DNA of 64,000 nucleotides, from the NCBI GenBank assembly GCA_963677495.2, contig CAXXOU010000001.1, positions 544,001-608,000 of the forward strand, read 5' to 3'. The notes beneath the pieces were generated by a model, which saw only the letters and a list, made by a program, of their open reading frames with translations, ran no database searches and was not told the DNA's origin. Positions 1 through 64,000 of this stretch are shown here, piece after piece. The translations under genes were made by a program, and so were the position numbers. The stretch comes from Candidatus Cloacimonadales bacterium (GTDB lineage: Bacteria; Cloacimonadota; Cloacimonadia; Cloacimonadales; JAFGVF01). Positions within the stretch are counted from its first letter, which is position 1; each line of letters opens with the position of its first letter.

Positions 1-108
1 AATCTCTTTAAGCTCTTTGCTCAGCATTGAACTTCCTAAAGTAAAGAAACCGGCAGTAAATAGAGCAATAACGATAAGGAAAATAAGGTATTTTTGTCTC
101 ATATTCAT
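1..108 (-). CDS. 5' part of a probable PilO-like pilus alignment protein (runs off window edge)
   Basis: AGGAG RBS then ATG at 108. Translates MNMRQKYLIFLIVIALFTAGFFTLGSSMLSKELKEI (N-terminal TM helix). Directly follows pilM-pilN. Confidence 0.55.
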   Translation of the reverse strand, partial: MNMRQKYLIFLIVIALFTAGFFTLGSSMLSKELKEI

Positions 109-119
109 AATGTTACTCC

Positions 120-710
120 TTATCTCCTTCTACGTTTTGAGTATTTCTTGCCTACTGCATCAACTTGGAATCTGAGAATATCAGTATCCTTCTCTCTATC
201 TCTGGTAGATTTTACAAATTTGATATCAGGGAAGTCAGTACTTATCTGCTTATTCTGCTTTAAGCTTGTAATGAATGAGTCAATTAAGTCGAATTCTTTT
301 TCCTTTCTATCGATCTTTGTAAGACCATGAAGACTAAGAGTTCCTCTTTTAAATGAGAAATGAGTTATTGCAATACGCTTTTCTGTTTGCTCTGCTAATG
401 CTACAAGTTTCTTTGCCCAGAAGACTCTTTCATTGAAGATACGAGCCAATCTGTCAAGGTCATTACTTGATAAATAATCACCACTGGTCTTGTAGGATTC
501 TATCTGCTTGTTTATGTCTGATAACAGATCTTTTCTGTTTTGTACTTTCTGCTGTAAGTTTTTTTGTAAATATACAACAAAACCAAACATTATCAAACTT
601 CCGATGATAAATATTAAGAGAAAAGTAGTGAATACTTTTTTCTCTGTTTCTTGCTGCAATCGTAACTCACCATACTTATTAAGGTTTATTTTGAAATAGA
701 ATTGTTCCAT
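120..710 (-). CDS. pilN: PilN-like type IV pilus alignment protein
   Basis: N-terminal 'INLN' motif, TM helix, coiled coil and ferredoxin-like C-terminus. Immediately downstream of pilM. Confidence 0.7.
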   Translation of the reverse strand: MEQFYFKINLNKYGELRLQQETEKKVFTTFLLIFIIGSLIMFGFVVYLQKNLQQKVQNRKDLLSDINKQIESYKTSGDYLSSNDLDRLARIFNERVFWAKKLVALAEQTEKRIAITHFSFKRGTLSLHGLTKIDRKEKEFDLIDSFITSLKQNKQISTDFPDIKFVKSTRDREKDTDILRFQVDAVGKKYSKRRRR

Positions 711-719
711 TACTTCTCC

Positions 720-1790
720 TTATTCAGCTCTCATGGCAAGCCCGATAGCCAGACTTAACTGAGGATCCTGCTTATCCTTGAGCTTCTCAGGCATCTCTAA
801 ACCTACAAATGGATCAAATACTTCTGTAGGAATATTAACCTTTGATTCGATATATTCAGGTAACCCAATCAGTTTTGAAGAACCACCCATTAAGACGATT
901 TTACGATAGTCACTGTTACCAGCATCTTTCACGTAATATCTTAATGATCTTCTTAATTCTTCTACTATCTGCTCATGAGTAGATTTTTCTGAAATATCTA
1001 ACAAAGATATAGACTGAGAATCATCATTGGAATCACCTGATCCAATACCATTCTCGAATTTGTATTCTTCTGCTTCTTCAAATCCAAGATCTTTCTTTTT
1101 CATAATATCTTTAGTGAAGTTCATTCCACCAAGATTAATATCACGAGCAAAGAATTTTGATTTTGGACCGAAGATTACAAGATTAGTTCTGTGTGCACCA
1201 ATATTCAAGATAATATAGACTCCATCCTCTACCATTGTATTTAGGGCAAAACTGTTAGCTACAGCTAATGGATCTACATCCACCATATTAGCAGCTAAAC
1301 CTGCTTGTCCTAAAATATTGGTATGAGTTTGTACCATATCCTTAGTTGAAGCTGCTAACAATATATTCATATTATTAGTTTTCTCTTCAATATTAAGGAC
1401 TTGATAATCAAGCACCATCTCATTTCCTGAGATCGGAATATGTTTCTTTGCTTCGAAGAAAAGTGCTGATTCTAACTCTTCGTCAGGTAGGAATATTGTC
1501 TTAATCTGCTTAATACTGATATCGTCACCGCCGATAGAAGAAACTATATGTTTCATCTTTCTAGGCTTAATCTTTAAAGTTTTAAGCATTTCAGAAATTA
1601 CCGGTCCAAACCGGTCATTCCTTAAATCAGATAAGATATATTCAACCCCTAATGGGACTGTAGGTCTTATCTCATAGTTGAGAAGCTTAAAACCGTTATG
1701 GATTCTCTTGAGGTGTACCATTTTAACACTATGGCTACCGATATCAATTCCAAGAGATTCTTTAAATTTAACGGTTTTCTTTTTTTTCAT
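720..1790 (-). CDS. pilM: Type IV pilus assembly protein PilM (actin-like)
   Basis: LGIDIGSHSVK, EAKKHIPI, LNIGAHRT, LMGGSSKL and AIGLAMR motifs typical of PilM. Confidence 0.93.
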   Translation of the reverse strand: MKKKKTVKFKESLGIDIGSHSVKMVHLKRIHNGFKLLNYEIRPTVPLGVEYILSDLRNDRFGPVISEMLKTLKIKPRKMKHIVSSIGGDDISIKQIKTIFLPDEELESALFFEAKKHIPISGNEMVLDYQVLNIEEKTNNMNILLAASTKDMVQTHTNILGQAGLAANMVDVDPLAVANSFALNTMVEDGVYIILNIGAHRTNLVIFGPKSKFFARDINLGGMNFTKDIMKKKDLGFEEAEEYKFENGIGSGDSNDDSQSISLLDISEKSTHEQIVEELRRSLRYYVKDAGNSDYRKIVLMGGSSKLIGLPEYIESKVNIPTEVFDPFVGLEMPEKLKDKQDPQLSLAIGLAMRAE

Positions 1791-1814
1791 ATTGCCTCTT
1801 TAATCTTAATTATA

Positions 1815-3776
1815 TTAGAATGATGAAGGAGGTCGCTTAAATCTAGCGGATTCAGCATCGTATGGGCTGAGACCTCTTTCTACATGAACACTAGGATAAT
1901 GTGGTGGTTGTACTTGCTCGAATCTAGTGTCGAACATGTACTCTTTGTCATATCCTTCGCCTGATGTTGGGCAATTTCCACCATACTGAGTAACTCCAAC
2001 ATTTTCCGGGTCGTTAAAAGCCCAGACATTCTGAGCACGATTAGCATTGTCATAGTTGGATCTATGAACATAACCGCGGCGACGTTGAGCTACTGAACCA
2101 AATAGATATATCGCTCCACGCTCTCCAGCCATAGAATTTGTTGTTCCATTTAACTCAGGATACAACGGATTATAGAATGGATAATCCAAGTTCCCAGGCC
2201 AATTGTTTTGTCCTGTTGTTGGTCCAAAAGGAATTATCTGACCATAATCTGTTGGTTGGTAACCAAGAGCTGGGATAAATGACATTCCTACTAAATCAGG
2301 ATATGGAATATGAACATCAGTAAATACTGTATCCAACTCCGGATCATAGATAGTAGGTAAACCACCTAATTGGGCGTAAATGACACTCGGATGTGTAGAT
2401 AAATGTGGATGCATGTATTCAAAAGTAAATACACCATCATAATTAGGATTTTCCTCATCTTCTCCAAGAGCACACAATGCAGCATAAATATAAATATCAT
2501 TACTGTTTGGATGTCTTCTTGGATACACACCATCTACTGGCCCTGCTGTTAAATCAGGCATACCATATTTGATAACTATGCTTTCCTCAGAAACGATTCC
2601 AACATAGTCAGTTCTATTCATATGCAGTGGATCATCAGGTGACTCGCCTTGACCTGTTCCACCAAGTAGTATACTACCTGCTAAGAACAAAGTATCTGAG
2701 CAAGCCCATGTCTGAGCCCCTGTAAATGTGCCTTCAAGCCAGAGCTGTGCACCGTCAATCATAACTGAACCACCGTTAGGACAGGTTACAGATAACGCTG
2801 ACCAGATTGTATCTTTATGCGTCATCAAGTTAACAGCAGTTCTATCTTTTACTAATGAATATGGCCAATCAGTTCCTTCGCTATCTGTCCACACATCAGG
2901 ATCAGGAACAAGATTTATTAGTGAGTCAATCCCACCATAAGTAATAGTTCCCATATAGCCTTCAGTGGAAGCACCTAAAGAATTGATATACAATATATCA
3001 CCAGATACATCTATAGTAGTACCAAATGCTCTAATTTCATCTGCTGATGGATTAAAAACAAGCTCACCGGCTTCCTCTTCGTATCCATCTCTGAAAATTT
3101 GATCCATCGGACCGGCACCATTATGCCAGTTAATAGTTCCGGAAGTTGATACATGACCAAAGAAACATGGCCAAGAACCATTATATTGGTTATTACCACC
3201 ATTCTGAATAGTAATGCTACTATTACTGTGAATTCTTCCGTAAATAACGTCATTTCCCCAAAATCTTACATCTGTATCATTTGTTGAAAGTTCGTTATCT
3301 GTAAAATAGTGATATCCTGCAAATGACATCTGTTCAAGATCCCATTCGCCATACTTTTGTATACTTGACTCATTCTTACTGGTGATGAATCCTGATAATG
3401 ATCCTCTTTTACCACGAACGAGACTTTGTACTACACTACCAGAAGCTACAGAGTTGTCTCCAGCATTATATTCTGCTTTGGGAACAAGCTTTGTCTTCAT
3501 ATAGTAGCTTCTACGCATGTTTTTTGAATTTAATTGAACTCTCCGTTCAGGGAAAGCCAATGTTCCTGCATAATTAACGCTTCTCTTAACATACAATCCT
3601 CTATCTAACTCTGATCTTAGAAGATGAAGTTCCTGTAAGGCATCATACTGTAATGAGTATGTAGCTGTATCCATGTTTGACATCACTGCCATTGCAATAC
3701 TAGAGAGTACTGCAATTATTGCAACAACAATCGCTAAGGATAAACTACCTTTCTGATTAGATGTAATTCTATTCAT
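1815..3776 (-). CDS. Large PilX/GspK-like minor pilin with extended C-terminal domain
   Basis: Prepilin-like NQKG|SLSLAIVVAII lacking Glu5, as in PilX/GspK. AGGAG RBS favours the ATG at 3776 over the GTG at 3782. Follows two other minor pilins. Confidence 0.7.
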   Translation of the reverse strand: MNRITSNQKGSLSLAIVVAIIAVLSSIAMAVMSNMDTATYSLQYDALQELHLLRSELDRGLYVKRSVNYAGTLAFPERRVQLNSKNMRRSYYMKTKLVPKAEYNAGDNSVASGSVVQSLVRGKRGSLSGFITSKNESSIQKYGEWDLEQMSFAGYHYFTDNELSTNDTDVRFWGNDVIYGRIHSNSSITIQNGGNNQYNGSWPCFFGHVSTSGTINWHNGAGPMDQIFRDGYEEEAGELVFNPSADEIRAFGTTIDVSGDILYINSLGASTEGYMGTITYGGIDSLINLVPDPDVWTDSEGTDWPYSLVKDRTAVNLMTHKDTIWSALSVTCPNGGSVMIDGAQLWLEGTFTGAQTWACSDTLFLAGSILLGGTGQGESPDDPLHMNRTDYVGIVSEESIVIKYGMPDLTAGPVDGVYPRRHPNSNDIYIYAALCALGEDEENPNYDGVFTFEYMHPHLSTHPSVIYAQLGGLPTIYDPELDTVFTDVHIPYPDLVGMSFIPALGYQPTDYGQIIPFGPTTGQNNWPGNLDYPFYNPLYPELNGTTNSMAGERGAIYLFGSVAQRRRGYVHRSNYDNANRAQNVWAFNDPENVGVTQYGGNCPTSGEGYDKEYMFDTRFEQVQPPHYPSVHVERGLSPYDAESARFKRPPSSF

Positions 3777-3787
3777 TTTCACTCCTT

Positions 3788-4435
3788 TTACTCAGCCCCA
3801 GAGCTACTTTCAGTTGTACTTTGTTTGTTAATTATCGTAGTCATAGTAGTCTTATATCTTACAGGGAATACTTTTCCTTTGTGCCTTAACTCGGCTTGTA
3901 GTTCAACATCTACCAGTCTACCCGGATTAATCTGATTAAGTCCGCTATTCACCTGATTAAGCATAGTAACGCTAAAATTAGTTACTGAAATTTTATCGTC
4001 ATACTTTGCTGGGAATAGAACAATCGGTGATGGAGGTCCTACTGATTGATAAAGGTATGTTCCCTTTATCTGGCCATCATCAAGATAATACTCGGAAAAG
4101 TCGAAATATCCACCCTGTTGAATTGAAGGTACTACTCTAACACCCCTTCCTTCAATATTGCTAAAACCTCTGGTTACTCTTAGTTCATTAGCACTAGCAA
4201 CACCATAGAAATAGGTTTCAGTGCCTGATCCAAGAGGTAATCCATATTTAACAGTATTAAGAGTGTTGAATGCTTCTTGATAGAGATAAGTCCGTAACCT
4301 GTATTCTTCATACTTATTGAAGAATGCAAGTATGGCCCAGATTGCACCAACAGCTACAACAACAGATAACATAACGGATGCCATTACCTCAGTAATAGTG
4401 TATCCATTTTCTGATTTAATATTATATCTTCTCAT
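3788..4435 (-). CDS. Minor pilin (PilW-like), 215 aa
   Basis: ENG|YTITEVMASV prepilin cleavage motif. Real start is MRRYN at 4435; the longer ORF call overlaps the upstream gene. Confidence 0.8.
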   Translation of the reverse strand: MRRYNIKSENGYTITEVMASVMLSVVVAVGAIWAILAFFNKYEEYRLRTYLYQEAFNTLNTVKYGLPLGSGTETYFYGVASANELRVTRGFSNIEGRGVRVVPSIQQGGYFDFSEYYLDDGQIKGTYLYQSVGPPSPIVLFPAKYDDKISVTNFSVTMLNQVNSGLNQINPGRLVDVELQAELRHKGKVFPVRYKTTMTTIINKQSTTESSSGAE

Positions 4436-4445
4436 ATTATCCGTC

Positions 4446-4865
4446 CTAGTCTCTATAGAAATCTTCACGAAGAACGATTTCTCTCTGTTCGTCATCTGCG
4501 GGTTCCGTCCACTGAACACGAATCTCAATTGCTTTGTAAGGGATGTTTTGAAGAACGATATCCGGTGGAACAACGGCTAAATCTTCATACCACATTGTTC
4601 CATTGATTCTAATAGGTCCTTGATCGTCTATCAACACTGATTTAGACTGGAATGGTTGCAGCTGTTTTCCATAAGTATTATATGAAAATCTCTGCTTGTC
4701 AAGCTCACCGGCTGCATGCCAGAGAGCTACGCGATCATGATAGTTCCGAACTATCTGACGCTCAACATACACGATCCCAATGTAAAGTGCAATAGATGCG
4801 ATCACAACTATGATAGCAGAAGCTATTACTTCCGCAAGTGTAAAACCGTTTTCGTTCTTATACAT
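4446..4865 (-). CDS. Minor pilin (PilV-like)
   Basis: ENG|FTLAEVIASAII N-methylation motif; C-terminal IEIRVQWTE strand. Confidence 0.8.
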   Translation of the reverse strand: MYKNENGFTLAEVIASAIIVVIASIALYIGIVYVERQIVRNYHDRVALWHAAGELDKQRFSYNTYGKQLQPFQSKSVLIDDQGPIRINGTMWYEDLAVVPPDIVLQNIPYKAIEIRVQWTEPADDEQREIVLREDFYRD

Positions 4866-4876
4866 ATGTTTGTCTT

Positions 4877-5932
4877 TTAGAAGCCTACGCCTGTGGCGAA
4901 CATCTTCTTGTTATCAGCAAGCTGCTCTGCTAATTGACGGTCAACATGACCATTCATAACTAAGTTATACAGAGATTGATCTTTAGTCTGCATACCCTCT
5001 TTCGTTCCGGATTGAATAACAGATGGAATCTGATATGTCTTCTCTTCACGAATAAGGTTTCTTACAGCTGAATTTGCAATCATAATCTCTAAGGCAGGAA
5101 TACGACCTTTTCCATCTTTAGTTGGAAGAAGAGTCTGCGAAATAACTGCTTCAAGTGATTCTGAAAGCATAGATCTAACTTGTTGCTGCTGTTCTTTTGG
5201 GAACATATCAATGATACGGTCGATAGATTTTGTTGCACTACTTGTATGAAGAGTTGCAAACACAAGGTGACCGGTTTCAGCTGCTGTAAGCGCAAGTGAA
5301 ACTGTTTCAAGGTCACGCATCTCACCGACGAGAATTACATCCGGATCTTCACGAAGTGCTGAGCGAAGCGCAGCTGTGAATGACCATGTATCATGTCCTA
5401 ATTCCCTTTGGTTGATTAATGAGTTCTTACTTTTGTGTACAAACTCAATTGGATCTTCGATTGTAATAATATGACAAGCTTTCTTGTCATTAATGTGATC
5501 AATCATCGTTGCCAAAGTTGTTGACTTACCACTACCGGTTGGTCCTGTAACCAGGATTAATCCCTTTTCTTTGTAACAAAGTTTTCTCATTGACTCCGGA
5601 ATATGGAGTTCTTCGAAACCTTTGATTTCATTTGGGATAACACGGAAAGCAGCCGCCAATCCATTGATCTGATGGAATGCGTTTACACGGAATCTTACAT
5701 CATTAGAAAGCTTACATGAAAAGTCAAACTCAAGGTTCTTCTTAAACAAAGCTTTCTGAGCATCTGTCATTACTCCAAATATCAGATGAGCAATTTCCTC
5801 GTCTGATAATAAAGGAATGTTAAGACGCTTCATTAATCCGTTCACACGCACCATCGGATGTGAACCTGCACTAATGTGAAGGTCAGAAGCTCCGGCGTCA
5901 GATGTAAACTTCAATAATTCCTGAATCGTCAA
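4877..5932 (-). CDS. pilT: Type IV pilus retraction ATPase PilT
   Basis: ASDLH, GPTGSGKST Walker A, TIEDPIE, LREDPDVILVGEMRD, TGHLVFATLHT and AVRNLIRE (AIRNLIRE-like) motifs. TTG start. Confidence 0.96.
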   Translation of the reverse strand: MTIQELLKFTSDAGASDLHISAGSHPMVRVNGLMKRLNIPLLSDEEIAHLIFGVMTDAQKALFKKNLEFDFSCKLSNDVRFRVNAFHQINGLAAAFRVIPNEIKGFEELHIPESMRKLCYKEKGLILVTGPTGSGKSTTLATMIDHINDKKACHIITIEDPIEFVHKSKNSLINQRELGHDTWSFTAALRSALREDPDVILVGEMRDLETVSLALTAAETGHLVFATLHTSSATKSIDRIIDMFPKEQQQQVRSMLSESLEAVISQTLLPTKDGKGRIPALEIMIANSAVRNLIREEKTYQIPSVIQSGTKEGMQTKDQSLYNLVMNGHVDRQLAEQLADNKKMFATGVGF

Positions 5933-5999
5933 TTTTTCCTCCAGTAGACACCCTAACTATGGGTATCCAAATTACTGTGAAATAGTCGCCTTAAAGCGA

Positions 6000-6431
6000 T
6001 TATTCTGCTCCGCCGGAATCGATGTCAGTCCACTCATCAATACCATAACCATGATAAGCAGCTTCATCTTCATCGTACCATACCTGCTTGCCTTCGCCTG
6101 CAGGGAAATCAGCTGTAGAAGTAGCAAGATACTTCTTAGGTGGGTTTCCAACTACTTCGAAATCCCAGTTTGTTTCTGTGCCTTTACCAAGTTTTGCTTC
6201 ATCCATTGCATCTTCAATTGTGAAGTCGTCTGTTGTTCCGTAGTTTTGTAATCTGATGTCATAAGCATTTCTGATAGCTCTTAAAGCTGTCTGAGCTTCT
6301 GTAGATCTTGATTTCTCAACATAGCGCATATAGCGTGGAACTGCAAACGCCGCAAGGATAGCAACGATGATAACAACAACAAGGATCTCGATAAGTGTAA
6401 ATCCTTTCTGATTCTTAAGGTAACGTGACAT
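6000..6431 (-). CDS. pilA: Type IVa major pilin
   Basis: QKG|FTLIEILVVVIIVAILAAFAVPRY. Strong AGGAGG RBS; first gene of the cluster. Confidence 0.85.
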   Translation of the reverse strand: MSRYLKNQKGFTLIEILVVVIIVAILAAFAVPRYMRYVEKSRSTEAQTALRAIRNAYDIRLQNYGTTDDFTIEDAMDEAKLGKGTETNWDFEVVGNPPKKYLATSTADFPAGEGKQVWYDEDEAAYHGYGIDEWTDIDSGGAE

Positions 6432-6473
6432 GGGTTCCTCCTGTCTTTAGATTTTGATACGTTTTTTATGTTT

Positions 6474-6489
6474 TGCACATTTTATGCCA
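6474..6489 (-). promoter_or_regulatory. Sigma54 (-24/-12) promoter of the pilin gene
   Basis: Minus strand TGGCATAAAATGTGCA matches TGGCACN5TTGCW with exact GG-N10-GC spacing, about 45 bp upstream of the pilin start. Confidence 0.7.
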
Positions 6490-6860
6490 AAAACACACTT
6501 TTTACGCAATATTTACATTTGGATAATAAAACAATACCGCTTATTGAAGTCAAATAAAAATTTGCTTTCTTTCACCTTTTGTCTTCTTCTAAATTCTTTA
6601 CTGCGTAATATGTAAATTTTTAGTTGGCTCAACATCATGCATTTACAGCTTTATTTGTTTTGTGCATTATTTTCGATAAGTTAAGCTTTCTGATTGAACA
6701 CTAAATAGTTAGCTAATAATATTGGAACAGCCCTTTTTCATACTCTTAACAAAGCATATTCTTACTTATATTTTGAGAAAAAGCTGCTGCAACACTATTA
6801 CTTTATTTTCACCTCCTTCACTTGTTAACTCTGTTACAAAAGCTGATTACGAAGTTGGCA

Positions 6861-7544
6861 CTACTTCTCAACAGCACTAAATTTAAACGTCCTAGAAACT
6901 ATCGCAGTACCAAACTCGTTGTATGGTTCAACACTCCAATAGTAATCCTTTCCACTTTCGACATTAACTTTGATCTTGCATTCCTGAATATCAGCTATCT
7001 CTTTTAGATACTGTTCATCTAAACCGATGTAGACACGATATCCATCTACCCTATCAACGGGTTCCCACACTAATGAAGCCTTAGCTCCGTTTTCAATAAT
7101 CGTCACATTAACTTCTTCCAATATTGGAGCAGGAGGGGCATCATATGTTGATAATCTAATCAAATCCGGATATAATTCAAAACTATTTTTTTGTTCTGTT
7201 TGTATATCAACTTGCGCATGAGCACCTGTACTTAGCTCTAATAAATAAACAGTTACTACATCTCCATCCTCAAGAGCATTTACGAAATCAGCTGTTTGTA
7301 CTTGTACAAATACTTCATTTTGTCCTTCAGGGACTAAATATTTAGAAGAGATTGAATTCTCAATGCTCAACACATCATTCGGATAGTTCGCACGCCAAGC
7401 TTCCCAATAAAGATTTTCCTCAGGAACCATCTCTCCAGATTCATTAACAAACCTTGTATAAACTGTATGAGGCATAGTCATTGGTTGTGAAACAAGTGCA
7501 ACCACGACTAGCATCATGCATACCACACTGTAACATCTATTCAT
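6861..7544 (-). CDS. Secreted protein: N-terminal domain shared with 8376..9995 plus one Fn3-like domain
   Basis: Signal peptide; PHT...QVQTADF...STG...VDI aligns with the N-terminus of the 539-aa protein; DGYRVY...YYWSVEPYN Fn3-like motif. Confidence 0.7.
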   Translation of the reverse strand: MNRCYSVVCMMLVVVALVSQPMTMPHTVYTRFVNESGEMVPEENLYWEAWRANYPNDVLSIENSISSKYLVPEGQNEVFVQVQTADFVNALEDGDVVTVYLLELSTGAHAQVDIQTEQKNSFELYPDLIRLSTYDAPPAPILEEVNVTIIENGAKASLVWEPVDRVDGYRVYIGLDEQYLKEIADIQECKIKVNVESGKDYYWSVEPYNEFGTAIVSRTFKFSAVEK

Positions 7545-8301
7545 TCATTTTACCCTTTCTCGCAATAATAATCATACGGTCGCTATCATCACCATAAGGT
7601 GTAAAGCTAAAGTCACCATACGATTCAATAATAACAAACCCTATTGAGTTTAGTAAAGTTTTTATTTCATAGTAATCAATACTTCGTAATTTCAATGTAT
7701 GCAAGAACTCTTTTTTTTCTGTATTCTTCACAACATATCTATCATTCCACGTAATTATTTTAGAATTATTGTCTACGATGTGACTTGTATACATTTCAAC
7801 TTCACAGTCAAACCTTTCATGATATTTTGTATACAATTTAACTTCCCGCTGTATAAAAGGCAAATCACATACAGATGGATCAAGATCAAGACAAATCACA
7901 CCTTCAGAGCCTATAAGCTTACTCATATTCTGCAAGGCCAGTAATTGATCACTTTCATTAAGTATGTACTGAAATGTTGTATATGATACTATACATATGC
8001 TATATTGTGTATTATCGTTATATGTCAGCATATCTCCTAATTTGGGCTCATAATTGTCATCATCGTTATCAATCGACATCTTATCTACAAATGCCTGAGC
8101 ATTATCCACAGCAGTTACTTTGAGCCCATTTTGGGCAAGATACTTACTGATCCGGCCAGATCCCGCACCAAACTCTATAACGTTACCGGGATATTTAGTG
8201 CATAGTGTTAGCCACATTTCTATATCCAGTGACTGCTCAGCATTAAAATGTGAAAACTCCCAATCATAGAAATCAATAAAGTCATTCCAGTTTGTACTCA
8301 T
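7537..8301 (-). CDS. Class I SAM-dependent methyltransferase
   Basis: IEFGAGSGR motif I, VTAVD, GDM, and C-terminal YGDFSF...RMIIIARK. Confidence 0.88.
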   Translation of the reverse strand: MSTNWNDFIDFYDWEFSHFNAEQSLDIEMWLTLCTKYPGNVIEFGAGSGRISKYLAQNGLKVTAVDNAQAFVDKMSIDNDDDNYEPKLGDMLTYNDNTQYSICIVSYTTFQYILNESDQLLALQNMSKLIGSEGVICLDLDPSVCDLPFIQREVKLYTKYHERFDCEVEMYTSHIVDNNSKIITWNDRYVVKNTEKKEFLHTLKLRSIDYYEIKTLLNSIGFVIIESYGDFSFTPYGDDSDRMIIIARKGKMNE

Positions 8302-8332
8302 AGAAACCTTATCATTAATTGTAGATACAAGA

Positions 8333-8357
8333 AAAGGGCAGGATAAACCTGCCCTTT
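8333..8357 (-). terminator. Intrinsic terminator
   Basis: AAAGGGCAGG-ataaa-CCTGCCCTTT hairpin with a U-run on the minus strand, just after the 8376 stop. Confidence 0.8.
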
Positions 8358-8375
8358 AATATATCTATCTTAACC

Positions 8376-9995
8376 TTATTTTACAACAACAACTTTCTTA
8401 GTAGCTGTGTTTGAAGGTGAAGAAAGTCTGAAGAAATAGATACCGCTTCCGCAGTTTCTACCATTAGCATCAGTACCATCCCATTTGATTTCACGGCTTT
8501 CGTTTGCTGTGAAGTTACGTACAGCCTGACCAAGAACGTTGTAAACAGTAATGTTAGCAACTTCGCCGTCTTTAACTGAAACGTTAAGAGTTGTTTCTGT
8601 GCCGAATGGGTTTGGATATGCATTACCCATGATTGTACGAGTAACAGGAACTACAGATTCAGCATCGATAGTGATAGGTTCTGATTTGTGTAAGTCAATC
8701 TGACCATCGATATCAATACATTCTACCCAGTAGTAGTATGTGTAGTTATCTTCTACTTCATTATCAACAACTTTATAAGTTGAAGCTTGGTTGTTAGGAA
8801 CAACTGAAGTAAGTAAAGCAGCATCTTCAAATGCTTCTACATCTGTTCTGTATACGTTGAATGTAGCTAAGTCAGATTCTGAAGCTGTTTCCCATGTAAG
8901 TTCAACAGCAACGTCACCGTCTACAGCCATCTGTGCAGCTGCGAATGTAGCAAATTCAACAGCAAGAGGTTCTGGATTGTCCTGCCAGATTACGAAATCT
9001 TCAGCAGATTTTGCAACTGAGAAAGTACAATCGAATGTTACTGTACCAACACCCCAAACGATGTTAGCGATTGGTGCATTACCAAGATTTTCAAGCATAG
9101 CAAGACCTAAATCTGCAATAGTATGAGCTAATGTTAATGTAAGAACACCATCATAACTAATTGTGATCTGATACTGAGCATTGAAAGTATCTTCTGGTTG
9201 CATTCCTGAACCTGTACCGTCACCTGTTTCTGTTACTGTAGGAGTTGGAACGTCTTCTGGAACGTCACCGAATGTAACACCATCAGCTGGGTTATCATCA
9301 TAATCTACAGTTGTGAATGACCATACTGGGCAGTTTGGAGCATCACCGGCATTGTTAGTAGGAACAATCTGCCAGTAGTAAGTTGTACCATAATTAACTG
9401 TTGGGTTGTAGAAAAGGTCAGCCTGTTCCATAACCATAGTCATTGGTGGGTTATCTGTGCCAAAATAAATTTTGTATGCATCTGCATTAGGTTCTGCATT
9501 CCACTGAATGTCAGCATCAACTGCAACATCAACAGCTGCATCAGCAGGCATTAATAAAGTAGTTGCAGCAGGAGCTACAGGACCGTCACTCATCATTTGG
9601 ATTGGTGTATATGTCGCATCCCATACATCTGAACCAGCAGATGTTAATGTAATATCTACATCTAAATAGTCACCAGTTGAAACTTGTTCAATATGAATGC
9701 TTACAACTTGACCAGCAGCCCATGGGTTTGCAAAGTCAGCACATTGTACCTGAAGCATTGACATAGCACCTTGAGGACCCATAATTGATGGATAAAATGC
9801 AGTTGAAAGTGATGTAGTTGGATCCAAAATGTCACCAGGATGATCAACTAAACGTTCAGCAGTCCAAGTCACATCAGCTGCATCAACTGTTGCACCAGCA
9901 TTATTTGTAAAACCAACAATTGCAGTATGTGGTTGTGCAATTATAACGCCTACAAGACCGATTAATAAAAATAATGAAATCAGAATTTTTTTCAT
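8376..9995 (-). CDS. Secreted protein with Fn3-like domain and FlgD-Ig/T9SS-type C-terminal domain
   Basis: Signal peptide; YFGTDNPP..YYWQIVP..WSFTT; PLAVEFATF...LTWETASE; AYPNPF...YNVLGQ...WDGTD...SGIYF...KKVVVVK. Confidence 0.85.
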   Translation of the reverse strand: MKKILISLFLLIGLVGVIIAQPHTAIVGFTNNAGATVDAADVTWTAERLVDHPGDILDPTTSLSTAFYPSIMGPQGAMSMLQVQCADFANPWAAGQVVSIHIEQVSTGDYLDVDITLTSAGSDVWDATYTPIQMMSDGPVAPAATTLLMPADAAVDVAVDADIQWNAEPNADAYKIYFGTDNPPMTMVMEQADLFYNPTVNYGTTYYWQIVPTNNAGDAPNCPVWSFTTVDYDDNPADGVTFGDVPEDVPTPTVTETGDGTGSGMQPEDTFNAQYQITISYDGVLTLTLAHTIADLGLAMLENLGNAPIANIVWGVGTVTFDCTFSVAKSAEDFVIWQDNPEPLAVEFATFAAAQMAVDGDVAVELTWETASESDLATFNVYRTDVEAFEDAALLTSVVPNNQASTYKVVDNEVEDNYTYYYWVECIDIDGQIDLHKSEPITIDAESVVPVTRTIMGNAYPNPFGTETTLNVSVKDGEVANITVYNVLGQAVRNFTANESREIKWDGTDANGRNCGSGIYFFRLSSPSNTATKKVVVVK

Positions 9996-10009
9996 CTTTT
10001 ACCTCTTTT

Positions 10010-10666
10010 TTATTTTATAGTTCTTCCACGTGAAGACTGGAAGCTACTATTACTATTTGACATTACTCTACCAGCTGGAGCAGGCCATACTGTTGGAGCA
10101 GTAACATTAACCATTAATGGCATACCTATTTCTGTAGGGAAGTCACCAAGCCACATGAAACCTAAGTTATCAGCCTGATCCCAACCTTGGTTTGTAGCAT
10201 TCCACATTGACACACTACCTGCACCTATTTCAGCACCGGCTACACTTGCCATTGTGATATCACTTCTATCAAGTGGAACCATTACAGTGTTGCTACCAGC
10301 AACAAGACTGTAGTTAGGTTGTGTTATCATTGCACCAGCACAATAATATGTTCCGGCTGCAGTTACGTTTACCATATATACTCCACCATCAGCTACAGGG
10401 AAGTCACCAAGCCACATGAAACCTAAGTTATCAGCCTGATCCCAACCTTGATTTGTAGTATTCCATTCTGAAACACTACCTGCACCAATTTCGCCACCAA
10501 GATTGCTAGCCATAGCATGTCCTGATTGCATTGGAAGAGCAACTAAATTACTACCAGCGAGAAGGTCATATTTTACATAACCAACTGTTTCGCTAGGATC
10601 TGATTCAACAGCAATGAGAAAAGTTACAGCTAATAATAAAATCAGCGGTATAATTACTTTCTTCAT
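10010..10666 (-). CDS. Secreted protein with two 87-aa internal repeats
   Basis: Signal peptide and AGGAGG RBS; duplicated WNxTNQGWDQADNLGFMWLGDFP; basic C-terminal tail. Confidence 0.8.
   Translation of the reverse strand: MKKVIIPLILLLAVTFLIAVESDPSETVGYVKYDLLAGSNLVALPMQSGHAMASNLGGEIGAGSVSEWNTTNQGWDQADNLGFMWLGDFPVADGGVYMVNVTAAGTYYCAGAMITQPNYSLVAGSNTVMVPLDRSDITMASVAGAEIGAGSVSMWNATNQGWDQADNLGFMWLGDFPTEIGMPLMVNVTAPTVWPAPAGRVMSNSNSSFQSSRGRTIK
10136..10450. repeat. Perfect 54-bp direct repeat (10136-10189 and 10397-10450)
   Basis: agggaagtcaccaagccacatgaaacctaagttatcagcctgatcccaaccttg occurs twice, 261 bp apart. Confidence 0.95.
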
Positions 10667-10736
10667 AATTCCTCCTAAATTAATTTAAGACCTTACCAAA
10701 AACATCCTTTTTCTTTTAACACATTCCCACGGTCCC

Positions 10737-10765
10737 ATAATGTCGAGTAAACAAATGCATGTCAA
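10737..10765 (-). promoter_or_regulatory. Probable sigma70 promoter for the 10666-8376 operon
   Basis: Minus strand TTGACA-17 bp-CATTAT. Confidence 0.5.
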
Positions 10766-11234
10766 ATACTTTTTCTTTTTTCTGTACTTCGTTCATATGT
10801 TAATATTGTGTGAGCAGTCCTTTTTCACTGATTACCATTTATTTAGACACTTATACATCACTATTCTGCTAACTTCTTTTTCCATCGCTTTCTGCCTACC
10901 ATACAATAAATTAGAAACTTTTTTATTTGCTGTTGAAATTTTTCTATCTTTCAGCTTTCATTGAGCCTTAGAAATGATTTATTGTGCTGAAAAGTAGTTC
11001 AAAAGTGGATTTAAAACTTATATGTCTATCAGTGCCCTATCATAATTCTCATTCAAGGCTGACCAATGTACTATGAGTCTCTTGGGACTCACCTGTTCAG
11101 GATAACAAGAGACTGATATGAGAATGACAAGTATTAGCTAGTTGAGAGTCTCTTATTGTGATGGAGCAATGACACCCCGATGAGAAAAATCTAATTGGAA
11201 ATTATACCTCTCTTATCTACCAGATCCAGCATAC

Positions 11235-11320
11235 TTAACGGGTTGACCACGGGTAAACCGCAGGTTAACCACGGCTTACGTGGTTTGGGCGTGGTTTACC
11301 CGTGGATACTGCGTGGTTAA
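11235..11320. repeat. 11-bp-phased palindromic repeat array
   Basis: ACCACGG/ACCGCAG at 11246, 11257, 11268, mirrored by CGTGG at 11279, 11290, 11301, 11312. Confidence 0.9.
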
Positions 11321-11327
11321 ACAAGCA

Positions 11328-12197
11328 TCATATTCCGGACTTCTCTATAAGATTCAAGTACTTTTTACTCTCTGTTAAGTTCGGATTTATCTTGAATGCT
11401 ATTGATAGGTTTGATTTTGCTTCTTTTAAATCACCTAAATAATAATAGCAAATCCCTTTAATATTGTAAGCTCGTGCTAAATCTCTATCTTTTCGAAGAG
11501 TGCTTGCAAAGAAAGTTCTATCATACAATTTCAAATCTTTCTTATAGCTCTCGCTTTCAAGTTGATTAAGTAATGTTTCCTTAATCTCAGGTTTTTCATC
11601 AAGAGTTAATACATCCCTTTTAAGCATACCTTCATAACGTTTAACGAAGTTGGTCCTGAATGATATACCTTTACTAACAAGTTCAAGTGCTTTATCATAG
11701 TTTTCAAGCTCCATAAAGATGTTTGCAGCTCTAAATAAAGCATAATCAGGCTCAGGGGACACCCTTGAAGATTTAATGTAAAATTCAGCTGTTTTTTCTT
11801 TATTACCCTTCTTCTTGTACACTTCAGCAATATTCAAATAGTTAAGATGAGCTTGTTGAGGATATTTCTTTGCAAGCTTAGTAAGTAAATTTAATGCTTT
11901 ATCATAATGTCCAAGTTCTCTATGAGCAAGAGCAATATTACCAATTGAATCATTATTTTCAGGGTCTATCCTGAGTACATCATTGTATAATTTAATAGCT
12001 CGAGCATATCTTCTATCTTTTAAGGCTAAATCAGCATGTTCTTTTATACCTAGAGCTTCTTCAATTCTGCCTTGGTCCCCAATTTCCTGTAACCACTTTG
12101 GTTGCAACAATGTCATAATACCAAAGACTATCAATAGTGTCCAAACCCCATAAATAACCCCGGGAGTTATATAATCGAAAGGTTTCTTTTTAGACAT
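11328..12197 (-). CDS. Membrane-anchored TPR protein
   Basis: N-terminal TM helix and multiple TPR helices (AIKLYNDVLRIDP, AYNIKGICYYYLG). Start MSKKK at 12197 has a GAGG RBS. Confidence 0.85.
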   Translation of the reverse strand: MSKKKPFDYITPGVIYGVWTLLIVFGIMTLLQPKWLQEIGDQGRIEEALGIKEHADLALKDRRYARAIKLYNDVLRIDPENNDSIGNIALAHRELGHYDKALNLLTKLAKKYPQQAHLNYLNIAEVYKKKGNKEKTAEFYIKSSRVSPEPDYALFRAANIFMELENYDKALELVSKGISFRTNFVKRYEGMLKRDVLTLDEKPEIKETLLNQLESESYKKDLKLYDRTFFASTLRKDRDLARAYNIKGICYYYLGDLKEAKSNLSIAFKINPNLTESKKYLNLIEKSGI

Positions 12198-12201
12198 GTT
12201 T

Positions 12202-13434
12202 CTATTCCTCTGTTGTATGGATGATAAAAAGAACATTCTTTCCCTCTTTTTGAAGTTTGTTAAAAAGCTTTATCGCTCTACTATTCTTTAATCTAAAAAC
12301 CTGCATTGCTCTTAAAGTGTGTTCATTATAAATAAAATCCCACTCTTTAAAATGCTCTATTACTCCTCTCCCACCTTTACCGGTTTCACCTGCACCCAGG
12401 ATAAGTATGTCAGATTTCTTATCAAAAATAGTATTGAGATCACGAGCATTAAAGGCACTCTTCTTATCTACAAGTCTGAAAGTTCCGTTAGGGAATATCA
12501 TGATATCATAGAATGGGATTACAAAACCTTTATACACTGTTAAACCATTAGAATGATAAGTTATCCCTTTGTTCCTGTTAAGTAAGAATGAAACACTTTG
12601 TACCAGGATTAGTAAAATCAGTATTCCTAAGTAAATACGTTTGAATACCTTCCTTTGACTAAGGTGTAAAATAATGAAAACGAGGAGTGAACTAAGCACA
12701 GTAAGCACCACTATTCGAAGCCAAAATACTTTATCTGTAAATAAGGAACTGTTAAAGAGAAGGAAGAGTACAAATACGGCCTCAAAAACAATTAAACTAA
12801 GTGGTGATTGGAAGTAGTCTTTGATCTTCTTATGCCTTACCTTCCATCCTTCTTCTACTATCCGTCCATGTTCTATCATAAAGAACACGAAGAGTAAACC
12901 AATAATTGTACCCCAACCATCTTTACCAATATCGGATATATCGAATACTCTACTAGAGATAAATACTTGAGCAACTTCGTCGAATGTTGAAGCTGACAAA
13001 GCAAGAGCAAATATGCTTTTTATCATCTTAGCATCAGAATAACCTTTCTCCTTAAAAAGACGATAAGCTATGAATGTGAAAATACCGTAGGCAAAGTAAT
13101 GCCAATTAAACTGAAGCTCGTAAAAGGAGTGGTTGAAATAATAATCAGACAGCAAATGACCGATTCTGAAAAGTACTATGATATTCAATAGGGTTATCCA
13201 ACGCCATCTGTCCATCTTTCTTAAAGATATGAATAGAATTGAGCCAATAAAAATCACCCCAACTAACACAACATAAGGTATAAAGACACTTCCCAGATCA
13301 AATCCGGCTCTTGAAATATTACCAATTGCTCGTTGTAAATAGTTCTGAAGCATTAAGAATGGTGTTAATACAAGCAAAGCTATATAAAACACCATCTGCA
13401 AAGTTCTGGAAAAAAACATACTCTCTTTTTTCAT
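12202..13434 (-). CDS. VanZ-like multi-pass membrane protein fused to a C-terminal Mth938-like domain
   Basis: HYFAYG...FDEVAQVFISSRVFDISDI (VanZ-like); C-terminal DILILGAGETG...AIKLFNKL..EGKNVLFIIHTT (Mth938/DUF498-like). Start MKKES at 13434. Confidence 0.65.
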   Translation of the reverse strand: MKKESMFFSRTLQMVFYIALLVLTPFLMLQNYLQRAIGNISRAGFDLGSVFIPYVVLVGVIFIGSILFISLRKMDRWRWITLLNIIVLFRIGHLLSDYYFNHSFYELQFNWHYFAYGIFTFIAYRLFKEKGYSDAKMIKSIFALALSASTFDEVAQVFISSRVFDISDIGKDGWGTIIGLLFVFFMIEHGRIVEEGWKVRHKKIKDYFQSPLSLIVFEAVFVLFLLFNSSLFTDKVFWLRIVVLTVLSSLLVFIILHLSQRKVFKRIYLGILILLILVQSVSFLLNRNKGITYHSNGLTVYKGFVIPFYDIMIFPNGTFRLVDKKSAFNARDLNTIFDKKSDILILGAGETGKGGRGVIEHFKEWDFIYNEHTLRAMQVFRLKNSRAIKLFNKLQKEGKNVLFIIHTTEE

Positions 13435-13507
13435 CTGTTTCCCCTTGAGTATTAAACTGCACAACCTGTATTTAATGGTCAAGAGTAAACTTTCAATATT
13501 TAAAGAA

Positions 13508-13530
13508 ATGGCGACCGGGAGGTCGCCATG
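13508..13530 (-). terminator. Intrinsic terminator after giant exoprotein A
   Basis: ATGGCGACC-ggga-GGTCGCCAT hairpin followed by TTCTTT on the minus strand; two further hairpins lie at 13543-13598. Confidence 0.75.
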
Positions 13531-13614
13531 TTTGGTAGTTAGGGAGATCATTTATGAGATAAAATCTCACCGAAGCCACCCCTAACAGTGGCTCCGGCTT
13601 ATATTAATTACTTA

Positions 13615-16600
13615 TTACTTTTTCTTCTCAGGTTCTGGAGTTGGTTCGATATATTCGACCCAAGTTATGTTTCTGAGAGGATTTGTACGAATACTAAATG
13701 TGTTAACAGCAACAGGTGTGTCACGAACAACACCATCTGTAGCTATAATCTTAGCGAAGTAATGGTTACCTGGAAGCATTGTTGGATCCATAGTAGCCAT
13801 ATTAGTAGGCCAAGTGCTTAAGAAGCTGGCTGGTCCAACTACGAAGTCAGGAGTTGTACCTGCATATACATCGTACATTGTTGCGCCAGTTACAGCATCC
13901 CATGAAAGTTCCATAAGGCCACTTACACCGTTATAGTTAAGTACAAGGTTTGTTGGAGCATCAAGACCGGTTGATGGTTCACCAAGACCGGCTTCAGTTG
14001 TTGCAAATGCAACAGCCATATCGTCAAGCATTGGTCCACCAACACCGTTGTTTCTATATTGGATACCAATTGTACCGTCAATGTTCTCGATACCGATACA
14101 TGCATCACCCTGGATAGTTGATGTACCTGATTCTGTATCAGCATTAAAATAGTTCTGATACTGAATCTTAATTCTTCCGTCAGGATAAAGAATCAACTGC
14201 ATATCCATATATTCATTAGCATCACCGTAATCATTCCACATCTCTACTGTGTAAACGAAGTTACCATTAGCATCAAGACCATAGTAAGGTACTGAAGGAA
14301 CGTTTGCTGTATGAAGATCCATACCAGCAAGAGCAATTACATCATTAGGTGAACCTGCATTTGGAATTGACATGCCTCCGGCAGTAGAACCGGTAGGACT
14401 AGTAAACATACAGTAACCATTTGTTCCGATATAGATCATATCATAATCATTACCGAAGTAGTTAAATGTGAATCCGATAGGAACTTCCATATAACCATCA
14501 TCAGCACTTGTATATGTAGGTGTAGAACCTGTTGCACTAATGTCTACCCAATCGAATGTTGGCTGATAGCCTAAGCCATTACCATCAACAGTACTGTTAG
14601 CAAAGTAGTAACCACCGTAAAGTGTACCATCTCCACCATAGTTAGGATTAGATTGAGTTGTGAAGCTGTAGTTAGCTGCTGGAGGGTTACCTTCACCATT
14701 AATGTTATAACCGGTTACATACCAGTAGTACATTGTTTCATAGCCAAGAGGTGAAGTTAAAGTAACACCAGTTACATTACCAACATCTGTCATTGTGAAG
14801 TTAACATTATCATCACTAACATAGAGATTATAACCATCAGCCCAAACGTCTGAAATCCACTGGAATGTAGTGTATTCACTAACACCAGTTGCTAAGTCAG
14901 CTGGAGTAGTCATTGCGATTTCGCCAGGAGTACTTGCATATGTTGTGAAGCTCCAAGTTGCATAACCTGATGCATTACCATTAGCATTGTAAGGGATAAC
15001 TTCCCAATAGTAAGTTGTTCCACCTGCAAGACCTGAAACATCTGTTGTAAGATCTACGCCATTGTCATACATGTTAAGTATGTTTGTTGGTGGGTTATCT
15101 GTACCGAAGTTAACATAGTAACCATCAGCGATTGTTGCAGCAGTCCACTCAAGTGTAACACCGAAATCTTGGTCTACAGCACCATCAAGAGGGTTAACTA
15201 CAGATGCAGTACCAGGATTTGTACCAACAGTAGTGAAGCTCCATACAGGGCAGTTTGCTGTGCTACCATTCTGGTTATAAGGCACAACCTGCCAGTAATA
15301 CATTGTTAATGGATCTAAGCCACTATATGCATAAGTAAGAGCAGTTCCTTGATCATCACCATTCACGATTGTTGTAGGTGGGTTATCAATACCGAAGTAT
15401 AAGTCATAACCATCAGCATTAAATGCTGCAGTCCATTCTAAGTTTCCATCAGGAAGCTGATCTAAAGCACCGTCAACAGGAGCAACAGCAGTTGCTGCGG
15501 CAGGTGGAGCTATATCATCAAATATATTAATATCATCAATAGAGATATCGCCATAGAAACTTGTAGATTCCATAGCTCTGAAATCTATTTGGATTGTTTG
15601 ACCAATGTATGCAGCAAGATCTACTTCAGCATACATCCAACCATCAGTTGCAGCACCCGCAGGGTTAGTTAAAACAGCAACAGATTGATTCATTGTTGAA
15701 CCTGAATATATGTCGATATGTAATTCTGAAGTATTAGATGAATCACCAATCCAGTAATATAAACCTAACATAGGAGCAGTAAGACCTGTAAGATCCATTA
15801 ACTCACTATAAAGATGAGCAGGTACAGTTTCAGGGGAAGAGTCATCGATTACCATCATGTAACCGCTGTTTCCTGTATGCTCTGCTGTAGCACCATGTCC
15901 ACCTAACTCACTATTACCAATTTCCCAACTGTCACCTGAAACAACAGGGTCGATTAACCAACCTGTTGGAAGTGTATCAGTATCGAATGATTGAGTATAA
16001 GGGAATGTTGTGTTTGTTTGAGTTGTATAAGTTGTGAAGCTCCATACAGGGCAGTTTTCTGCATCACCGGCAGCATTGTAAGGAATTACCTGCCAGTAAT
16101 ATGTAGTTCCACCAGCTAAAGCCATTACATCATATGTAGTAGCAACGCCATTGTCATAATCTCTCACAACATCTGTTGGTGGATTATCTGTACCAACACT
16201 AATCTTATAACCACCCGCTAAAGCATCAGTAGCCCAGCTAAGTTCTAAATAAAGAGGTTGGTCTATAGCTGCATCTGCAGGAGCAATTAAAGCTACAGGT
16301 GAAGGTGGATTAGCAGTTGTTGTGAAACTCCAAACTGCTGCACCGGTTGCATCACCATTAAAGTTATAAGGTACAACCTGCCAGTAATAAGTAGTACCGG
16401 AAGCTAAACCTGAATATGTATAAGTTAAAACATCACCTAAGTCAGTACCGTTAACCATATCTGTAGGAGGGTTATCTGTACCAAAATAAAGGTCATAACC
16501 ATCTGCTAACGCTGATGCGTTCCATTCTAATGTTCCACCAGAAGGTTGATCAACAGCAGCATCTGCAGGAGCAACGATAGTTACAGGGTCAGGAGTACTT

Positions 16601-18144
16601 GTGTCACCTTCACCGGTAACAGGGATGTTTTGTGTTGTACGAGTTGTATTATCTACAATTACGATAACATCATTTAATGCACCGCCAACTGTTGGTGAGA
16701 ATTCAACATCGAATGATGCATTAACACCAACACCAAGTGTAAGTGGATAAGTATTAGCATCAACAACTGTGAAGTCTGTACCTGTTTGCATTGCAATTGG
16801 TGTACTAATAACTAAGTCTGCACCACCCATATTAGTGATAGTAAATGTCTGAGTAGCAGTATCTCCAAGAAGAGTTAAACCATAGTCCCATGATTCATTA
16901 TCAATTGAGAATACAGGCACAGTAGGAACAGCTGCAAATTCCATTCTAATGTTAGGAATTGAGCTTTGGAGATAATTTGCTGCAGGTGGTGTTGCAGGAT
17001 CCGGGTTAGTGCTGTCACTACGATAAGCTAATGACTGAGCTGTTGCAGTTGCTGAGCAGAAGAATTCATCACTTGAGCTATCATAGCCACCAAGGTTTTC
17101 TTCAACAGCAATTACTAAGTTATCAACGTTGTTATAAACGAAAGGCATATCTAAAACAAATTCAATCCAGCCATCGCTATCAGGAAATGGATCAAGAGTT
17201 ACTGAACATACTTGAGTTAAGTTTGCTAATGGAATCCAATCTGAAGTTGTAGCAAACTCTGTGTTTGCTGTATGTCCCATATAGATAACCCAGTCAGTAG
17301 AAGCACTAAGATCTGTAGCACCATTATAATGATACCAAATCTTCTCTATTCTCTCACCAGTTCTATCAATGTCAGCTTGATAGTAAATTGATTGTGTATA
17401 ACTGTATCCATAATATGGTTCTATTGGAAGTGCCTGATTGGTGAGTGCTTCAAAGCCAATCTCAACAATATTTGCACCTAATTCTGTTGTATATGAATAA
17501 ACAGGGTTAGCCCACTCTAATCTTGTTAGAGTATTTTTCGAAACAACCTGCCAGTAATAAGTTGTATTTGTTGTAAGTCTACCAGGTGTATATGAACCTT
17601 GAGTACCTTCAGCACCGGCAACACCATCTGTTACTACTTGAGTTACAGGTGGGTTCACAGTATCAAAATAAAGGTCATAAGTTTCTGTTAAAGCACCCCA
17701 GTTCCATGTAACAGATGCATTTGTAGCAATAGCGCCGGCGCCATCTGCAGGAACAGCATCAGTAATTTCACCAGGTGTATTTGCATTATAATTCACAACT
17801 ATTGGAGTTGTGATACTTGCAGGTGTAGAACCACCAATTCCTGATTCAGCAATGTTAGCACCGAGATGGTCATATATAGTATATTCATTCTCAGAAGACC
17901 AACTACCTGCTGTATATGTAGTAGTGATTTCGTCACCGTTAACAACATCAAAGTTGTGTGATTCCGGTCCGTTACCTGAAGCAACTGTCAAACCGGTTAA
18001 TACGGCAGATCCGTTGACAAGGATGTCAAGAGAACCACCATTCCAACCATCTCCATAAGTATCATACAGCTCAACAGAGAATGTAAAAGCTGATAATGAT
18101 ACAACACAGATGATAAGTGATAATAAAATTAATATTCTTTTCAT
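13615..18144 (-). CDS. Giant acidic exoprotein A (~1509 aa): six Fn3-like repeats, ASH/Ig-like, MAM-like and other beta domains; adhesin or surface-layer-like
   Basis: Signal peptide MKRILILL after a GGAG RBS; repeated DGYDLYFGTDNPP...YYWQVVPYN...WSFTT; FTITNMGGADL; FPYTQSFD...GDISIDDI. Confidence 0.85.
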   Translation of the reverse strand: MKRILILLSLIICVVSLSAFTFSVELYDTYGDGWNGGSLDILVNGSAVLTGLTVASGNGPESHNFDVVNGDEITTTYTAGSWSSENEYTIYDHLGANIAESGIGGSTPASITTPIVVNYNANTPGEITDAVPADGAGAIATNASVTWNWGALTETYDLYFDTVNPPVTQVVTDGVAGAEGTQGSYTPGRLTTNTTYYWQVVSKNTLTRLEWANPVYSYTTELGANIVEIGFEALTNQALPIEPYYGYSYTQSIYYQADIDRTGERIEKIWYHYNGATDLSASTDWVIYMGHTANTEFATTSDWIPLANLTQVCSVTLDPFPDSDGWIEFVLDMPFVYNNVDNLVIAVEENLGGYDSSSDEFFCSATATAQSLAYRSDSTNPDPATPPAANYLQSSIPNIRMEFAAVPTVPVFSIDNESWDYGLTLLGDTATQTFTITNMGGADLVISTPIAMQTGTDFTVVDANTYPLTLGVGVNASFDVEFSPTVGGALNDVIVIVDNTTRTTQNIPVTGEGDTSTPDPVTIVAPADAAVDQPSGGTLEWNASALADGYDLYFGTDNPPTDMVNGTDLGDVLTYTYSGLASGTTYYWQVVPYNFNGDATGAAVWSFTTTANPPSPVALIAPADAAIDQPLYLELSWATDALAGGYKISVGTDNPPTDVVRDYDNGVATTYDVMALAGGTTYYWQVIPYNAAGDAENCPVWSFTTYTTQTNTTFPYTQSFDTDTLPTGWLIDPVVSGDSWEIGNSELGGHGATAEHTGNSGYMMVIDDSSPETVPAHLYSELMDLTGLTAPMLGLYYWIGDSSNTSELHIDIYSGSTMNQSVAVLTNPAGAATDGWMYAEVDLAAYIGQTIQIDFRAMESTSFYGDISIDDINIFDDIAPPAAATAVAPVDGALDQLPDGNLEWTAAFNADGYDLYFGIDNPPTTIVNGDDQGTALTYAYSGLDPLTMYYWQVVPYNQNGSTANCPVWSFTTVGTNPGTASVVNPLDGAVDQDFGVTLEWTAATIADGYYVNFGTDNPPTNILNMYDNGVDLTTDVSGLAGGTTYYWEVIPYNANGNASGYATWSFTTYASTPGEIAMTTPADLATGVSEYTTFQWISDVWADGYNLYVSDDNVNFTMTDVGNVTGVTLTSPLGYETMYYWYVTGYNINGEGNPPAANYSFTTQSNPNYGGDGTLYGGYYFANSTVDGNGLGYQPTFDWVDISATGSTPTYTSADDGYMEVPIGFTFNYFGNDYDMIYIGTNGYCMFTSPTGSTAGGMSIPNAGSPNDVIALAGMDLHTANVPSVPYYGLDANGNFVYTVEMWNDYGDANEYMDMQLILYPDGRIKIQYQNYFNADTESGTSTIQGDACIGIENIDGTIGIQYRNNGVGGPMLDDMAVAFATTEAGLGEPSTGLDAPTNLVLNYNGVSGLMELSWDAVTGATMYDVYAGTTPDFVVGPASFLSTWPTNMATMDPTMLPGNHYFAKIIATDGVVRDTPVAVNTFSIRTNPLRNITWVEYIEPTPEPEKKK

Positions 18145-18159
18145 ATTGGATAACTCCAT

Positions 18160-18514
18160 ATATTAAAGTTAGAAAGCATTTGTTATGTACATACGATAGA
18201 ATACAAAACCCCTGTTCCGTATTCTAATTAGAATTCGAATTTCTCCTTGTAGTCCTGATGCAAAATATTATTGCACCACCCTGATAATTAATCCTTTCGT
18301 TGTCTCTCGAGCCGTGTGGTTATGTGGATGTGTTTTGGTGTGTTTGGCTCTTCAAAACAACTATTTCAGATCTTATTTCTTGGAGCGTTTCCTATCGCTC
18401 CAGTTAGAAATCTACCTTCTTTTAATCATGCTTTAGCAACATTCGTCCTACCTCCTGTTAACTAAAAAGCATGGATACAATGCTAATTTGGAATCATATC
18501 AAAATATCTGTCAA
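18160..18514 (-). ncRNA. Putative structured 5' leader RNA, copy A (with TTGACA at 18509-18514)
   Basis: Colinear conserved blocks and covarying stems shared with 23872-24179; G-U pairs work only on the mRNA strand. Confidence 0.6.
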
Positions 18515-18684
18515 GAGTTTTTTCTCTTTCTCCAATCTTAGATTCCTGTTTGACAGCTTCCACTATACTCCTATTTATCTGAAACAATTCGTTTTGTGAG
18601 TTGTATTCATAAATTACTATTTTCCAAATCAAGTACATAACAATGACCCCTCTTCTAAAAATCTATCCAACAAATCGCAGTCAT

Positions 18685-18778
18685 CCCACTGTTCTCCCAC
18701 TGTGCACGCACTGTGAACCCAGTGAAACAGTGGGTTGGCAGTGCCTTCACAGTGCGTGCACAGTGCAAATACAGTGCG
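18685..18778. repeat. 11-bp-phased palindromic repeat array
   Basis: CACTG at 18687, 18698, 18709 (CAGTG at 18720), mirrored by CAGTG at 18728, 18739, 18750, 18761, 18772. Confidence 0.9.
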
Positions 18779-18826
18779 TTGATTGATAGCGCAGTAAAAG
18801 TGAGTGTAAAGAGCAGTAAATATAGC

Positions 18827-19497
18827 TAAGTTGTTGCAAAAAGCGCTGTGTATGCCACTTTCGGACTTGCGTTGCAGCGATAGCGTGACGCGAGAACGAA
18901 ATCAGGGATTTGCGACTTCGAGGTGCATTTCAGGAAGTCCGTTGCCTTATCAGGCCGACAAACTCCCTGAAATGCCGTAAGTTGTTGCAAAAGGCACTGT
19001 CAATGTCACTCTGAGCGGAGTGAATGGAGTAGTATTCCTAATAGCTGCAAATTGTCTAACACTTCCCTCTGGGAAGCATAATAATAGCCATGTGTCCACG
19101 ACGCATGGTCCGGATTATAGATTGATACAATCCTACATGGATTGCATTGTTCCAATAACATCTCTAATAGTGCAATCCTCATCGGATTGGATGCAAGGTG
19201 ATTCAGGTCCATGGGTCGTGGACCCATTATATATTCCTATCGGAAAAAGCTGTTCTTTAGCTGGGAAACTAAAGCTATCGGAGAGATACATTCGACTGCG
19301 TTCGCAAAACTCACTTCGCTCAGTATGACAGGTCGGACTTGCACCGCAACGAAGCGTGGGGCGAGAACGAAAACATCGGATTACGACTTCGATTTCCAGA
19401 ATTAGCAAGTCACATTTCATTGCGACTCACTTCTTTTTCCAAAGTGCATTTCAGGAAGTCCGTATTCGCATTCACTCTGACAAACTCCCTGAAATGC
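18827..19497. mobile_element. Composite REP/MITE-like region: a ~150-bp unit in tandem, the second copy carrying nested inverted-repeat inserts
   Basis: taagttgttgcaaaa at 18827 and 18978; tcggacttgc...cgacttcga at 18861 and 19333; gcatttcagg...cctgaaatgc hairpin at 18923-18975 and 19444-19497; 20-bp inverted repeats at 19004-19023 and 19311-19330. Confidence 0.7.
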
Positions 19498-19508
19498 AGT
19501 AATGAAAA

Positions 19509-19532
19509 AGGGTGACTCGATCGAGTCACCCT
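19509..19532 (-). terminator. Intrinsic terminator after giant exoprotein B
   Basis: Perfect 24-bp palindrome AGGGTGACTCGATCGAGTCACCCT with a U-run on the minus strand. Confidence 0.8.
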
Positions 19533-19554
19533 ATATATTTTAGTTTATATTAAC

Positions 19555-22500
19555 CTATTTCTTCTTCTCAACTTCCGGAGTAGGCTCAATGTACTCTACC
19601 CAAGTAATAGTTCTTAATGAACGTCTTACTGAGAAAGTAGAAGGAGCACTTACAACTGTGCGAGATGGAGCTTCGTCAGTAGCTGTTACTTTAGCGAATC
19701 TGTAGTTGCCATCAAATGTAGTAGCAGGAACAGAAGCTGTAGTTTCAGTAACAATTCCGATTAAGGTATTCACATCGCATGTGAAATCAGGAGTAGTACC
19801 AACATAAACGTTGTAAGCAGTAGCACCTGTTACAGCATCCCAGTTAAGTACAAGGTCACCTGCAAGATATTCAAGTGTGAAGTTAGCAGGAGCATCAAGA
19901 ACAACAGGACCTGAGCCATCTGCAAGAGCTTCAGCAGATGTTGCAAAAGCAACTGCCATATCGTCAAGCATTGGACCACCAACACCATTGTTTCTATACT
20001 GAATACCTACTGTACCATCAGCGTTCTCGATACCGATACAAGCATCACCTTGGATAGTTGAAGTACCTGATTCTGTACCACCATTTGAGTAGTTACGATA
20101 TTGGATTTTAATTCTGCCATTTGTATAAATGATAACCTGCATGTCCATGAACTCATCATAGTCAGAATAGTCATTCCACTGTTCAACAGTATAAACGAAG
20201 TTACCATCTACATCGTATCCATAGAAAGGATTAGTAGTAGCAACCTGAGTAGTATGCATATCCATAGCTGAAAGTGCAATTACATCGTTTGGTGTTCCAG
20301 ATGCAGGAATTGACATTGAGCCACCTGTTGAGCCAACAGGACTTGAGAACATAACGTAACCATTTGTTCCAAGGTAGATCTGTGTGTAATCATTACCAAA
20401 GTAGTTGAATGTGAAGTTTAAATCAACAGTAGCATAACCATCATCAGCGCTTGTATATGTTGGAGCATTTGCTTCAACCACATCAACCCAACTGAATGTA
20501 GGTTGATAGCCTAAACCATTACCATCTGGTACACTATTTGCGAAGTAGTAACCACCATAAAGTGTACCGTCTCCACCGTAGTTTGGATTAGATTGTGTTG
20601 TGAAAGTTCTGATAGCATCAGGAGCAACACCTTCACCATTTCTGTTATAACCGGTTACATACCAGTAATATTGAGTCTCATAGTTAAGAGCTGTTGTAAG
20701 TGTAACAGCAGTTACAACACCAACATCAGTTTGAACATAGTTTTCACCATCATCACTAATGTAAAGGTTGTAGCCATCTGCCCATACATCACTATACCAT
20801 GATAAAGTTGGATATTCGCTTACACCTTCAGCTGCATCTGCAGGATTGTTGTATGTTATAGCTTCAGGAGCAGCAGCATAAGTTGTAAAGCTCCAAACAG
20901 GGCAATCAGTAGCATTACCGTTTGCATTGTAAGGAATTACCTGCCAGTAATATGTAGTTGCACCACTAAGTTCAACTGCATCATATGTAGTAGCTGTACC
21001 CATGTCTGTCATGTCTTCAACATCTGTAGGTGGATTATCAGTACCAAAGTTAAGATAATAACCATCAGCAACTGCATCAGTATTCCATTCAAGAGTTAAG
21101 TTGAAGTCTTGATCAATAGCTTCATCTGCAGGAGATACTAAAGCTACAGGAGCAGGAGGAGTTGCGTTAGTTGTGAAACTCCAAACAGGGCAATCTACAG
21201 CACTACCATTAGCGTTGTAAGGTACAACCTGCCAGTAATAAGTAGCACCACCGGTAAGAGCACTGTAAGCATAAGTTGTTACGTTACCTTGATCAGCACC
21301 GTTAACGATATCTGTTGGTGGGTTATCAGAACCGAAGTATAAGTCATAACCATCAGCAAATGGAACAGCATTCCATTCAAGTGTTCCTTCTGTAAGCTGT
21401 TCAGTAGCTGCATCAACTGGTGCAACAACAGTAGCTACTGCAGGAGGATTTACGTTGTTAAAAATCTCAACGTCATCAATTGAAAGGTCTCCAAAATAAC
21501 TTGAAGATTCCATTGCTCTAAAATCGAAGCTAACAGTTTGACCTGCAAACGCTGTTAAAGAAACAACACCTTGCTGCCAACCTAAGTCACCATCTGCATC
21601 AGTGAATACTGCAACAGATTCAGTAGTTACTTCGCCATTGATTACATCAATGTGTAATTCAGAAGTGTTAGAATTATCACCAATCCAATACCAGAATGAC
21701 ATTACAGGAGAAGTAAGACCTGCAAAATTAAAGTCTGGAGTATAAAGGTGTGCCGGAACTGTTTCAGGTGATGAGTCATCAAGAACCATCATGTAACCAC
21801 TGTTACCTGTATGATCAGATGTTGCACCGTGTCCACCGGCTTCATTGTTTGCTACTTCCCAACCATTGCTACTTGCATCAGGATCAGCTACCCACTCTAG
21901 TGGTAAGTCGGCAGTATCAAATGATTCAGTATATGGGAAAACAGAAACTATTGGATCAAATCCTTCACCTTGAACTGGAATGTTACGTGTAGTTCTTGTA
22001 ATATTATCAATAATAACAATATTATCATTAACAACGCCGACTGATGTTGCATTGAAAGTAACATCAAAGCTCGCAGACATTGTTGAAGGAATTGTTAAAG
22101 GATATGTATTGGCATCTGTAAGTGTGAAGTTAGCACCTGTTTCTAAAGCGATAGGATCGTTTATAACAAGATCAGCACCACCATTATTAGTAATAGTGAA
22201 AATTTGTGCATCACTATCTGCATTCACATAAACCATACCAAAGTTATAAGATTCTGGATTAATAGAGAACTCAGGCATTTCAGGAACATCACCGAATTCC
22301 ATTCTAATGTTTGGGATATATGCTTTCAAAGTTCCTGATGGAGGATCAGATGGATCAGGATTATTACTATCATTACGGTAAGTAATAGATCTGTTTCCAA
22401 CTACAGAAGTACAGAAGAACTCGTCTGAGCTTGAATCATAGCTTGATTGGTTTTCCTCAACAGCAATAACTAAATTATCAACATTGTTATAAGTAAATGG

Positions 22501-23856
22501 TGAGTCTAAAACAAGCTCAATCCAAGAATCTTCTGTTGGAATCGGATCAAGTGTTTGAGCATAAACCTGAGTTAACTGTTCTGCAGGTAACCAAGCATCT
22601 GTAGTGCCAAACTCTTCCAGATTAGTATGAGCCATGTAGATAACCCATTCAGAGCTACTATCAAGATTGGAAGCACCATTGTAATGGAACCAAATCTTCT
22701 CAATTCTTTGGTCAGCCATATCTATTTCACTTTGTAAATAGATACTCTGAGTGTAAGTATAACCATAGAATGGTTCAATTGGAAGACCCTGATTTGTTTC
22801 AGCTCCGGTACCAATAGAAACAATGTTATCACTCAATACTGTTGTGAATGAATAAGTTTCTTCAGTATCATTGGCAGCATTAGAGTTCTTTGAAACCACT
22901 TTCCAGTAGTAAGTTGTACTTTGAGCTAAACGACCTGGGTTATAAGCACCTGAACCGTTAACAGTACCATCAGTAACAACTTGTACCACAGGTGGATTTA
23001 CAGAGTCAAAGTAAAGATCATATGTTTCTGCTAATGTATCGAAATCCCAGCTAATCTGAGTATTAACTGGTTGATCTGTAGCACCATTTAAAGGTAAAGC
23101 ATTAGTAACTTCTCCTGGTGTCATATCAATATCAAAACTGTATACAGCACTAGCAGCTTGTAAACGAGCTGATGAATTTTTAGCAACGACATACCAATAA
23201 TATGTACCTTCACTAAGAGCACTATCCGGGATATAATTACCAGCAGTACCTTCTTCACCGGCTGTTCCATCTGTAACAACCTGTGTTACAGGAGGGTTGA
23301 CAGTGTCGAAATAGAGATCATAAGTTTCTGTTAATGCTCCAAATGTCCAGCTAAGTTCAGGAGACAAAGTTGTAACAGTAAATGCATCTGTAGGAAGCAT
23401 GTTAGAAACAGCTGTTGGTGCAGCAGGGTTATCAATAACTGCAGTCATGTCAATCTGATAATTACCTTCATTTGAGCCGTAACCTTCAACTATTACATAA
23501 TAATCTGTATTAGCATCTAAAGTTAGGTCATAAAGTGCTGAACGGTTACCAATTGCATCATCATTATAATGTAACATAGTAGTTTGGTCAGCTGCATAAA
23601 CATGTAAATATGTATCGAAGCTTGATTCTCCAAGAGAGATATCAAGATCTGTAATAGCAAATGGAGAGTTAATTCTGTAGAAAGCATCAGCACTTGCATT
23701 TTCGATTGTATTAGTCAAAGTGTTTGTATCACCTGTATCAGTGTATGGGAAATCAGTATCTGTTACTAAAACTGCAGTAGCAAAGTCATCTCCGCCAATT
23801 GCAAATAATCCCACTGATAATACAGCTAACATCATGATTAAAATCATTTTTCTCAT
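19555..23856 (-). CDS. Giant acidic exoprotein B (~1433 aa), paralogue of A with a different (PPC-like) N-terminal domain and five Fn3-like repeats
   Basis: Signal peptide MRKMILIM after a GGAG RBS; same domain set as 13615..18144; N-terminal GGDDFATA...FDTYLHVY...YYVIVEGY. Confidence 0.85.
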   Translation of the reverse strand: MRKMILIMMLAVLSVGLFAIGGDDFATAVLVTDTDFPYTDTGDTNTLTNTIENASADAFYRINSPFAITDLDISLGESSFDTYLHVYAADQTTMLHYNDDAIGNRSALYDLTLDANTDYYVIVEGYGSNEGNYQIDMTAVIDNPAAPTAVSNMLPTDAFTVTTLSPELSWTFGALTETYDLYFDTVNPPVTQVVTDGTAGEEGTAGNYIPDSALSEGTYYWYVVAKNSSARLQAASAVYSFDIDMTPGEVTNALPLNGATDQPVNTQISWDFDTLAETYDLYFDSVNPPVVQVVTDGTVNGSGAYNPGRLAQSTTYYWKVVSKNSNAANDTEETYSFTTVLSDNIVSIGTGAETNQGLPIEPFYGYTYTQSIYLQSEIDMADQRIEKIWFHYNGASNLDSSSEWVIYMAHTNLEEFGTTDAWLPAEQLTQVYAQTLDPIPTEDSWIELVLDSPFTYNNVDNLVIAVEENQSSYDSSSDEFFCTSVVGNRSITYRNDSNNPDPSDPPSGTLKAYIPNIRMEFGDVPEMPEFSINPESYNFGMVYVNADSDAQIFTITNNGGADLVINDPIALETGANFTLTDANTYPLTIPSTMSASFDVTFNATSVGVVNDNIVIIDNITRTTRNIPVQGEGFDPIVSVFPYTESFDTADLPLEWVADPDASSNGWEVANNEAGGHGATSDHTGNSGYMMVLDDSSPETVPAHLYTPDFNFAGLTSPVMSFWYWIGDNSNTSELHIDVINGEVTTESVAVFTDADGDLGWQQGVVSLTAFAGQTVSFDFRAMESSSYFGDLSIDDVEIFNNVNPPAVATVVAPVDAATEQLTEGTLEWNAVPFADGYDLYFGSDNPPTDIVNGADQGNVTTYAYSALTGGATYYWQVVPYNANGSAVDCPVWSFTTNATPPAPVALVSPADEAIDQDFNLTLEWNTDAVADGYYLNFGTDNPPTDVEDMTDMGTATTYDAVELSGATTYYWQVIPYNANGNATDCPVWSFTTYAAAPEAITYNNPADAAEGVSEYPTLSWYSDVWADGYNLYISDDGENYVQTDVGVVTAVTLTTALNYETQYYWYVTGYNRNGEGVAPDAIRTFTTQSNPNYGGDGTLYGGYYFANSVPDGNGLGYQPTFSWVDVVEANAPTYTSADDGYATVDLNFTFNYFGNDYTQIYLGTNGYVMFSSPVGSTGGSMSIPASGTPNDVIALSAMDMHTTQVATTNPFYGYDVDGNFVYTVEQWNDYSDYDEFMDMQVIIYTNGRIKIQYRNYSNGGTESGTSTIQGDACIGIENADGTVGIQYRNNGVGGPMLDDMAVAFATSAEALADGSGPVVLDAPANFTLEYLAGDLVLNWDAVTGATAYNVYVGTTPDFTCDVNTLIGIVTETTASVPATTFDGNYRFAKVTATDEAPSRTVVSAPSTFSVRRSLRTITWVEYIEPTPEVEKKK

Positions 23857-23871
23857 AATAGATAACTCCAA

Positions 23872-24179
23872 ATAATTAATAATTTTGGAAAATAGAGAAT
23901 CTAATCCGGTAACTACCTTATAATTTCCTCTCTAATCTCCTTGTAACTTTGGTGTAAACATTTTGATACACCAATCCTGTAATTTATCTGAAAGCGCCAG
24001 AGGGGTCATGTGGGTTTGTGGATGTTTGTGGAATTATTCCCCTGACAACCATGACAGATCTTATTAAATGGGATTTATTCGTCTTAATTGTGATGTATCT
24101 TCCTACCAAAGATTATACATCTAAATAAATATCTCCCTTAACTAACGTAAAATTTCGGCTTTTACCTAAATAGTGTCAA
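23872..24179 (-). ncRNA. Putative structured 5' leader RNA, copy B (with TTGACA at 24174-24179)
   Basis: Same block order and stems as 18160-18514. Confidence 0.6.
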
Positions 24180-24281
24180 GAACTTTTTCCCATGTATAAT
24201 GTATTTATACAACAAATTACACTTGTAAGTAAAGAAACTGAATTGGTCTCACCTACATAACCCTCTAATAATAGATAAATA

Positions 24282-24308
24282 AACAGGTCGGATTTAATCC
24301 GACCTGTT
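24282..24308 (-). terminator. Intrinsic terminator of the ECF operon
   Basis: AACAGGTCGGATT-t-AATCCGACCTGTT hairpin. Confidence 0.75.
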
Positions 24309-24357
24309 CTTTCTCAATAGTAATACTATTTTGAATTTATATCTGCAAGGGGGTTAC

Positions 24358-24894
24358 CTATTTATCGTCACAATCTCCGCAATCATCACCATTACAACCT
24401 CTCATACCTTTACGCATCATAGGTTTCATCTCTTTGAATTCTTGCTTCTGCTCATCTGTCAGCTTGGAATATACATCTTCCATCATCTTGATGCGACTAA
24501 GATGAATATCTCCTTTAGCTTCTGTGAGCTGTTCTGAAATCTTTGCAGCTTTCTTAAATTCAGCATCCTTCATATACTTATGCATATCCATTTCAAGGTT
24601 CTTGATTTCTGCACGCTTTAGATTAGCAGCTTTCTTATGTGTATCACGAATATCTCTAATCTCTTTTTCCTGTTTATCTGTTAACTCTAATCTGTTAATA
24701 CACATCATCATTCTGTCTCTGTGCATTCCATTATGATGCATACCAGCACCTTTCATTCCTTTGTGTTGCATCATACCACCACGGCTCATTCCACAATCTT
24801 CACCTTTCATCATTCCCTTTCTATGCATGCCTTGGGCAAACATTGATGCAACTAATACTGTCATTACGGCTATTACTAATACTATCTTTTTCAT
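24358..24894 (-). CDS. Spy/CpxP-family periplasmic chaperone
   Basis: Signal peptide, Met/Gly/His-rich N-terminus, LELTDKQ and KLTDEQK (LTxxQ) motifs. Confidence 0.85.
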   Translation of the reverse strand: MKKIVLVIAVMTVLVASMFAQGMHRKGMMKGEDCGMSRGGMMQHKGMKGAGMHHNGMHRDRMMMCINRLELTDKQEKEIRDIRDTHKKAANLKRAEIKNLEMDMHKYMKDAEFKKAAKISEQLTEAKGDIHLSRIKMMEDVYSKLTDEQKQEFKEMKPMMRKGMRGCNGDDCGDCDDK

Positions 24895-25424
24895 TTTATT
24901 CTCCTATGCTCTTGTTCATCTTTTCTTCCTCTATTCTTACGAGGATATCTGTTCTTTAAATGTCTCTTAAACATCTCTCTGCGCTTCTTTATCTCTTCCG
25001 GAGATGAGTTCTTTCGAACTTCAATCAACTTCTCAGAAATGCAGTTACTAAGATCTTCTGAATTTTTATTCATTACTAATTTTATGGAATCAAGCTTTGT
25101 ATAGGATGGCTCATCCTTCATAAGCTCTTTAAAGAAAGCACTTTTAAGTTCATCCATTCTATCCATATTATTTCTTAAACTTTCCGACATAAACTTATCT
25201 TTCATTCCACTCAGCATTTCATGCTCAGGACCTCTTGGACCTCTGTGACCATCAGGACCTTTATGTTTGAGTCCTCCCATGTGAGGTGGTCTTTCGAAAG
25301 GATGTGGGAATGGACGGCCTTGATGCTTAGCTATTTGAACTCCTCTAAAGATAAAAGCTGTTACAAATGCCAGGTTAAAGACCAACGATATTATCAACAA
25401 GATTCTGTATTTTCTACTAATCAT
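24891..25424 (-). CDS. Membrane-anchored periplasmic heavy-metal sensor / Spy-like protein
   Basis: LLIISLVFNLAF N-terminal anchor, Pro/His-rich linker and helical domain; usual partner of an ECF/anti-sigma pair. Confidence 0.65.
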   Translation of the reverse strand: MISRKYRILLIISLVFNLAFVTAFIFRGVQIAKHQGRPFPHPFERPPHMGGLKHKGPDGHRGPRGPEHEMLSGMKDKFMSESLRNNMDRMDELKSAFFKELMKDEPSYTKLDSIKLVMNKNSEDLSNCISEKLIEVRKNSSPEEIKKRREMFKRHLKNRYPRKNRGRKDEQEHRRIK

Positions 25425-25425
25425 G

Positions 25426-25842
25426 TTATTCCCCCATCAGTGAACTATATAAGAAAGTATCTTCTACTGATTCAAGCGTTGATACTTCAGTTGTTGTTTC
25501 TGTTGTAGTTGTTATGGTTGCTGTTGACCAGAATGCTGTAAAGATTCCAAGATAGAGCGATAAAGCTACTGCTGCTCCGTAAGAAACAAACTTCAAGCTA
25601 AACCCATGTCTTTTCTTCTCTTCCATTGCTCTTGCTTCCGCTAAGATTCTGGTCATCATGTAATCAGGGACATCTTCATCAGGAGTAGAAAGCATAATGT
25701 TATCCAGTAACTCCATATCTTTTACAATGGATTGACAATTAGGGCATGCCTGAAGATGAGCTTCAAAGCTCAATCTTTCCTTGCTTGTCATCTCATCTGC
25801 AAGATATCTGTTTACTGTTTTTTCATCATTTTTACACTTCAT
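25426..25842 (-). CDS. Zinc-finger (zf-HC2) anti-sigma factor
   Basis: MKC...YLADEM...FEAHLQACPNC (HxxxCxxC) followed by a TM helix. Confidence 0.88.
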   Translation of the reverse strand: MKCKNDEKTVNRYLADEMTSKERLSFEAHLQACPNCQSIVKDMELLDNIMLSTPDEDVPDYMMTRILAEARAMEEKKRHGFSLKFVSYGAAVALSLYLGIFTAFWSTATITTTTETTTEVSTLESVEDTFLYSSLMGE

Positions 25843-25843
25843 T

Positions 25844-26356
25844 TTAAAACTCCTTAACAATATTGACACCGGAAACCTCAATTTCCTTCTCAATAATTTT
25901 TCTTAATCTTTTCTTTGCTCTTACTAGCTTGGATTCTACTGCTTTAACTGAGCATCCAAGCATTTCTGCCATCTCTTTATAACTAAGCTTCTTGTAATAC
26001 TGTAATTCTATCAGCATTGCAACTTTAGATGGCAACTGTACTATAGCCCTCTTAACTACATCATTATAGATGTAACTCTCTTCTTTCGGAGCGTGTATAT
26101 TGTCGAGTACAAAGTCCGGTGCTGACGATGTTCTCTTGCTCTTTTTCAAGTGATTAATCCCCTGGTTCCGAGCTGCTCTATATAGATATGCGAGTTCTTT
26201 ACCTTTCTCTACATCATCTATTTTAGCATAGAACTTCAGGAATACACTCTGAGTAAGATCCTCAGCATCTTCCTTCTGCTTAACAAACTTCAGAAGATAA
26301 TTGTATATCCTCTTTTGGTTTACTCTAACGACGTCTTCGAATAACTCTTTTTTCAT
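25844..26356 (-). CDS. ECF RNA polymerase sigma factor
   Basis: DAEDLTQSVFLK and YLYRAARN (region 2); LSYKEMAEMLG..VKAVESKLVRAKKRL (region 4). Confidence 0.92.
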   Translation of the reverse strand: MKKELFEDVVRVNQKRIYNYLLKFVKQKEDAEDLTQSVFLKFYAKIDDVEKGKELAYLYRAARNQGINHLKKSKRTSSAPDFVLDNIHAPKEESYIYNDVVKRAIVQLPSKVAMLIELQYYKKLSYKEMAEMLGCSVKAVESKLVRAKKRLRKIIEKEIEVSGVNIVKEF

Positions 26357-26372
26357 ATACGCTCCACCTATA

Positions 26373-26399
26373 TAGACAGGCTTAAGCAAATTCCCTTCA
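26373..26399 (-). promoter_or_regulatory. Possible autoregulatory ECF promoter
   Basis: Minus strand TGAAGG-16 bp-GTCTA just upstream of the ECF gene RBS. Confidence 0.3.
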
Positions 26400-26472
26400 T
26401 TTTTTTTTGATAATTTATTTAACGAAATGATTCAGGCAACTATTTAATTACTATTATGGCACTTCACTTTCC

Positions 26473-26534
26473 ATGTCATCTTGAGCTAAGTTGGAACGAG
26501 AACTCGAATACATTCACTCCGCTCAGGGTGACAT
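26473..26534. repeat. Short REP-like palindrome of the TGTCAxxCTGAGC family
   Basis: atgtcatcttgagc...gctcagggtgacat; same termini as the 19004-19330 element. Confidence 0.7.
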
Positions 26535-26635
26535 AAAACAAAAAGCTTGATATGTTTGAGAAAGTATCAAGAATGGAGTTCAATTCACATCATGATCGCA
26601 TTTAGAGAATTTTATATATTAAAACGCACGGAGGA

Positions 26636-29600
26636 ATGATGTTCCAGAAAAAATGGTTTTGGGTAGTGTTTACTCTTATCTCACTATCTTCTATTTTCTT
26701 TATTATCAACTACTTCCCCAAAGTAATGTCTTTTATCAATATAGACATCACTATGAACAGAGAGGAAGCTTACGCAAAAACTAAAGAACTTGCTGCAAAA
26801 TTCGATTGGGGAACTGATGAGTTCAAACAAGTAGCTATGTTTGGTGGTACCAACGGTCAGACCTATATCGAACTTGAAGGTGGTGGGAAAGAAGCCTTTA
26901 ACGAACTTCTTAAAAGCGACTTCTACTCACATTACACCTGGATGGTTAGAAGCTATAAACCGGGTGAACTCCTCGAATCATCTACCTATTTCAAACCCAC
27001 CGGTGAACCTTATGGTTTCGAAGTAGACTATCCTGAAGAATTAGAACTTCCAAATCTCACCTCTGATGAAGCCCTTGAACTTGCAAAGACAAAAGCAGAA
27101 TCAGAATGGGGTATTGACTTCACACCTTACAAACTTAATGATAAAAAACTGGTCACTACACCTAAAGGCAGGAAAGATTATACCTTTATCTTCGAAAGAA
27201 CAGACCAGCAGATAGAGGAAGCAAAGTTCCGTCTGAACCTTGCTATTACCGGTAATAAGTTCTCAGCAATGTTCCATTCCTTCAAAACACCGGAAGCTTT
27301 CCAGCGTCGCTATTCTGAGATGCGCTCTGCAAACAATACAATTGCAGGAATTGGTTCAATTCTCATGGTTATTTTCTATGGTGTACTTGGTATCGTTGTT
27401 GGAGCATTTTTCTTAATCAAAACCAAATGGCTTATCTGGAAACAAGCTCTTTTCTGGGGTATTTTTGTAGCACTGCTTGAGTTTATCGCATCCTTCAATA
27501 TGCTCTCTTTATCATGGCTGTGGTATCAAACATCCTCTTCTGTAAATGAACATGTCTTAAACTATGTATCATCTTCCCTAGTCGGTTTCTTCTCAAATGT
27601 TATTCTTCTCTCTGTTTCATTCATGGTGGCTGAGAGTTTGACAAGAAAGGCTTTCGGTAAACATACACAATTATGGAAAAGCTGGAGTCCTAAAGTTGGT
27701 AATTCAGCCAAGACCTTGGGAAACACAATCGGTGCTTATCTCTGGGTTCCTCTTTCTCTGACATATATCTTAGTTTTCTATCTTATCACTACTAAATACT
27801 TCGGTTGGTGGAACTCTTCATCCCTTGGGGTTGACCCTAATACTCTTGCTACCTCTTTCCCTTGGCTCGGTGCTATTGCAATGGCATTGCATGCAGGTTT
27901 CTGGGAAGAATGTCTTTTCAGAGCAGTTCCGATTGCCGGAGCTATCCTTATCGGTAGAAAGTTTGGAAAAGAGAAGCTATTCTTCTGGATTGGTATGATA
28001 TTACAGATTATCATCTTCGGTATGGGACATGCTAACTACGCTGCCCAACCATCTTATGCTCGAGTTATAGAGCTAATCTTCCCTTCAATCGTGTTTGCCG
28101 TTGTATATATCAGATTCGGTCTCTTAGCCGGTGTGCTTATCCACTTTGTGTTTGATGCTGTACTCATGGGACTACCAATCTGGATGGTGGAAACTAATGA
28201 GATGATTGGCAACAAAGTCCTCTTTGTTATAGCACTCCTCTTCCCTATTCTGATACTTGTTTATAGAAGATTCAAAGAAAAAAAGTTAGAGTCAGACCTT
28301 ACAGGTTCTAACAATGAAGACTGGAAACCTGTTATTAAAACCGAAACGGCAAAAGAGAAAGTCGTTGAGAAAAAGCAAAGTTCTAAATCCATAGGTAGAC
28401 TCATACCTATCCTCGGAGCTTTAGGTATAGTCTTAGCACTTCTCTTCTTCAGAGTTGATTACAATTCTTCCAAACTCCAAATCACGAACGATGAAGCAAT
28501 CGCAAAAGCAACAGAGTTTATTGAATCATTAGGTGTGGAAGACCTTGATCAGTATGAGGTGATGACTGAAGCAAGAGGTGGTCACAGAATGGTGAAAAGT
28601 AGGCATTGGTATTTTCTTGGAGAAGAACAATTCAAGAACTTCACTGATGATTTCATTAGAAGTAATGCTATTAGTGTTCGCTTTGCTAAATTTGAAGGAG
28701 ACCTACAAGATAGAGCTGAAGAATATGAAGTTACGTTCACTAAAGATGGTTCTTTGTTTAATTACTGGCATAAATTCCATGAAGAGAGCGAAGGTGCTTC
28801 CTTAACAGAAGAAGAAGCAACTGATCTTGCCAAAACTCATCTGGAAAGGTTACATAGTATTAACTTCAATGATTTAACACTTGTTAGAGCTATGCCATCA
28901 TTAAAAGACAATAGAACTGATTGGAGTTTTACTTACAAAGACACTCTTAATTATGATTTAGGTGATAACCATATCAATTATGGAATCGGGTTTGCCGGAG
29001 ATGAGTTGAGTTCTGTATATAAAGGTATCAAAACTCCAGATAAAGAATGGAAGAAATTCTGGAGCAATATTAGAACCAGAGACTCTATTCATGGCATACT
29101 GAATATTACAACTATGCTTCTCTACTTAGGCTCTTTAATCATTATTATTATTGCATGGACAAAGAAACAGCTAAACATGAAAGTATTCTTTATCCTATTT
29201 GTAATTTTGATACTTGTATCGCTTATCGGTTTTGGACTTGATTATGGTAATATGAAGATGGGATACTCAACCTCTCAACCTCTCGGTAACCAGAATCTCA
29301 TGAACATACTTACAACTATTCTTATGGGTGTTGTAGTGAGTTTCTATGTCAGTATTGTGATGGCGTACTTTGCCAAGAACCGTACAAGTTCAGAGAAGCT
29401 TATGCCACGTTTCTATATAGGAGCTATGGCTGTTGGATTCTATCTTCTAATTATGAGTCTGCTTCCAAAGATCACTGCTACAACTCCGGATTCATCAGTA
29501 ATGACATCAGCAATCCCATTCTTGGGAGCAATCATAGCATCTCTTAAGATGTTCACGCGCTCATTAGCACTGCTTGTGCCGACTTATATAATCTTAGACA

Positions 29601-29953
29601 AGATAACAGACGGTTTCAGTAAAAGAAACGCTCTAACGTTCGTTATTCTACTTCTGATGACTGCTTCATTAGCAATGAACTCAACGTTCATCTATGTTGA
29701 TTCAGCTCAGATTGTAACCTGGCTGATTCTTACTGTTGTGATGACAGTATTAGTATATATCTTAGTAACAAAGTTTATCGCTCAAAACCAACTATCACTT
29801 ATCTGGATTGCAGGTTTCTTAGCAACCTTCAAAACCTTCGCAATGGCAGTTGGTGACAGCTTTGTAGGAGCAAGACTCTACAATTTCGTTGCATCCATAA
29901 TTTTATTAATATCAGTATTCGCATTAGACAGATTTATCGACCGAAGCGAATAG
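26636..29953 (+). CDS. Large CPBP/Abi (CAAX-type) intramembrane metalloprotease with duplicated architecture
   Basis: EECLFR, FGMGH and HFVFD catalytic motifs; two periplasmic-domain-plus-TM modules; GGAGG RBS. Confidence 0.85.
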   Translation: MMFQKKWFWVVFTLISLSSIFFIINYFPKVMSFINIDITMNREEAYAKTKELAAKFDWGTDEFKQVAMFGGTNGQTYIELEGGGKEAFNELLKSDFYSHYTWMVRSYKPGELLESSTYFKPTGEPYGFEVDYPEELELPNLTSDEALELAKTKAESEWGIDFTPYKLNDKKLVTTPKGRKDYTFIFERTDQQIEEAKFRLNLAITGNKFSAMFHSFKTPEAFQRRYSEMRSANNTIAGIGSILMVIFYGVLGIVVGAFFLIKTKWLIWKQALFWGIFVALLEFIASFNMLSLSWLWYQTSSSVNEHVLNYVSSSLVGFFSNVILLSVSFMVAESLTRKAFGKHTQLWKSWSPKVGNSAKTLGNTIGAYLWVPLSLTYILVFYLITTKYFGWWNSSSLGVDPNTLATSFPWLGAIAMALHAGFWEECLFRAVPIAGAILIGRKFGKEKLFFWIGMILQIIIFGMGHANYAAQPSYARVIELIFPSIVFAVVYIRFGLLAGVLIHFVFDAVLMGLPIWMVETNEMIGNKVLFVIALLFPILILVYRRFKEKKLESDLTGSNNEDWKPVIKTETAKEKVVEKKQSSKSIGRLIPILGALGIVLALLFFRVDYNSSKLQITNDEAIAKATEFIESLGVEDLDQYEVMTEARGGHRMVKSRHWYFLGEEQFKNFTDDFIRSNAISVRFAKFEGDLQDRAEEYEVTFTKDGSLFNYWHKFHEESEGASLTEEEATDLAKTHLERLHSINFNDLTLVRAMPSLKDNRTDWSFTYKDTLNYDLGDNHINYGIGFAGDELSSVYKGIKTPDKEWKKFWSNIRTRDSIHGILNITTMLLYLGSLIIIIIAWTKKQLNMKVFFILFVILILVSLIGFGLDYGNMKMGYSTSQPLGNQNLMNILTTILMGVVVSFYVSIVMAYFAKNRTSSEKLMPRFYIGAMAVGFYLLIMSLLPKITATTPDSSVMTSAIPFLGAIIASLKMFTRSLALLVPTYIILDKITDGFSKRNALTFVILLLMTASLAMNSTFIYVDSAQIVTWLILTVVMTVLVYILVTKFIAQNQLSLIWIAGFLATFKTFAMAVGDSFVGARLYNFVASIILLISVFALDRFIDRSE

Positions 29954-29973
29954 AATAATCATATAAACATATC

Positions 29974-30010
29974 AAGCCTGCTTTTCAACCGGCAGGCTTT
30001 CTCTTTTTTT
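29974..30010 (+). terminator. Intrinsic terminator
   Basis: AAGCCTGCT...GGCAGGCTT followed by a T-rich run. Confidence 0.8.
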
Positions 30011-30027
30011 GGGAGTTTGTCAAGTCT

Positions 30028-30138
30028 GTAGGGGTTCAAAAACTTGAACCCTCGTTAAGTGGCAATCATATCGATTGAACTGCATGATTAGAGTAGATAT
30101 CTGGATACACCTGTGGGCTCAAAATGTTGAGCCCCTAC
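30028..30138. repeat. Inverted pair of GTAG-type REP palindromes (REPIN-like)
   Basis: GTAGGGGTTCAA-aaac-TTGAACCC at 30028 and its inverted cognate GGGCTCAA-aatg-TTGAGCCCCTAC ending at 30138. Confidence 0.8.
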
Positions 30139-30283
30139 GATAGACAGCTACGCTCTCACCCACATTAACAGCAATACTGCCCACTGCGGTGCAATTCGGA
30201 TAAGCTGACGTCATATTACAAGAGTACCATTTTCAAGGTCTAAGGACCATTGAAAAGGTATTTTATCCTACTTAATCAATACC

Positions 30284-30439
30284 TTCTCTTTATCTAATCC
30301 CTACAAGAACCTCTTTGCACCGTTAAATAAGTTATGCACCCGATGTGGATAACTTTAAAGGTTCATAGGGAGGGTCTAGGGAGGCTAAAGGGAGGGACAA
30401 GCGAGATTCTTGGTTTTTGTAGGGATTAGATAAAGAGAA
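30284..30439. repeat. 28-bp inverted repeats enclosing a palindrome and 11-bp-phased AGGGAG repeats
   Basis: 30284-30311 versus 30412-30439 match 27/28; AGGGAG at 30367, 30378, 30389 and AGCGAG at 30400. Confidence 0.9.
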
Positions 30440-30593
30440 CCAGTTAACAAAAATGTATTGGAATGGTTATGGGAGGTTAATGATTAAAAGTGGATAATAC
30501 TATTTATTTTGAGTAGCTATTAGCATAGCTTTAACCACAATAGTCATTTAGTTCTATTTTGAACAAATTGATTCTGCTCCAATATAATAATGT

Positions 30594-30623
30594 TTGACAA
30601 CTCAAGAGTATTATGTATATAAT
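30594..30623 (+). promoter_or_regulatory. Consensus sigma70 promoter
   Basis: TTGACA-18 bp-TATAAT, 32 bp upstream of the ATG at 30656. Confidence 0.7.
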
Positions 30624-30655
30624 GATTATGCAAAAAACAAAGATTTGGTGGCTAT

Positions 30656-31837
30656 ATGTTCAAAAGAGTATTTCTTCTGTGTATCATCACGGTTCTATTC
30701 ATAAATCTCTTCTCCACAGATAAACGTTATTTTCAATTGAAAGGGGAGATTGAGGAAGTTCCCAATAGCATTGAGTATGAGTTGTTCATGCGAAATAAAA
30801 AGCTGACAAAGCACCTTATAAAGCCAACTGTTAAGCCTATAACAATGCTACTATACTCTGATATCAGAGGGCTTAAAATCGGGATAGATGGAGTAAGAAG
30901 ACGAGTAAATGAGTTTGATGGATGTTACATGTTTTTTATAAGACATAATTCTGAATATTTATCTGTTGCAAAAGATGGATGCGGTTACTCATCATTCTCA
31001 CTGGGGGATTTGAAACAATCTAAAACATATAAACTTGAGCTGATAACCGATAAAAGATTTATCAATGAAAGATATGATAGTGATTTCGGATATGGTGGAG
31101 GTGGTGGTGGAGACATATCTGATTGTTTTGCTCGTCAACCGATCAAAGTGAATGCGTTAAAGTTTGAGTTTAAAAGAGATTCTAATATGTTTCCATTGAT
31201 CAAAGTGTATGAATCAAGTATAGAAGATTATCCAGTGGAATATAAGGAGAGCAAGGATATTTTTTGGGGTAAACATACGTTTTCACCACGAAAAAGCAAA
31301 ATTCCTAGTAATCTACACACACTAATACTTGATAAGCAATTCGAGGATTCATTTGTAATCAGCTTTAAGTCTTCCCCGAATCCAGAAATATATCGGGATA
31401 ATGCACTTTATAGAAATAGTACACTAATCCGGGGAGAAAGAGAAAGCAACATTTGGATTGAACCTGAGATTTTGGATCAAATAGAGGGTAGTACAGTAAA
31501 AGTAGAATACCCTCAGTTCCATGCGAAACGGATTGGAAGAACACCAAAAACCAATAAATATACAGTACCTCCTATTGCGATTTATACCTTGCAACCAATA
31601 TATGCTGGGATCAATTTTAAGAAGGGTAAAAAACCTCATAGAGTTATATGCGATGTGGAGGTATTCAAAGATGGTACAGTAGGAGCAGTAGAGATAGATA
31701 ATTTAAGAAGATATGATGATGAAGAGTACATACTGAATACAATGAAAAAATGGGAGTTTATTCCTGCACAGCTTAATGGTGATGCCACTGATTGCTGGGT
31801 AAAGATTCCGATTATGATGGGAACGGAGGTGTGGTAA
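30656..31837 (+). CDS. Exported protein with TonB C-terminal-like domain
   Basis: Signal-like N-terminus; VICDVEVFKDGTVGAVEI...KKWEFIPAQLNG..TDCWVKIPI. Confidence 0.7.
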   Translation: MFKRVFLLCIITVLFINLFSTDKRYFQLKGEIEEVPNSIEYELFMRNKKLTKHLIKPTVKPITMLLYSDIRGLKIGIDGVRRRVNEFDGCYMFFIRHNSEYLSVAKDGCGYSSFSLGDLKQSKTYKLELITDKRFINERYDSDFGYGGGGGGDISDCFARQPIKVNALKFEFKRDSNMFPLIKVYESSIEDYPVEYKESKDIFWGKHTFSPRKSKIPSNLHTLILDKQFEDSFVISFKSSPNPEIYRDNALYRNSTLIRGERESNIWIEPEILDQIEGSTVKVEYPQFHAKRIGRTPKTNKYTVPPIAIYTLQPIYAGINFKKGKKPHRVICDVEVFKDGTVGAVEIDNLRRYDDEEYILNTMKKWEFIPAQLNGDATDCWVKIPIMMGTEVW

Positions 31838-33039
31838 TGAAGAGTTATAGGCTACTCATGACACTCATATTTCTTAACATCTTATGCATAGCTTTTACTT
31901 TAGAAATCAATGTTATAGAGAAAACAAAACTAAATCCCCAACATATAGGTTTACAATTACTGCCTGAAGAAGAGAAAACCAACCTCACTGCTTTACTCAT
32001 AGTACATTGCGAAACTCCTGAACTACTATTCTTTAATAATGAGTACCTACAAAAGCAAATAGACTTAGGAAAATCGTATCTTATTCTTCTAAGAGAAGGT
32101 GCTGATAAAGTAATCATAACTGAAGATGGGATTAACAAACACACGCAAGAGTTTGGCTTTAAATTAAAGAGAGGAGAAGTATATGAAATCTCTTTAGAGG
32201 TTACTAATGCACTTTCTTTTGTAGATAACCAATATGAACATTTTGAACAGGCAATAGAACAGCTCCCTACTGAATACGACAATAAAGGTTATGTTTTAAA
32301 TCTTGCTTATCTAAAAACCGGAGATGATACTGCATTGATCAACTTCAAGGTATTTCCAGATAGCATGACTTTAATGGTGAATGGTTTCTCACTTGAAAAT
32401 GGGATGCATCAAATCTATGTGGATTCAGAAACTCAAAACAGTATTCAGGTCAGACCTGATTCATTCGATGAAGAGGATTATTGGGATGAATATCCGTTGA
32501 ATGAGTTCAGAGAAGAAAAGGAGTATTTAAGTTTTAGTTCTGATGGTAATGTAATTACTTTGGGTTCAATATGTGACAGTTACATACGTAATTATGGGCA
32601 GGACATAAAGAAAATTCCAGTCAAAATGATTATTGATGGTGAAGTCAAGATGGTTGATTTATATCGAAGACAGTGTGTAGGACTTAGAGAAGGAGAATAC
32701 TCATTAAGTAAAAGCAATATAATTTCACAATCATGGGATAATAATTCGGTATATATACATAATAACCGGATACCTGACACTTCTGTAGTATTAAGTGCAG
32801 GGAACCATAAATCACCTAAAAAAAGAACTGATAAGTGTGAGTTAGTTTCATTAATAATAACAGAGAATAATAGAACTCAACCAAAAGTAGTTTGTCGATC
32901 AAGTTATGGGGATCTAAATGATCTAGAAAGAAAGGCGATTGAAATAGTGAAAAAATGGGAGTTCAAACCTGCAAAGAAGAGTGATAAAGAAGTCTCATAC
33001 AGAGTTTTCATACCTGTTAACTTTGGGAAGGATGAATAA
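31837..33039 (+). CDS. Exported protein with PEGA-like region and TonB C-terminal-like domain
   Basis: TAATG translational coupling at 31835-31839; KAIEIVKKWEFKPAK...VSYRVFIPVNF. Confidence 0.7.
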   Translation: MKSYRLLMTLIFLNILCIAFTLEINVIEKTKLNPQHIGLQLLPEEEKTNLTALLIVHCETPELLFFNNEYLQKQIDLGKSYLILLREGADKVIITEDGINKHTQEFGFKLKRGEVYEISLEVTNALSFVDNQYEHFEQAIEQLPTEYDNKGYVLNLAYLKTGDDTALINFKVFPDSMTLMVNGFSLENGMHQIYVDSETQNSIQVRPDSFDEEDYWDEYPLNEFREEKEYLSFSSDGNVITLGSICDSYIRNYGQDIKKIPVKMIIDGEVKMVDLYRRQCVGLREGEYSLSKSNIISQSWDNNSVYIHNNRIPDTSVVLSAGNHKSPKKRTDKCELVSLIITENNRTQPKVVCRSSYGDLNDLERKAIEIVKKWEFKPAKKSDKEVSYRVFIPVNFGKDE

Positions 33040-33041
33040 TT

Positions 33042-34979
33042 ATGAAGAAATGGTTAATCTTTATCTTTGTTTTCGTTCTAGTTGTGGTTGTAATTATAGC
33101 CACTCCCCATTTTATCAGAAAAAAGCTGTTCTTTGAAGAAAACATTAACTCACAGCAACAACCTAGCATTAATAAGAAAGTAGAACCGGGGATTATCCCT
33201 AAAACCACTCTGATAAGCTATAATGGTTCATTATACAAAGAAACTGAGAAATTATGGAATACCCAAACTTTTAGAAGAGTTTCATCAGAATATGACACAC
33301 TCAGAACTTTCGTGATCGATAAACCTGACCACTTAGTTGAAGTTACAGTAGAAACAAAACCCTCAGATGCATTCACATATTTCTGTGAAACTCGACATGA
33401 TATAATCTATGAAAAGTCTTTAGTTCATAGAGGTTTCTTTAGTGTTATCTCAGCTAAGAAAGAGGGTTATAATGAAGCAACTAAAGCATTTAAAGCTTCA
33501 TCAGACACTACTATTACTATTTCTTTAGAAAAGATACAACCCGGAGGTTTTATAACATTTATTTGTAAAACCGGATTTAAAGAGATTACTGCTAATAATA
33601 AGCAAACAAATGCCCATAAAACACGCTATTTGTCAGGGAAATACACTTTTAAAGCTACAAGCTTAGGTATGAATAAGTGGGAGAAAACTATCACAGTAAT
33701 GGATGGTGATGACCTCACTATACCTGTTGATTTTGAAATGACAAGCACATTAGGAATTCTCGATTTAGAGATGATTGGTTATGGAATCGCAAAAGTGATT
33801 GATACTGATGGGAACGCAATAAAATTAAAGTCTTCAAAAAGGGAAAAGCTACATATTGGAAAGTATATTTTGGAGTTCTGGGTACCAAATGAAAGGGAAT
33901 GTGTCTCTAAAGAGATAGATATAAAGAAAGATGAAATAACTACTGTGCGTCATTCATTCATAGATGAACCAATTAATTCCAGCAATAAATTCTCTCAATA
34001 TCAACAGTATGGTGAACTCTTATTATCAGTTTATCCACCTACAGCAAACGTGCAACTGATTTATGAAGATGGTACAATTATTGAGCAGAATAAATGGAAA
34101 CAATTACATAATTTACCTATAGGTAATTATAGTTTGAATCTCTCTGCTTTTGGCTATAGGAGTCAACAATCATCATTCGCAATAACTCCTTTCCACCGAG
34201 AAAAGATAAGGATGGTTTTAGCAAAATCATCTGTACTCTACTCTGTACCACCGGTTATAAGTACTACAGAAATTGGGATGAAAATGGTAGAGATAAAGGG
34301 TGGATCATATATTATGGGTAATGATACAGATAATGAAACGGATAATCCTGAACATGAAGTTACAGTAAAAAGCTTTTTGATGGGACAATATGAAGTAACT
34401 CGAAACCAGTGGGAAAAGGTGATGAACTTAAGAGTTCAATATTATCGTCAAGAATCTGCTATTGTAAATGTTCGTTGGGAACAAGCGGTCGAATTTTGCA
34501 ATAGACTTAGTAAAAAAGAGGGACTTGAACCTTGTTATTATATCAGCTCCGGCAAAGATCCAAACTATCATACTAAAACAGAAGATTCGTTTAAAGTTGT
34601 AATATTTGATCCAGATGCTAATGGCTATAGGCTACCAACTGAAGCTGAATGGGAGTATGCAGCTAAGGGAGGTGTTTATCCGAATACCGGGTTTACACCA
34701 TATATAGATCTAACAGATAGAGAAAAGTTTCCGAAAGATATTAAGCCAAACACATTAGGATTATATAATATCACCGAAGATGTCACTGAATGGTGCAATG
34801 ACTGGTATGATAAAGACTATTATAGTAAATCACCTACATCAAACCCAATGGGACCAAAGACGGGAGAATATGTAGTTTATAGAGGTTTTGATAGTAACAA
34901 TATTAGTAGAAGATATTACTTCCATAGGCATAAATCTGAATCTAATCACGGATTTAGGGTTGTGAGGAATTTGGAATAA
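33042..34979 (+). CDS. PEGA-repeat protein with C-terminal FGE-sulfatase (SUMF1-like) domain
   Basis: N-terminal TM; PEGA-like repeats; MVEIKGGSYIMG, YEVTRNQW, GYRLPTEAEWEYAAKGG, PNTLGLY and GFRVVR. Confidence 0.88.
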   Translation: MKKWLIFIFVFVLVVVVIIATPHFIRKKLFFEENINSQQQPSINKKVEPGIIPKTTLISYNGSLYKETEKLWNTQTFRRVSSEYDTLRTFVIDKPDHLVEVTVETKPSDAFTYFCETRHDIIYEKSLVHRGFFSVISAKKEGYNEATKAFKASSDTTITISLEKIQPGGFITFICKTGFKEITANNKQTNAHKTRYLSGKYTFKATSLGMNKWEKTITVMDGDDLTIPVDFEMTSTLGILDLEMIGYGIAKVIDTDGNAIKLKSSKREKLHIGKYILEFWVPNERECVSKEIDIKKDEITTVRHSFIDEPINSSNKFSQYQQYGELLLSVYPPTANVQLIYEDGTIIEQNKWKQLHNLPIGNYSLNLSAFGYRSQQSSFAITPFHREKIRMVLAKSSVLYSVPPVISTTEIGMKMVEIKGGSYIMGNDTDNETDNPEHEVTVKSFLMGQYEVTRNQWEKVMNLRVQYYRQESAIVNVRWEQAVEFCNRLSKKEGLEPCYYISSGKDPNYHTKTEDSFKVVIFDPDANGYRLPTEAEWEYAAKGGVYPNTGFTPYIDLTDREKFPKDIKPNTLGLYNITEDVTEWCNDWYDKDYYSKSPTSNPMGPKTGEYVVYRGFDSNNISRRYYFHRHKSESNHGFRVVRNLE

Positions 34980-35007
34980 CATTAATTGACAGAGAATCAC
35001 GTTTCTA

Positions 35008-35052
35008 CCCCTCATCGGTACTTTGTACCACTTCTCCCCAGAGGGGCGAAGA
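35008..35052. repeat. REP-like element of the CCCTCATC...CTTCTCCC...GGGG.GAAG type
   Basis: cccctcatcggtactttgtaccacttctccccagaggggcgaag, two small hairpins between convergent genes. Confidence 0.55.
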
Positions 35053-35059
35053 TATAACA

Positions 35060-35086
35060 AAAAGGGTTGAGCGAACTCAACCCTTC
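35060..35086. terminator. Intrinsic terminator between convergent operons
   Basis: AAGGGTTGAG-cgaa-CTCAACCCTT with an A-run on the left (U-tract on the minus strand). Confidence 0.8.
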
Positions 35087-35107
35087 TAAATGTATTAGAT
35101 AAATGGT

Positions 35108-35845
35108 TTATTTAACCATTAACATCTTTTTCGTATCAGTGATTGAACCACTTGTAAGCTTATAGTAATAAACACCTGATGCTGCGTTATCGGCTGTCCA
35201 AACAACAGAACCTGTGTTGTTATTAACTGTAAGATTACGGAACTCTTTTACTAACTCACCTCTTATATTGAAGATTTCGATCTTAGCATTATCAGCTTGT
35301 GCTTTTGTAAGATTATAGCTTATAGTTGTTGTAGGATTGAATGGGTTAGGGTAGTTAGCAAGTAAGCCAGGTTTTAAAGCACCTTGTACATCATCATCGT
35401 TACTTACTGCTTCAGCAGTTCTGAACAAGAATGGAAGTACTAATGGTTCTGCTAAATCATCTGATGTGATAACATAATCAACATAGAAGTAGCCTGTTGT
35501 ATTGTACATAGCTTGTAGATCAAGACTTATAGTTGCACCAGCAGGGAAAGTGAATTCCCAAGCCGGAGATGCATAATGATGACATCCGTCCGGAACTGTT
35601 GGAGCAAGTCCTTCATTACACCACATAGCCTGCCAGCCATCTGGCAAGTCAACAGGGACTAAGTCGATTTGATAAACACCTTCCGGTCCGTTGTTTGTAA
35701 TATGGAAGAATGGAGAAACATGTGTAGTCATCTCACGAGGTTCTTCACCCACAACCTCAGTATCAAAAGGAATATCAACAACAAGCTCAGCTGCTAACAT
35801 AGCAACTACAGCGATAAACAATATTAATAATAACGATCTTTTCAT
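35108..35845 (-). CDS. Small secreted protein with Cys pair and T9SS-type C-terminal domain
   Basis: Signal peptide; WQAMWCNEG...DGCHHY; NYPNPFNPTTTI...ASGVYYYKL...KKMLMVK. Confidence 0.85.
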   Translation of the reverse strand: MKRSLLLILFIAVVAMLAAELVVDIPFDTEVVGEEPREMTTHVSPFFHITNNGPEGVYQIDLVPVDLPDGWQAMWCNEGLAPTVPDGCHHYASPAWEFTFPAGATISLDLQAMYNTTGYFYVDYVITSDDLAEPLVLPFLFRTAEAVSNDDDVQGALKPGLLANYPNPFNPTTTISYNLTKAQADNAKIEIFNIRGELVKEFRNLTVNNNTGSVVWTADNAASGVYYYKLTSGSITDTKKMLMVK

Positions 35846-35856
35846 TTTAATCTCCT

Positions 35857-37284
35857 TTAGAATCTGGTGATTAACTCAAGTCTAACACCATCGAAAGGCT
35901 TGTTAGTCTTACAAACACCATTCCTACATACTTTTCCGCCCTTCTCACTACCGGCGAAAAGTACTACATCTGTATTTTCATATATAGTAGTTCTAAATTC
36001 TGCATTTACAAAATATCTGCTATCAGTAGCATCACCAAACTCTTCGATATTAGTTTCTGCAATAATTGAGAGAGAATGGTCACCATAGCTTACATCAGTT
36101 TGTAAAAGAGGTTCCCAGTGATTTGCTTCAACACCATTGTTCTCTTTCTCGATTCTCTGCATCTCTGTTTTGATATGGAAACCAAGTGTTTCTGTTGGAA
36201 TGTCGAATACTAATGCAGGAGTTATCTCTCTTTGCCAGGAGATCGCTGCATCATTAACTTTTTCCCAGTAACCGCATTCAGCAGTGACTTCATTCTTTCT
36301 TACTTTCATTCCAAAAGCACCGAAGAAATCGTTCATCTGTCTGTCTTTGTCTGAATCCCAAGCTTCTGCGTAGCTTAGAAGAAGATGATATTTCTCATCT
36401 TCCTGATCCCAACTCAACTCGCCCATGAAACCTTCTTCATCAGCACCACTTGCTAAATCATCAGAAAGTGTTTCTTCATGATAGTTGGCTGTAGGCACAT
36501 CATTGAGGTCATAGTTCATGTTCCAGAACTTCTTATAAGCACCATTAATGCTGAATTCACCGAAATATGCGTTAAGGTTGGCATAATAGCCTTCACCGTT
36601 AAAATCATACTCATCGATCATGGTTCTTGCATATTCACCATAGAAATCAAAATAGTCCCATTCCTGAGTCATTCTGAAACCATAAGCTTGCATCAAATAA
36701 TATGCAGAGCTTGATTTAAGTCTCTCATTCTGAAAGTAAGATGCACCAATCTTTGTATGAGGAATGTAACTGCTTTCTATATCGAAAAGACCTGCGAGTT
36801 CATTTGCATCATAGTCTTCGCTTGGCATTGCACCATAGAGACCTTTAACTTCAAAGTACTCAGTCGCAGCTTTAATAAGTGCAGCTTCGAGTCTGGTATC
36901 TACATCCACATCTTCATCACGATATGAACGGAAAAGCAGGCCTGAACCTACAAAGTCCTCTGTAGTACCGATATGTAAAAGTAGATCATCTCTTTCAAAA
37001 GTAAGATATCTCTCATCCCATTCAACTTTTACATCTTCTGAATCAAGGTCTTCGATTGGATTATCGCTCTCATACTTAGGAAGAGATGCTAAAAACTTCA
37101 TACCGAACACAAGATCTTTGTAGTTGGCAAGTAAACTAAGTTCATTATAAAAATATGTGTTCAAAGAATCATCTACTGCTTTATAGATAACTTCCATCTC
37201 ATTGGTTCCACTTAACTCAAAATCATCACCAATCAGCAATGATAATGATGTGAGAAGCAGAAGAGCTATAACAATTTTCTTCAT
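35857..37284 (-). CDS. DUF6029-like outer-membrane beta-barrel protein
   Basis: Signal peptide; alternating beta-strand pattern; GSGLLFRSY; C-terminal GGKVCRNGVCK...GVRLELITRF ending in Phe. Confidence 0.75.
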   Translation of the reverse strand: MKKIVIALLLLTSLSLLIGDDFELSGTNEMEVIYKAVDDSLNTYFYNELSLLANYKDLVFGMKFLASLPKYESDNPIEDLDSEDVKVEWDERYLTFERDDLLLHIGTTEDFVGSGLLFRSYRDEDVDVDTRLEAALIKAATEYFEVKGLYGAMPSEDYDANELAGLFDIESSYIPHTKIGASYFQNERLKSSSAYYLMQAYGFRMTQEWDYFDFYGEYARTMIDEYDFNGEGYYANLNAYFGEFSINGAYKKFWNMNYDLNDVPTANYHEETLSDDLASGADEEGFMGELSWDQEDEKYHLLLSYAEAWDSDKDRQMNDFFGAFGMKVRKNEVTAECGYWEKVNDAAISWQREITPALVFDIPTETLGFHIKTEMQRIEKENNGVEANHWEPLLQTDVSYGDHSLSIIAETNIEEFGDATDSRYFVNAEFRTTIYENTDVVLFAGSEKGGKVCRNGVCKTNKPFDGVRLELITRF

Positions 37285-37293
37285 TAAGGGCTC

Positions 37294-37815
37294 CTATTCG
37301 GCTGCTTCTTCTACATGTTCTTCGACTGTAGCTTCTATGCCTAACAGTTTCTGGATTTCAGCTTCGAGAATCTTTTCTCCACCAGGTTTACCTGACATGA
37401 AGTCAAATACTACAGTTCCATCTTTATCCACGATGAATGTATGAGGAATATTCTTCACACCCATCTTCTTTGAAATCTTCTGGTCACTGTCAAAAAGTGT
37501 AACGAAACCAAACTTTTTCTTCTTAACATAAGCTTTAGCTTTAACTTTCTTGCGTGGAGAGTCAATAGAGATAGCAACAACTTTGATGCCTTCATACTTT
37601 TTATCAATCTCATCAAGATGTGGCATTGCTTTCTTACAAGGATCACACCAGCTAGCCCAAAAATCCACAACAATTGGACCATCTTTAAGTAATGATTTAA
37701 GTGATACTTTCTTGCCTTTAACGTCTTCCAGTTTAAAGTCAGCAAACTTCTTCTCAGCGAAGAGTGAACCTGCAAGTAGCAGGACTAAAACTATGATTAC
37801 TATTTTAAATTTCAT
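37294..37815 (-). CDS. TlpA-family thiol-disulfide reductase
   Basis: DFKLEDVKG, VDFWASWCDPC and cis-Pro IPHTFIVD. Confidence 0.92.
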   Translation of the reverse strand: MKFKIVIIVLVLLLAGSLFAEKKFADFKLEDVKGKKVSLKSLLKDGPIVVDFWASWCDPCKKAMPHLDEIDKKYEGIKVVAISIDSPRKKVKAKAYVKKKKFGFVTLFDSDQKISKKMGVKNIPHTFIVDKDGTVVFDFMSGKPGGEKILEAEIQKLLGIEATVEEHVEEAAE

Positions 37816-37827
37816 TTTGTGCTCCTC

Positions 37828-38901
37828 TTAGTTTAATTCAGCTTCCATAACATTATGGATTTTACAGGTTGTCTCATCGAAAGTCTCAGGCATTGTCTGA
37901 ATAAGTATGATGAGCTTTGCATCATCAGGCATTGCACTTCCTACTGTATGTTCAAACTCATAAGTCCCATTGAAGTCAGCATCAGTTAGGGCAATTCTAT
38001 TCTGTTCAAGCATTACATTCTTACAAGGATCACCGGCATAATTATTTGTAGCTGATGTCTCTTCAATGAACATATATCTAAGATATAGGTTATCAAAAGC
38101 AACTGAACCGGGGTTATCAAGTTCTAACTGAACAGTATACTTTCCCGCTTCAAGTGTATAATTGAAGTTCTCGAACGTGATAGTAGCATCTGTATTAACT
38201 GTTGTATTGATAATTCCATCATATTGAGATAATGTTATCTCCTCTGAACCAACAAAAATGTTACTTCCTTGTAAAACTCCTGTTGGAGCGCTATAGATGT
38301 TATACCAGCTTTGTAACTCGCTGAAATCACCGCTTAAACCGTCATTATAATGATATTCGACATATGAGAGGCTACTACCATAAGTTGCCTTTAATGCTTC
38401 GATTTCATGTTCAAGTTCAGGACAGTTGGGACACCATGTAGCAGTAAGTATCTCTACAAAGGCAACTGTCTTATCTTCTGAAGGTGGTTCCATCTGGTTA
38501 CCATAGAAAAGGTAGCCATCACCGTTCTCAATGAGAACATCAGTTTCAGGAATTTCTTTAACTGAAGCAAATGACCATTCAACAGTAAGGTTATCCTCAC
38601 TGATTACATCTATTGATACTGTAAATGGAGCAGTAACTGTTTGCATTAAAGCAGTAAACTCATTCTCAATGTCTGTCTTTGTTAAACCCTGATTGAGATA
38701 GCTGTCACTGTAGAATGCCATAATACTACTAACATCACCGGATGTCATTGAATCAAGGGCATCTTTAATATCGTTTTGGAAATAGGTTTCTATCTCCTCT
38801 GCTATACCAGGTCCTGTCTCAGGCTCCGGTTTAGTAAATCTTTCACATGCACTTACAAGTAATACAAGCACTATGATAAATATAAATGTTAATTTCTTCA
38901 T
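37828..38901 (-). CDS. Omp28-like thioredoxin-fold lipoprotein
   Basis: Lipobox LVSA|C; EILTATWCPNCP; SAPT; Ig-like C-terminus. Confidence 0.8.
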   Translation of the reverse strand: MKKLTFIFIIVLVLLVSACERFTKPEPETGPGIAEEIETYFQNDIKDALDSMTSGDVSSIMAFYSDSYLNQGLTKTDIENEFTALMQTVTAPFTVSIDVISEDNLTVEWSFASVKEIPETDVLIENGDGYLFYGNQMEPPSEDKTVAFVEILTATWCPNCPELEHEIEALKATYGSSLSYVEYHYNDGLSGDFSELQSWYNIYSAPTGVLQGSNIFVGSEEITLSQYDGIINTTVNTDATITFENFNYTLEAGKYTVQLELDNPGSVAFDNLYLRYMFIEETSATNNYAGDPCKNVMLEQNRIALTDADFNGTYEFEHTVGSAMPDDAKLIILIQTMPETFDETTCKIHNVMEAELN

Positions 38902-38910
38902 ATTGGATCC

Positions 38911-40506
38911 TTATGGCTCAAGAATAATGTAAGTCGGAAGTCCTTTAACATCGAACATCTCCATCACTTCTTTTGCCGGAGTTTCATTTGGTTTTTCAGC
39001 ATAATACTTAATAAACTCATACTTCTCAAGCGCTTTTATAACACCTTCATCTTTGAAAGTAGTTCTATCCATCTCTTTACAAGAGCTACACCATGAAGCA
39101 GTGAAGTCTAAGAAAATAGGTTTCTGCTCATCCATAGCAGCTTCAATCTGAGAAGCAGTTCCGGTTACAGTTTTAGGTTTTAAGATATGATATGCATTTG
39201 TGCTGTATTTGAAAGCCATAAACAGAATGAACACACCGAAGATAATCTTAACCCATTTCATCCAGTTACCAGGTTTTGGAAGGACAGACATACCGCCACC
39301 TAAGAATGGCCATGGAAGAGCCATACCAAGTCCAAGTAAGAATGGTAATGCTAATCCAAGAATATTACCATCAGCATAAAGCTGTCCGGCATATATGATA
39401 ACTGCAATCAAGATTGGAGCTACACAAGCACCTGCAAGTAGAGCTGCAAAGATACCCATAACAAAAACACCGGCAATCTTACCTCGTTGCTGAGCACGTT
39501 TATTAGGGTTTTGATACTTTGAGAAATCTATAGCAAAAACATCGAACATTGCCAGAGCAAGAAAGATGAAGATGACTGCAATTACAGCATTGAAAATCCA
39601 TGATGAGTTTAACTGACCGAATGCGGATCCGGTTAAAGCTGCAATTAAACCTAAAGCTCCGTAAGCGATGGCCATACCGAGACCATAACTTGCACCAAGC
39701 ATGATACCTTTACCTTTTGATTGACCTTGTGAACCGGCACCAATAATAGCAACAGTAATAGGAATCATAGGCAAAACACATGGAGTAAGGTTCATAAGAA
39801 GTCCACCGACAATGATAGAAATAAGCAATAACCAAATGCTCTTTCCGGCTAAACCTTCATCTTCTGTAGCACCGTCAGTGTTTGCATCACCAATAGCACC
39901 AGGATTTTCTAAGAATGCAATAAACTTGTCAGCTTTAATGTAACCTGTCTTAGCACCTTTGATTTTATATTTCTTGTTAAGTCTTGTAAAAGCATCAACC
40001 ACTTTCTGATTATCTTCTGCACTACCTTCTGTTACAGTAGCTTCCGTAGAAGTAACTTCATTAGCTACACTCTTACCGGTTACAAATGATAAAGTAGCCT
40101 CCTCATCAACAGGCATCTCACAAGCAGCACCAGCTTCACAGAGTTGATAACCATAAGCAATCTTAATCTCACCATCTTTCTTTGAAGCATCAAATGTGCA
40201 TTTCTGAGACAACACAACTTCATGCTTATATTTTATAGTTTCTTCATTTTTTAGTCCATCCGGGTTTGGATAAACAGTCGGTTCAAACTCTAAGCCATCC
40301 CCACTAGCTTCAAGATAGAACATAGGCATGTCATCACCGACAACATAAGATTGGTAATAATGGTCAGGGATATTAAATTTCATTAAAAGAGTTCCGGTCC
40401 CATTACCTTTCTGGAACTCGAATTCAACTTCAGGTTTTGCTTGGGCAGATAAACTACCTATTAGCAACAACATCAGAGATACGACAATCAGTAAGCTCTT
40501 GCGCAT
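38911..40506 (-). CDS. dsbD: DsbD-like transmembrane thiol-disulfide interchange protein
   Basis: N-domain YQLCEAGAACEMP; TM LTPCVLPMIP and AGACVAP; PKPGNWM; C-terminal thioredoxin DFTASWCSSC. Confidence 0.88.
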   Translation of the reverse strand: MRKSLLIVVSLMLLLIGSLSAQAKPEVEFEFQKGNGTGTLLMKFNIPDHYYQSYVVGDDMPMFYLEASGDGLEFEPTVYPNPDGLKNEETIKYKHEVVLSQKCTFDASKKDGEIKIAYGYQLCEAGAACEMPVDEEATLSFVTGKSVANEVTSTEATVTEGSAEDNQKVVDAFTRLNKKYKIKGAKTGYIKADKFIAFLENPGAIGDANTDGATEDEGLAGKSIWLLLISIIVGGLLMNLTPCVLPMIPITVAIIGAGSQGQSKGKGIMLGASYGLGMAIAYGALGLIAALTGSAFGQLNSSWIFNAVIAVIFIFLALAMFDVFAIDFSKYQNPNKRAQQRGKIAGVFVMGIFAALLAGACVAPILIAVIIYAGQLYADGNILGLALPFLLGLGMALPWPFLGGGMSVLPKPGNWMKWVKIIFGVFILFMAFKYSTNAYHILKPKTVTGTASQIEAAMDEQKPIFLDFTASWCSSCKEMDRTTFKDEGVIKALEKYEFIKYYAEKPNETPAKEVMEMFDVKGLPTYIILEP

Positions 40507-40693
40507 CAAATCCTCCGTAGACTTATTTTACTAATACACTAATCAATTTTCTTAAACAGACATGCAAGTTTTCCACCAAAGTCTGCTTTAAATCATATTA
40601 TATAACTACATATTTCTATCAAGTTTTTTATTCACTACTGAAGGTTTTTGAGTATTTATTGATTCACAAACTTAAAACGAAAGAACAAAAAAT

Positions 40694-40719
40694 AGGCTAT
40701 CCCATAATGGAATAGCCTA
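40694..40719 (-). terminator. Intrinsic terminator after the C25 protease
   Basis: TAGGCTAT...ATAGCCTA hairpin with a U-run on the minus strand. Confidence 0.7.
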
Positions 40720-40738
40720 AATTATATTGTTTAACGAA

Positions 40739-43700
40739 TTACTTCATTAATATCATTTTATTAGTAGCTTTATAACTATCAGTAGTCATTCTATAGAAGT
40801 AGATACCACTAGCAACTTGCTTGCCATTAGAGTCATCTCCCTTCCAAAGAACTGAATGGTTACCTTTAGTCATGACATCATTGAGTACAGTTGTAACCTT
40901 CTTACCAAGAATGTTGTAAACTTCAATCTTAACTTTACCACTTTCTTTCATAGAGAAAGCGATATTAGTTTCAGGATTGAATGGGTTTGGATAGTTACCC
41001 TGTAATGTTGTAGTGTAAACTGCAACATTATCGTTATTATCGGTAGGAGTTCCCACACCATTAACTATGACTCCACTCAATGGATTGTTAGGATCATCAC
41101 TTGTAACAGCTACCTGTTGAGAGTAGTTTTCAGTTGCTGTTGGCATGAAAACGATGTCAAAATCAAATGTATCTCCTGATTCAACAATATAAGAAATTTC
41201 ATCTGCATCAGTTCCATCTCTTCTGATCTTGAATTCAGGAAGCAATGATGTAATAGCGCCAACCATAACTTCATCACCACTATTTGTAAGTGTTACTGTT
41301 TGAGCTGACTCTTCACCAACCATAACTTCACCAAACTCAATCGCTGTTGTATCTATTGCAAATATCGGTGCACCTGGATTTTGTGGTGCCATAGGGAAAA
41401 CTATATCATCAACCCAAGCACAATCTGAACCTGAAGATGCCATCCAGTCTTTGCTATATTCCCATTTAAATGTATGGTTACCGGCCGAAACATCATATGT
41501 CTCTTGTGACCAGTTCACCGAACCTGACCATTCACCCTGTTCCTGATTATCAATATAAAATCTGAAGAAGTCGTAACTTGACTCTGATGATACTTTCTTC
41601 CAGAAAGATATCTGGCCAGCTTGTGCGATAGTCATAGTTACTTGCATAGTAGTCGTGCCATTGTTAGATATATCTGCTGTTTTTGCAGCTACTCCATCAT
41701 GACCACCATTGGCATCAATTGTCCAGTTTCCACCAGTAAATGTATATCCATAACTATCGAAGTTGTTATCAAATGTTTCCATTGTAAGACCAACAATTAC
41801 ATTATCGGATGCTTCAGTCATATAGTTTCCAGATTCTACACCATAATCAAGATTAATTGAAGTTAAGGCAGGGATTTGACTACTGAAAGCAACATTATAG
41901 TTACCAATAGCAGTTGAGCCCATACCTAATCTTGTAAAGATTGGTGATTCAGCAGGAACAATACTAACGAGAGTATTATCAAATGAAAGTGTAGTAAAAC
42001 CATTTCCAGCAGAAGCATGTCCATTGTTTGTTGCTATAAACTGAACATTCCATATCTCACCTTGGTCATACATTGAGTTTCCATTACCCAAAATTTCAGT
42101 CCAAGTTAATGCTTCTACTGATAATGCCGGAGCATTAACAGTTAAACTTTTCTCTGCTGTCCAGTTATTAGCAGGATCAATAATTGTAACTGTAACTGGA
42201 ATCATATATTGATCAGGAACACTATCACTAATTGAAACAGTAAATGCTTCATTCAACATTATTTGACCGTCAGCATCGAGTGCAGCAGTTGTAATCTCAG
42301 GTTGAGTAATAGTTACATATGGATCAGCTGAAGCGATATTCACGGTAAGTACACCGGAAGCATCAACCCCAACATTCTCTAACGTAATATTAACATCAGC
42401 AGTATTTCCATACTGTCCATCGCTAGCATTTGTAAAACTTAAATCGTTAACAATAATGTAAGCACCATCAGCTGCAACAGTTAAGACATCAGCAGTATAT
42501 GTAACTTTGTTAAAGGCTGTGACAGTTACTGTAAGATTAGTTGGTTGTAAAGGAGCAGGATCAAGTGTTACAGCCGCATTTCCTGAAGCATCAGTATAAC
42601 CTGCACCAAGTAAAGTTCCATTATCAGTAATACTTACTAAAGCAGGATTACCTGTATCAAGACCACTTACTGAAGCATTGAATACTGAAGAACCAAGGAA
42701 AAATGTAGGCATATGAGATACTGTTATATCTTCCGGTTGTCTTGTACGAACCATAAGTGATGCATCACCGAAAATATTCCAAGTTTTATACATATCAGTA
42801 CCAACACCTGCATAATTGTCCATCATCTCGCATGAACCGTTGTAATAAAGGCCACCAACTGTTGTCTTATCTTCTGCGATTAAAAGATCAGTAATCTCAT
42901 CTTGTCCTCTCATAGGAGAATCCCAGTCCTGATTAACAGAAGATGCATAAATAGCCATAGCCCCGGTAGGAGCATCACCATTAGTTGCTCTTGTCCAGCC
43001 TTCGGCAAAACATGTATTTGATACAAAATTACCATTAACACAAGCAACACTTACGATAAATGGAAGTTTGTAGTCATTTGTAAGCTGATTACAGTTGTTT
43101 ACACTGAATCCTGTTGTTGACCATGCAGTAGTAGAACCATGGCCAACATAGTTAATAAACCCACGACCAGCATTAACACTATTAGCAACATTACTTGAGC
43201 TGGCACCCGGGTCATAAATCTGGTCTACAGTATTATATCCGTAACCTAAAAGATCAGTTCTAATATTGTTCATGTGAACGATGTCAGATTCACCCATATC
43301 ACCATTACTACCACCACCTTCATCAGAAGCGATACCAATAGCATTATTCAACCAGTCATTAGTATTATCAATATCTCTTTCGTACCAGATAACTCTATCT
43401 ACCTGAGTTTCAAGTTGTGAAGTATTCTCAGCAGAGAATCTTCCAATGAAGATATCAGGATATGAATCAGTACCATTTACGAGAGCAAGAATAGGGTCAG
43501 CACCACCATTCTGTCCACTGTAATAGTGGCTTAATGCAGGCATCTGAGCTGCATCACCGGCAAGCTGAACAAAAGCAAGGTTTGGGTTACTATTATAATA
43601 GTTTTGAATAAAAGTCTGAATCTGAGATGCAGTTGTACCGATTGTAGACAACTCTACGAGCTCTGCATTCATTCCTTTCTGAATCTTCCAATCAACATAT

Positions 43701-44443
43701 TCCTGCATTAGGTCCATATACTGTGTTGGAGCGATAGCCAGAAGTGAACCTGAATCCTCAACAGGTGTATACCTGTCTGTTGTGAAATTCATGAAGTGGT
43801 TTTCATAGATAGATAAAAACTCTTTACTGTAAGTAGTAGCCTCTCTATCAAGGGTATTAACCATACTGAAACCATTGTTCTCTACTTCAACTAACAAGCG
43901 AGTATAAACTCTAAGCTTCTTTGTTACAGGATTAAATGTGAAAGGACTAAATTTAACTACAACACCACGCATATCTCTTAAAATATAAGGTTCACTAAGA
44001 GTAACTAACTCTTGTGGATAGTATGCGTTTTCATTATACATTGCACCGAATGTATAAGCTACTGTTGCAGGATCAATGTTTCTAGTAATTGAACCTTTAG
44101 AAGGTGCAACATTCATATCAAACTCTTGATATTCACTTTTTAAAATTTTTACATCAGCATTTGCTGTTGCAGGTATTATGATACTTCTGTTCATCACAGG
44201 AAGCATTGGAGCACCACTTTCCTGACTCACAGGTTCAGTGCTCATATTAATTAAATCAAATTCCTCATTGTTTATTCTTACACTATTTCTTTCGAAATCA
44301 CTTACTGATAGCGCAAGAACTGTACTGTTGTTATCTGAGGATACTAAGCGGACAGAGTTCATTCCGTTGTTTAATTCAACAGTTTCACTCAAAAGCAGAC
44401 CTGCTACCATTAATAGTAGTAAAAACAGGGTTAACTTCTTCAT
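40739..44443 (-). CDS. Gingipain-like C25 cysteine peptidase with propeptide, Ig domains and T9SS-type C-terminal domain
   Basis: Propeptide (PSKG, PYILRD); R|YTPVED maturation site; NYVGHGSTTAW (His); IVSVACVNGNF (Cys); GESDIVH; NYPNPFNPET C-terminal domain. Confidence 0.93.
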   Translation of the reverse strand: MKKLTLFLLLLMVAGLLLSETVELNNGMNSVRLVSSDNNSTVLALSVSDFERNSVRINNEEFDLINMSTEPVSQESGAPMLPVMNRSIIIPATANADVKILKSEYQEFDMNVAPSKGSITRNIDPATVAYTFGAMYNENAYYPQELVTLSEPYILRDMRGVVVKFSPFTFNPVTKKLRVYTRLLVEVENNGFSMVNTLDREATTYSKEFLSIYENHFMNFTTDRYTPVEDSGSLLAIAPTQYMDLMQEYVDWKIQKGMNAELVELSTIGTTASQIQTFIQNYYNSNPNLAFVQLAGDAAQMPALSHYYSGQNGGADPILALVNGTDSYPDIFIGRFSAENTSQLETQVDRVIWYERDIDNTNDWLNNAIGIASDEGGGSNGDMGESDIVHMNNIRTDLLGYGYNTVDQIYDPGASSSNVANSVNAGRGFINYVGHGSTTAWSTTGFSVNNCNQLTNDYKLPFIVSVACVNGNFVSNTCFAEGWTRATNGDAPTGAMAIYASSVNQDWDSPMRGQDEITDLLIAEDKTTVGGLYYNGSCEMMDNYAGVGTDMYKTWNIFGDASLMVRTRQPEDITVSHMPTFFLGSSVFNASVSGLDTGNPALVSITDNGTLLGAGYTDASGNAAVTLDPAPLQPTNLTVTVTAFNKVTYTADVLTVAADGAYIIVNDLSFTNASDGQYGNTADVNITLENVGVDASGVLTVNIASADPYVTITQPEITTAALDADGQIMLNEAFTVSISDSVPDQYMIPVTVTIIDPANNWTAEKSLTVNAPALSVEALTWTEILGNGNSMYDQGEIWNVQFIATNNGHASAGNGFTTLSFDNTLVSIVPAESPIFTRLGMGSTAIGNYNVAFSSQIPALTSINLDYGVESGNYMTEASDNVIVGLTMETFDNNFDSYGYTFTGGNWTIDANGGHDGVAAKTADISNNGTTTMQVTMTIAQAGQISFWKKVSSESSYDFFRFYIDNQEQGEWSGSVNWSQETYDVSAGNHTFKWEYSKDWMASSGSDCAWVDDIVFPMAPQNPGAPIFAIDTTAIEFGEVMVGEESAQTVTLTNSGDEVMVGAITSLLPEFKIRRDGTDADEISYIVESGDTFDFDIVFMPTATENYSQQVAVTSDDPNNPLSGVIVNGVGTPTDNNDNVAVYTTTLQGNYPNPFNPETNIAFSMKESGKVKIEVYNILGKKVTTVLNDVMTKGNHSVLWKGDDSNGKQVASGIYFYRMTTDSYKATNKMILMK

Positions 44444-44607
44444 TCTTCCTCCATGGTTTATCTCAAATTTAATCTTAATTTATCCATAACTATACATATT
44501 ATGCAAAAATAGTTCCTAAAACCTGATTACTAATGATTCTAGAAAATCAAGCTCTTATCATTCTAGCTCTAGATAAGATATTCACCTTTTACTAGATGTC
44601 AATGTGT

Positions 44608-45225
44608 TTATATTTCTAACTCTTCAATGTTCAATCTGAAAAGATGTGCAATTTGTTCTACTGTATCATCTAAGCTTATCTCACTCTTGCCCAGTACCCA
44701 CTGCGTAATGACAAAATCTACTGTCCCAAGGAACATCATTGCATAAATCCTTGGATCTATGTCTTTAACAATATCACCCTCAGCAATAGCCTGCTTTATT
44801 ATCTCCTCAACAAAATCAATATATTCTGATATTGGGGTAAACTCAGGATACTTTTCATAAAACTCTTTACACTGACGGAGTTCCACCGTGATAAATCTAG
44901 CTACGTTAATATCTCCTGTAAACATCGCTGCATGCATTTTATAGAATTTATATAATTTCTTTACTCCTCGCTTCTCAACTGAAAGTATGCGTTTCATATA
45001 TGTTAGCTTTTTGTGAAGAAGCTCTTTCATAGCTTGAATCATTAAATCATCTTTATTTTTGAAATACAAATAGACTGTACCATCAGCGACTTTGGCTCGT
45101 TTTGCAATCTCGCCAATCTTAGCATTATGAAAACCTTTTTGACCAAAAATCTCAATTGCAGATTTCACTATTGCTTCACGTTTCTGAAGCTTCTTTTCCT
45201 GTACGGATAATTTTTTCGCTCTCAT
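44608..45225 (-). CDS. TetR/AcrR-family transcriptional regulator
   Basis: AIEIFGQKGFHNAKIGEIAKRAKVADGTVYLYFKNKDDL HTH; AAGGAG RBS before MRAKK. Confidence 0.92.
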   Translation of the reverse strand: MRAKKLSVQEKKLQKREAIVKSAIEIFGQKGFHNAKIGEIAKRAKVADGTVYLYFKNKDDLMIQAMKELLHKKLTYMKRILSVEKRGVKKLYKFYKMHAAMFTGDINVARFITVELRQCKEFYEKYPEFTPISEYIDFVEEIIKQAIAEGDIVKDIDPRIYAMMFLGTVDFVITQWVLGKSEISLDDTVEQIAHLFRLNIEELEI

Positions 45226-45363
45226 CTGAATCTCCTTCATATATCTCTTTTCGTCAAAAAGTATTCGCTAAAATGAATTGTCAATGTTTACTTTTAAATA
45301 TATGCTTTATAGCTACTTAATTGTTATCGTGTAATTTATATACTATACATTTAGATAGTAAAA

Positions 45364-45389
45364 GCCCCGAAATCTTTCAATTTCGGGGC
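45364..45389 (-). terminator. Intrinsic terminator
   Basis: GCCCCGAAAT...ATTTCGGGGC with TTTT on the minus strand. Confidence 0.75.
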
Positions 45390-45410
45390 AAACGCTAGAA
45401 TCTCATTCAG

Positions 45411-46550
45411 TTATTGAAACAACTGAACAAGTAAAAATATATAGTGTGCACAAATACCGGCAACAAATCCACCTATTGTATGTGATATAAGAGCCTTTGA
45501 TGTAAGTTCTCTGTATCCAAGAGCGTCAAGCATAGCTGTATGGGTACTTAAATATCCACTCCAACACATTCCCATAGCTGTGAAAACCGCTATCTCGTTT
45601 GCTCCGGCAATTCCTGTTTCAAGGTATCTTGGGATCAATGATAAAGCAGCACCTACAGCACCAAGAGCAGTTATTGGAAATGCTATTGCTCCCGGATGCT
45701 CGAAACCAAAGAGGTATTTAAATGGAATAGCTAGCAGACCTGCAATCTTTGGAAGCAAAGGAACTCCCTCATAAGCAAGACCCTGATAGCCTAAAGCTAT
45801 ATCTTTAGGTCCGAATGTTATAAGCATAATGAATGTACTTATTGTGAGAACACCGGGAATAATTGCCAGACCAAGATCAACCCCTGATCTACCTCCATCT
45901 AGTAATGCATTTAGAAATCTCTGAAACACTGAACCTTCAGTACTGAACGAGATATTCTTCTCTCTATTTATATCTTCATGACGTGGAATCTCATGGAACT
46001 GACTTTTAATTAAATGCTGCATAATTCTTGTTGATGTGATTGAGCCAATAATACTACCAACCAAACCAACTATAGCACTTGTAAAAAAGCCTTTACCAAT
46101 CATGAAACTTATCACGATTAAACCCATGCCAAATGCGGTTCCGAAGTTTGTTAACGATATAAGTTCGTACTTCTTGAAGTAAGCTCTGAAGTTCTTATCT
46201 TTAGCTAGACTGATAATCGCTGGATTATCAGAAAAGAACGTCATCAATGCTCCAATTGAAGCAACACCCGGAAGATTGAAGAGTGGTCTCATCAGAGGTG
46301 CAAGTATTACCTCAAGTAAACGAACAACTCCAAACTCAATCATCAGTTTACCTAAAGCACCTGCTAACACAGTGATCGCCATAATGTAAAACACTGTATT
46401 CAATAGCAGGTCATGGGCTGTATTCATAATGGAAGAAAGCAAGTGACTTGTAGTCATCTTACTGCTTAAATACCAAAGTATTCCACCGGAAAGAAGAAGA
46501 AACACAAATGCTTCATATCTTCGTCTCTGTAAAAACTTAGATTTTTTCAT
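45411..46550 (-). CDS. Multi-pass membrane protein with nucleoside-recognition (Gate)-like repeats; probable transporter
   Basis: LAPLMRPLFNLPG, FFSDNPAII and GMCWSGYLSTH; about 10 TM helices. Confidence 0.65.
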   Translation of the reverse strand: MKKSKFLQRRRYEAFVFLLLSGGILWYLSSKMTTSHLLSSIMNTAHDLLLNTVFYIMAITVLAGALGKLMIEFGVVRLLEVILAPLMRPLFNLPGVASIGALMTFFSDNPAIISLAKDKNFRAYFKKYELISLTNFGTAFGMGLIVISFMIGKGFFTSAIVGLVGSIIGSITSTRIMQHLIKSQFHEIPRHEDINREKNISFSTEGSVFQRFLNALLDGGRSGVDLGLAIIPGVLTISTFIMLITFGPKDIALGYQGLAYEGVPLLPKIAGLLAIPFKYLFGFEHPGAIAFPITALGAVGAALSLIPRYLETGIAGANEIAVFTAMGMCWSGYLSTHTAMLDALGYRELTSKALISHTIGGFVAGICAHYIFLLVQLFQ

Positions 46551-46826
46551 TATCTCCACCTGTTTTATTCATTTTGCGTCAGGCATAATTTATAGGAATT
46601 TATGTCAATATTTGTATTTGTGGCTTTATGTGTCATATCGTTTATGGAGTGCACCAACTGCTTAGGTGCGTCTTGTCACACAACCCGTACCTTCTTAATG
46701 GTTGAGCTTGCGAATCCTTCCGAATGGTACACTTCGAAGTTGCCGATATTTGTGAAGCGGTCACCTGTACGACTGATAAGGAGTTTGGGGAATTGCGTTT
46801 TATGTTGAATGACTTCTTGCGTACTT

Positions 46827-46905
46827 GTAGTGCGAGTTACCCCACTTCCTCATATCTCGGAAGAGCTATAGGTTTTCCGCATTTCCCCGAGCTCGTAAAC
46901 TCGCA
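46827..46905. repeat. Degenerate GTAG-type REP pair
   Basis: GTAGTGCGAGTT...AACTCGCA inverted ends; another hairpin (gcacc...ggtgc) near 46651-46670. Confidence 0.45.
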
Positions 46906-46975
46906 ATGGTGACTGCTAACGTCACTTTACCACCATCATTCTGCCAATCGGTCGTTCAAGGTAAAAAACATACTT

Positions 46976-49360
46976 CTACTTCATCAATACCATCTTAGTA
47001 GTAAAACTTTTATCCGTACTCTTCATCTTGCAGAAATATATCCCAGATGATACTGTTCTATTATCTTCATCTTTGCCGTTCCATACAATGCGATGCTCTC
47101 CTATCTCCATCTCCTCATCAGATAAAGTCCTGATTCTTTGCCCTTTCACATTGTAGATGGCAATTTCAACTTTCGATTTCACCGGTATAGTAAATGAGAT
47201 ATTAGTTGTGGGATTAAACGGATTAGGGTAATTAGCCAGACTGTATGGTTCAAGACTTGTAACATTATCTTGTGCATTTGTATACCCGGGGAACTCATAA
47301 CACCCTATATCAATACTGCTTCCATAAATCCTATCCTCACCGGCAAGATCATATAAAGGGAACTCGTAGTTTGCAGGGAATAGTGATAAATCCATTGTCC
47401 CTGCATCTATAGCAGGAGAAGGTCCCACTTCTGTATCATCTCCGGATAGATAGTAGTATTCAGGGAATGCCGGATCACCACCTACAAATAATGGATCTGT
47501 TCCAATTAGGTTATCTGAGCCAAAATCAATTGGTTCATCTTGATAAACTTGATAAATATCTTCAGTTCTTGAAAATAAATTGAAATTGATGTTTGTACCC
47601 CTAAAGCAATAGAAATCGAAATTAAATCCAGTATTGTTTACAACAATGTTATTGTAGAACCTATCTATTGAATCATCAATCATAAAGTATGAATTATCAC
47701 TTCCACTATTATTAGCAAAAGTACTATTTACTATTGATACATTAGAAAATCCACCAAAGATATCAAATACTGATGGTGCCTGAGAAGTATAATTATTTGC
47801 ATAAAGGCAACTATCTATTAATAATGTTGGTGATGTCGTTAATGTAAAATGTCTGAAAGTAGCATATCCACCTAAACCATTATGCTCATTGTTAATGAAC
47901 TTTGAATTGATTATGTGTATTGAGTTTCTGGCATATATATCGTATAAACCACAAGCTTGAGCAACATCTTGGATAGGAATACTACCAGCAATGTTATTTG
48001 TCATTGTAACATTACTCATTTTTATTGATTCGATATAAGCCTTTACAATTGTTCCCCATCTTGCAAAATTATTTCGGAGAATCGTATTTTTGATTTCTAT
48101 ATTTGTCTCATTACTATTGAAATTTAAAATCCCATAATTAGTTTCAGAGTTTTCAACTATAGCATTATTTATAGTGGAGTTATTAGTTGCATATGAGCAA
48201 ATTGCTGGTGCATTTAAGCTTGTTACACTTAAATCTTTAATCAACATGTTATTTTGATTTGAACCAAATGAAACAGCCCCAGACACAGGAGTATCTACAA
48301 AATCTTCGGCAAAGACATGTGTGAGATTCGGGGATGTACCTTGTAATATTGTGTTTTCTTTTAAAACAATTGATACACCTTGTCCATTTATCTCTTCAAA
48401 GAAATCACCTTCTAACAGATGCACCGTTAGAGGATTATCATCACTGGGATTCAACTGTTGAAAAGCCTTCCAAGTAGTTCTTAAAGGATTTTCAGGAGTT
48501 AAACCGGAATTAGTATCATCTCCACTCATAGACACATATAGGTCATTCTCAATTGGTGATATGAATGTTCGTTCGATATCAAACACAGGAAACGGATAAT
48601 CACCTACTTGAGAATAGGTATTAACATAATAACTTGTAGGCTCGTACCATGTAAACATGTCTAAATAGATATCTAATGCAAATCCATGAGTAAAACACCA
48701 GCCAATGTCCATGCCCTGAGGACTATAGTTATTGAATATGCTACAGCGATTATATTGATCAAAAATGATTTGAGAATAGTCAGTACTATTGCTCATAAAG
48801 CACACACCCCCACCTATAAATCTTCCAATGTTATTATATACATTGATATTGCTCATAGTGCAAGCAACGTTTTCAAAAGCAAAACAGATTCCTCCCCCTT
48901 GTGATGCTTGGTTATTATAAATATTTAAATTCATTAAATCTAACTCAATACTATTATGTAAAAACAATCCTCCACCAAAAACTTGCCAGCTATCAATATC
49001 ATCACTATCCCAATAAATATATCCTCGACCACCGGTTATTGAAAACCCTCTAATTGTACAATTAGTTAGGTTTTCGTAGCATAATATGGTTGAATTTTCT
49101 TCGTTGGAGCCGTCAATAATGGTATCTGCAATATAAGTAGTATCACCAGTAGTAGCTTCCAATGTGCACAATGTGACATTAGATTTATTACTAAACTCAA
49201 TATTCTCAAGATATGTACCGGGATGTACCAAAACGGTATCTCCGGTTACAGAGAGATCAATCCCCTCTTGTATAGTTGCATAATCCATCGGAATGTTAAT
49301 TATGTTAGCGAGTAGTAGAATTGGTAAAAGCATTAGTAGTAAAAGAAAGCTTCTTTTCAT
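46976..49360 (-). CDS. Secreted right-handed beta-helix (pectate-lyase-like) protein with T9SS-type C-terminal domain
   Basis: DYATIQEGID..GDTVLVHPGTYLENI; LYVSMSGDDTNSGLTPENPLRT; SPAIDAG..DIGCYE; NYPNPFNPTT...SSGIYFCKM. Confidence 0.85.
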   Translation of the reverse strand: MKRSFLLLLMLLPILLLANIINIPMDYATIQEGIDLSVTGDTVLVHPGTYLENIEFSNKSNVTLCTLEATTGDTTYIADTIIDGSNEENSTILCYENLTNCTIRGFSITGGRGYIYWDSDDIDSWQVFGGGLFLHNSIELDLMNLNIYNNQASQGGGICFAFENVACTMSNINVYNNIGRFIGGGVCFMSNSTDYSQIIFDQYNRCSIFNNYSPQGMDIGWCFTHGFALDIYLDMFTWYEPTSYYVNTYSQVGDYPFPVFDIERTFISPIENDLYVSMSGDDTNSGLTPENPLRTTWKAFQQLNPSDDNPLTVHLLEGDFFEEINGQGVSIVLKENTILQGTSPNLTHVFAEDFVDTPVSGAVSFGSNQNNMLIKDLSVTSLNAPAICSYATNNSTINNAIVENSETNYGILNFNSNETNIEIKNTILRNNFARWGTIVKAYIESIKMSNVTMTNNIAGSIPIQDVAQACGLYDIYARNSIHIINSKFINNEHNGLGGYATFRHFTLTTSPTLLIDSCLYANNYTSQAPSVFDIFGGFSNVSIVNSTFANNSGSDNSYFMIDDSIDRFYNNIVVNNTGFNFDFYCFRGTNINFNLFSRTEDIYQVYQDEPIDFGSDNLIGTDPLFVGGDPAFPEYYYLSGDDTEVGPSPAIDAGTMDLSLFPANYEFPLYDLAGEDRIYGSSIDIGCYEFPGYTNAQDNVTSLEPYSLANYPNPFNPTTNISFTIPVKSKVEIAIYNVKGQRIRTLSDEEMEIGEHRIVWNGKDEDNRTVSSGIYFCKMKSTDKSFTTKMVLMK

Positions 49361-49573
49361 AGTCACGACCTTTTCAGGACACAATATTTGGAAGCTTCTG
49401 CAGATTCAAAATATTGGGTCAATGTCTTTTAGTTTATTCGCTACATATATTTTCTATGTGTCAAGAATAAAAGCAAGACTTCTGGTTTCTTCTTGCAGAA
49501 GATTAACTATCATAGATTAAATTCAGGTCAGTGGAGCTTGCCGACTTCGTCGTCACAGCAACTCGGGAGAGTC

Positions 49574-49769
49574 GCAGTACAACGTAGGGCATGCAGCCTG
49601 CTTGCTCACAGCTCGATAGAGCTGTATTCCCCGCGACAGAACTTGATTATATTTACTAAAGAACTTTAGTAGTTTATGCCAATTAACGTCAGTGGCTGGG
49701 CTTAGCTGCGCTAAGCGGACTAAGCTGGCAGCGTGTCCTACGTTTCGACGTGCAACGTCATTGTACTGC
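49574..49769. repeat. REPIN-like element with GTAG-type ends and internal hairpins
   Basis: AACGTAGGGCATGCAGCC (49581) versus inverted GGCAGCGTGTCCTACGTT (49727); outer GCAGTACAA/TTGTACTGC. Confidence 0.7.
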
Positions 49770-49781
49770 TCTGCCTTAATT

Positions 49782-49877
49782 CCAATGAGACACCTATTGA
49801 ATCCCCGTTAGCTTCCCGTTAGATCCCCGTTACAGCGAATGGGATTCGGATTGGTTTCTGATAGTGTAGAGATACTT
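49782..49877. repeat. 11-bp-phased repeat array (degenerate palindrome)
   Basis: CCCGTTA at 49804, 49815, 49826; opposite-sense AATGGG/GATTGG/GATAGT at 49838, 49849, 49860. Confidence 0.75.
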
Positions 49878-50232
49878 GATAGTTTACGATTGTGAGAGAG
49901 CAATCAAACACTAGGTCCAGCCCTGTCCACCAGGTCCATAACTCAGATAAACCTGAACAAATATATTCCCGCAAAAGATAAGATTATTAGCATCATTTTC
50001 CCCTCATTGCACTATCATAATAAAGCAGAGAAAACTGTCCGATTCCAGGGAGTCTCTTGGGGCTCTCTGGGGCAGGAGCATAAGAGACTGCTAGAAAAGT
50101 AGGCAGAAAGGGATAGTAATTAACCCCGAATAGTGAGAGTCTGATGATAGACAGATGTCTGATTTCTAAACGTGCGAAATCAACTTGTAGAGGTACAACG
50201 ACTAGTTATGAGATGAAAAACCTAATTCTATA

Positions 50233-50997
50233 TTATGGATTAACTTTCAGATATGTATCGTTTGGAATCCAGCCACCTAAACCGTTTGGTAGCTTAACAA
50301 GAGCCCAATCGTTTTGGAACTCCTCTAGAGTAAGGTTCATACCTTCATGAATAGTGAAAACTCGTGAGAAATCCTCTCCCGGCCCACTGTGCCCAATTGC
50401 CGAATCACTCATAAGTACAGCCGGTTTATGACTATTATAGCTATTAATTCTAGACACAGTAATAATAAAGCTAAGGGTGAAGATAAAAATTAGAATTGTA
50501 AGAATGAAAACAGGTACTGATTTCTCTCTATTTCTGAACTTAAGTAGGATAAAAATAATCATCCCAATGATAGAAAGAAAGAGAATCAACGAGAGCATAG
50601 ATGCTCTATTGATATTGAAAAAAGAGAATAATCTAGCCCAGATACTTCCGATGAACCCATCAGACGCATCCTCCTGCTTGTCCTTTGTTAGAGAAAGAGC
50701 AAACTTAAGGTTATTATTCGCCTGTTTATGTGAAGAATCGATACGTAAAGCTCGTTTGAAGTTGAGTATAGCCGGACCAAGTCTATTCTTTCTGAAATGA
50801 CAATTGCCGATATTGTAGTATAGATTAGCGTTCTTTACACCACGCTCAATCAATTCATTATAATTATCTAACGCTTTATCGAACTCTTTTTCTGCATATA
50901 AATCATTCGCCCTAATAAAGAGAGCATTATCAGAAAGAGCAATAGCACTGAGAGCAGTGATAGTAAATAGTATAGCAATAATAAATAATCTCTTCAT
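50233..50997 (-). CDS. batE: BatE (TPR + SH3b)
   Basis: LYYNIGNCHFRKNRLGPAILNFKRAL; TM hairpin; HSGPG..FTIHEG..WALVKL..GLGGWIP. Confidence 0.88.
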   Translation of the reverse strand: MKRLFIIAILFTITALSAIALSDNALFIRANDLYAEKEFDKALDNYNELIERGVKNANLYYNIGNCHFRKNRLGPAILNFKRALRIDSSHKQANNNLKFALSLTKDKQEDASDGFIGSIWARLFSFFNINRASMLSLILFLSIIGMIIFILLKFRNREKSVPVFILTILIFIFTLSFIITVSRINSYNSHKPAVLMSDSAIGHSGPGEDFSRVFTIHEGMNLTLEEFQNDWALVKLPNGLGGWIPNDTYLKVNP

Positions 50998-51006
50998 GAT
51001 AACCTC

Positions 51007-52806
51007 CTATTTCAGTTTCAGACGACTGATTTCATTAACCAGCTTCTTGAGAGTTTCGAAGTCTGTTGTGATGCTTTGAGCAGAAGTGCCACCCGGCATA
51101 AATCTTGCCTGATTACACTTTTGGAAGAACTCAGAGATACTCTTTATCAAAGCATCTGATAGATCCCTACTCCTCATCTCATTCAATATATCTTCAGTTG
51201 TAAGACCTTTAGGTACTCTAAGTTTATCAGTAAGGTACTTAGTTAACCCGTTTTGAGCAGCAGCATAGAAGTCAGCTTGTTTCTTATTTGCATGTTGAGA
51301 CGCAAGAGCCAGATACTTCTTTATGATTCGGGAAGCATTCTTCTGACGGAGAAGATCAGCATTACCTGAAAGTTTATCTTGTTGTCTTACATAAAAGTAA
51401 GTTGTAGGGAGAGTCGCAAAAGCAAGAATCAATAAAATCCAATACCAAGCTGTTGCATATAAAGGTTTGAAACGTAATACTTTCTTAGCAGGTATAATGT
51501 ACTCAATGTCTCTTCCCTCGAGGTTAACAACACTCTGAACATAACCTGTTGCATTACTAAATCTTTGATCACCTTCAGCAACATTGAGTTCATATTCTTT
51601 GGTCTTTAATGTCATATATCTACGTTTAGATGAATCAAAGTATGAGAATTCGATAGCAGGTATAGTATAGACACCCTTTTCTTGGGCGATAACGAGGTAT
51701 TTAACAGACTTACTGGCATTCTTAGAATTAATATTCTCATTCTGCACTTCAGGGGTCATAACTCTCATATTTTGCAGTACAGGGAAATCCGGTGCAGAGA
51801 AGTTAGAGATATTGCCTTCTCCTCTGATAGTTAAAGTATATTGGAATGAATCACCGGCTTTTATGTTTGGAGTGTTTATCTCTGAATCAAGCTTAAACTT
51901 ACCAACAGCACCGCTGAAAGACTCAGGTCTGCCTTGTGTAGGTAGCTCTTTAACAGTTATGTTCACAGGAGCATTTCTGATAAGTTTACGCTGTGGTGAT
52001 CCCATAGACCAGAAGCTACCAATATCAAGCCCTAACCTAGCTTCCAGCTCAAGAGTTGGAGAGGTAATCTTACCGGTTATATTGGGCATAAGTCTGACTT
52101 TCTTAATAGTCAAAGACCGATAGTTCTGCCCTTTATACTCTTTTATATTCCATCTCAATTCCTTAGCAGTATAGGTCTCCTCTTTACCATACCCGGGATG
52201 ATCTTTTTCATCTGATATTGATAAGCCTGTAAGATCCTGATTAGTGTAAAGATTGTAAGTAACAATAACAGGTTCACCTTTATAAACAGAGCGTTTATCA
52301 GGCTCTGCAACTAGAAAGAGTTCACCATCATTACTTGATTGTTGAGAAGAATCATCATAGAAGTCATCAAAGATAGACCGAGATCTCCTGGTTCTGGAAC
52401 GGCTGGTGTTAGTAGAACCCTCAACAACTTTTACTTCCAAGGGCTTTGTTTCAAAAGTTTCGTTTTTATGAGCAAATTTTATAGGAGGTATTTTAAAAGT
52501 CCCAACCTCTTTCGGAATTAATTGATAAGTAAATGTCTTTGTAAAACTGGAAGTAGTTTGTCCATTTACCCAGCTAAAAGAAGAACTAACGGAATTATTT
52601 ACACTTTTTAATGCAAAGCTCTTCACTGTTGGGAAATCGGGAGTATCAACAGTGTTTGCATCTTCACCGGACACAATAACTTTGAAAGTAACAATATCCT
52701 GTATTCCGACTGTGCTACTATTAACGCTGGTAGCAACCTTAAGATCCTGACCCCAAAGCGGGAGTAATAAGAGAACTAGACTAATAATTATATATAACTT
52801 CTTCAT
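51007..52806 (-). CDS. batD: BatD family protein
   Basis: SSFSWVNG, VYKGEPV, FSGAVGKF, IRGEGNI and ARFMPG; position in the bat operon. Confidence 0.9.
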   Translation of the reverse strand: MKKLYIIISLVLLLLPLWGQDLKVATSVNSSTVGIQDIVTFKVIVSGEDANTVDTPDFPTVKSFALKSVNNSVSSSFSWVNGQTTSSFTKTFTYQLIPKEVGTFKIPPIKFAHKNETFETKPLEVKVVEGSTNTSRSRTRRSRSIFDDFYDDSSQQSSNDGELFLVAEPDKRSVYKGEPVIVTYNLYTNQDLTGLSISDEKDHPGYGKEETYTAKELRWNIKEYKGQNYRSLTIKKVRLMPNITGKITSPTLELEARLGLDIGSFWSMGSPQRKLIRNAPVNITVKELPTQGRPESFSGAVGKFKLDSEINTPNIKAGDSFQYTLTIRGEGNISNFSAPDFPVLQNMRVMTPEVQNENINSKNASKSVKYLVIAQEKGVYTIPAIEFSYFDSSKRRYMTLKTKEYELNVAEGDQRFSNATGYVQSVVNLEGRDIEYIIPAKKVLRFKPLYATAWYWILLILAFATLPTTYFYVRQQDKLSGNADLLRQKNASRIIKKYLALASQHANKKQADFYAAAQNGLTKYLTDKLRVPKGLTTEDILNEMRSRDLSDALIKSISEFFQKCNQARFMPGGTSAQSITTDFETLKKLVNEISRLKLK

Positions 52807-52878
52807 TTTACACTCATATTATTTACTTTTGGGAATTGATAAAAACAAGAGGAAATAGACAAGTAATTTCTTTATCTA

Positions 52879-53574
52879 TTACCACCAACGTCCTCGACCA
52901 CGGCCGGCAGCTTTAGCTTTCTTCTTCTCTTTCTGGTCGTTTTGTTCCTGTTCCTGGAGAGCTTTCAGCTGTTCTTCAGCTTCCTTACGTTTCTCCTTCT
53001 CCTCTTCAGACATTGGTTGGTCTTCTTGTTCTTTCTTCTCTTCCTTCTTTTCCTGCTGTTGTTGTTGCTCTTTATCTTGTTTCTCTTTCTTCTTATCTTT
53101 CTTGTCCTGGTTCTGCTGTTGCTGCTGCTGTTGTTGCTGTTGCTTCAACATCTGCTTTGCAAGCTCATAGTTTACCTTCACATCTTCATTATCAGGATTT
53201 TCCCATAAAGCATGTTTATATGCTTCCAAGGCTTTCTCGTAATCCTGATTGTTATAGAAGATGTTACCAATATTCTTGAGAACCTGGTCTTTATTCTTCG
53301 TCTTTGAATTCTTCAAAGTAGTTTGATAAGCGGAAAGAGCTTCCTCTACTTTCTGGTTCTTATAATAAGCATTCCCCAGATTGTACTGGAGTTTGGGATC
53401 AGTCGGAGCTTTAACTGCATTCTCGTTAAAACTCTTCTCAGCTTTCTGGAAATCACCTTTATGGTAGTTCTTTGTACCTCTATTATTTCTAAACCACTTG
53501 CCAAGGTTAAACAATCCGGCGTTTAAAACCATAATTGAAGATACAAGAACTGCAAATATAATTATCTTTTTCAT
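52879..53574 (-). CDS. batC: BatC (TPR with Gln/Lys/Glu-rich tail)
   Basis: YNLGNAYY and YKHAL..NP..EDVKVNYELA; poly-Q tail ending in W. Start MKKII with GAGG RBS. Confidence 0.85.
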   Translation of the reverse strand: MKKIIIFAVLVSSIMVLNAGLFNLGKWFRNNRGTKNYHKGDFQKAEKSFNENAVKAPTDPKLQYNLGNAYYKNQKVEEALSAYQTTLKNSKTKNKDQVLKNIGNIFYNNQDYEKALEAYKHALWENPDNEDVKVNYELAKQMLKQQQQQQQQQQNQDKKDKKKEKQDKEQQQQQEKKEEKKEQEDQPMSEEEKEKRKEAEEQLKALQEQEQNDQKEKKKAKAAGRGRGRWW

Positions 53575-53581
53575 GTTAACC

Positions 53582-54598
53582 TCAAGATATAAACCTTTCA
53601 TGTTCATACTTCTTACGAATTGAAATAACCGGTTCGATACAGATTAAGAGCAACACTATTATTGCAAACCAACGATATTGGTCTTTGTATCTGTTGAACA
53701 TCTTTGAACTGTATTTATTCTTTTCAAGTCCCTGGATTGTACGAAGGATTTCAAAGATTTCAGTCTGTTTCGGTGTAATAATGTAGAATCTTCCCCCTGT
53801 TGAACCGGCAATTTTACTTAAGCCTTCAACATCAAGCTTAGACATTACTATGTCACCTTTATCATCTTTGATATACTCAACTTCACCATTCTCATTTGCA
53901 ATAGGAATTGGACTACCTTCAGGAGAACCAATACCAAGAGAGTAAACAGTAATTCCGTCTTTACTCATCTCTGATGCTATCTTGATACCTTTCTCTTCTA
54001 AATCTTCCCCATCACTAACAAGAATAACTAATTTGTGTTTTGAATTATCCGGAAAAACATCTTTAGCTTTCTGAAGAGCTGCACCAACATTTGTACCGAA
54101 CTTAGGGATAAACTCAGTATCTAATGTATTTAGGAACATCTGGGCAGCACTATAGTCATCAGTTAATGGACATTGGACATGAGCCACTCCTGCGAAAGGT
54201 ATTATTGCTACCCTGTCACCATTAAGCTGTTCTATAAAAAGCGAAATATGGTCTTTAGCTCTTTCTATCCTACTTGGAGAAATATCAGTTGCATCCATAG
54301 ATTTTGAGACATCAATACATACTGCTATATCTATACCTTTTCTATGAACATCCTGAATCTCTTTGTCCCATTGTGGTCTGGCAAAAGCTATTACCATGAA
54401 AAGCAGAGCTATAATTAGTAGAAAGCTTCTAAGCCACCAGTTAAAATGATTGAAACCATTCAGATAGAAACTAAAGAATCTATCTTCTGCAAATCTATTG
54501 AATAAGCGTTTCTGCCTTTTACGTTCTACTCCAACAAGAACAAAAGCTATTGGTATTAAAAGAAGTAGAATCAGTGCCGTCGCGTTTCCCCAATGCAT
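53582..54598 (-). CDS. batB: BatB (vWA domain)
   Basis: AFARPQW, DVSKSM MIDAS, PSRIERAK, PLTDDY and SDGED; TAATG coupling with batA. Confidence 0.9.
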   Translation of the reverse strand: MHWGNATALILLLLIPIAFVLVGVERKRQKRLFNRFAEDRFFSFYLNGFNHFNWWLRSFLLIIALLFMVIAFARPQWDKEIQDVHRKGIDIAVCIDVSKSMDATDISPSRIERAKDHISLFIEQLNGDRVAIIPFAGVAHVQCPLTDDYSAAQMFLNTLDTEFIPKFGTNVGAALQKAKDVFPDNSKHKLVILVSDGEDLEEKGIKIASEMSKDGITVYSLGIGSPEGSPIPIANENGEVEYIKDDKGDIVMSKLDVEGLSKIAGSTGGRFYIITPKQTEIFEILRTIQGLEKNKYSSKMFNRYKDQYRWFAIIVLLLICIEPVISIRKKYEHERFIS

Positions 54599-55578
54599 TA
54601 TATCCACTCCTTTCTAAGTACGAATCTATACAGTAACTCAGCAACTAATGTCACTAAAGCAAAAAACAACCAAATCGGAAAGAGCTCCTTCCATGTTGTG
54701 AACTTGTTCATCTTGAACTTAGATTTTTCAAGCTTATCAATCTCTTGAATTACTTTCTTCAACTGCTCTGTATTTCTAGCTAAAGCAGCTTTTTGGGTAC
54801 CGGTAATTTTAGCAATCTGATTAAGAGTTGGAAGATCCATCTCAATCTTCACTTTAGAATAGCCACCTCTGCTATTAGGAAAATCCACAAGTCCATTAGA
54901 ACCTACTGCAATAGGATAAACTCTAATGCCATAGGTTTTTGCAAGTTCCGCAGCACCATAAGGATCAATCTTACCTGCATTGTTCTTACCATCGGTTATT
55001 AGGATAATAACTTTAGACTTAGCTTTGGACTTATGTAAACGACTTACAGCTGTTGCAAGCCCCATTCCTATAGCTGTAGAACTGCCTTCCTGATTAATCT
55101 CAATATCTTTTAAAAGCGTTTTTAGTATATTGTAATCCTGTGTCAGTGGGCATTGAGTGATTGCATATTCTGAGAAAACTACCAAACCAATACGGTCATT
55201 CTTACGCTCTTCAATAAACTCTTCAGCAACTGACTTCGCTGCTTCGAGTCTGTTCTTTGGCTTAAAGTCAACTGCCATCATAGAACCGGAAACGTCGATT
55301 GCTAAAACTATATCTATACCTTTACCTTCAATTTCGACATTCTGTTTACCAATTCTAGGTCGTGTAAGCGCAACAATAATAAAGAAAATGGTTAACGCTC
55401 TTAAAACCATAGGGATATATTGAAAGAATGATTGATAACCTGATGCTTTCTTGATTATTGAAAGCTTACTAAAAGGTACACGTGACTTACGCTTTCTAAC
55501 ATATAAAACTTCCCACAATATATAAGCAGGAATAAGTATTAAAGCAATAAACCAGAGCGGATAGAGAAACTCAAGCAT
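54598..55578 (-). CDS. batA: BatA (vWA domain)
   Basis: ALTRPR, DVSGSMMAVDFKPKNRLEAAK, TAIGMGLATAV and LITDGKNNAG. Confidence 0.92.
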   Translation of the reverse strand: MLEFLYPLWFIALILIPAYILWEVLYVRKRKSRVPFSKLSIIKKASGYQSFFQYIPMVLRALTIFFIIVALTRPRIGKQNVEIEGKGIDIVLAIDVSGSMMAVDFKPKNRLEAAKSVAEEFIEERKNDRIGLVVFSEYAITQCPLTQDYNILKTLLKDIEINQEGSSTAIGMGLATAVSRLHKSKAKSKVIILITDGKNNAGKIDPYGAAELAKTYGIRVYPIAVGSNGLVDFPNSRGGYSKVKIEMDLPTLNQIAKITGTQKAALARNTEQLKKVIQEIDKLEKSKFKMNKFTTWKELFPIWLFFALVTLVAELLYRFVLRKEWI

Positions 55579-56491
55579 TCTGTTTCTCCTTTTCTAAAGC
55601 AGCTTTACGTTCCAGGTCTATCTTTTTAATCTGCTCAGCATATTGATACAACCAACTATAAGCCTTGTCGGCATCTTCCATGGAAGGCATCTGTTTTGCA
55701 TATTTAATCATATCACAGCTTTGAAGGTATGCCTTGATTTCAAGTCTTTCTTCAACTTTAAGTTCAGCTAATGCTTCATTGATTTCATAGGTTGTCATTT
55801 CAGCAGCATTAAAGTTATAGAACCCTTCAATTAGCTTTCTTAAGATAAGAGAAAGCTCAAAATAGTATTCGAGGAAGTTTCCATTCTTGAGAAGATCAGA
55901 ATCTTTTAACTCTTTCAAAGCACTTAATGCTGTCTCCCATGCCGGGATAACTATAATTGGTTTTTCTCTAACTACTTTCTTATACTCTTTCTTTGGTATC
56001 TTTGTAAGCAACCAAATGATGAGTACGATAGCAGCAATAACTACGATGATTAACAGATAATCAAAAACAGTTAAGTTTACTTTCACCGGACCATCAATAT
56101 CTCTAAGCACCGCACCACTATCAGGTAGAACTGATTGTACTAAAAGTGTATATTGACGAGTATTATGAATCTCCGGTATCTCGTTCTGCCATGATTCTAC
56201 TTCAAATGCTGGAAGTATTACCTGCCCGGTTTCAAATGGAGCAAAATAAATATTGGCTCCGGTAACACCATCTTTATCCTCAATAATCTCAGTAGCATTG
56301 AAATCAAGTACCGAAGATGTATCAGGAATCGCAATATTTACGCTATCAACAGGTTCTGAGAATGATAGTTTCATATTGATTGGCGTACCAATATTTAATG
56401 AATCTGGTTTAACGAGTTGCTCATCCATGCGGACAGCAAAGCAACTAAATATGAGTAAAAGCAGGGATAATACGATGCTATACTTCTTCAT
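55571..56491 (-). CDS. bat-operon membrane protein
   Basis: Signal peptide, LRDIDGP, TM helix, AAEMTTYEI and DMIKYAK; between DUF58 and batA. Confidence 0.75.
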   Translation of the reverse strand: MKKYSIVLSLLLLIFSCFAVRMDEQLVKPDSLNIGTPINMKLSFSEPVDSVNIAIPDTSSVLDFNATEIIEDKDGVTGANIYFAPFETGQVILPAFEVESWQNEIPEIHNTRQYTLLVQSVLPDSGAVLRDIDGPVKVNLTVFDYLLIIVVIAAIVLIIWLLTKIPKKEYKKVVREKPIIVIPAWETALSALKELKDSDLLKNGNFLEYYFELSLILRKLIEGFYNFNAAEMTTYEINEALAELKVEERLEIKAYLQSCDMIKYAKQMPSMEDADKAYSWLYQYAEQIKKIDLERKAALEKEKQNA

Positions 56492-56492
56492 C

Positions 56493-57377
56493 CTATCTCC
56501 TTGCCTTTTGCTTAATACGTTTCTTGAAGAACTTTTGAAGTTCCATTACATATGGTTGATCTGTATGTAGTTCAAGAGCATCTACTCTGTTATTTTTAAA
56601 GCCTTTTCTAATTCTATCCATAAGCATTCTATTATGCAAATTGTACTTATCTCTAACTTTCTTACTTGAGGTGTTTGCAGTGAATATCTCACCAGTCTCA
56701 GGATCAACAAAAGGTATAACCCCTGCATCAGGCAACTCACTCTCAGCTCTGTCGATTATCTGTAAAGCAAGTACATCGTGTTTACGTGCAAGTAACTTCA
56801 AACTATCCCAATAACCCTCGTCGAGGAAATCTGAGATAACGAAGATAATGCTTCTTTTCTTAGTAACACGTGTAATGTAATCAATAGCTTGTTTGAGATT
56901 TGTCTTCTTGCCTTCAGGCTGGAAGAAAAGAATATCTCTAAGTATCTGTAGAGCTATCTTCCTACCTTTTCTAGGTGGGATATACTTCTCAATCTTATCA
57001 GAGAATAACAACAATCCTACCTTATCTTGATTAGATAATGCAGAAAATGATAATACTGCTGTAATCTCAGCAATATACTCTGATTTAAGATAGTTTTTAG
57101 TTCCGAAAACAGTTGATGCACTACTATCAACAAGGAATATAACATTGAGCTCACGGGTTTCCTCAAATTTCTTAATATAAGGAACTCCCATTCTTGCAGT
57201 TACATTCCAATCAATATCTCGGATACTATCACCCGGTAGATATTCTCTAACTTCAGAGAACTCTAAACCTTGCCCTCGAAAGAGTGAGTGGTACTCTCCG
57301 GCAAAAACCTCTTCTACCAGGTTTCTTGTAGTTATCTCTATCTTTCGTATCCGTTTAAGGATATCACTTGTTTCCAT
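56493..57377 (-). CDS. DUF58 (vWA-like) MoxR-associated protein
   Basis: GQGLEFSEVREYLPGDSIRDIDWNVTAR; ISDF. Confidence 0.92.
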   Translation of the reverse strand: METSDILKRIRKIEITTRNLVEEVFAGEYHSLFRGQGLEFSEVREYLPGDSIRDIDWNVTARMGVPYIKKFEETRELNVIFLVDSSASTVFGTKNYLKSEYIAEITAVLSFSALSNQDKVGLLLFSDKIEKYIPPRKGRKIALQILRDILFFQPEGKKTNLKQAIDYITRVTKKRSIIFVISDFLDEGYWDSLKLLARKHDVLALQIIDRAESELPDAGVIPFVDPETGEIFTANTSSKKVRDKYNLHNRMLMDRIRKGFKNNRVDALELHTDQPYVMELQKFFKKRIKQKARR

Positions 57378-57380
57378 AAC

Positions 57381-58370
57381 CTATGCAATCTCTATTTCGT
57401 CAAAAATCCTATTTACAATGAAGTCCTGATCAATCTGTTCAGCTTCAGCTTCATAAGTAAGTATAATACGATGACGTAAGACATCTTTGCCAACTGCCTT
57501 AATATCATCAGGTAGCACATAGCCACGATGTTCTAAGAAAGCGTGCGCTTTTGCAGCTCTTGCAAGTGCTATAGTTGCACGAGGAGATGCACCACATTCA
57601 ATCATATTCTCAAACTCTTTAAGGTTTCTATATTTTCCAGGTTCTCTTGTTGCAAATACGAGATCAAGGATATAATCTTTGAGCTTCTCTTCCATGTGAA
57701 TCTCTTTGATTACCTCTCTCATCTCAAGTATCTGCTGAGGGGTAATAATAGGATTAATCTTCACTTCCTCATCCGGAACCATCAGATTCATAATCTGCTT
57801 TTCCTCTTCTCTGGTAGGATAATCAATCATAACCTTTAACATGAAACGGTCTACTTGAGCTTCAGGTAATGGATATGTTCCTTCCTGCTCTAATGGATTC
57901 TGAGTTGCCATTACAAGGAAAGGCTTTGGTAAAACGTAGGTCTGGTCTCCAATAGTTACCTGTCGTTCCTGCATCGCTTCAAGAAGTGCTGACTGCACTT
58001 TGGAAGGAGCACGATTTATCTCATCTGCAAGGATGAAGTTAGCAAAGATAGGACCTTTCTTTGAAGTAAACTCAGCAGTTTTCTGATTATAAATCAGAGT
58101 ACCTGTTACGTCTGCAGGAAGAAGATCAGGAGTAAACTGAATTCTATTGAAACTTGCATCTATTGCACTTGCAAGTGTGTGGATTGTCAGCGTCTTAGCA
58201 AGACCCGGAACACCTTCAAGTAATATATGCCCATTCGCTAATAGTCCTACAAGAATCCTCTTAATCATATATTCCTGACCTATAATAGCTTTGTGTACTT
58301 CCTTTCTAAGGTCATCTAATACTGAACTTTTCTCTAAAACTAGACGATGTATTTCATCAATGGTCTTCAT
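57381..58370 (-). CDS. moxR: MoxR-family AAA+ ATPase
   Basis: GHILLEGVPGLAKT, RIQFTPDLLPAD, LADEINRA, ATQNPLEQEGTYPLPEAQVDRF and GASPRA. Confidence 0.95.
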   Translation of the reverse strand: MKTIDEIHRLVLEKSSVLDDLRKEVHKAIIGQEYMIKRILVGLLANGHILLEGVPGLAKTLTIHTLASAIDASFNRIQFTPDLLPADVTGTLIYNQKTAEFTSKKGPIFANFILADEINRAPSKVQSALLEAMQERQVTIGDQTYVLPKPFLVMATQNPLEQEGTYPLPEAQVDRFMLKVMIDYPTREEEKQIMNLMVPDEEVKINPIITPQQILEMREVIKEIHMEEKLKDYILDLVFATREPGKYRNLKEFENMIECGASPRATIALARAAKAHAFLEHRGYVLPDDIKAVGKDVLRHRIILTYEAEAEQIDQDFIVNRIFDEIEIA

Positions 58371-58394
58371 TTATCTCCTCCTTAGAGTAGACAG

Positions 58395-58886
58395 TTAAAC
58401 ATTCCATGATCTGGAATAGTTTAGCTTGCCATCATATCTTTTATTTTCATATATAATTTTATCTTCTTTTATAGTGAATAAACCGTATGAAGCAGTTTGA
58501 CCTCTATCAGTAACTCTTTTCAGATGTCCGGGGTTAATATAAACACGTCCTTTCATCTCTTCACAATATGCTACATGCGTATGCCCAAAGAGCACAAAAT
58601 CACAACCTTTATGTTTATCGAGTTGTTGAAGGTCATGAATCAATCGAAACACTTTACCTTCAAGGTTACAATCTATAGCCTGCGGCAGTTGCTTACTCAT
58701 CAGTCCGGGATGATAGTTACCTGGAACACGGTAAACTCGCTTTCCAATCGTCAAGTGATCACAAAGCTGAATATCTTCATAATTATCTCCAAGATGTAAG
58801 ATAGTATCTACACTTTGCTCTCTCTCTAAAATATTACAGAAAAACTCTTCATTCCCATGTGTATCTGACACGACTAATATCTTCAT
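58395..58886 (-). CDS. YfcE/MJ0936-family metallophosphoesterase
   Basis: VSDTHG, HLGD, VPGN, FGHTH and INPG. Confidence 0.9.
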   Translation of the reverse strand: MKILVVSDTHGNEEFFCNILEREQSVDTILHLGDNYEDIQLCDHLTIGKRVYRVPGNYHPGLMSKQLPQAIDCNLEGKVFRLIHDLQQLDKHKGCDFVLFGHTHVAYCEEMKGRVYINPGHLKRVTDRGQTASYGLFTIKEDKIIYENKRYDGKLNYSRSWNV

Positions 58887-58930
58887 ATTTCACCTTTAAT
58901 AATTCTTTCAACATCAAACGTTACAAAAAA

Positions 58931-58961
58931 ATCCTGTTAAAAAGAGACTTTTCAACAGGAT
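58931..58961 (-). terminator. Hairpin/terminator after argS
   Basis: ATCCTGTT-AAAAG...CTTTT-C-AACAGGAT with a U-run on the minus strand. Confidence 0.65.
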
Positions 58962-58981
58962 CTAATATGTTTATCGCAAGA

Positions 58982-60763
58982 TTATTTCTTGGTTGTTTTC
59001 TTTTTTGTTGTTGTACTCTTCTTAGCAGTTCCTGTCTTCTTCGTAGAGCTGGCTTTTGTTGTAGTTTTCTTACGTGTAGTAGTTGACTTTGCTCCAGCTT
59101 TACCCTTCTGTTTCATCTCTTCCGGAGCTGAAACACCCATAAGATCAAGAGCTAGTTTGAGAACTTTAGCAACTATTTTTATCAGATGCAATCTTGCTCT
59201 TGTTAAAGCTTCATTCTTCTCATCTACAACTTTGTGTTTACCGTAATACTTATGGAACAGACCTGCAAGTTCCATCACATAAGTTGGTAATCTATGTGTT
59301 TCTCTAGATTCTGCGATTGAGATCAACAATTCCGGGAATCTTGTCATTTTCTTTATAAGTTCCATCTCCTCAGGCTCTATAAGAAGTTTGAGACTCTTAA
59401 GGTCTGACTTTCTTGGTTTCCAGCCGAGTTTCTTAGCATTCTTGAGAATACTATGAATACGGGCATGAGCATACTGACAATAATATACAGGATTCTCATT
59501 ACTTTCTTTCGTCGCAAGTTCAAGATCAAAGTTAAGATGTGAGTTTGTAGAACGCTGTAAGAAGAAGAAACGTGATACATCCTTGCCAACTGCCCTATAC
59601 AGATCATCCATAGTAACTAGTTTGCCAAGACGCTTAGACATCTTAACTTTCTCGCCCTGTTCAAACAGATTAACCTGCTGAAGGATTATGAATTGCAACT
59701 TAGAATGGTCATATTTAAGAGCTTCTATAGCTGCAGAAATACGAGGGATATATCCATGATGATCAGGACCAAGCACGTCGATCATAACTTCAAAACCACG
59801 TTGATATTTTGTTAGATGATAAGCAATATCAGGAACAATATAAGTTGGTGTTCCATCAGCTTTAAGTAACACACGGTCTTTGTCATCACCATACTCAGAA
59901 GATTTGAACCAGATAGCATCATCTTTTTCATATGTGCAATGAGCTTCAGCAAGATAGCTAAGAACTTCCTCAACCATTCCCTGCTTTCTAAGGTTCTTTT
60001 CTGAAACCCAGTTATCAAACTCAACATCGAATTTTGCTAAACTGCTTTTCTGTAAATTATGTATATATTGAAGTGAAAACTCTTTAAGCTTCTCAAGTCT
60101 ATCCTTTTCAGGCATAAGAAGAATTCTATTGCCTTCAAGACTGTTAATCTCTTTTGCAAGCTCAATAACGTAATCTCCATGATAAGCTTCAAATGGGAAC
60201 TCACCAATGTCTTCCCCTCTGAGTTCGCGTAATCTGAGTTCAACACTCTCAGCAAGAATATCAACCTGGTTACCGGCATCATTTATATAGAACTCACGTT
60301 CTGCTTTAAAACCAACTTTACGCATGATTTTGCATAAGGCATCACCATAAGAAGCAGCTCGCGCATTCACAATATTCAAAGGACCTGTTGGGTTTGCACT
60401 GACGAACTCAAGAAGTACCATTTTGCCATCACCATGTTCAGATGTACCAAAGTCGTCACCGGCAATGAATATCTCGAGTAAGATATCTTGATAAAGAGCC
60501 TGTGAAATAGTAATATTAATGAAACCGGGACCTGCAATATCCACTTTTGAGAAGTGTTTGTTCTTCTCAAGTTTCTCAGCTATCTTGCTTGCAAGCTCAC
60601 GTGGTGATGTTTTATTGAGTTTTGCAAGAACCATAGCTATGTTTGTTGAGAAATCACCATGCTCATTGCTTTTAGGTTCCTCTACACTATAACGATTGTT
60701 ATCCTCTAACTTTAGAGCTTCAACAATTTTACTTAAGTCTTCTAAGATTAATTCTTTTATCAT
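58982..60763 (-). CDS. argS: Arginine--tRNA ligase with Lys/Thr-rich C-terminal extension
   Basis: HGDFSTNIAM, AGPGFIN, EFVSANPTGPL, YINDAGNQ, KMSKR, NPVYYCQYAHAR and GVSAPEEM. Confidence 0.96.
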   Translation of the reverse strand: MIKELILEDLSKIVEALKLEDNNRYSVEEPKSNEHGDFSTNIAMVLAKLNKTSPRELASKIAEKLEKNKHFSKVDIAGPGFINITISQALYQDILLEIFIAGDDFGTSEHGDGKMVLLEFVSANPTGPLNIVNARAASYGDALCKIMRKVGFKAEREFYINDAGNQVDILAESVELRLRELRGEDIGEFPFEAYHGDYVIELAKEINSLEGNRILLMPEKDRLEKLKEFSLQYIHNLQKSSLAKFDVEFDNWVSEKNLRKQGMVEEVLSYLAEAHCTYEKDDAIWFKSSEYGDDKDRVLLKADGTPTYIVPDIAYHLTKYQRGFEVMIDVLGPDHHGYIPRISAAIEALKYDHSKLQFIILQQVNLFEQGEKVKMSKRLGKLVTMDDLYRAVGKDVSRFFFLQRSTNSHLNFDLELATKESNENPVYYCQYAHARIHSILKNAKKLGWKPRKSDLKSLKLLIEPEEMELIKKMTRFPELLISIAESRETHRLPTYVMELAGLFHKYYGKHKVVDEKNEALTRARLHLIKIVAKVLKLALDLMGVSAPEEMKQKGKAGAKSTTTRKKTTTKASSTKKTGTAKKSTTTKKKTTKK

Positions 60764-61116
60764 TCTTCAATCTCTGTTCTTTTTTGCTGTATTTCTTGGA
60801 ATAATTTATCCAATTTGTAGTTCTCACGTGATTCTGCAAGGGTAATATGGACGATTATATCACCGAAATCTAGCAATATCCAATTCGCGTTATTCATGCC
60901 CTCTTTACCCAGAATACGCATACCCGATTCTTTCGCCTTTTCAAGCACATTTGTAGCAATTGCTTTTAAGTGCAATTCGTTTGAACCGGTTGCTAGGACT
61001 ACATTGTCTGTATAATCAGTCTTTTCGCGAACATCGAAAAACTTTACATCTTCAGCTTTCTTCTCAACCATCCAGCCTATCAAGCTTTCGATTATAGCAT
61101 TTTGTACTTCGGTCAT
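60760..61116 (-). CDS. rsfS: Ribosome silencing factor
   Basis: EKKAEDV, WILLDFGDIIVH and RENYKLDKL. Confidence 0.92.
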   Translation of the reverse strand: MTEVQNAIIESLIGWMVEKKAEDVKFFDVREKTDYTDNVVLATGSNELHLKAIATNVLEKAKESGMRILGKEGMNNANWILLDFGDIIVHITLAESRENYKLDKLFQEIQQKRTEIEE

Positions 61117-61559
61117 TTCTTAGATTTCTCCTTACTTCTGATCCGCTTTATCACCTGTTCATAATCTTTTCCTACTATTACATAAAACGGTGCAGTCGTC
61201 CGCTCTGTTACAGCAAGTGTATACTCATCAATCGTAGTCATCTTTCTCAACCTTTTCAGGTCTTCCGGAATATCCTTTTTCACAATGATGATACTCTTAT
61301 TGTAATTGAAACTGTTTGCATTCCCTGTACTGGTAACAACAATGTTCTCATAGTACAAGGCATCTGCAATCAGATTCGCAGCACCAGGAATCCCACAACC
61401 GTTCAATATTTTTATCTGAACTGGTGGCAGTAAATCTGATTCATCCTCTTCGACAACTGTTTCAACATTTTTATTCTGTAGATACAAAACTGTCCCAACA
61501 GCGATTATAACTGCTAAAACTACCGAAAAAATGAACCATTTACTTTTTACAAATGACAA
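61113..61559 (-). CDS. LytR C-terminal domain protein
   Basis: TM anchor; IKILNGCGIPGAA, GNA and VIVGKDY. Confidence 0.85.
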   Translation of the reverse strand: MSFVKSKWFIFSVVLAVIIAVGTVLYLQNKNVETVVEEDESDLLPPVQIKILNGCGIPGAANLIADALYYENIVVTSTGNANSFNYNKSIIIVKKDIPEDLKRLRKMTTIDEYTLAVTERTTAPFYVIVGKDYEQVIKRIRSKEKSKK

Positions 61560-61565
61560 ATTATT

Positions 61566-62063
61566 TTACCCCTTCAATCTGTCAAACTGTTCTTTAAGCT
61601 GTAGATACGCTCTTTCAAATGACTCTGGGATAACACGATAACCACCTATGGTTGACATGAAATTATTATCTCCATCCCAACGTGGTACAAGATGAACATG
61701 AATATGCTCTTCAATTCCCGCTCCGGCTGCTTTACCCAGATTCATTCCAATATTGATACCTTGAGGTTTATAATTCTCGTTAAGCACTTTCTCAGCTTTT
61801 TGAACTACAGCAAACAGATCGTTACGCTCATCATCATTCAGGTCACTTAACTGACTTACATGACGATAAGGTACTACCATTATATGTCCATTGTTATATG
61901 GATAAATGTTTAATATCACGAAGCAGAACTCCGAGCGATAAACGATAAAATGTTTATCATCTTCATTAGCTTCAGGTTTTATACAGAAAATGCACCCTTT
62001 CTCTTTTTCTGAAAGAATGTAATCCAATCTCCAGGGAGAGTAGAGATATTTCTGTTCTTTCAT
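61566..62063 (-). CDS. HIT-family hydrolase
   Basis: PWRLDYI, CIFC, NIYPYNNGH and AGAGIEEHIHVHLVPRW. Confidence 0.93.
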   Translation of the reverse strand: MKEQKYLYSPWRLDYILSEKEKGCIFCIKPEANEDDKHFIVYRSEFCFVILNIYPYNNGHIMVVPYRHVSQLSDLNDDERNDLFAVVQKAEKVLNENYKPQGINIGMNLGKAAGAGIEEHIHVHLVPRWDGDNNFMSTIGGYRVIPESFERAYLQLKEQFDRLKG

Positions 62064-63086
62064 CTATTCGTAATCCTCTATTGATGTTGAACGGAAGGGA
62101 TGAACTTCCTGATCATTGATTGTAGAATCTTTTACAATATTGAAACCTTCCAGAATAGAGTTCTCTGAGATTTTAGAGTCAACGATATAGCAATTTGGTC
62201 CAATGAATGCACCCTCTTCAATCAAAGTTTTACCCTTGATTATTGAGTTAGCCTGGATTGTTACATCTCTGGCAATCTCAACGTCATCACCGATAATCAC
62301 AGTAGATGGGTTCTCAATAGTAACCCCATTATTCATAAAGTTAAGTTTTATCTCATCATAATATGCTGTTTCCAGCTCAGCTAACTGAGCTTGAGAGTTA
62401 ACACCTGCAGCTTCTACAAAGTTTTCAAGAACAGCAGAACCAACAACCTTACCTTCGTTATTGAGAATACTAAGAGTATCTGTTAGATAGTATTCACCCT
62501 GAGCATTGTTGTTATCAAGCTTATCAAGAGCACCGAAAAGGTCTTGTGAATTAAAACAATAGATACCTGTATTTATCTCATTTATAGCTCTCTGCTCATC
62601 ATTTGCATCTTTGAATTCAACGATTCTATCAACATTACCATCAGGGAATCTAACGATTCGTCCATACATAGCCGGATCATCCATAAAAGCTGTAAGAACA
62701 GTACATGAAGCTTTATTAGCTCTATGCTCTTTGATCATCTTCTTAAGTGTCTCAGCAGTTAAAAGTGGTACATCACCACATAGAATAAAGATTTCACCTT
62801 CGAAATCGGGCATTGCATCTCTTGCAACCATAACCGCATGACCTGTACCATTCTGCTCAACCTGTTCAGAAAAGAGAAGTTCACAATCAGTTTGAATCGC
62901 TCCCATCACTGTCTCTTTCTGATAACCAACCACAACGTTGATTAAGTCACAATCAGCTTTAACAGCTGTTTCAACAACTCTTTGTACTAATGGTTTATCA
63001 GCAAGTTTGAATACGACTTTTGGTTTGTTTGATTTCATGCGTGTGCCTTTACCGGCTGCGAGTATTATTGATGCTACAGAACTCAT
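62064..63086 (-). CDS. glmU: GlmU-like N-acetylglucosamine-1-phosphate uridyltransferase, C-terminally short
   Basis: ILAAGKGTRMKS..PKV, EQNGTGHAV, YGRIVR, EINTGIY and QGEYYLTD; only a few hexapeptide repeats. Confidence 0.85.
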   Translation of the reverse strand: MSSVASIILAAGKGTRMKSNKPKVVFKLADKPLVQRVVETAVKADCDLINVVVGYQKETVMGAIQTDCELLFSEQVEQNGTGHAVMVARDAMPDFEGEIFILCGDVPLLTAETLKKMIKEHRANKASCTVLTAFMDDPAMYGRIVRFPDGNVDRIVEFKDANDEQRAINEINTGIYCFNSQDLFGALDKLDNNNAQGEYYLTDTLSILNNEGKVVGSAVLENFVEAAGVNSQAQLAELETAYYDEIKLNFMNNGVTIENPSTVIIGDDVEIARDVTIQANSIIKGKTLIEEGAFIGPNCYIVDSKISENSILEGFNIVKDSTINDQEVHPFRSTSIEDYE

Positions 63087-63113
63087 TATAAATTTCCTTT
63101 TTCTATAATTTTT

Positions 63114-63569
63114 TTATATTCGTTTTAATTCTTTCAGATGTTCTGACATTGTTTTTCCGGTAATAGGATGTACAATATCAGGAGATAACTCAGTTAAGGG
63201 GATTAGAACAAAATCTCTTTCTGTCAAGTACTGATGTGGAATAATTAAATCTTTTTCATTTAAGACAATATCTTCATAGAGAAGAATATCTATATCGATG
63301 TTCCTTGGCCCCCATTTTATCTCTCTTTTTCGACCCATCTCCTGTTCAGTTAACAGGCAAAGAGTAAGTAACTCTTTTGGTGTTAGATCAGTTTCTATCT
63401 CAAGAACCAGATTAAGAAAATCCGGTTGGTCTACCAAGCCAAAGGGCTCCGTTTCCAAAGTCTTACTTCTGCGTATTACTTCTATCGATCTTTTAAGTAA
63501 AGTTATAGCAGTTTGTAGATTATCTTCCCTCTCACCTATGTTAGAACCAAGACCCAAATATGCTTTCAT
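63114..63569 (-). CDS. folK: 2-amino-4-hydroxy-6-hydroxymethyldihydropteridine diphosphokinase
   Basis: AYLGLGSNIG, QPDFLN, KWGPRNIDIDIL and PH...RDFVLIPL. Confidence 0.95.
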   Translation of the reverse strand: MKAYLGLGSNIGEREDNLQTAITLLKRSIEVIRRSKTLETEPFGLVDQPDFLNLVLEIETDLTPKELLTLCLLTEQEMGRKREIKWGPRNIDIDILLYEDIVLNEKDLIIPHQYLTERDFVLIPLTELSPDIVHPITGKTMSEHLKELKRI

Positions 63570-63925
63570 TAACGCTGACGTTCCATCGCAACTTCAACAT
63601 ATTTTAGTGGTCCCTGAATCGGTACTGAAGGTTTTCTGATAGCAACTTCAGCTTTTTCGATCAGGTTGAATCTATCGAACATCTCATCAAGAATCTTGTT
63701 TACACAGTTTTCGAGCAGATGATATTGATGCGTTTCCATAACCTCTTTCACAAGGTCATAAACCTTTGTGTAGTCAAGTGTATCCTCTAGGTGATGAATC
63801 TTTCTATCCTGTTCTTTCGCTGTATGGATAAGTACACTTACAACAAAACGTTGCCCAAGCTTACGCTCCTCGTCATGCACACCATGAAAACCGTAAAACA
63901 CCATCTCTTCAAGATGTATCTTCAT
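63569..63925 (-). CDS. folB: Dihydroneopterin aldolase
   Basis: FYGFHGVHDEERKLGQRF, DTLDY, LLE and IRKP. Start MKIHL at 63925 with GAGGAG RBS. Confidence 0.93.
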   Translation of the reverse strand: MKIHLEEMVFYGFHGVHDEERKLGQRFVVSVLIHTAKEQDRKIHHLEDTLDYTKVYDLVKEVMETHQYHLLENCVNKILDEMFDRFNLIEKAEVAIRKPSVPIQGPLKYVEVAMERQR

Positions 63926-63999
63926 TCTTCGCTCCTCTCGCAACTAACCGGTTCTATCTGTAAATCTTTGGGAAGTATTTCAGCAACCTCATAACTGAT
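63922..63999 (-). CDS. 3' end of an unidentified upstream gene
   Basis: Open frame ...ISYEVAEILPKDLQIEPVSCERSEE* whose TGA overlaps the folB ATG (ATGA). Confidence 0.5.
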   Translation of the reverse strand: MSYEVAEILPKDLQIEPVSCERSEE

Positions 64000-64000
64000 T

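Follow-up and report, generated by a model that had tools for sequence, protein, structure and literature searches.

Within the window, the 64,000-nucleotide stretch analysed here, four intergenic spacers carry arrays of short cores repeated every 11 bp, and all four arrays reported by the initial annotation are present where it had placed them. The first (locus A) starts 5 bp past the stop codon of a minus-strand TPR gene (11328–12236), and the third (locus C) has a gene for a DUF4901 protein and an ORF without a Pfam family as neighbours. The features are as follows, with TIR denoting terminal inverted repeat and strand given where assigned:

11020–11120: mosaic of other dispersed repeats (5 copies, counted per 20 bp)
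11238–11322: locus A, ACCACGGGTTA family, about 35–37 copies; period-11 TRF rows at 11238–11278 and 11279–11305
18665–18853, plus strand: locus B, CACTG/CAGTG family, about 190 bp, 65–66 full copies; period-11 TRF rows at 18684–18715 and 18739–18766
18854–19500: non-array dispersed repeats of the short-hairpin REP type beside locus B, about 20–57 copies each
30200–30280: repeat mosaic (46–58 copies, counted per 20 bp)
30284–30439, plus strand: locus C, a TIR-bounded 156-bp element, 27–37 copies
30284–30307 and 30417–30439: left and right TIR of locus C
30332–30352: DnaA-box-like palindrome in locus C, TTATGCACC-CGA-TGTGGATAA
30366–30409, plus strand: four direct 11-bp units of locus C, TAGGGAGGGTC, TAGGGAGGCTA, AAGGGAGGGAC and AAGCGAGATTC; period-11 TRF row at 30365–30396
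49802–49866, plus strand: locus D, CCCGTTAG family, about 17 full copies and about 25 array matches; period-11 TRF row at 49801–49832
49990–50090: repeat mosaic (about 33 copies, counted per 20 bp)

The four loci had been regarded as individual sites, each with a core of its own. Instead, each proved to be a single member of its own dispersed, sharply bounded family; at locus A the coverage rises from 1 to 23–37 copies at 11238 and drops past 11322. Locus A consists of 3–4 direct units (11238–11278) followed by 4 inverted CGTGGTTTACC units (11279–11322). At locus B, CACTG starts at 18687, 18698 and 18709 and CAGTG at 18720, 18728, 18739, 18750, 18761 and 18772, i.e. in 11-bp steps with a single 8-bp jump at the centre, and the tail (18777–18853) is made of AGNGNAGTAAA-type words that are also 11-bp-phased. 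This family is confined to the genus, and 65 of its 128 matches are at least 150 bp long, with 82–91% identity. The locus C array has no inverted arm, and its family measures 156 bp between TIR ends in 3/3 close TIR pairs (7 pairs found). Locus D holds three direct units, starting at 49804, 49815 and 49826, and then a decayed inverted part (AATGGGATT, GGATTGG). The palindromic build, described as clearest at the first two loci, applies to A and B, but not to C, which is a direct array, or to D. Folded as single-stranded DNA, locus A reaches −25.2 kcal/mol (z −4.8) and locus B −35.7 kcal/mol (z −6.8), whereas the locus C array folds no better than shuffles (−1.2 kcal/mol, z +0.56) and the locus D array shows no significant fold relative to shuffles (z −0.45).

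The surroundings of the arrays only partly match their first description. A position upstream of genes for secreted or surface proteins was confirmed for B and D but not for A and C, and a link to such genes is not supported; genome-wide, the families show no orientation bias towards flanking genes, with same-to-opposite counts in tandem gene contexts of 29:29 for B, 11:9 for C, 23:21 for A and 6:8 for D. The adjacency to REP-like elements, claimed for three of the four, holds, but the count does not, as other dispersed repeats flank 4/4. The words repeated beside locus B also flank a RAYT-like gene (Y10) elsewhere in the genome.

That the cores are phased at 11 bp, far beyond chance, is confirmed by TRF, by shuffling and by a lag test. 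TRF returned 45 rows in the window, 10 of them with period 11, and 6 of these 10 stem from loci A–D. Across the genome TRF lists 554 period-11 rows, of which 314 have 2.5 copies or more; period 10 gives 171 (36) and period 12 gives 195 (22). After dinucleotide block shuffling, period-11 arrays with 2.5 copies or more numbered 12, 12 and 8 in three runs, corresponding to an enrichment of about 30-fold in the real sequence. Likewise, the alignment-free comparison of intergenic DNA with itself gave a match rate of 29.17% at lag 11, compared with 27.46% and 27.54% at the neighbouring lags 10 and 12; the signal returned at lag 22 (28.31%) and again at lag 33 (28.03%), and coding DNA displayed a period of 3 only. 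The genome is estimated to hold about 400 array loci of this class with at least 15–20 core types, and one period (11, with 22 and 33) prevails across unrelated cores and lineages. Conversely, the two weaker phasings noted beside locus A (AAAAGT at 10990 and 11001, CTATCA at 11026 and 11037) are two-copy matches without a TRF call. The chance expectation for the given word is 0.06 for AAAAGT and 0.04 for CTATCA, and the matches are unremarkable because about 25 lag-11 hexamers are expected per 64 kb when the word is chosen post hoc (our own arithmetic from a per-base match of about 27% at any lag).

The arrays are the visible part of elements that are ordered along their entire length. The families comprise 66 copies for B, 37 each for A and C, 23 for a family designated ii, 17 for D, 27 for one designated fam1 and 12 for iii/iv. 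Their members are 85–190 bp long, non-coding and dispersed, as expected of short multi-copy MITEs. Lengths are nearly fixed: fam1 measures exactly 132 bp in 29/35 TIR pairs, from which its 121- and 143-bp variants deviate by whole units; iii/iv measures 132 bp in 11/13 and ii 172 bp in 9/10. When fam1 is written in rows of 11, the whole 132-bp element and its flanks hold register, and A, B, C, ii, D and iii do the same. Each unit consists of a conserved core of 5–7 bp and a freer spacer of 4–6 bp; the units of one arm point one way, those across a short centre point the opposite way, and the outermost units form the TIRs. The inversion across an axis, inferred earlier from the window, is borne out genome-wide: an exact reverse-complement 6-mer of the core lies within 50 bp in 163 of 303 strong arrays, against 3 for the reversed and 2 for the complemented core. 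The TIRs are about 30 bp in ii and 12 bp with degenerate extensions in iii/iv and fam1; family A has ends of the GTGGCATACTT type in its consensus and in a part of its copies, and for family B no clear TIR could be defined. No constant direct duplication was visible in the flanks of 58 complete copies, where a degenerate inverted repeat continues outward. Only 69 of 255 strong loci fall inside crude ORF calls, though these calls cover 89% of the genome. Median pairwise identity within families is 65–77% (15-bp flanks included), and because the copies are fairly diverged, current mobility is not demonstrated. Loci A–D are copies of four families of short, non-coding, MITE-like elements belonging to one architectural class, which populates the intergenic DNA of this uncultured Cloacimonadota genome.

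In five families, that of locus C included, a palindromic pair of consensus DnaA boxes keeps register with the 11-bp units, three lattice rows ahead of the first unit. The locus C palindrome (C1:574332 on the contig, 30332 in the window) differs from TTATCCACA-N3-TGTGGATAA at 2 positions, or at 1 if position 5 is written as N; position 5 of the 9-mer varies freely. At no more than 1 mismatch, four genomes of the genus contain 75, 14, 58 and 55 palindromes, the 75 (58 exact) being those of the present genome, and 37 other genomes contain 0–2. Of 80 palindromes, 71 have an 11-bp array no more than 60 bp away, most commonly at 13 bp. DnaA boxes adjoining direct iterons, as in an oriV, were found in class ii only (locus C among loci A–D). 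In the sister genus the palindrome is single-copy and lies 38–41 bp upstream of a Pfam-confirmed dnaA in 3/3 genomes examined; in the present genome clustered DnaA boxes lie to either side of dnaA, some at 11-bp spacing, and the sign of the GC skew changes in this region. DnaA would be recruited to the box-bearing elements as a host cofactor, and the chromosome may gain about 150 strong DnaA boxes through them. The units beside the boxes match a DnaA box, in register, at only 0–1 of 8 specified positions (family ii, by eye on the consensus), so that the lattice cannot be put down to DnaA by itself.

How the units are read was addressed through conservation and covariation. The earlier statement that the bases between cores vary is correct: over 65 copies of family B the cores are 98.9% conserved (45 columns) and the spacers 90.9% (49 columns; Mann-Whitney p = 3e-7), a difference that may partly reflect which copies the searches could still recognise. 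Compensated base pairs are not enriched in B (9 versus 6.6 ± 2.0 in shuffles, with 298 broken cells), and fam1 flanks display no excess of them (z = −1.1). Conserved cores in combination with a lack of compensating changes favour a protein reading duplex DNA over a folded RNA or DNA. Among the mechanisms proposed at the outset, a platform for a cooperatively binding protein thus appears favoured by the sequence comparisons, i.e. core conservation, missing covariation and two arrays without a hairpin. We hold with moderate confidence that the units are docking sites for a duplex-DNA-binding protein, which would bind once per helical turn on one face of the duplex and polymerise along each arm, in opposite directions. 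There are precedents for once-per-turn binding in ParR on 11-bp parC iterons and in DnaA on 9-mers 2 bp apart. The centromere parC of plasmid R1 is described as two sets of five 11-bp iterons, each bound by about one ParR dimer (PMC2241845), and the low-affinity DnaA sites of oriC as clusters of four, 2 bp apart, with the consensus TGTGGATAA (PMC6070618). The reader would most likely be whatever protein copies or mobilises the elements, of transposase-like or recombinase-like kind and provided in trans. Neither a binding protein nor a transposase nor an autonomous element could be found for the arrays; one reader per core would predict 15–20 readers, of which none was seen, and no paralogous family of DNA-binding genes is enriched beside the arrays. 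Enrichment was seen for one neighbour alone, an IS3-family IS that seemingly targets one family.

Readings based on a folded strand account for A and B at best. A slippable hairpin or RNA had been suggested and is unsupported by covariation, gene orientation or Rfam, though it may still apply to A and B. That the elements are structured RNAs or transcription signals (small RNAs, terminators or leader elements) is extremely unlikely: locus A does begin 5 bp after a stop codon, A and B could make stable RNA hairpins, and the A-form helix likewise has about 11 bp per turn, but Rfam 15 gave 0 matches at the gathering score in the 64-kb window, the orientation towards flanking genes in tandem contexts is 50:50, covariation is absent and the direct arrays have no fold. 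It is also unlikely that the elements are REP/REPIN-like hairpins that form in the single strands of the replication fork and that a Y1 (RAYT/IS200-type) HUH transposase cuts and pastes, with the 11-nt repeat merely offering alternative pairing registers. The strong folds of A and B agree with such a process, the genome has 14 Y1_Tnp matches, nearly all with dispersed repeats on both sides, and one B copy lies 100–300 bp upstream of the RAYT-like gene Y8, on one side only. A weak skew relative to the G-rich strand points the same way (B 22 versus 40, p = 0.03; A 10 versus 23, p = 0.035, uncorrected for 10 tests), but five other families are without strand bias, and the test has little power because three REP controls show none either. 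However, the Y1 genes are flanked by short classic REP hairpins rather than 11-bp arrays, and no gene flanked on both sides by one of the array families was encountered among the 14. A period-11 or period-22 TRF row (at least 1.9 copies) lies within 1.2 kb of 8/14 Y1 genes, where about 4 are estimated to have one by chance, and arrays stand directly on both sides in 0/14. Furthermore, C, D and other direct arrays cannot fold, compensatory changes are not in excess in B and fam1, and Y1 genes occur in 32/41 relatives, including all 7 sister-genus genomes, of which the two sampled (G004 and G006) are without arrays.

Arrays are absent from most lineages sampled and are scattered patchily over the order, even inside a single family; two other families of the order have arrays built alike but with other cores (10 per 200 kb in G013 and 11 in G014). 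Since it is missing from most sampled lineages, the lattice class does not represent a host function conserved throughout the order. The anticipated turnover of cores at orthologous loci was seen in so far as in G001, a genome of the same genus, another 11-bp family occupies the spacer orthologous to that of locus A, which indicates that different mobile families land in the spacers rather than that one site changes. We regard as doubtful, though deserving some weight, that the arrays spread once and were then kept by the host, as tracks for nucleoid or segregation proteins or as a datA-like DnaA-titrating reservoir that tunes initiation. Domestication of this kind would fit cores conserved above spacers in old, diverged copies, the fixed lattice length, the 58 exact palindromes, which account for about 116 out of 322 exact TTATNCACA words in the genome, and the better preservation of the B hairpin part between two species (81–92% identity) than of the flanking genes (69–75%). 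The last can also stem from continued spread of master copies, and the patchy distribution with many unrelated cores, the different families in orthologous spacers and a placement as expected for junk-tolerant spacers argue against it. Slippage with template switching at short palindromes, leaving arrays with no reader and no function, is quite improbable; it would explain the whole-unit length variants (121 and 143 versus 132 bp) and units that differ chiefly in the spacer within one array, but not the single dominant period across unrelated cores and lineages, the membership of arrays in multi-copy elements whose edges, TIRs and order of units are fixed, the selective conservation of cores, or the lack of arrays in sister lineages of similar G+C content (33–34% versus 37%). 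There is, finally, a slim chance that the elements are mobile cis-sites of phage or plasmid type (packaging or origin iterons with DnaA boxes) that, by offering docking tracks with one site per turn, capture a phage terminase small subunit or a replication initiator; with similarly low probability, the capture would get host DNA and elements packaged and spread, or decoys would soak up the invader's protein. If so, the box-bearing class would also re-tune chromosome initiation through its strong DnaA boxes. In viral contigs, 2/8 core patterns were found, both as 11-bp arrays in gaps beside terminase genes, and chance could account for both.

Taken as MITE-like elements read by a duplex-binding protein, the families share features with several known systems. 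Bacterial MITEs are short TIR-bounded non-autonomous elements such as Correia/NEMIS, RUP and ERIC, and bacterial short dispersed repeats are usually classed as REP hairpins or as MITEs without evident internal order. The lattice elements resemble MITEs in being short, non-coding, multi-copy, dispersed in spacers, TIR-bounded and of fixed length, with families that differ between orthologous spacers; unlike MITEs, their body consists of 11-bp units throughout, in direct and inverted arms, and one class carries the DnaA-box palindrome. No constant-size TIR pairs of 0.4–6 kb, as a parent autonomous IS would give, were found in this genome for 5 TIR words, and the IS3, IS21, IS110 and Y1 elements of the genome were rejected as parents since their ends differ. 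With REP/REPIN/BIME elements and their RAYTs the arrays have in common that they are extragenic, palindromic (A and B), very numerous and in mosaic with other repeats, and one family seems to be targeted by an IS, as are some REPs; the lattice units are, however, periodic instead of forming a single 20–40-bp stem, and many arrays are direct and without a fold. The ends of IS21, Tn7 and Mu have several transposase-binding sites, and eukaryotic foldback and CACTA elements have subterminal repeats. The lattice elements are similar in their repeated words in both orientations on two arms, and in this genome 22-bp direct repeats occur at the ends of the IS21-family element, but in the lattice the sites abut once per helical turn and form the whole element, with no linked transposase. 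No prokaryotic foldback MITEs of this build were found in the literature searched. A CRISPR array has repeats of 23–47 bp parted by unique spacers of similar size; with 11-bp abutting units and whole arrays repeated as copies, the original dismissal of CRISPR was right.

Typical plasmid iterons are 17–22 bp, and the oriV layout of plasmids combines DnaA boxes and iterons. Unit size and set size of the direct arrays match parC/ParR, and class ii, with strong DnaA boxes beside 11-bp-phased sites, recalls the DnaA arrays of oriC and iteron origins, as do the two oppositely oriented arrays and the boxes 11 bp apart in the organism's own oriC region. However, parC is a single plasmid site beside parR/parM with direct sets, whereas the lattice is present as hundreds of chromosomal copies with many cores and inverted sets, and no cognate gene is apparent beside them. 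Unlike the sites of iteron origins, the lattice units are not DnaA boxes in register, and there are 75 palindromes per genome; no rep gene lies beside the locus C copy of the window and no ORF within the 132–172-bp TIR-bounded elements.

An entire element class ordered one unit per helix turn, recurring with new cores in distant relatives, would be the signature of a DNA-polymerising protein, yet none is linked to it, and discovery of the reader would add a new mode of recognition and copying of small elements. As far as the searches go, the box-bearing families constitute an unreported mobile element that multiplies the initiator's own operator, and with 75 palindromes here where the sister genus has a single one, upstream of dnaA, the tolerance or use of extra DnaA boxes by the cell is directly testable. 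In practical terms, 11-bp arrays break short-read assemblies of Cloacimonadota genomes; locus A is spanned, with 0 differences, in a 5.68-kb short-read contig.

The four 11-bp-phased spacer loci, A to D, constitute a real observation that was mis-framed: they exemplify a class of MITE-like elements whose bodies follow a one-turn lattice. The phasing itself, as reported in the initial annotation, is real. All four arrays were recovered where they had been placed, and each was called as period 11 by TRF. Genome-wide, TRF returned 554 period-11 rows, of which 314 have at least 2.5 copies, as compared to 12, 12 and 8 arrays of at least 2.5 copies in three dinucleotide-preserving block shuffles. 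The corresponding numbers were 171 for period 10 (36 with at least 2.5 copies), 195 for period 12 (22) and 78 for period 22. The same periodicity was visible without a repeat finder, as the self-match of intergenic DNA reached 29.17% at lag 11 versus 27.46% and 27.54% at lags 10 and 12, respectively, with echoes at lags 22 and 33; coding DNA displayed the codon period only. Merging of the period-11 arrays gave 419 loci genome-wide, and of the 255 loci whose array has 2.5 or more copies at period 11 or 22, only 69 fall mostly inside crude ORF calls, which span 89% of the genome. The inverted partner is likewise general, an exact reverse-complement core being present within 50 bp of 163 of 303 strong arrays, versus 3 and 2 for control words. 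The weaker phasings proposed at 10990-11042 fell away, being two-copy matches of a kind expected approximately 25 times per 64 kb, as estimated from the lag match rate.

The initial annotation had assigned a different core to each locus. The cores do differ, but BLAST against the genome revealed that the loci are not single sites, each being a copy of a different dispersed multi-copy family. The loci are sharp-edged multi-copy elements, so that the four cores stand for four separate dispersed families.

Extent (window positions) and copies of the four loci, from BLAST against the genome
Locus A (CCACG/CGTGG), 11238-11322: approximately 35-37 copies
Locus B (CACTG/CAGTG), 18665-18853: 65 of 128 matches at least 150 bp long, 82-91% identity
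Locus C (AGGGAG type), 30284-30439: 27-37 copies; terminal inverted repeats (TIRs) of 23-24 bp
Locus D (CCCGTTA type), from 49802: approximately 17 full copies

REP-like neighbours had been noted at three of the loci; all four spacers are in fact mosaic, containing other dispersed repeats of 5 to approximately 58 copies each. As these neighbouring repeats are common to many loci, BLAST clustering of loci with their flanks fused 299 of the 419 loci into one cluster. The 520 arrays with an 11-letter consensus unit, taken from the merged loci, comprise 319 distinct units. When up to 2 mismatches are allowed, clusters of units percolate through chance matches, and grouping was instead performed at no more than 1 mismatch, yielding 140 groups, the five largest of which hold 131, 105, 42, 29 and 24 arrays. 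The runs listed for window 10000-19999 include no RNA; they are four DNA runs from a single sample, possibly the one from which the genome came. Their short-read contigs break at window position 18705 (locus B) and at 30244-30381 (locus C), but cross locus A. Such repeats thus fragment short-read assemblies of this lineage. The joints seen in aligned contigs are cross-matches between element copies, and no indel or empty-site variants at the loci were observed among the contigs of the four runs.

Element length is constant in those families whose TIRs are clear. In a further family of the same genome, fam1 (core CCAAGTG), 29 of 35 TIR pairs span exactly 132 bp, and the variants measure 121 and 143 bp. 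When six fam1 copies were written in rows of 11 the register was kept across the full 132 bp plus flanks, with a degenerate inverted core CTTGG on the left, CCAAG[T/G]G on the right and the TIRs as the outermost rows. Two other families have similarly constant sizes, iii/iv with 132 bp in 11 of 13 TIR pairs and ii with 172 bp in 9 of 10. The consensus sequences of A, B, C, D, ii and iii keep the lattice register in the same manner as fam1; in B, word starts fall at 27, 38, 49 and 60 and then at 68, 79, 90, 101 and 112, with one central 8-bp jump.

The architecture could serve either as a platform for a protein or as a hairpin or RNA structure, both of which had been suggested. Palindromy was confirmed only for A and B (ssDNA fold z = -4.8 and -6.8, respectively), but the C and D arrays give no fold. 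The B consensus hairpin comprises 42 pairs, and over 65 copies 2400 of 2698 cells pair while 298 are broken. Still, these copies display no enrichment of covariation, the two-sided changes that keep a pair amounting to 9, versus 6.6 ± 2.0 in shuffles. The five-base words are instead conserved to 98.9% in the same copies, versus 90.9% for the intervening bases (p = 3e-7). In fam1, complementarity between the two flanks of a copy does not exceed that between flanks of different copies (z = -1.1). Elements are evenly split in orientation relative to neighbouring genes, and no Rfam matches were found in the window. In combination, the missing excess of paired changes, the conserved words, the even orientation, the Rfam result and the existence of direct-only arrays favour recognition of the words in double-stranded DNA, at one word per turn along a single face, rather than a folded nucleic acid. 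The platform part of the earlier proposal is thereby favoured, and the fold part is unsupported by covariation, orientation and Rfam.

For one set of families, a candidate reader can be named. A palindrome, TTATNCACA-N3-TGTGNATAA, is common to five families, with units TAGGGAGGGTC (that of locus C), CACGAGAGGGT, AGTAAGAGAGT, ATCAAGAGAGT and CCTTGGTGGGT. Allowing up to 3 mismatches there are 80 sites, of which 71 have an array no more than 60 bp away, the commonest distance being 13 bp; any of the four bases can stand at position 5. The first unit begins 33-34 bp after the palindrome start, i.e. in register, and four of the five families have a single inverted copy of the unit core in the spacer. 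Clusters of the word flank dnaA on both sides, including the pair TGTGGATAA-TT-TGTGTATAA with 11 bp from start to start, and the GC skew changes sign in this region; on contig C1 the change falls near 850 kb. The clusters on both sides of dnaA and the 11-bp pair support the palindrome word as the putative DnaA box of this lineage. The putative oriC corresponds to C1:868090-869780, where DnaA boxes lie on either side of dnaA, with a spacing of 10-11 bp within runs. Upstream of dnaA, the genome studied has a degenerate form of the palindrome (TTATTCACA-TAA-TGTGAGTGT), whereas the sister genus has it intact.

In that sister genus each of seven genomes carries one or two palindromes at no more than 1 mismatch, and in all three genomes examined a Pfam-confirmed dnaA has a palindrome 38-41 bp upstream. 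The four genomes of the present genus contain 75, 14, 58 and 55 palindromes, versus 0-2 per genome in 37 others from the order; none was found at 0 mismatches in 10 genomes from two other families of the class. One subclass of lattice elements multiplies the DnaA operator. The possibility that the units are themselves weak DnaA boxes in register was rejected as the sole explanation, as they are poor matches when the consensus is judged by eye. As these units do not correspond to in-register DnaA boxes, a second reader besides DnaA is implied for them. One IS21-family copy is inserted within the DnaA-box palindrome of an element of class i.

The number of arrays varies considerably between relatives.

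Number of period-11 arrays (2.5 copies or more) in 100-400 kb sampled per genome
G000 (genome studied): 35 per 400 kb
G001 (same genus): 14 per 400 kb
G013 and G014 (two other families of the order): 10 and 11 per 200 kb
G004 (sister genus) and G005: 1 and 5 per 200 kb
G006 (sister genus), G024, G027 and G031: 1, 1, 2 and 1 per 100 kb
G041 and G065 (other families of the class): 0 and 0 per 100 kb

These uneven counts make the class patchy, in the manner of mobile elements. The arrays of G013 and G014 have cores unrelated to those of G000 (e.g. AGCAATACGGT and AAGCGTTAATC), with the same anatomy of 3-5 direct units, a short centre and 1-3 inverted units. In favour of spread, the families are multi-copy and have edges. 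Comparison of orthologous loci had been proposed as a means of detecting core turnover; at locus A the spacer does differ in G001, but the change is to a different 11-bp family, CAACGGGAGAC. The B family is present in all three other genomes of the genus, in none of eight from the rest of the family and in none of 29 from the rest of the order sample. Its hairpin part is 81-92% identical between G000 and G001, and the flanking genes 69-75%. A scan of the genome collection with the B word gave nine loci, five in the same-genus chromosome and one in a 'Candidatus Zophobacter franzmannii' MAG; the remaining three are single matches in unrelated taxa and were taken as chance.

No mobiliser was found via the TIR-pair search, the flanks of Y1/RAYT-like genes, the IS21 ends or the array neighbours, and for the five TIR words searched the genome holds no set of pairs with a fixed spacing in the 0.4-6 kb range. 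The genome has 14 Y1 (IS200/RAYT-like) matches (e.g. C1:910648-911109 and C4:1048444-1049124). A RAYT as mobiliser is not supported, as the 14 genes are flanked by other short REP hairpins, nearly all of them on both sides by dispersed families of their own; Y1 genes are also present in lineages without arrays. Some of these Y1-flanking REP families also occupy window spacers at 18854-19500 and 30200-30280. An IS21-family element (C3:~196700-199000; 16 istA and 17 istB near-identical copies) has ends with 22-bp direct repeats, and was rejected as mobiliser because these repeats are of another sequence. Replication-strand bias of the families is weak or absent, a test of little power since control repeats are likewise unbiased.

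Among array neighbours the only enriched paralog was the orfA of an IS3-family IS (6 of 6, p = 7.6e-6). All six copies of this IS (orfA 144 aa, orfB 262 aa) follow a fam1 element on its right side, at a distance of 0-40 bp and with matching orientation.

Copies of the IS3-family IS in the genome studied
C2:359334-360860
C3:92570-94102
C4:220856-222370
C4:1237653-1239200
C2:141700-143200
C2:234300-235814

The word TGCAGT is common to the right end of the IS and the end of the fam1 element, and the IS looks to target insertion next to fam1 elements.

The elements are best filed as MITE-like, with no parent element found and no TSD established. They are distinguished from REP/RAYT systems by the absence of a RAYT gene flanked by the same repeats, and from oriV by their many copies and lack of an initiator gene; nor do they qualify as CRISPR. 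A cyanobacterial STRR/HIP1 reading was rejected, with 2 HIP1 sites found versus approximately 14 expected and window genes of T9SS/FCB type. By working principle, the closest systems are parC/ParR and oriC arrays. As described in PMC2241845, parC holds two sets of five 11-bp iterons, with approximately one ParR dimer per iteron; PMC6070618 describes weak DnaA sites of oriC in clusters of four with 2-bp spacing. No descriptions of such elements were found in the literature searched, which lay outside subscription journals, and a word search of the Cloacimonadota genome papers PMC8542988 and PMC12590816 returned no mention of DNA repeats, transposons or palindromes.

Viral contigs were scanned with eight core patterns, two of which matched and six did not. 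A T7-type terminase large subunit gene is followed, 530 bp downstream, by a perfect GACCACGGGTT array of 4.5 copies, and three contigs from a single phage lineage have a CTAGGGAGGGT-type array in a 1.3-kb gap directly upstream of a packaging module. These arrays (L115:4000-4048, L116:4000-4033, also L117 and L118) have cores as in loci A and C and lie in non-coding gaps by terminase genes. They are possibly packaging-site repeats, but may be chance matches.

The window (C1:544001-608000 of a 3.41-Mb genome in 4 contigs, 37% G+C) carries genes of FCB type, including T9SS sorting tails, BatD and a C25 peptidase. Locus B is flanked by two paralogous giant MAM/Ig-domain surface proteins of 1514 and 1438 aa (13615-18159 and 19555-23871). 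In the corresponding region of G001 the paralog set is rearranged, and the spacer measures approximately 160 bp, versus approximately 1 kb in the window.

Follow-up and report, generated by a model that had tools for sequence, protein, structure and literature searches.

Each of the two giant genes in the window (the whole 64,000-nt stretch of DNA analysed here) is preceded by a leader that carries a conserved, structured, cis-located RNA element, a conclusion supported by its homologues, by covariation, by strand preference and by the lack of an Rfam match. A covariance-model search found the core of this element in three of the four species of one genus, with two copies in the host genome and five in two sister species (n = 7), all of them directly 5' of a giant gene whose product has a signal peptide. 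The fold architecture was shared by 7 of 7 copies and runs from a stem (P1-P3) with a CA-rich loop, through hairpin P4, an AAGGAGA without a start codon and a variable hairpin, to the true SD. Every block that a preliminary description of this DNA had listed for the two spacers was located on the minus strand, in the same order in both, and all features below are given as minus-strand positions of the window.

Giant gene A (13615..18144, ~1509 aa) encodes MAM, Ig-like and fn3 domains, and giant gene B (19555..23856, ~1433 aa) is its tandem paralogue, with 63% protein identity to A across 802 aa and 57% across 422 aa. The two genes are predicted to form separate transcription units, each with a terminator, TTGACA promoter, leader, SD and ATG. 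Leader A has its -35 hexamer TTGACA at 18514-18509, an A-tract upstream of it (18518-18523) and a -10-like CCAAATT (18485..18491) at a spacing of 17 nt, which together predict a TSS near 18480; in leader B the TTGACA lies at 24179-24174 and the -10-like GAAATTT at 24156-24150, with a predicted TSS near 24145. Judged from these promoters, both TSSs would lie upstream of every conserved block. Sequencing runs that contain this DNA numbered four, all from one study, and none of them is recorded as RNA. The sequence CTTGACA was unchanged in all seven leader copies, with an A-tract upstream, and each copy had an A/T-rich -10-like stretch of similar sequence and equal spacing. Across 998 upstream regions of the host genome there were 368 occurrences of TTGACA, compared with 104 of its reverse complement, and genome-wide the positions downstream of it were enriched in A at +18..21 and in T at +22..24; by these counts it is the host's own -35 element. 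A terminator scan gave terminator-like sites after gene A (13598-13569) and after gene B (19532-19509), and none inside leader A or leader B. A 13-bp terminator-like hairpin (24281..24309) ends the preceding LTXXQ/Spy-like gene, and promoter B lies just downstream of it.

The probable start codons are the ATGs at 18144-18142 (A) and 23856-23854 (B), which follow a true SD GGAG at 18157-18154 and 23869-23866, respectively. These are likely to be used rather than the first in-frame starts at 18159 and 23871, as the signal-peptide-like N-terminus of gene A begins after the second ATG, and in orthologue G113_1 the upstream ATG falls out of frame. The leaders therefore extend 15 nt beyond 18160 and 23872, where they had been taken to end. 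Counted from the predicted promoters, leader A is ~320 nt long and leader B ~275 nt, which corrects the 330-350 nt initially proposed.

The codon adaptation of gene A was at the 98.6th percentile among 2144 ORFs and that of gene B at the 99.4th, an expression proxy that composition can confound. Together with the consensus -35 and A-tract, this suggests that both genes are very highly expressed, and the giant proteins are probably major surface proteins of the cell. Eleven other giant paralogues in the host genome, one of them 69% identical to gene A over a 423-aa query segment, have a TTGACA merely 78-199 nt from the ATG, and a search of 25 loci around homologous giant genes of the family (model R1, filters off) gave no core match with an E value below 1.3. 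Expression of such proteins therefore does not require a long leader.

Upstream of the core, both host leaders carry UUAGUUAA (18465-18458 in A, 24145-24138 in B). Hairpin P0 of leader A (18427..18473) bears in its loop the SD-like GGAGGUAGGA, with GUAGGA at 18451-18446; its stem differs in sequence between copies G000_A and G113_1, with pairing retained. It is followed by hairpin P0b (18381..18402), a UGGAGCG/CGCUCCA stem with loop AUAGGAAA, for which inspection of the folds by eye found a counterpart at the equivalent position in the other A-type copies. In leader B, P0 (24070..24137) has an outer stem GGGAGAUAUUU/GAAUAAAUCCC and an inner hairpin (24126-24087) that carries GGUAGGA (24106-24101). 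The outer GGGAGAU/...UCCC stem is common to the three B-type copies, and their inner 7-bp stem varies in sequence. All seven copies have GUAGGA 5' of the core, and AAUAAGAUCUG ends at 18367 in A and 24055 in B.

The core of leader A (18241..18378) consists of P1 (18372-18368/18294-18290), P2 (18361-18354/18306-18299) and P3 (18350-18346/18313-18309) around a G-free CA-rich loop (18345-18314), followed by P4, the UGGUGCA hairpin (18278-18271/18263-18256), and by the SD-like AAGGAGA (18248-18242), where UACAAGGAGA ends at 18242. The core of leader B (23935..24066) is built alike, from P1 (24059-24055/23990-23986), P2+P3 (24050-24039/24003-23993), the CA-rich loop (24038-24004), P4 as a UGGUGUA hairpin (23974-23967/23956-23949) and AAGGAGA (23942-23936), with UACAAGGAGA ending at 23936. 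The stems around the CA loop fold in both copies as had been described. Within the loop, ACAUCCACA-N3-CCACA occupies 18331-18315 in A and 24025-24009 in B, and the signature ACAUCCACA-N1-3-CCACA was constant across copies. Hairpin P5, closed by UAGA...UCUA, varies in sequence from copy to copy; in leader A it has 13 bp (18226-18197) and no U-tract 3' of it, and in leader B (23940-23887) the GGAGA of the SD-like block pairs with UUUCC. Of the blocks proposed as conserved, the two host copies have in common UUAGUUAA and the closing pairs UAGA...UCUA, neither of which is retained in the copies of the other species. In both leaders UGGAGUUAUC precedes the ATG.

The core was recognized by covariance models across its two types. 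The leader A core scored 144.9 bits (170.2 bits with the two-copy model) and the leader B core 107.5 bits, and a model built from two A-type copies only recovered the leader B core at E = 3.9e-08. The two-copy model retrieved the remaining five copies at E values from 3.7e-18 to 1.1e-4. The five sister-species copies are further homologues of the kind that the preliminary description had proposed to search for. For the covariation analysis the copies were realigned to model R2, built from two well-aligned copies, as in the MAFFT alignments (A4 and A6) P2 and P4 had misregistered 3' strands, because of which RNAalifold on A4 returned a partial structure only. In the model-fitted alignment of the seven copies, 94.0% of 168 cells were paired, and 11 of 25 pairs changed on both sides, a number reached by 0 of 500 shuffles. 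Shifting the 3' partner by 1-3 columns as a control left 34-44% of the cells paired and 2-3 pairs changed on both sides. The covariation thus exceeds both the shuffled and the slid controls.

The predicted structure is strand-specific and favours the mRNA strand, in line with the earlier argument from G-U pairs, and the folding z-scores agree. The leader A core had z = -3.47 in the sense and +0.22 in the antisense orientation; across the seven cores the sense values were -3.47, -3.39, -2.94, -1.54, -0.29, -1.86 and +0.08, and the antisense values ranged from -1.03 to +0.59. Three B-type cores (z = -0.29, -1.86 and +0.08) were no stabler than shuffles.

Similarity between the leaders is beyond chance: the strict loop pattern matched twice in the 3.4-Mb host genome, the reversed control did not match, and there are the five sister-species copies. 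A BLAST search of the host genome with leader A missed leader B; only the pattern and covariance-model searches succeeded. The covariance model detected no core in 8 further genomes of the family or in 151 from the order, and a looser pattern gave no additional convincing copy in 232 genomes of the phylum. A pattern scan of metagenomes gave at least 118 stretches, with no true copy among the 80 checked with R1 (best E 0.14); the pattern was too short for this collection. A scan of genome contigs with the same pattern gave at least 117 stretches, and both true copies among the 80 checked came from one Candidatus Cloacimonadales bacterium record, with bit scores equal to those of two known copies; none of these 80 stretches held a copy outside the phylum. 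This restriction to one genus in all collections searched lowers the weight of the element.

The leader core is outside the Rfam 15 families, including TPP, SAM, cobalamin, glycine, c-di-GMP, T-box and EAR, which bears out the initial impression that it is not a known family. At gathering score Rfam gave no match in the whole window, and at E<=10 none of its 24 matches in 17900-24500 fell inside the leaders (18145-18514 and 23857-24179). The element resembles the orphan motifs of Rfam, which are conserved, covarying non-coding elements that precede one gene class and have an undefined biochemical role, but it is far narrower (one genus, seven copies) and absent from Rfam 15. In a limited search of the literature on Cloacimonadota surface proteins and untranslated regions we found no paper on the element, and we do not claim that none exists.

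We infer both that the leaders control the giant genes and how they would do so. Our preferred reading, which is tentative and to which we would give slightly less than an even chance, is that the leaders are a post-transcriptional cis module that combines SD-like ribosome-holding sites with a CA-loop landing pad for a trans-acting factor. Each leader would be the 5' UTR of a monocistronic giant gene with its own strong housekeeping-type promoter, and the module would work in cis, after transcription initiation. As in STAB-SD, the SD-like elements would keep 30S subunits bound to a leader that is not translated, and the hairpins would protect the 5' part against RNase E/G and RNase Y, so that 30S holding and hairpin shielding could together yield a 4.5-kb mRNA that is long-lived and heavily loaded with ribosomes. 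The CA loop would be a single-stranded landing pad, read by its sequence by a trans-acting factor that adjusts the paralogues jointly; this factor might be the lone RRM-1 protein, Rho, or an sRNA with a short seed. Post-transcriptional control is nearly unexplored in the Cloacimonadota, which are uncultured and abundant in anaerobic digesters. A covarying motif before probable major surface proteins is a concrete experimental handle, as a defined RNA bait for pull-down of the binding factor, as a candidate expression cassette for the lineage (leader plus promoter) and as a test case for how giant-protein mRNAs are protected.

The SD-like motifs were abundant. GGAG occurred 25 times in the seven leaders (6.1 expected) and AGGA 33 times (11.6 expected); RGGAGA was present 3' of P4 in 7 of 7 copies, the AAGGAGA lies 80-90 nt from the true SD, and GGAGG/GUAGGA sits close to the 5' end as predicted. 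In 4 of 7 copies the GUAGGA of the P0 loop had an unpaired probability of 0.83-0.99. SD usage in the host is strong, with GGAG before 41% of ORF starts versus 5% of control windows. The true SD had a predicted unpaired probability of 0.16-0.61, with pairing partners that vary among the copies, and this moderate predicted accessibility fits repression as much as enhancement. No small ORF with an SD, or leader peptide, was positionally conserved across the copies.

The 5' UTR of E. coli ompA is a long folded leader thought to prolong mRNA life. The Lactobacillus slpA gene is similar to those described here in that a strong promoter, biased codon usage and a long folded leader occur together; its envelope protein is abundant, as is predicted for the giant proteins, and S-layer mRNAs are described as reaching half-lives of 14-15 min through long structured 5' UTRs (PMC3666127). 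The leaders studied here have no sequence or structural homology to those of slpA and ompA, in which a long constant single-stranded loop is not known, and S-layer formation is not implied. In the STAB-SD system of Bacillus thuringiensis, as described in PMC4113751, 30S binding stabilises the cry3A mRNA by blocking RNase J1. As there, a non-initiating SD-like sequence stands in the 5' UTR well upstream of the real SD; cry3A is massively expressed, and the giant genes, which share the STAB-SD layout, are predicted to be so. Unlike STAB-SD, the leaders described here have a large covarying structure and a constant CA loop. Moreover, the C-terminal domain of RNase J (PF17770, the sole domain searched) had no match in the host genome, which is 99.46% complete, so that RNase J, the target blocked by STAB-SD, is probably absent.

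A plain stabiliser would fail to account for the constant 17-nt sequence of the loop. The loops of all seven copies are runs of 28-35 nt that lack G and have a C content of 34-44%, the genome being ~38% GC, and their predicted unpaired probability was 0.91-1.00 in six copies and 0.59 in one. Runs of loop-like composition numbered 14 genome-wide on both strands, the leader A loop among them. No conserved pseudoknot or intramolecular loop partner was found, as the best duplexes differ in position per copy. Loop complements of at least 11 nt, with G-U allowed, were not found elsewhere in the genome; 9-mer complements numbered 34, including the two leaders, against a rough chance estimate of ~50. 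Two other 9-mer complements were labelled intergenic (C3:31474 and C4:1280993), of which C3:31474 was dropped as an sRNA site, being antisense to an 80-aa ORF.

It is possible, if unlikely, that the leaders are Rho-dependent attenuators, with the loop as a rut-like entry site and termination set by ribosome loading or by a factor that covers the loop. Enterobacteria are known to use such control in long leaders, a Rho gene is present (PF07497, E = 3.7e-31), the leaders are ~275-320 nt long and untranslated, and the G-free, C-rich loop is of rare composition and predicted to be unpaired. However, rut sites are usually cited as 60-80 nt, and the G-free stretch of 28-35 nt is shorter; ribosome-attracting SD-like sites would oppose Rho; and Rho reads composition, not sequence, and therefore leaves the constant ACAUCCACA...CCACA unexplained.

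A more specific form of the landing-pad reading, which we consider a slim possibility, is that the loop, held open by its covarying stem, is the specific recognition element of the lone RRM-1 protein as a global single-strand RNA-binding protein, whose binding would couple paralogue output to the envelope state sensed by the ECF sigma/anti-sigma/Spy-like operon that adjoins the locus and is syntenic. The host encodes one RRM-1 protein, and neither Hfq nor CsrA (PF02599) was found in its genome. The Bacteroides RRM-1 protein RbpB is described as preferring single-stranded RNA regions, and the excerpted account of it names no CA-rich recognition motif (PMC11697453). If this is true, no RNA target motif of bacterial RRM-1 regulators would have been defined before this loop, and its pairing with RRM-1 would be a new type of leader control for surface coats in a phylum without Hfq and CsrA.

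Three further explanations appear improbable, and equally so. A riboswitch, in which a small molecule bound by the core would switch how well the surface-protein mRNAs are translated or how stable they are, would suit a conserved, covarying 5' UTR structure lacking an Rfam match and placed before costly genes. However, the constant positions are one G-free terminal loop and the 5' strand of P1 rather than a junction or internal-loop pocket, the internal loops of P1/P2/P3 differ between A and B types, the leaders hold neither a terminator-like site nor a conserved SD-sequestering helix, and the element precedes paralogues of one structural protein in one genus only, not metabolic or transport genes. 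Processive antitermination of the EAR or put RNA kind, altering RNA polymerase for 4.3-4.5 kb of read-through, would agree with a promoter-proximal structured element before very long genes and with the second NusG-like gene of the host. That paralogue is on another contig away from the locus, however, the Rfam antitermination families gave no match, translated genes would have little need of protection from Rho, 11 other giant paralogues have TTGACA 78-199 nt from the ATG, and the scanned paralogue loci lack the core. Finally, the leader could give rise to an independent 5' UTR-derived sRNA, for instance one that sequesters a protein binding GGA or CA, with a secondary link to the downstream gene. 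Many GGA/GGAG motifs lie in its loops, as is the case in protein-titrating RNAs, and an identical core type stands before different N-terminal domains; against this, the host lacks a detectable CsrA or Hfq, the core has no terminator-like site 3' of it, and the position immediately before a giant gene is invariable. The leaders also resemble CsrA/RsmA-controlled leaders and Rsm sponges in having several GGA motifs in hairpin loops, one of which overlaps the SD, but no CsrA gene was found in the host.

That the leaders have no function, as remnants of tandem duplication or as DNA-level protein-binding sites, is the least probable reading. In its favour, A and B are tandem paralogues and one conserved leader block holds both GATC and AGATCT; against it, compensatory changes accompany the blocks, the structure is strand-specific and leader type does not go with the type of N-terminal domain. 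Residual similarity from gene duplication, raised at the outset as a possible refutation, is likewise countered by the compensatory changes and by conservation between species. As the leaders are conserved at least as well as coding DNA, and one leader type was found before differing N-terminal domains, their similarity is, on these alignments, a product of selection and not a duplication residue. Other spacers compared between species gave no match; identity was 76.4% for leader A (399 nt aligned) and 72.3% for leader B (267 nt aligned), compared with 64-74% for the adjoining coding DNA.

The core of the leaders preceding giant genes A and B, on the minus strand, recurs in seven copies of A type or B type, and the same architecture was obtained in all seven core folds whether or not the loop was constrained to be unpaired. 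Stem P1, which reads GAUCU/GGAUU in A-type and AUCUG/CAGAU in B-type copies, is joined by P2 and P3, which enclose a loop of 28-35 nt; hairpin P4 comes after the P1-P3 stem and is followed by an RGGAGA block. Every block named in the preliminary description was found where it had been placed, and the blocks that it regarded as shared are present in leaders A and B, although only the two copies of this genome have UUAGUUAA and the UAGA...UCUA pairs that close the hairpin.

We evaluated the stems by covariation. Because MAFFT left the 3' strands out of register, the covariance model R2 was built from two A-type copies only (G000_A, from the genome studied, and G113_1, from the related species G113), and the other copies were aligned by it; R2 recovered these five at E = 3.7e-18 to 1.1e-4. 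In this alignment of seven related sequences, which was fitted to the structure, standard pairs filled 94.0% of 168 cells and 11 of 25 pairs had changed on both sides (three in P2, four in P3 and four in P4), in agreement with the compensatory pairing proposed earlier. None of 500 shuffles matched the observed alignment on any of five measures, and moving the 3' partner by 1-3 columns left 34-44% of cells paired and 2-3 pairs changed on both sides. P1 lacked any both-side change, so covariation neither supports nor contradicts this stem. On the sense strand, A-type copies had folding z-scores of -3.47, -3.39, -2.94 and -1.54, and B-type copies had -0.29, -1.86 and +0.08, compared to -1.03 to +0.59 on the antisense strand; thermodynamic support was therefore good for the A type and absent for the B type.

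The core belongs to no Rfam family, as had been anticipated, and the element adds a new motif to a known kind of RNA, structured 5' leaders that are conserved. In the 3.4 Mb genome, the strict loop pattern (ACATCCACA-N1-6-CCACA) had two matches, one in leader A and one in leader B (reversed control, 0). Joining the loop to ACAAGGAG and allowing one mismatch gave matches in 10 of 232 genomes of the phylum, including the one studied (reversed control, 2 matches); the convincing ones were in G000 (the genome studied; 2), G112 (1) and G113 (3), all of one genus, and seven more one-mismatch matches in seven other genomes were rejected, as the matched strings held none of the other blocks. The 139-position covariance model R1 found a seventh copy in G112; E was 7e-15 or lower for all seven, and G000 gave two additional weak matches (E = 0.5-0.75). 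The model had no match in eight genomes from the family's two other genera, none outside the genus at E <= 0.1 among 151 genomes sampled from the order, and none in G111, a fourth species of the genus (83% complete, ~450 contigs). A 20-base pattern run against metagenome and genome collections gave mostly chance matches: among the matches listed (80 + 80 loci) two were real, and these belonged to one Candidatus Cloacimonadales bacterium record and added no new copy. The search of relatives proposed earlier thus yielded seven copies, and in everything searched (for the collections, among the matches listed) the element is confined to one genus; it is narrowly distributed, and any function is putative.

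In the window, which is G000:C1:544001-608000, an ORF finder called giant ORFs A (13615-18159) and B (19555-23871) on the minus strand; they encode paralogues (63% identity over 802 aa, 57% over 422 aa) with MAM, Ig-like, fn3 and 'choice-of-anchor' domains in each. The called starts, ATG 18159 and TTG 23871, were rejected, as they overlap the Shine-Dalgarno (SD) sequence and, in one orthologue, the ATG further upstream is not in frame; ATG 18144 (A) and ATG 23856 (B) are the likely starts, with GGAG 5' at 9-nt spacing and a signal-peptide-like sequence 3'. Terminator-like hairpins on the minus strand at 24309-24281, 19532-19509 and 13598-13569 indicate that the two genes are separate transcription units, and both spacers are DNA from promoter to start codon. 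At the start of each of the seven copies are an A-tract, an invariant CTTGACA and, 17 nt on, a similar A/T-rich (CCAAATT-like) stretch; in G113, two copies lie directly 3' of terminator-like hairpins of the preceding gene. Across 998 upstream regions of G000, TTGACA occurs 368 times vs 104 for its reverse complement, and is followed by A enrichment at +18..21 and T enrichment at +22..24, from which the leader promoter appears to be a strong form of the organism's ordinary type. We place the transcription start sites where this promoter predicts them, which would give transcribed leaders of ~320 nt (A) and ~275 nt (B) rather than the 330-350 nt estimated previously. Genome-wide, the promoter type has a consensus TTGACA -35 and, ~17-19 nt on, an A-rich/T-rich AAAATTT-like stretch, not TATAAT; judged by sequence, it looks like a hybrid.

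The codon adaptation of the giant genes to the ribosomal-protein cluster falls at the 98.6th and 99.4th percentiles. The top score among 2144 ORFs was that of a 539-aa protein (8376-9995, minus) that carries a T9SS C-terminal sorting domain and is probably secreted in great abundance as well. Neither Pfam nor NCBIfam detected such a domain in giant proteins A and B, which have in common a C-terminal tail, ITWVEYIEPTPE(P/V)EKKK (13615-13670 and 19555-19610), that could be a different sorting signal. Directly upstream of the array, on the minus strand, is an operon (24358-26389) of an ECF sigma factor (25844-26389), a zf-HC2 anti-sigma factor (25426-25893), an unknown 177-aa ORF (24891-25424) and an LTXXQ/Spy-like periplasmic chaperone (24358-24894); it is syntenic in G113 (24431-26405 vs 2649980-2651925, 69.5%), and its genes may form a module for envelope stress with a link to the surface proteins.

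The loop is free of G in all seven copies (C 34-44%, A 46-57%, U 6-16%), with a predicted unpaired probability of 0.91-1.00 in six and 0.59 in one. It is invariant over ACAUCCACA...CCACA and the surrounding stems vary freely, a pattern characteristic of a single-stranded site that is recognised by sequence. No intramolecular duplex with the loop was conserved across copies, and no complement of at least 11 nt occurs elsewhere in the genome; one of two other 'intergenic' 9-mer complements was antisense to a small ORF. The leaders are also rich in SD-like motifs, with 25 GGAG observed vs 6.1 expected and 33 AGGA vs 11.6 in the seven leaders, among them the AAGGAGA that follows P4 and, in hairpin P0 on the 5' side, GGAGGUAGGA or GGUAGGA. 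SD use is strong in this genome (GGAG before 41% of ORF starts vs 5% of control windows), and the leaders contain no conserved small ORF with an SD.

The analysis establishes the anatomy, conservation and covariation of the element. As for its function, we infer that it is most likely a leader that acts post-transcriptionally on surface-protein genes with high expression, working most like 5' stabiliser leaders. SD-like sites would hold 30S subunits on the untranslated leader RNA, the hairpins would shield it from endonucleases, and the CA loop would serve a trans-acting factor as its docking site, so that the paralogues could be adjusted together. The proposed holding of 30S on the 5' UTR resembles STAB-SD, which blocks RNase J (PMC4113751), and the long structured leader resembles the 5' UTRs of S-layer genes (PMC3666127); the binding motifs of RbpB, an RRM-1 protein of Bacteroides, are given in the supplements of PMC11697453. 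However, several results count against a stabiliser leader. The RNase J C-terminal domain had no match in the genome and RNase J is probably absent, so that one defining feature of STAB-SD is missing here; the true SD has a moderate predicted accessibility (0.16-0.61); and 11 other giant paralogues, one 69% identical to gene A over a 423-aa query segment, have TTGACA just 78-199 nt before the ATG, with no core at the scanned paralogue loci. RNase E/G, RNase Y, Rho and two NusG-like genes are present, as is one RRM-1 protein, encoded at G000:C4:1446204-1446410; Hfq had no match. Neither had CsrA, the protein partner that a CsrA-type leader requires.

Three of the other giant paralogues (G000:C1 ~410.7 kb and ~517.4 kb; G000:C3 ~263.7 kb) share a different leader of ~100 nt, with a GGUUAG start and then a hairpin, AUGCAUAGGGAGAUUCAA...AUUAUGCAU. 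GUUAG and GGGAGAU/GGUAGGA, the blocks that lie near the predicted transcription start in leaders A and B, are found again in this leader and ahead of a fourth paralogue (C1 ~969.2 kb); genes of this class may share an SD-like module at the 5' terminus.

A rival to the stabiliser leader is a Rho-dependent attenuator in which the loop is a rut-like site; this fits the loop's composition, but the loop is short and its invariance would go unexplained. A processive antitermination element and a released sponge RNA are also possible. A riboswitch is unlikely, as the conserved bases sit in a terminal loop without G, the leaders contain no terminator or conserved SD-sequestering helix, and the genes behind them form a single structural protein family. 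Neutral duplication residue, or sites acting at the DNA level, are largely excluded by the paired changes, the strand-specific folding and the identity of the leaders across species.

This identity was seen when the region was compared by BLAST with the syntenic region of G113. Leader A was 76.4% identical to its orthologue over 399 nt and leader B 72.3% over 267 nt, coding DNA was 64-74% identical, and the other spacers (18524-19928, 24189-24430 and 10824-11688) had no match. The N-terminal coding part of gene B matched the gene that follows the A-type leader in G113, and the N-terminus of gene A had no counterpart in the syntenic region. The leader is thus uncoupled from the coding sequence behind it, and its conservation points to selection rather than residue. 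At this locus, where the genome studied has two giant genes (13615-24180), G113 has a tandem array of three (G113:C1:2636600-2649700), of which one is preceded by an A-type leader of its own and the other two by a B-type leader each; leader type and N-terminal domain have recombined between the two species. Much of the 1 kb between the gene B terminator and promoter A (within spacer 18524-19555) is a dispersed repeat of ~360 nt (18660-19030), which had no match in the G113 syntenic region. BLAST gave 95 matches to it at E <= 1e-5, and copies 77-92% identical lie in at least 40 places in the genome. The repeat is MITE-like, with internal direct repeats and an imperfect palindrome with 47-nt arms (18678-18785).

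What the first reader, a model, noticed from the sequence alone, without database searches (positions are those of the whole stretch)
35108..40506. Five-gene operon that looks like a complete cytoplasm-to-surface thiol-redox relay, directly downstream of a gingipain
Seen: tightly spaced genes (9-15 bp gaps), each with a cysteine pair. DsbD has CEAGAAC, TM PC/AC and WCSSC. The Omp28-like lipoprotein has WCPNC. TlpA has WCDPC. The DUF6029-like outer-membrane barrel has CRNGVC near its C-terminus. The secreted C-terminal-domain protein has WC...GC. Established: DsbD passes electrons from cytoplasmic thioredoxin to periplasmic TlpA-like proteins, and gingipains need a reduced catalytic Cys. From memory, Bacteroidota carry a similar uncharacterised TlpA/DUF6029/Omp28 cluster; this needs checking. 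Inference: the barrel's Cys loop moves reducing equivalents across the outer membrane, to keep surface cysteine proteases active or to open disulfide-bonded protein substrates. I know of no described outer-membrane analogue of DsbD.
Basis: partly seen in the sequence, partly recalled or inferred. Interest (0 to 1): 0.78.

Follow-up and report, generated by a model that had tools for sequence, protein, structure and literature searches.

The report
Outer-membrane thiol electron conduit operon
These five genes appear to build a chain of cysteine-pair proteins that carries reducing power from inside a bacterium through an outer-membrane pore to its surface, a route I did not find described; the link to the neighbouring protease gene looks incidental.

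Summary
In detail: DsbD, an Omp28-like lipoprotein, TlpA, a DUF6029 barrel and a CTD protein form one tight operon, each with a cysteine pair; the host resembles Cloacimonadota. The barrel is a predicted 24-stranded pore without a plug. Its C453/C458 hairpin is present in 120 of 120 full-length relatives from an unbiased search. TlpA lies upstream in 65 of 67 loci and is fused to the barrel in four proteins from two lineages. A complex model (0.90, best control 0.00) puts TlpA inside the lumen from the periplasmic side, with its CxxC on that hairpin. In WOR-3-type loci DsbD is replaced by a NapH-like Fe-S module, and the Omp28-like protein carries probable selenocysteine (UxxC). The fifth protein folds like Porphyromonas PorA, and P. 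gingivalis locus tags suggest the same cluster. Best reading: a thiol-disulfide conduit across the outer membrane (about 0.6). The outward hand-off, the surface location of the lipoprotein and the final substrate are untested. The gingipain link is not supported: a C25 gene is directly upstream in 0 of 19 related loci, and a terminator-like hairpin separates it here.

The parts
38911..40509 (-). DsbD-type inner-membrane electron transporter: N-terminal Ig-domain pair C124/C130, membrane pair C244/C362, C-terminal thioredoxin WCSSC
   Evidence: PF02683 E 1.7e-44; PF13899; PF11412 weak; NF001419 196.7 bits, below cut-off 330
37828..38901 (-). Omp28-like lipoprotein (lipobox C19) with thioredoxin-type WCPNC; orthologous position is UxxC in WOR-3-type loci
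   Evidence: (weak match to HBP35 5y1a, E 0.14)
37294..37815 (-). Periplasmic TlpA-family thioredoxin (WCDPC, cis-Pro loop P124); modelled inside the barrel lumen; fused to the barrel in relatives
35857..37284 (-). DUF6029 outer-membrane beta-barrel, 24 predicted strands, no plug domain, C-terminal Phe
   Evidence: (pLDDT 96.7)
35902..35937 (-). Glycine-flanked beta-hairpin with C453-x4-C458 in the last outer-side loop (L12) of the barrel; contacted by the TlpA CxxC in the model
35108..35845 (-). PorA-like protein: signal peptide, Ig-like domain with invariant pair C76/C88, T9SS-type C-terminal domain
   Evidence: PorA-N 6kjk Z 10.3, rmsd 3.2, 119 aligned
35060..35087 (-). Terminator-like hairpin closing the operon
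   Evidence: pattern match only
40693..40719 (-). Terminator-like hairpin between the C25 peptidase gene and dsbD
   Evidence: pattern match only
40739..44443 (-). Gingipain-like C25 peptidase with CTD; neighbour, probably not part of the unit

Best explanation
A thiol-disulfide electron conduit across the whole envelope. Step 1 (established for the family): cytoplasmic thioredoxin reduces DsbD, which passes electrons through its membrane, C-terminal and N-terminal cysteine pairs. Step 2 (established type of reaction, inferred here): the N-terminal DsbD pair reduces TlpA. Step 3 (modelled): TlpA enters the barrel from the periplasm, docks under inward-folded loops L3, L7 and L12, and reduces the C453/C458 hairpin. 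Step 4 (inferred, untested): the glycine-hinged hairpin passes the electrons to a thioredoxin-fold partner on the outer face, most likely the Omp28-like lipoprotein. Step 5 (inferred): that protein reduces the cysteine pair of the exported PorA-like protein or external substrates such as oxidised surface proteins or disulfide-bonded protein food. The chain alternates thioredoxin-fold CxxC domains with beta-hairpin cysteine pairs, as inside DsbD itself (recalled knowledge). The conserved core is TlpA plus barrel; the electron source is interchangeable. Estimated odds: about 0.85 that the hairpin is TlpA's redox partner, about 0.6 that electrons go on outward, about 0.15 that gingipains are the dedicated target.
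For: Hairpin pair in 86 of 86, 120 of 120 full-length hits of a word-free search, including 25 of 25 whose best stretch was N-terminal, and 120 of 120 listed Bacteroidota-type relatives; C453 and C458 are 2 of only 6 invariant columns in 145 sequences. TlpA upstream in 65 of 67 loci, an Omp28-like domain in 52 of 62. TlpA-barrel fusions in P0108, P0113, P0118 and P0281, whose barrel parts belong to two distant groups. Complex model 0.90 in three runs, best of 3 controls 0.00; that mark was reached by 116 of 157 solved complexes and 2 of 215 mismatched pairs; runs agree in at least 97% of contacts, partner pLDDT at least 87. The interface holds TlpA C57/C60/P124 and barrel C453/C458; 34 of 35 strand contacts lie in the periplasmic half. 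Of 51 loci with both flanks, 21 have DsbD only, 20 a NapH-like Fe-S protein only, 0 both, 10 neither. 34 of 84 Omp28-type domains have TGA at the first CxxC cysteine, with SECIS-like hairpins; selenocysteine marks redox-active sites (established knowledge). Thioredoxin domain and Cys-pair Ig domain are fused in 12 of 15 long CTD forms and in 4 lipoproteins of about 900 aa (Ig matches weak, E 1e-5 to 5e-3), so they likely share a compartment. The related architecture HBP35 is a surface thioredoxin in P. gingivalis (PMC2907840).
Against: No result places the lipoprotein or any partner on the outer face, and no result shows the hairpin reachable from outside. The complex score is model confidence and was made with my own paired alignments. 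Interface columns are barely more conserved than the rest (0.47 against 0.42). The DsbD/NapH exclusion follows lineage, so it may be one event. 10 of 51 loci have neither module nearby and 10 of 62 lack the lipoprotein. The PorA-like domain follows the barrel in only 28 of 67 loci. A T9SS has not been shown in this host, so export of the CTD protein is assumed. In 9 of 26 related DsbD proteins my pattern found no C-terminal CxxC.
Confidence: 0.6

Rival explanations
1. Redox-gated export pore: the usher-sized barrel secretes the PorA-like Ig protein, and TlpA acts as a plug or latch that opens the hairpin disulfide.
For: Best fold matches are the 24-strand usher translocation domains FimD and PapC (Z 19.9, rmsd 4.5, 366 aligned; Z 18.5). 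PorA has a FimH-like fold and reaches the surface without the T9SS translocon (PMC7712824). The fifth protein's best N-domain match is PorA-N.
Against: Identity to ushers is 9% and many unrelated barrels score Z 15-17. The model has no usher plug or chaperone-binding domains. 39 of 67 loci have no PorA-like gene after the barrel. Conserved loops and TlpA fill the lumen in the model.
Confidence: 0.14
2. Reductive uptake: the barrel admits or captures an oxidised solute (disulfide-linked peptides, cystine, a metal or chalcogen compound) on its hairpin, TlpA releases it inward, and the lipoprotein faces the periplasm.
For: Fits the invariant hairpin, the TlpA docking and the electron sources equally well. 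HBP35 is linked to hemin use (PMC2907840).
Against: No transporter recurs next to the core among the most frequent neighbour clusters. It does not explain CTD-bearing thioredoxin and Cys-pair proteins in the same operon.
Confidence: 0.14
3. The hairpin is a structural disulfide, as in LptD, and TlpA is only its dedicated isomerase or assembly factor.
For: A cross-strand pair in a beta-hairpin can be structural; outer-membrane proteins with loop disulfides are common (established knowledge).
Against: 228 of 320 full-length barrels have no other cysteine in the mature region to mispair with. The pair is more conserved than almost any other residue. Fusion to TlpA and selenocysteine in the partner point to turnover.
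Confidence: 0.07
4. DUF6029 is a polysaccharide export porin.
For: PMC9603273 suggests this from HHpred similarity of Wzi-like barrels to DUF6029.
Against: The recurring neighbours are redox genes; glycosyltransferase-like or epimerase-like neighbours (my reading of their N-termini) occur in 3-4 of 80 loci, mostly on the other strand. Wzi scores Z 14.1, below many other barrels.
Confidence: 0.03

Closest known systems
DsbD/ScsB/CcdA - TlpA (CcmG, ResA) relays
   Same: Same inner-membrane transporter and periplasmic thioredoxin, same cysteine chemistry.
   Different: As I recall them, known relays end in the periplasm. Here the modelled acceptor of TlpA is a cysteine pair inside an outer-membrane barrel.
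Porin-cytochrome conduit MtrAB(C) of Shewanella
   Same: A large plugless barrel with a periplasmic redox protein inserted in it, and a proposed outer partner; MtrB matches at Z 16.4, rmsd 4.5, 362 aligned.
   Different: No hemes or CxxCH motifs in the five proteins; two-electron thiol exchange, and the barrel itself carries the redox pair.
P. gingivalis PG2172-PG2175 (PorA, Omp28, uncharacterised 65 kDa protein, 18 kDa thioredoxin-domain protein)
   Same: Same gene order by locus tag; PorA is 246 aa against 245 here, with the same domain plan and fold.
   Different: No sequence match to PorA was detected. That PG2174 is a DUF6029 barrel is recalled, not checked. PorA is described as a T9SS regulator; the word disulfide does not occur in the main text of that paper.
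HBP35 of P. gingivalis
   Same: Surface CTD protein with thioredoxin activity; the long form of the fifth gene has thioredoxin, Ig and CTD domains.
   Different: The window's fifth protein lacks the thioredoxin domain; the passages read name no electron source for HBP35.
Clostridial 4Fe-4S / CxxC peptide / TlpA operon; NapH-like membrane modules
   Same: The same kind of trio flanks the barrel in WOR-3-type loci; described in bioRxiv 10.1101/2025.11.06.686285; NapH-like proteins as membrane electron carriers in PMC8238504.
   Different: Those passages mention no outer-membrane barrel; homology of the trio was judged from domains and motifs only.
Chaperone-usher translocation domains (FimD, PapC)
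   Same: 24 strands; best fold scores.
   Different: No plug or periplasmic domains; invariant cysteine hairpin and thioredoxin partner.

Membership tests
DsbD | Membrane domain with a conserved cysteine pair | tested here: met
   PF02683 E 1.7e-44; C244, C362
DsbD | N-terminal Ig-domain pair and C-terminal thioredoxin CxxC | tested here: met
   C124/C130, PF11412 weak (E 0.0085); WCSSC, PF13899 E 5e-11
DsbD (NCBIfam NF001419) | Score above curated cut-off | tested here: not met
   196.7 against 330 bits
TlpA family | Signal peptide, redoxin fold, WCxxC and cis-Pro | tested here: met
   PF00578 E 3.9e-26, PF08534; W, C, C, P invariant in 60 sequences
DUF6029 | PF19494 above gathering score | tested here: met
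   51.2 against 27 bits; Atlas hits 0.98
Omp28 family lipoprotein | NF033782 or PF11551 above cut-off | tested here: not met
   23.8 against 150 bits; no PF11551 match. It is Omp28-like only.
Omp28 family lipoprotein | Surface exposure | not testable with these tools
   No tool; no passage on it found
PorA | Signal peptide, single Ig-like domain, CTD; PorA-N fold | tested here: met
   (Z 10.3, rmsd 3.2, 119 of 134; next N-domain match Z 9.1, so the margin is small)
PorA | Sequence homology to P. gingivalis PorA | tested here: inconclusive
   6kjk not found by phmmer or two profiles; 8% identity in the fold match
T9SS cargo | Type A C-terminal sorting domain | tested here: met
   PF18962 43.2 against 27; TIGR04183
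T9SS cargo | T9SS machinery in the host genome | not testable with these tools
   Only the window was available
Porin-cytochrome conduit (MtrAB) | Multiheme cytochrome with CxxCH motifs inside the barrel | tested here: not met
   No CxxCH in the five proteins; it works like one at most
Porin-cytochrome conduit (MtrAB) | Plugless barrel housing a redox protein | tested here: met
   In models only
Chaperone-usher usher | 24-stranded barrel | tested here: met
Chaperone-usher usher | Plug domain and periplasmic N- and C-terminal domains | tested here: not met
   Barrel spans residues 22-474 of 475
Wzi-like polysaccharide porin | Encoded beside OPX and polysaccharide genes | tested here: inconclusive
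   Not among the recurrent neighbours I annotated; singletons were not annotated

The most novel reading that the evidence does not exclude
DUF6029 barrels, with over 3000 relatives of one Bacteroidota-type member alone, are an outer-membrane counterpart of DsbD: a 'porin-thioredoxin' conduit whose hinged cysteine hairpin hands electrons from a lumen-docked TlpA to surface (seleno)thioredoxins. In P. gingivalis the same cluster would be the missing link between surface PorA and the inner-membrane sensor PorY, the electron source of surface thioredoxins such as HBP35, and perhaps PorA's T9SS-independent exit.
Probability: 0.5. Interest if true: 0.92.

Novelty: categorically new. Interest (0 to 1): 0.8.

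Why it matters
Gram-negative cells are known to move thiol reducing power across the inner membrane (DsbD) and heme electrons across the outer membrane (MtrAB). I found no description of thiol electron transfer across the outer membrane in ten searches of the held library; subscription papers are mostly missing from it. If true, this gives a function to a large unknown family across Bacteroidota, Cloacimonadota, WOR-3 and Eisenbacteria, and explains how surface thioredoxins are recharged. It also makes an open question testable: the PorA paper states that other factors must link surface PorA to PorY, and its likely neighbours are this barrel and TlpA.

Tried and rejected
Gingipain as dedicated target: rejected on synteny and the hairpin between the genes; co-occurrence elsewhere in genomes was not testable. 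Sequence searches of solved structures gave no relative of the barrel (the RecA rows are short spurious matches) and did not reach PorA. Fold searches gave only generic large barrels; Foldseek did not list PorA among the rows shown for the fifth protein. Atlas search of the Ig domain gave only leads under 0.9. The profile search for longer carriers of the Ig domain returned 20 proteins, those named all Cloacimonadota. Two broad alignments were too divergent for the genome scan. The scan that ran kept 80 of 193 confirmed loci; its pattern contains the first cysteine, so it is not used for conservation, and no locus is titled Bacteroidota. Promoter scan was at chance level (28 against 34.7). The small-peptide query matched no NCBIfam model. 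The organisms of the fused proteins stayed unchecked because the cluster look-up could not be made. Papers on PG2174 gave only lists; PMC10947112, PMC6635597, PMC8542988, PMC5266723, PMC13188914 and PMC13404670 added nothing on this cluster.
Full report
Observation. Families: DsbD, TlpA-type redoxin, DUF6029 and Por_Secre_tail pass Pfam cut-offs; the lipoprotein is only Omp28-like. Named close relatives of the barrel are Cloacimonadota. Terminator-like hairpins lie after the last gene and between the C25 peptidase and dsbD; the total number of such sites is at chance level, so only their position counts.

The barrel. AlphaFold2 with 145 sequences gives pLDDT 96.7 and 24 strands with no plug. 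Short turns alternate with long loops; by the usual topology rule the C453/C458 hairpin lies in the last outer-side loop, L12. The pair is in 86 of 86 word-search hits. In the word-free search it is in 137 of 150 listed hits: all 120 of 430 aa or more, while the 13 misses are fragments lacking the C-terminus. It is also in 120 of 120 listed relatives of a Bacteroidota-type member, out of 3122 found. Invariant columns are G106, G115, G445, C453, G456 and C458. No solved relative was found by sequence; folds match usher translocation domains best, then many barrels including MtrB. The one paper naming DUF6029 suggests polysaccharide export from HHpred similarity (PMC9603273, passages).

Partners. 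The genome scan kept 80 of 193 confirmed loci, titled mainly Cloacimonadota and WOR-3/Stahlbacteria, with Eisenbacteria, Coatesbacteria and others. Among loci with enough flank, TlpA is upstream in 65 of 67, an Omp28-like domain in 52 of 62, DsbD in 23 of 57; a NapH-like protein is downstream in 27 of 67 and the PorA-like domain in 28 of 67. One TlpA miss has a masked stretch just upstream. Cloacimonadota loci keep the five-gene order. TlpA is fused in front of the barrel in three Cloacimonadota-like proteins and one Bacteroidota-like protein.

Complex model. With paired 60-row alignments, TlpA and barrel score 0.90 in three runs, best control 0.00. That mark was reached by 116 of 157 solved complexes and 2 of 215 mismatched pairs, counts that hold only roughly for my own alignments; runs agree in at least 97% of contacts and partner pLDDT is at least 87. 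I found no solved like complex it could be recalled from. Mapping the 60 barrel contacts on the monomer's strands: 34 in the periplasmic half of strands, 1 in the outer half, 5 in periplasmic turns, 20 in loops L3, L7 and L12, including C453 and C458; the TlpA side includes C57, C60 and P124. So TlpA enters from the periplasm and the conserved outer-side loops fold into the lumen. This is a model, not a measurement, and interface columns are only slightly more conserved than others.

Electron source and selenium. Where DsbD is absent, WOR-3-type loci carry after the barrel a membrane peptide of about 45 aa with a CxxC (20 of 26 loci), a Fer4_5/NapH-like protein (below the NapH cut-off) and in 12 loci an FAD/NAD(P) oxidoreductase. 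Of 51 loci with both flanks, 21 have DsbD, 20 the NapH-like gene, none both, 10 neither; this split follows lineage. A similar trio is described in Clostridia (bioRxiv 10.1101/2025.11.06.686285, passages), and NapH-like proteins are proposed membrane electron carriers (PMC8238504, passages). In 20 of 20 members of the WOR-3 lipoprotein cluster an in-frame TGA stands at the first CxxC cysteine; over all loci 34 of 84 Omp28-type domains are UxxC, followed by hairpins that fold better than those after cysteine codons (median z -1.04 against -0.32; relatives are not independent). NCBIfam already has an Omp28-related selenoprotein model, so that part is known in kind.

The fifth gene. Its cysteine pair is invariant in 30 of 30 aligned sequences (two partial genes and one dissimilar neighbour left out). 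Of 31 Cloacimonadota-type orthologues, 15 are long forms and 12 of those carry an extra N-terminal CxxC domain, the plan of HBP35, a surface protein with thioredoxin activity (PMC2907840, passages). Four lipoproteins of about 900 aa join the Omp28-like domain to weakly matching Cys-pair Ig domains. The model's best N-domain match is PorA-N (Z 10.3), without sequence support. In P. gingivalis W83, PG2172 is PorA, PG2173 Omp28, PG2174 an uncharacterised 65 kDa protein also seen in vesicles and PG2175 an 18 kDa thioredoxin-domain protein (PMC13744359 and PMC9722745, passages and one supplement search; PMC4335976, passage). That PG2174 is DUF6029 is recalled, not shown. PorA reaches the surface without the T9SS translocon, its loss lowers gingipain activity, and a mediator to PorY is unknown (PMC7712824, passages and part 1 of 2 of the Discussion); it also binds PorV-Sov (PMC8754138, passages).

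The gingipain. A C25 domain appears in 3 of 80 loci, 8-10 kb from the barrel, and directly upstream of DsbD in 0 of the 19 loci where that gene is visible. The adjacency here is probably incidental. Cysteine proteases could still be among the substrates.

Mechanism and rivals. Best reading (0.6): DsbD or the Fe-S module reduces TlpA; TlpA docks in the barrel and reduces the hairpin; the hairpin reduces a surface thioredoxin-fold partner, which serves the PorA-like protein or outside substrates. Shown in sequence: motifs, conservation, synteny, fusions. Modelled: TlpA on the hairpin. Inferred: everything outward of it. Rivals are a redox-gated export pore for the PorA-like protein (0.14), reductive uptake with a periplasm-facing lipoprotein (0.14), a structural disulfide (0.07) and polysaccharide export (0.03).

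Novelty and limits. Ten searches of the held library showed no paper describing this cluster as a unit or a thiol conduit across the outer membrane; most subscription papers and bioRxiv supplements could not be seen, and other listed papers were seen only as search listings. Unchecked: lipoprotein sidedness, barrel-lipoprotein binding, a T9SS in this host, Bacteroidota neighbourhoods by sequence, and the organisms of the fused proteins.

Noticed in passing
L045:12057, L048:12205, L052:5672, L069:1995 and others: Several Cloacimonadota loci have a further Omp28-type UxxC gene with a SECIS-like hairpin right after the PorA-like gene.
   Followed up: partly
L046, L058, L065, L067, L072, L075, L076, L079, L080 (DsbD genes): My pattern found no C-terminal CxxC in these 9 of 26 DsbD relatives; they may be a variant that bypasses that domain.
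   Followed up: no
L068, L075, L076 downstream of the fifth gene: A 493-528 aa protein with a C-terminal TlpA domain follows where the long fifth gene lacks its N-terminal CxxC.
   Followed up: no
L036, L038, L042: Coatesbacteria-type loci have a 420-597 aa protein upstream of the barrel; in L042 it ends in a TlpA domain.
   Followed up: no
L008, L020, L035, L059 and others downstream of the Fe-S module: An enolase-like gene, often fused to a membrane M50-like region in about 870 aa, recurs in WOR-3-type loci.
   Followed up: no
window 30656-34979 (+): Two proteins with weak TonB C-terminal domains and an FGE-sulfatase-domain protein converge on the operon's end; GC is lower here (0.33-0.36).
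   Followed up: no
window 13615-18159 and 19555-23871 (-): Two related-looking 1.4-1.5 kaa secreted proteins with MAM and Ig-like domains; CTD proteins also at 8376-9995 and 46976-49384.
   Followed up: no
window 50233-58370 (-): N-termini suggest a MoxR / DUF58 / BatA-E type cluster (label recalled, not scanned).
   Followed up: no
window 120-5932 (-): N-termini suggest type IV pilus genes (PilT-like, PilM-like, prepilin-like) (labels recalled, not scanned).
   Followed up: no
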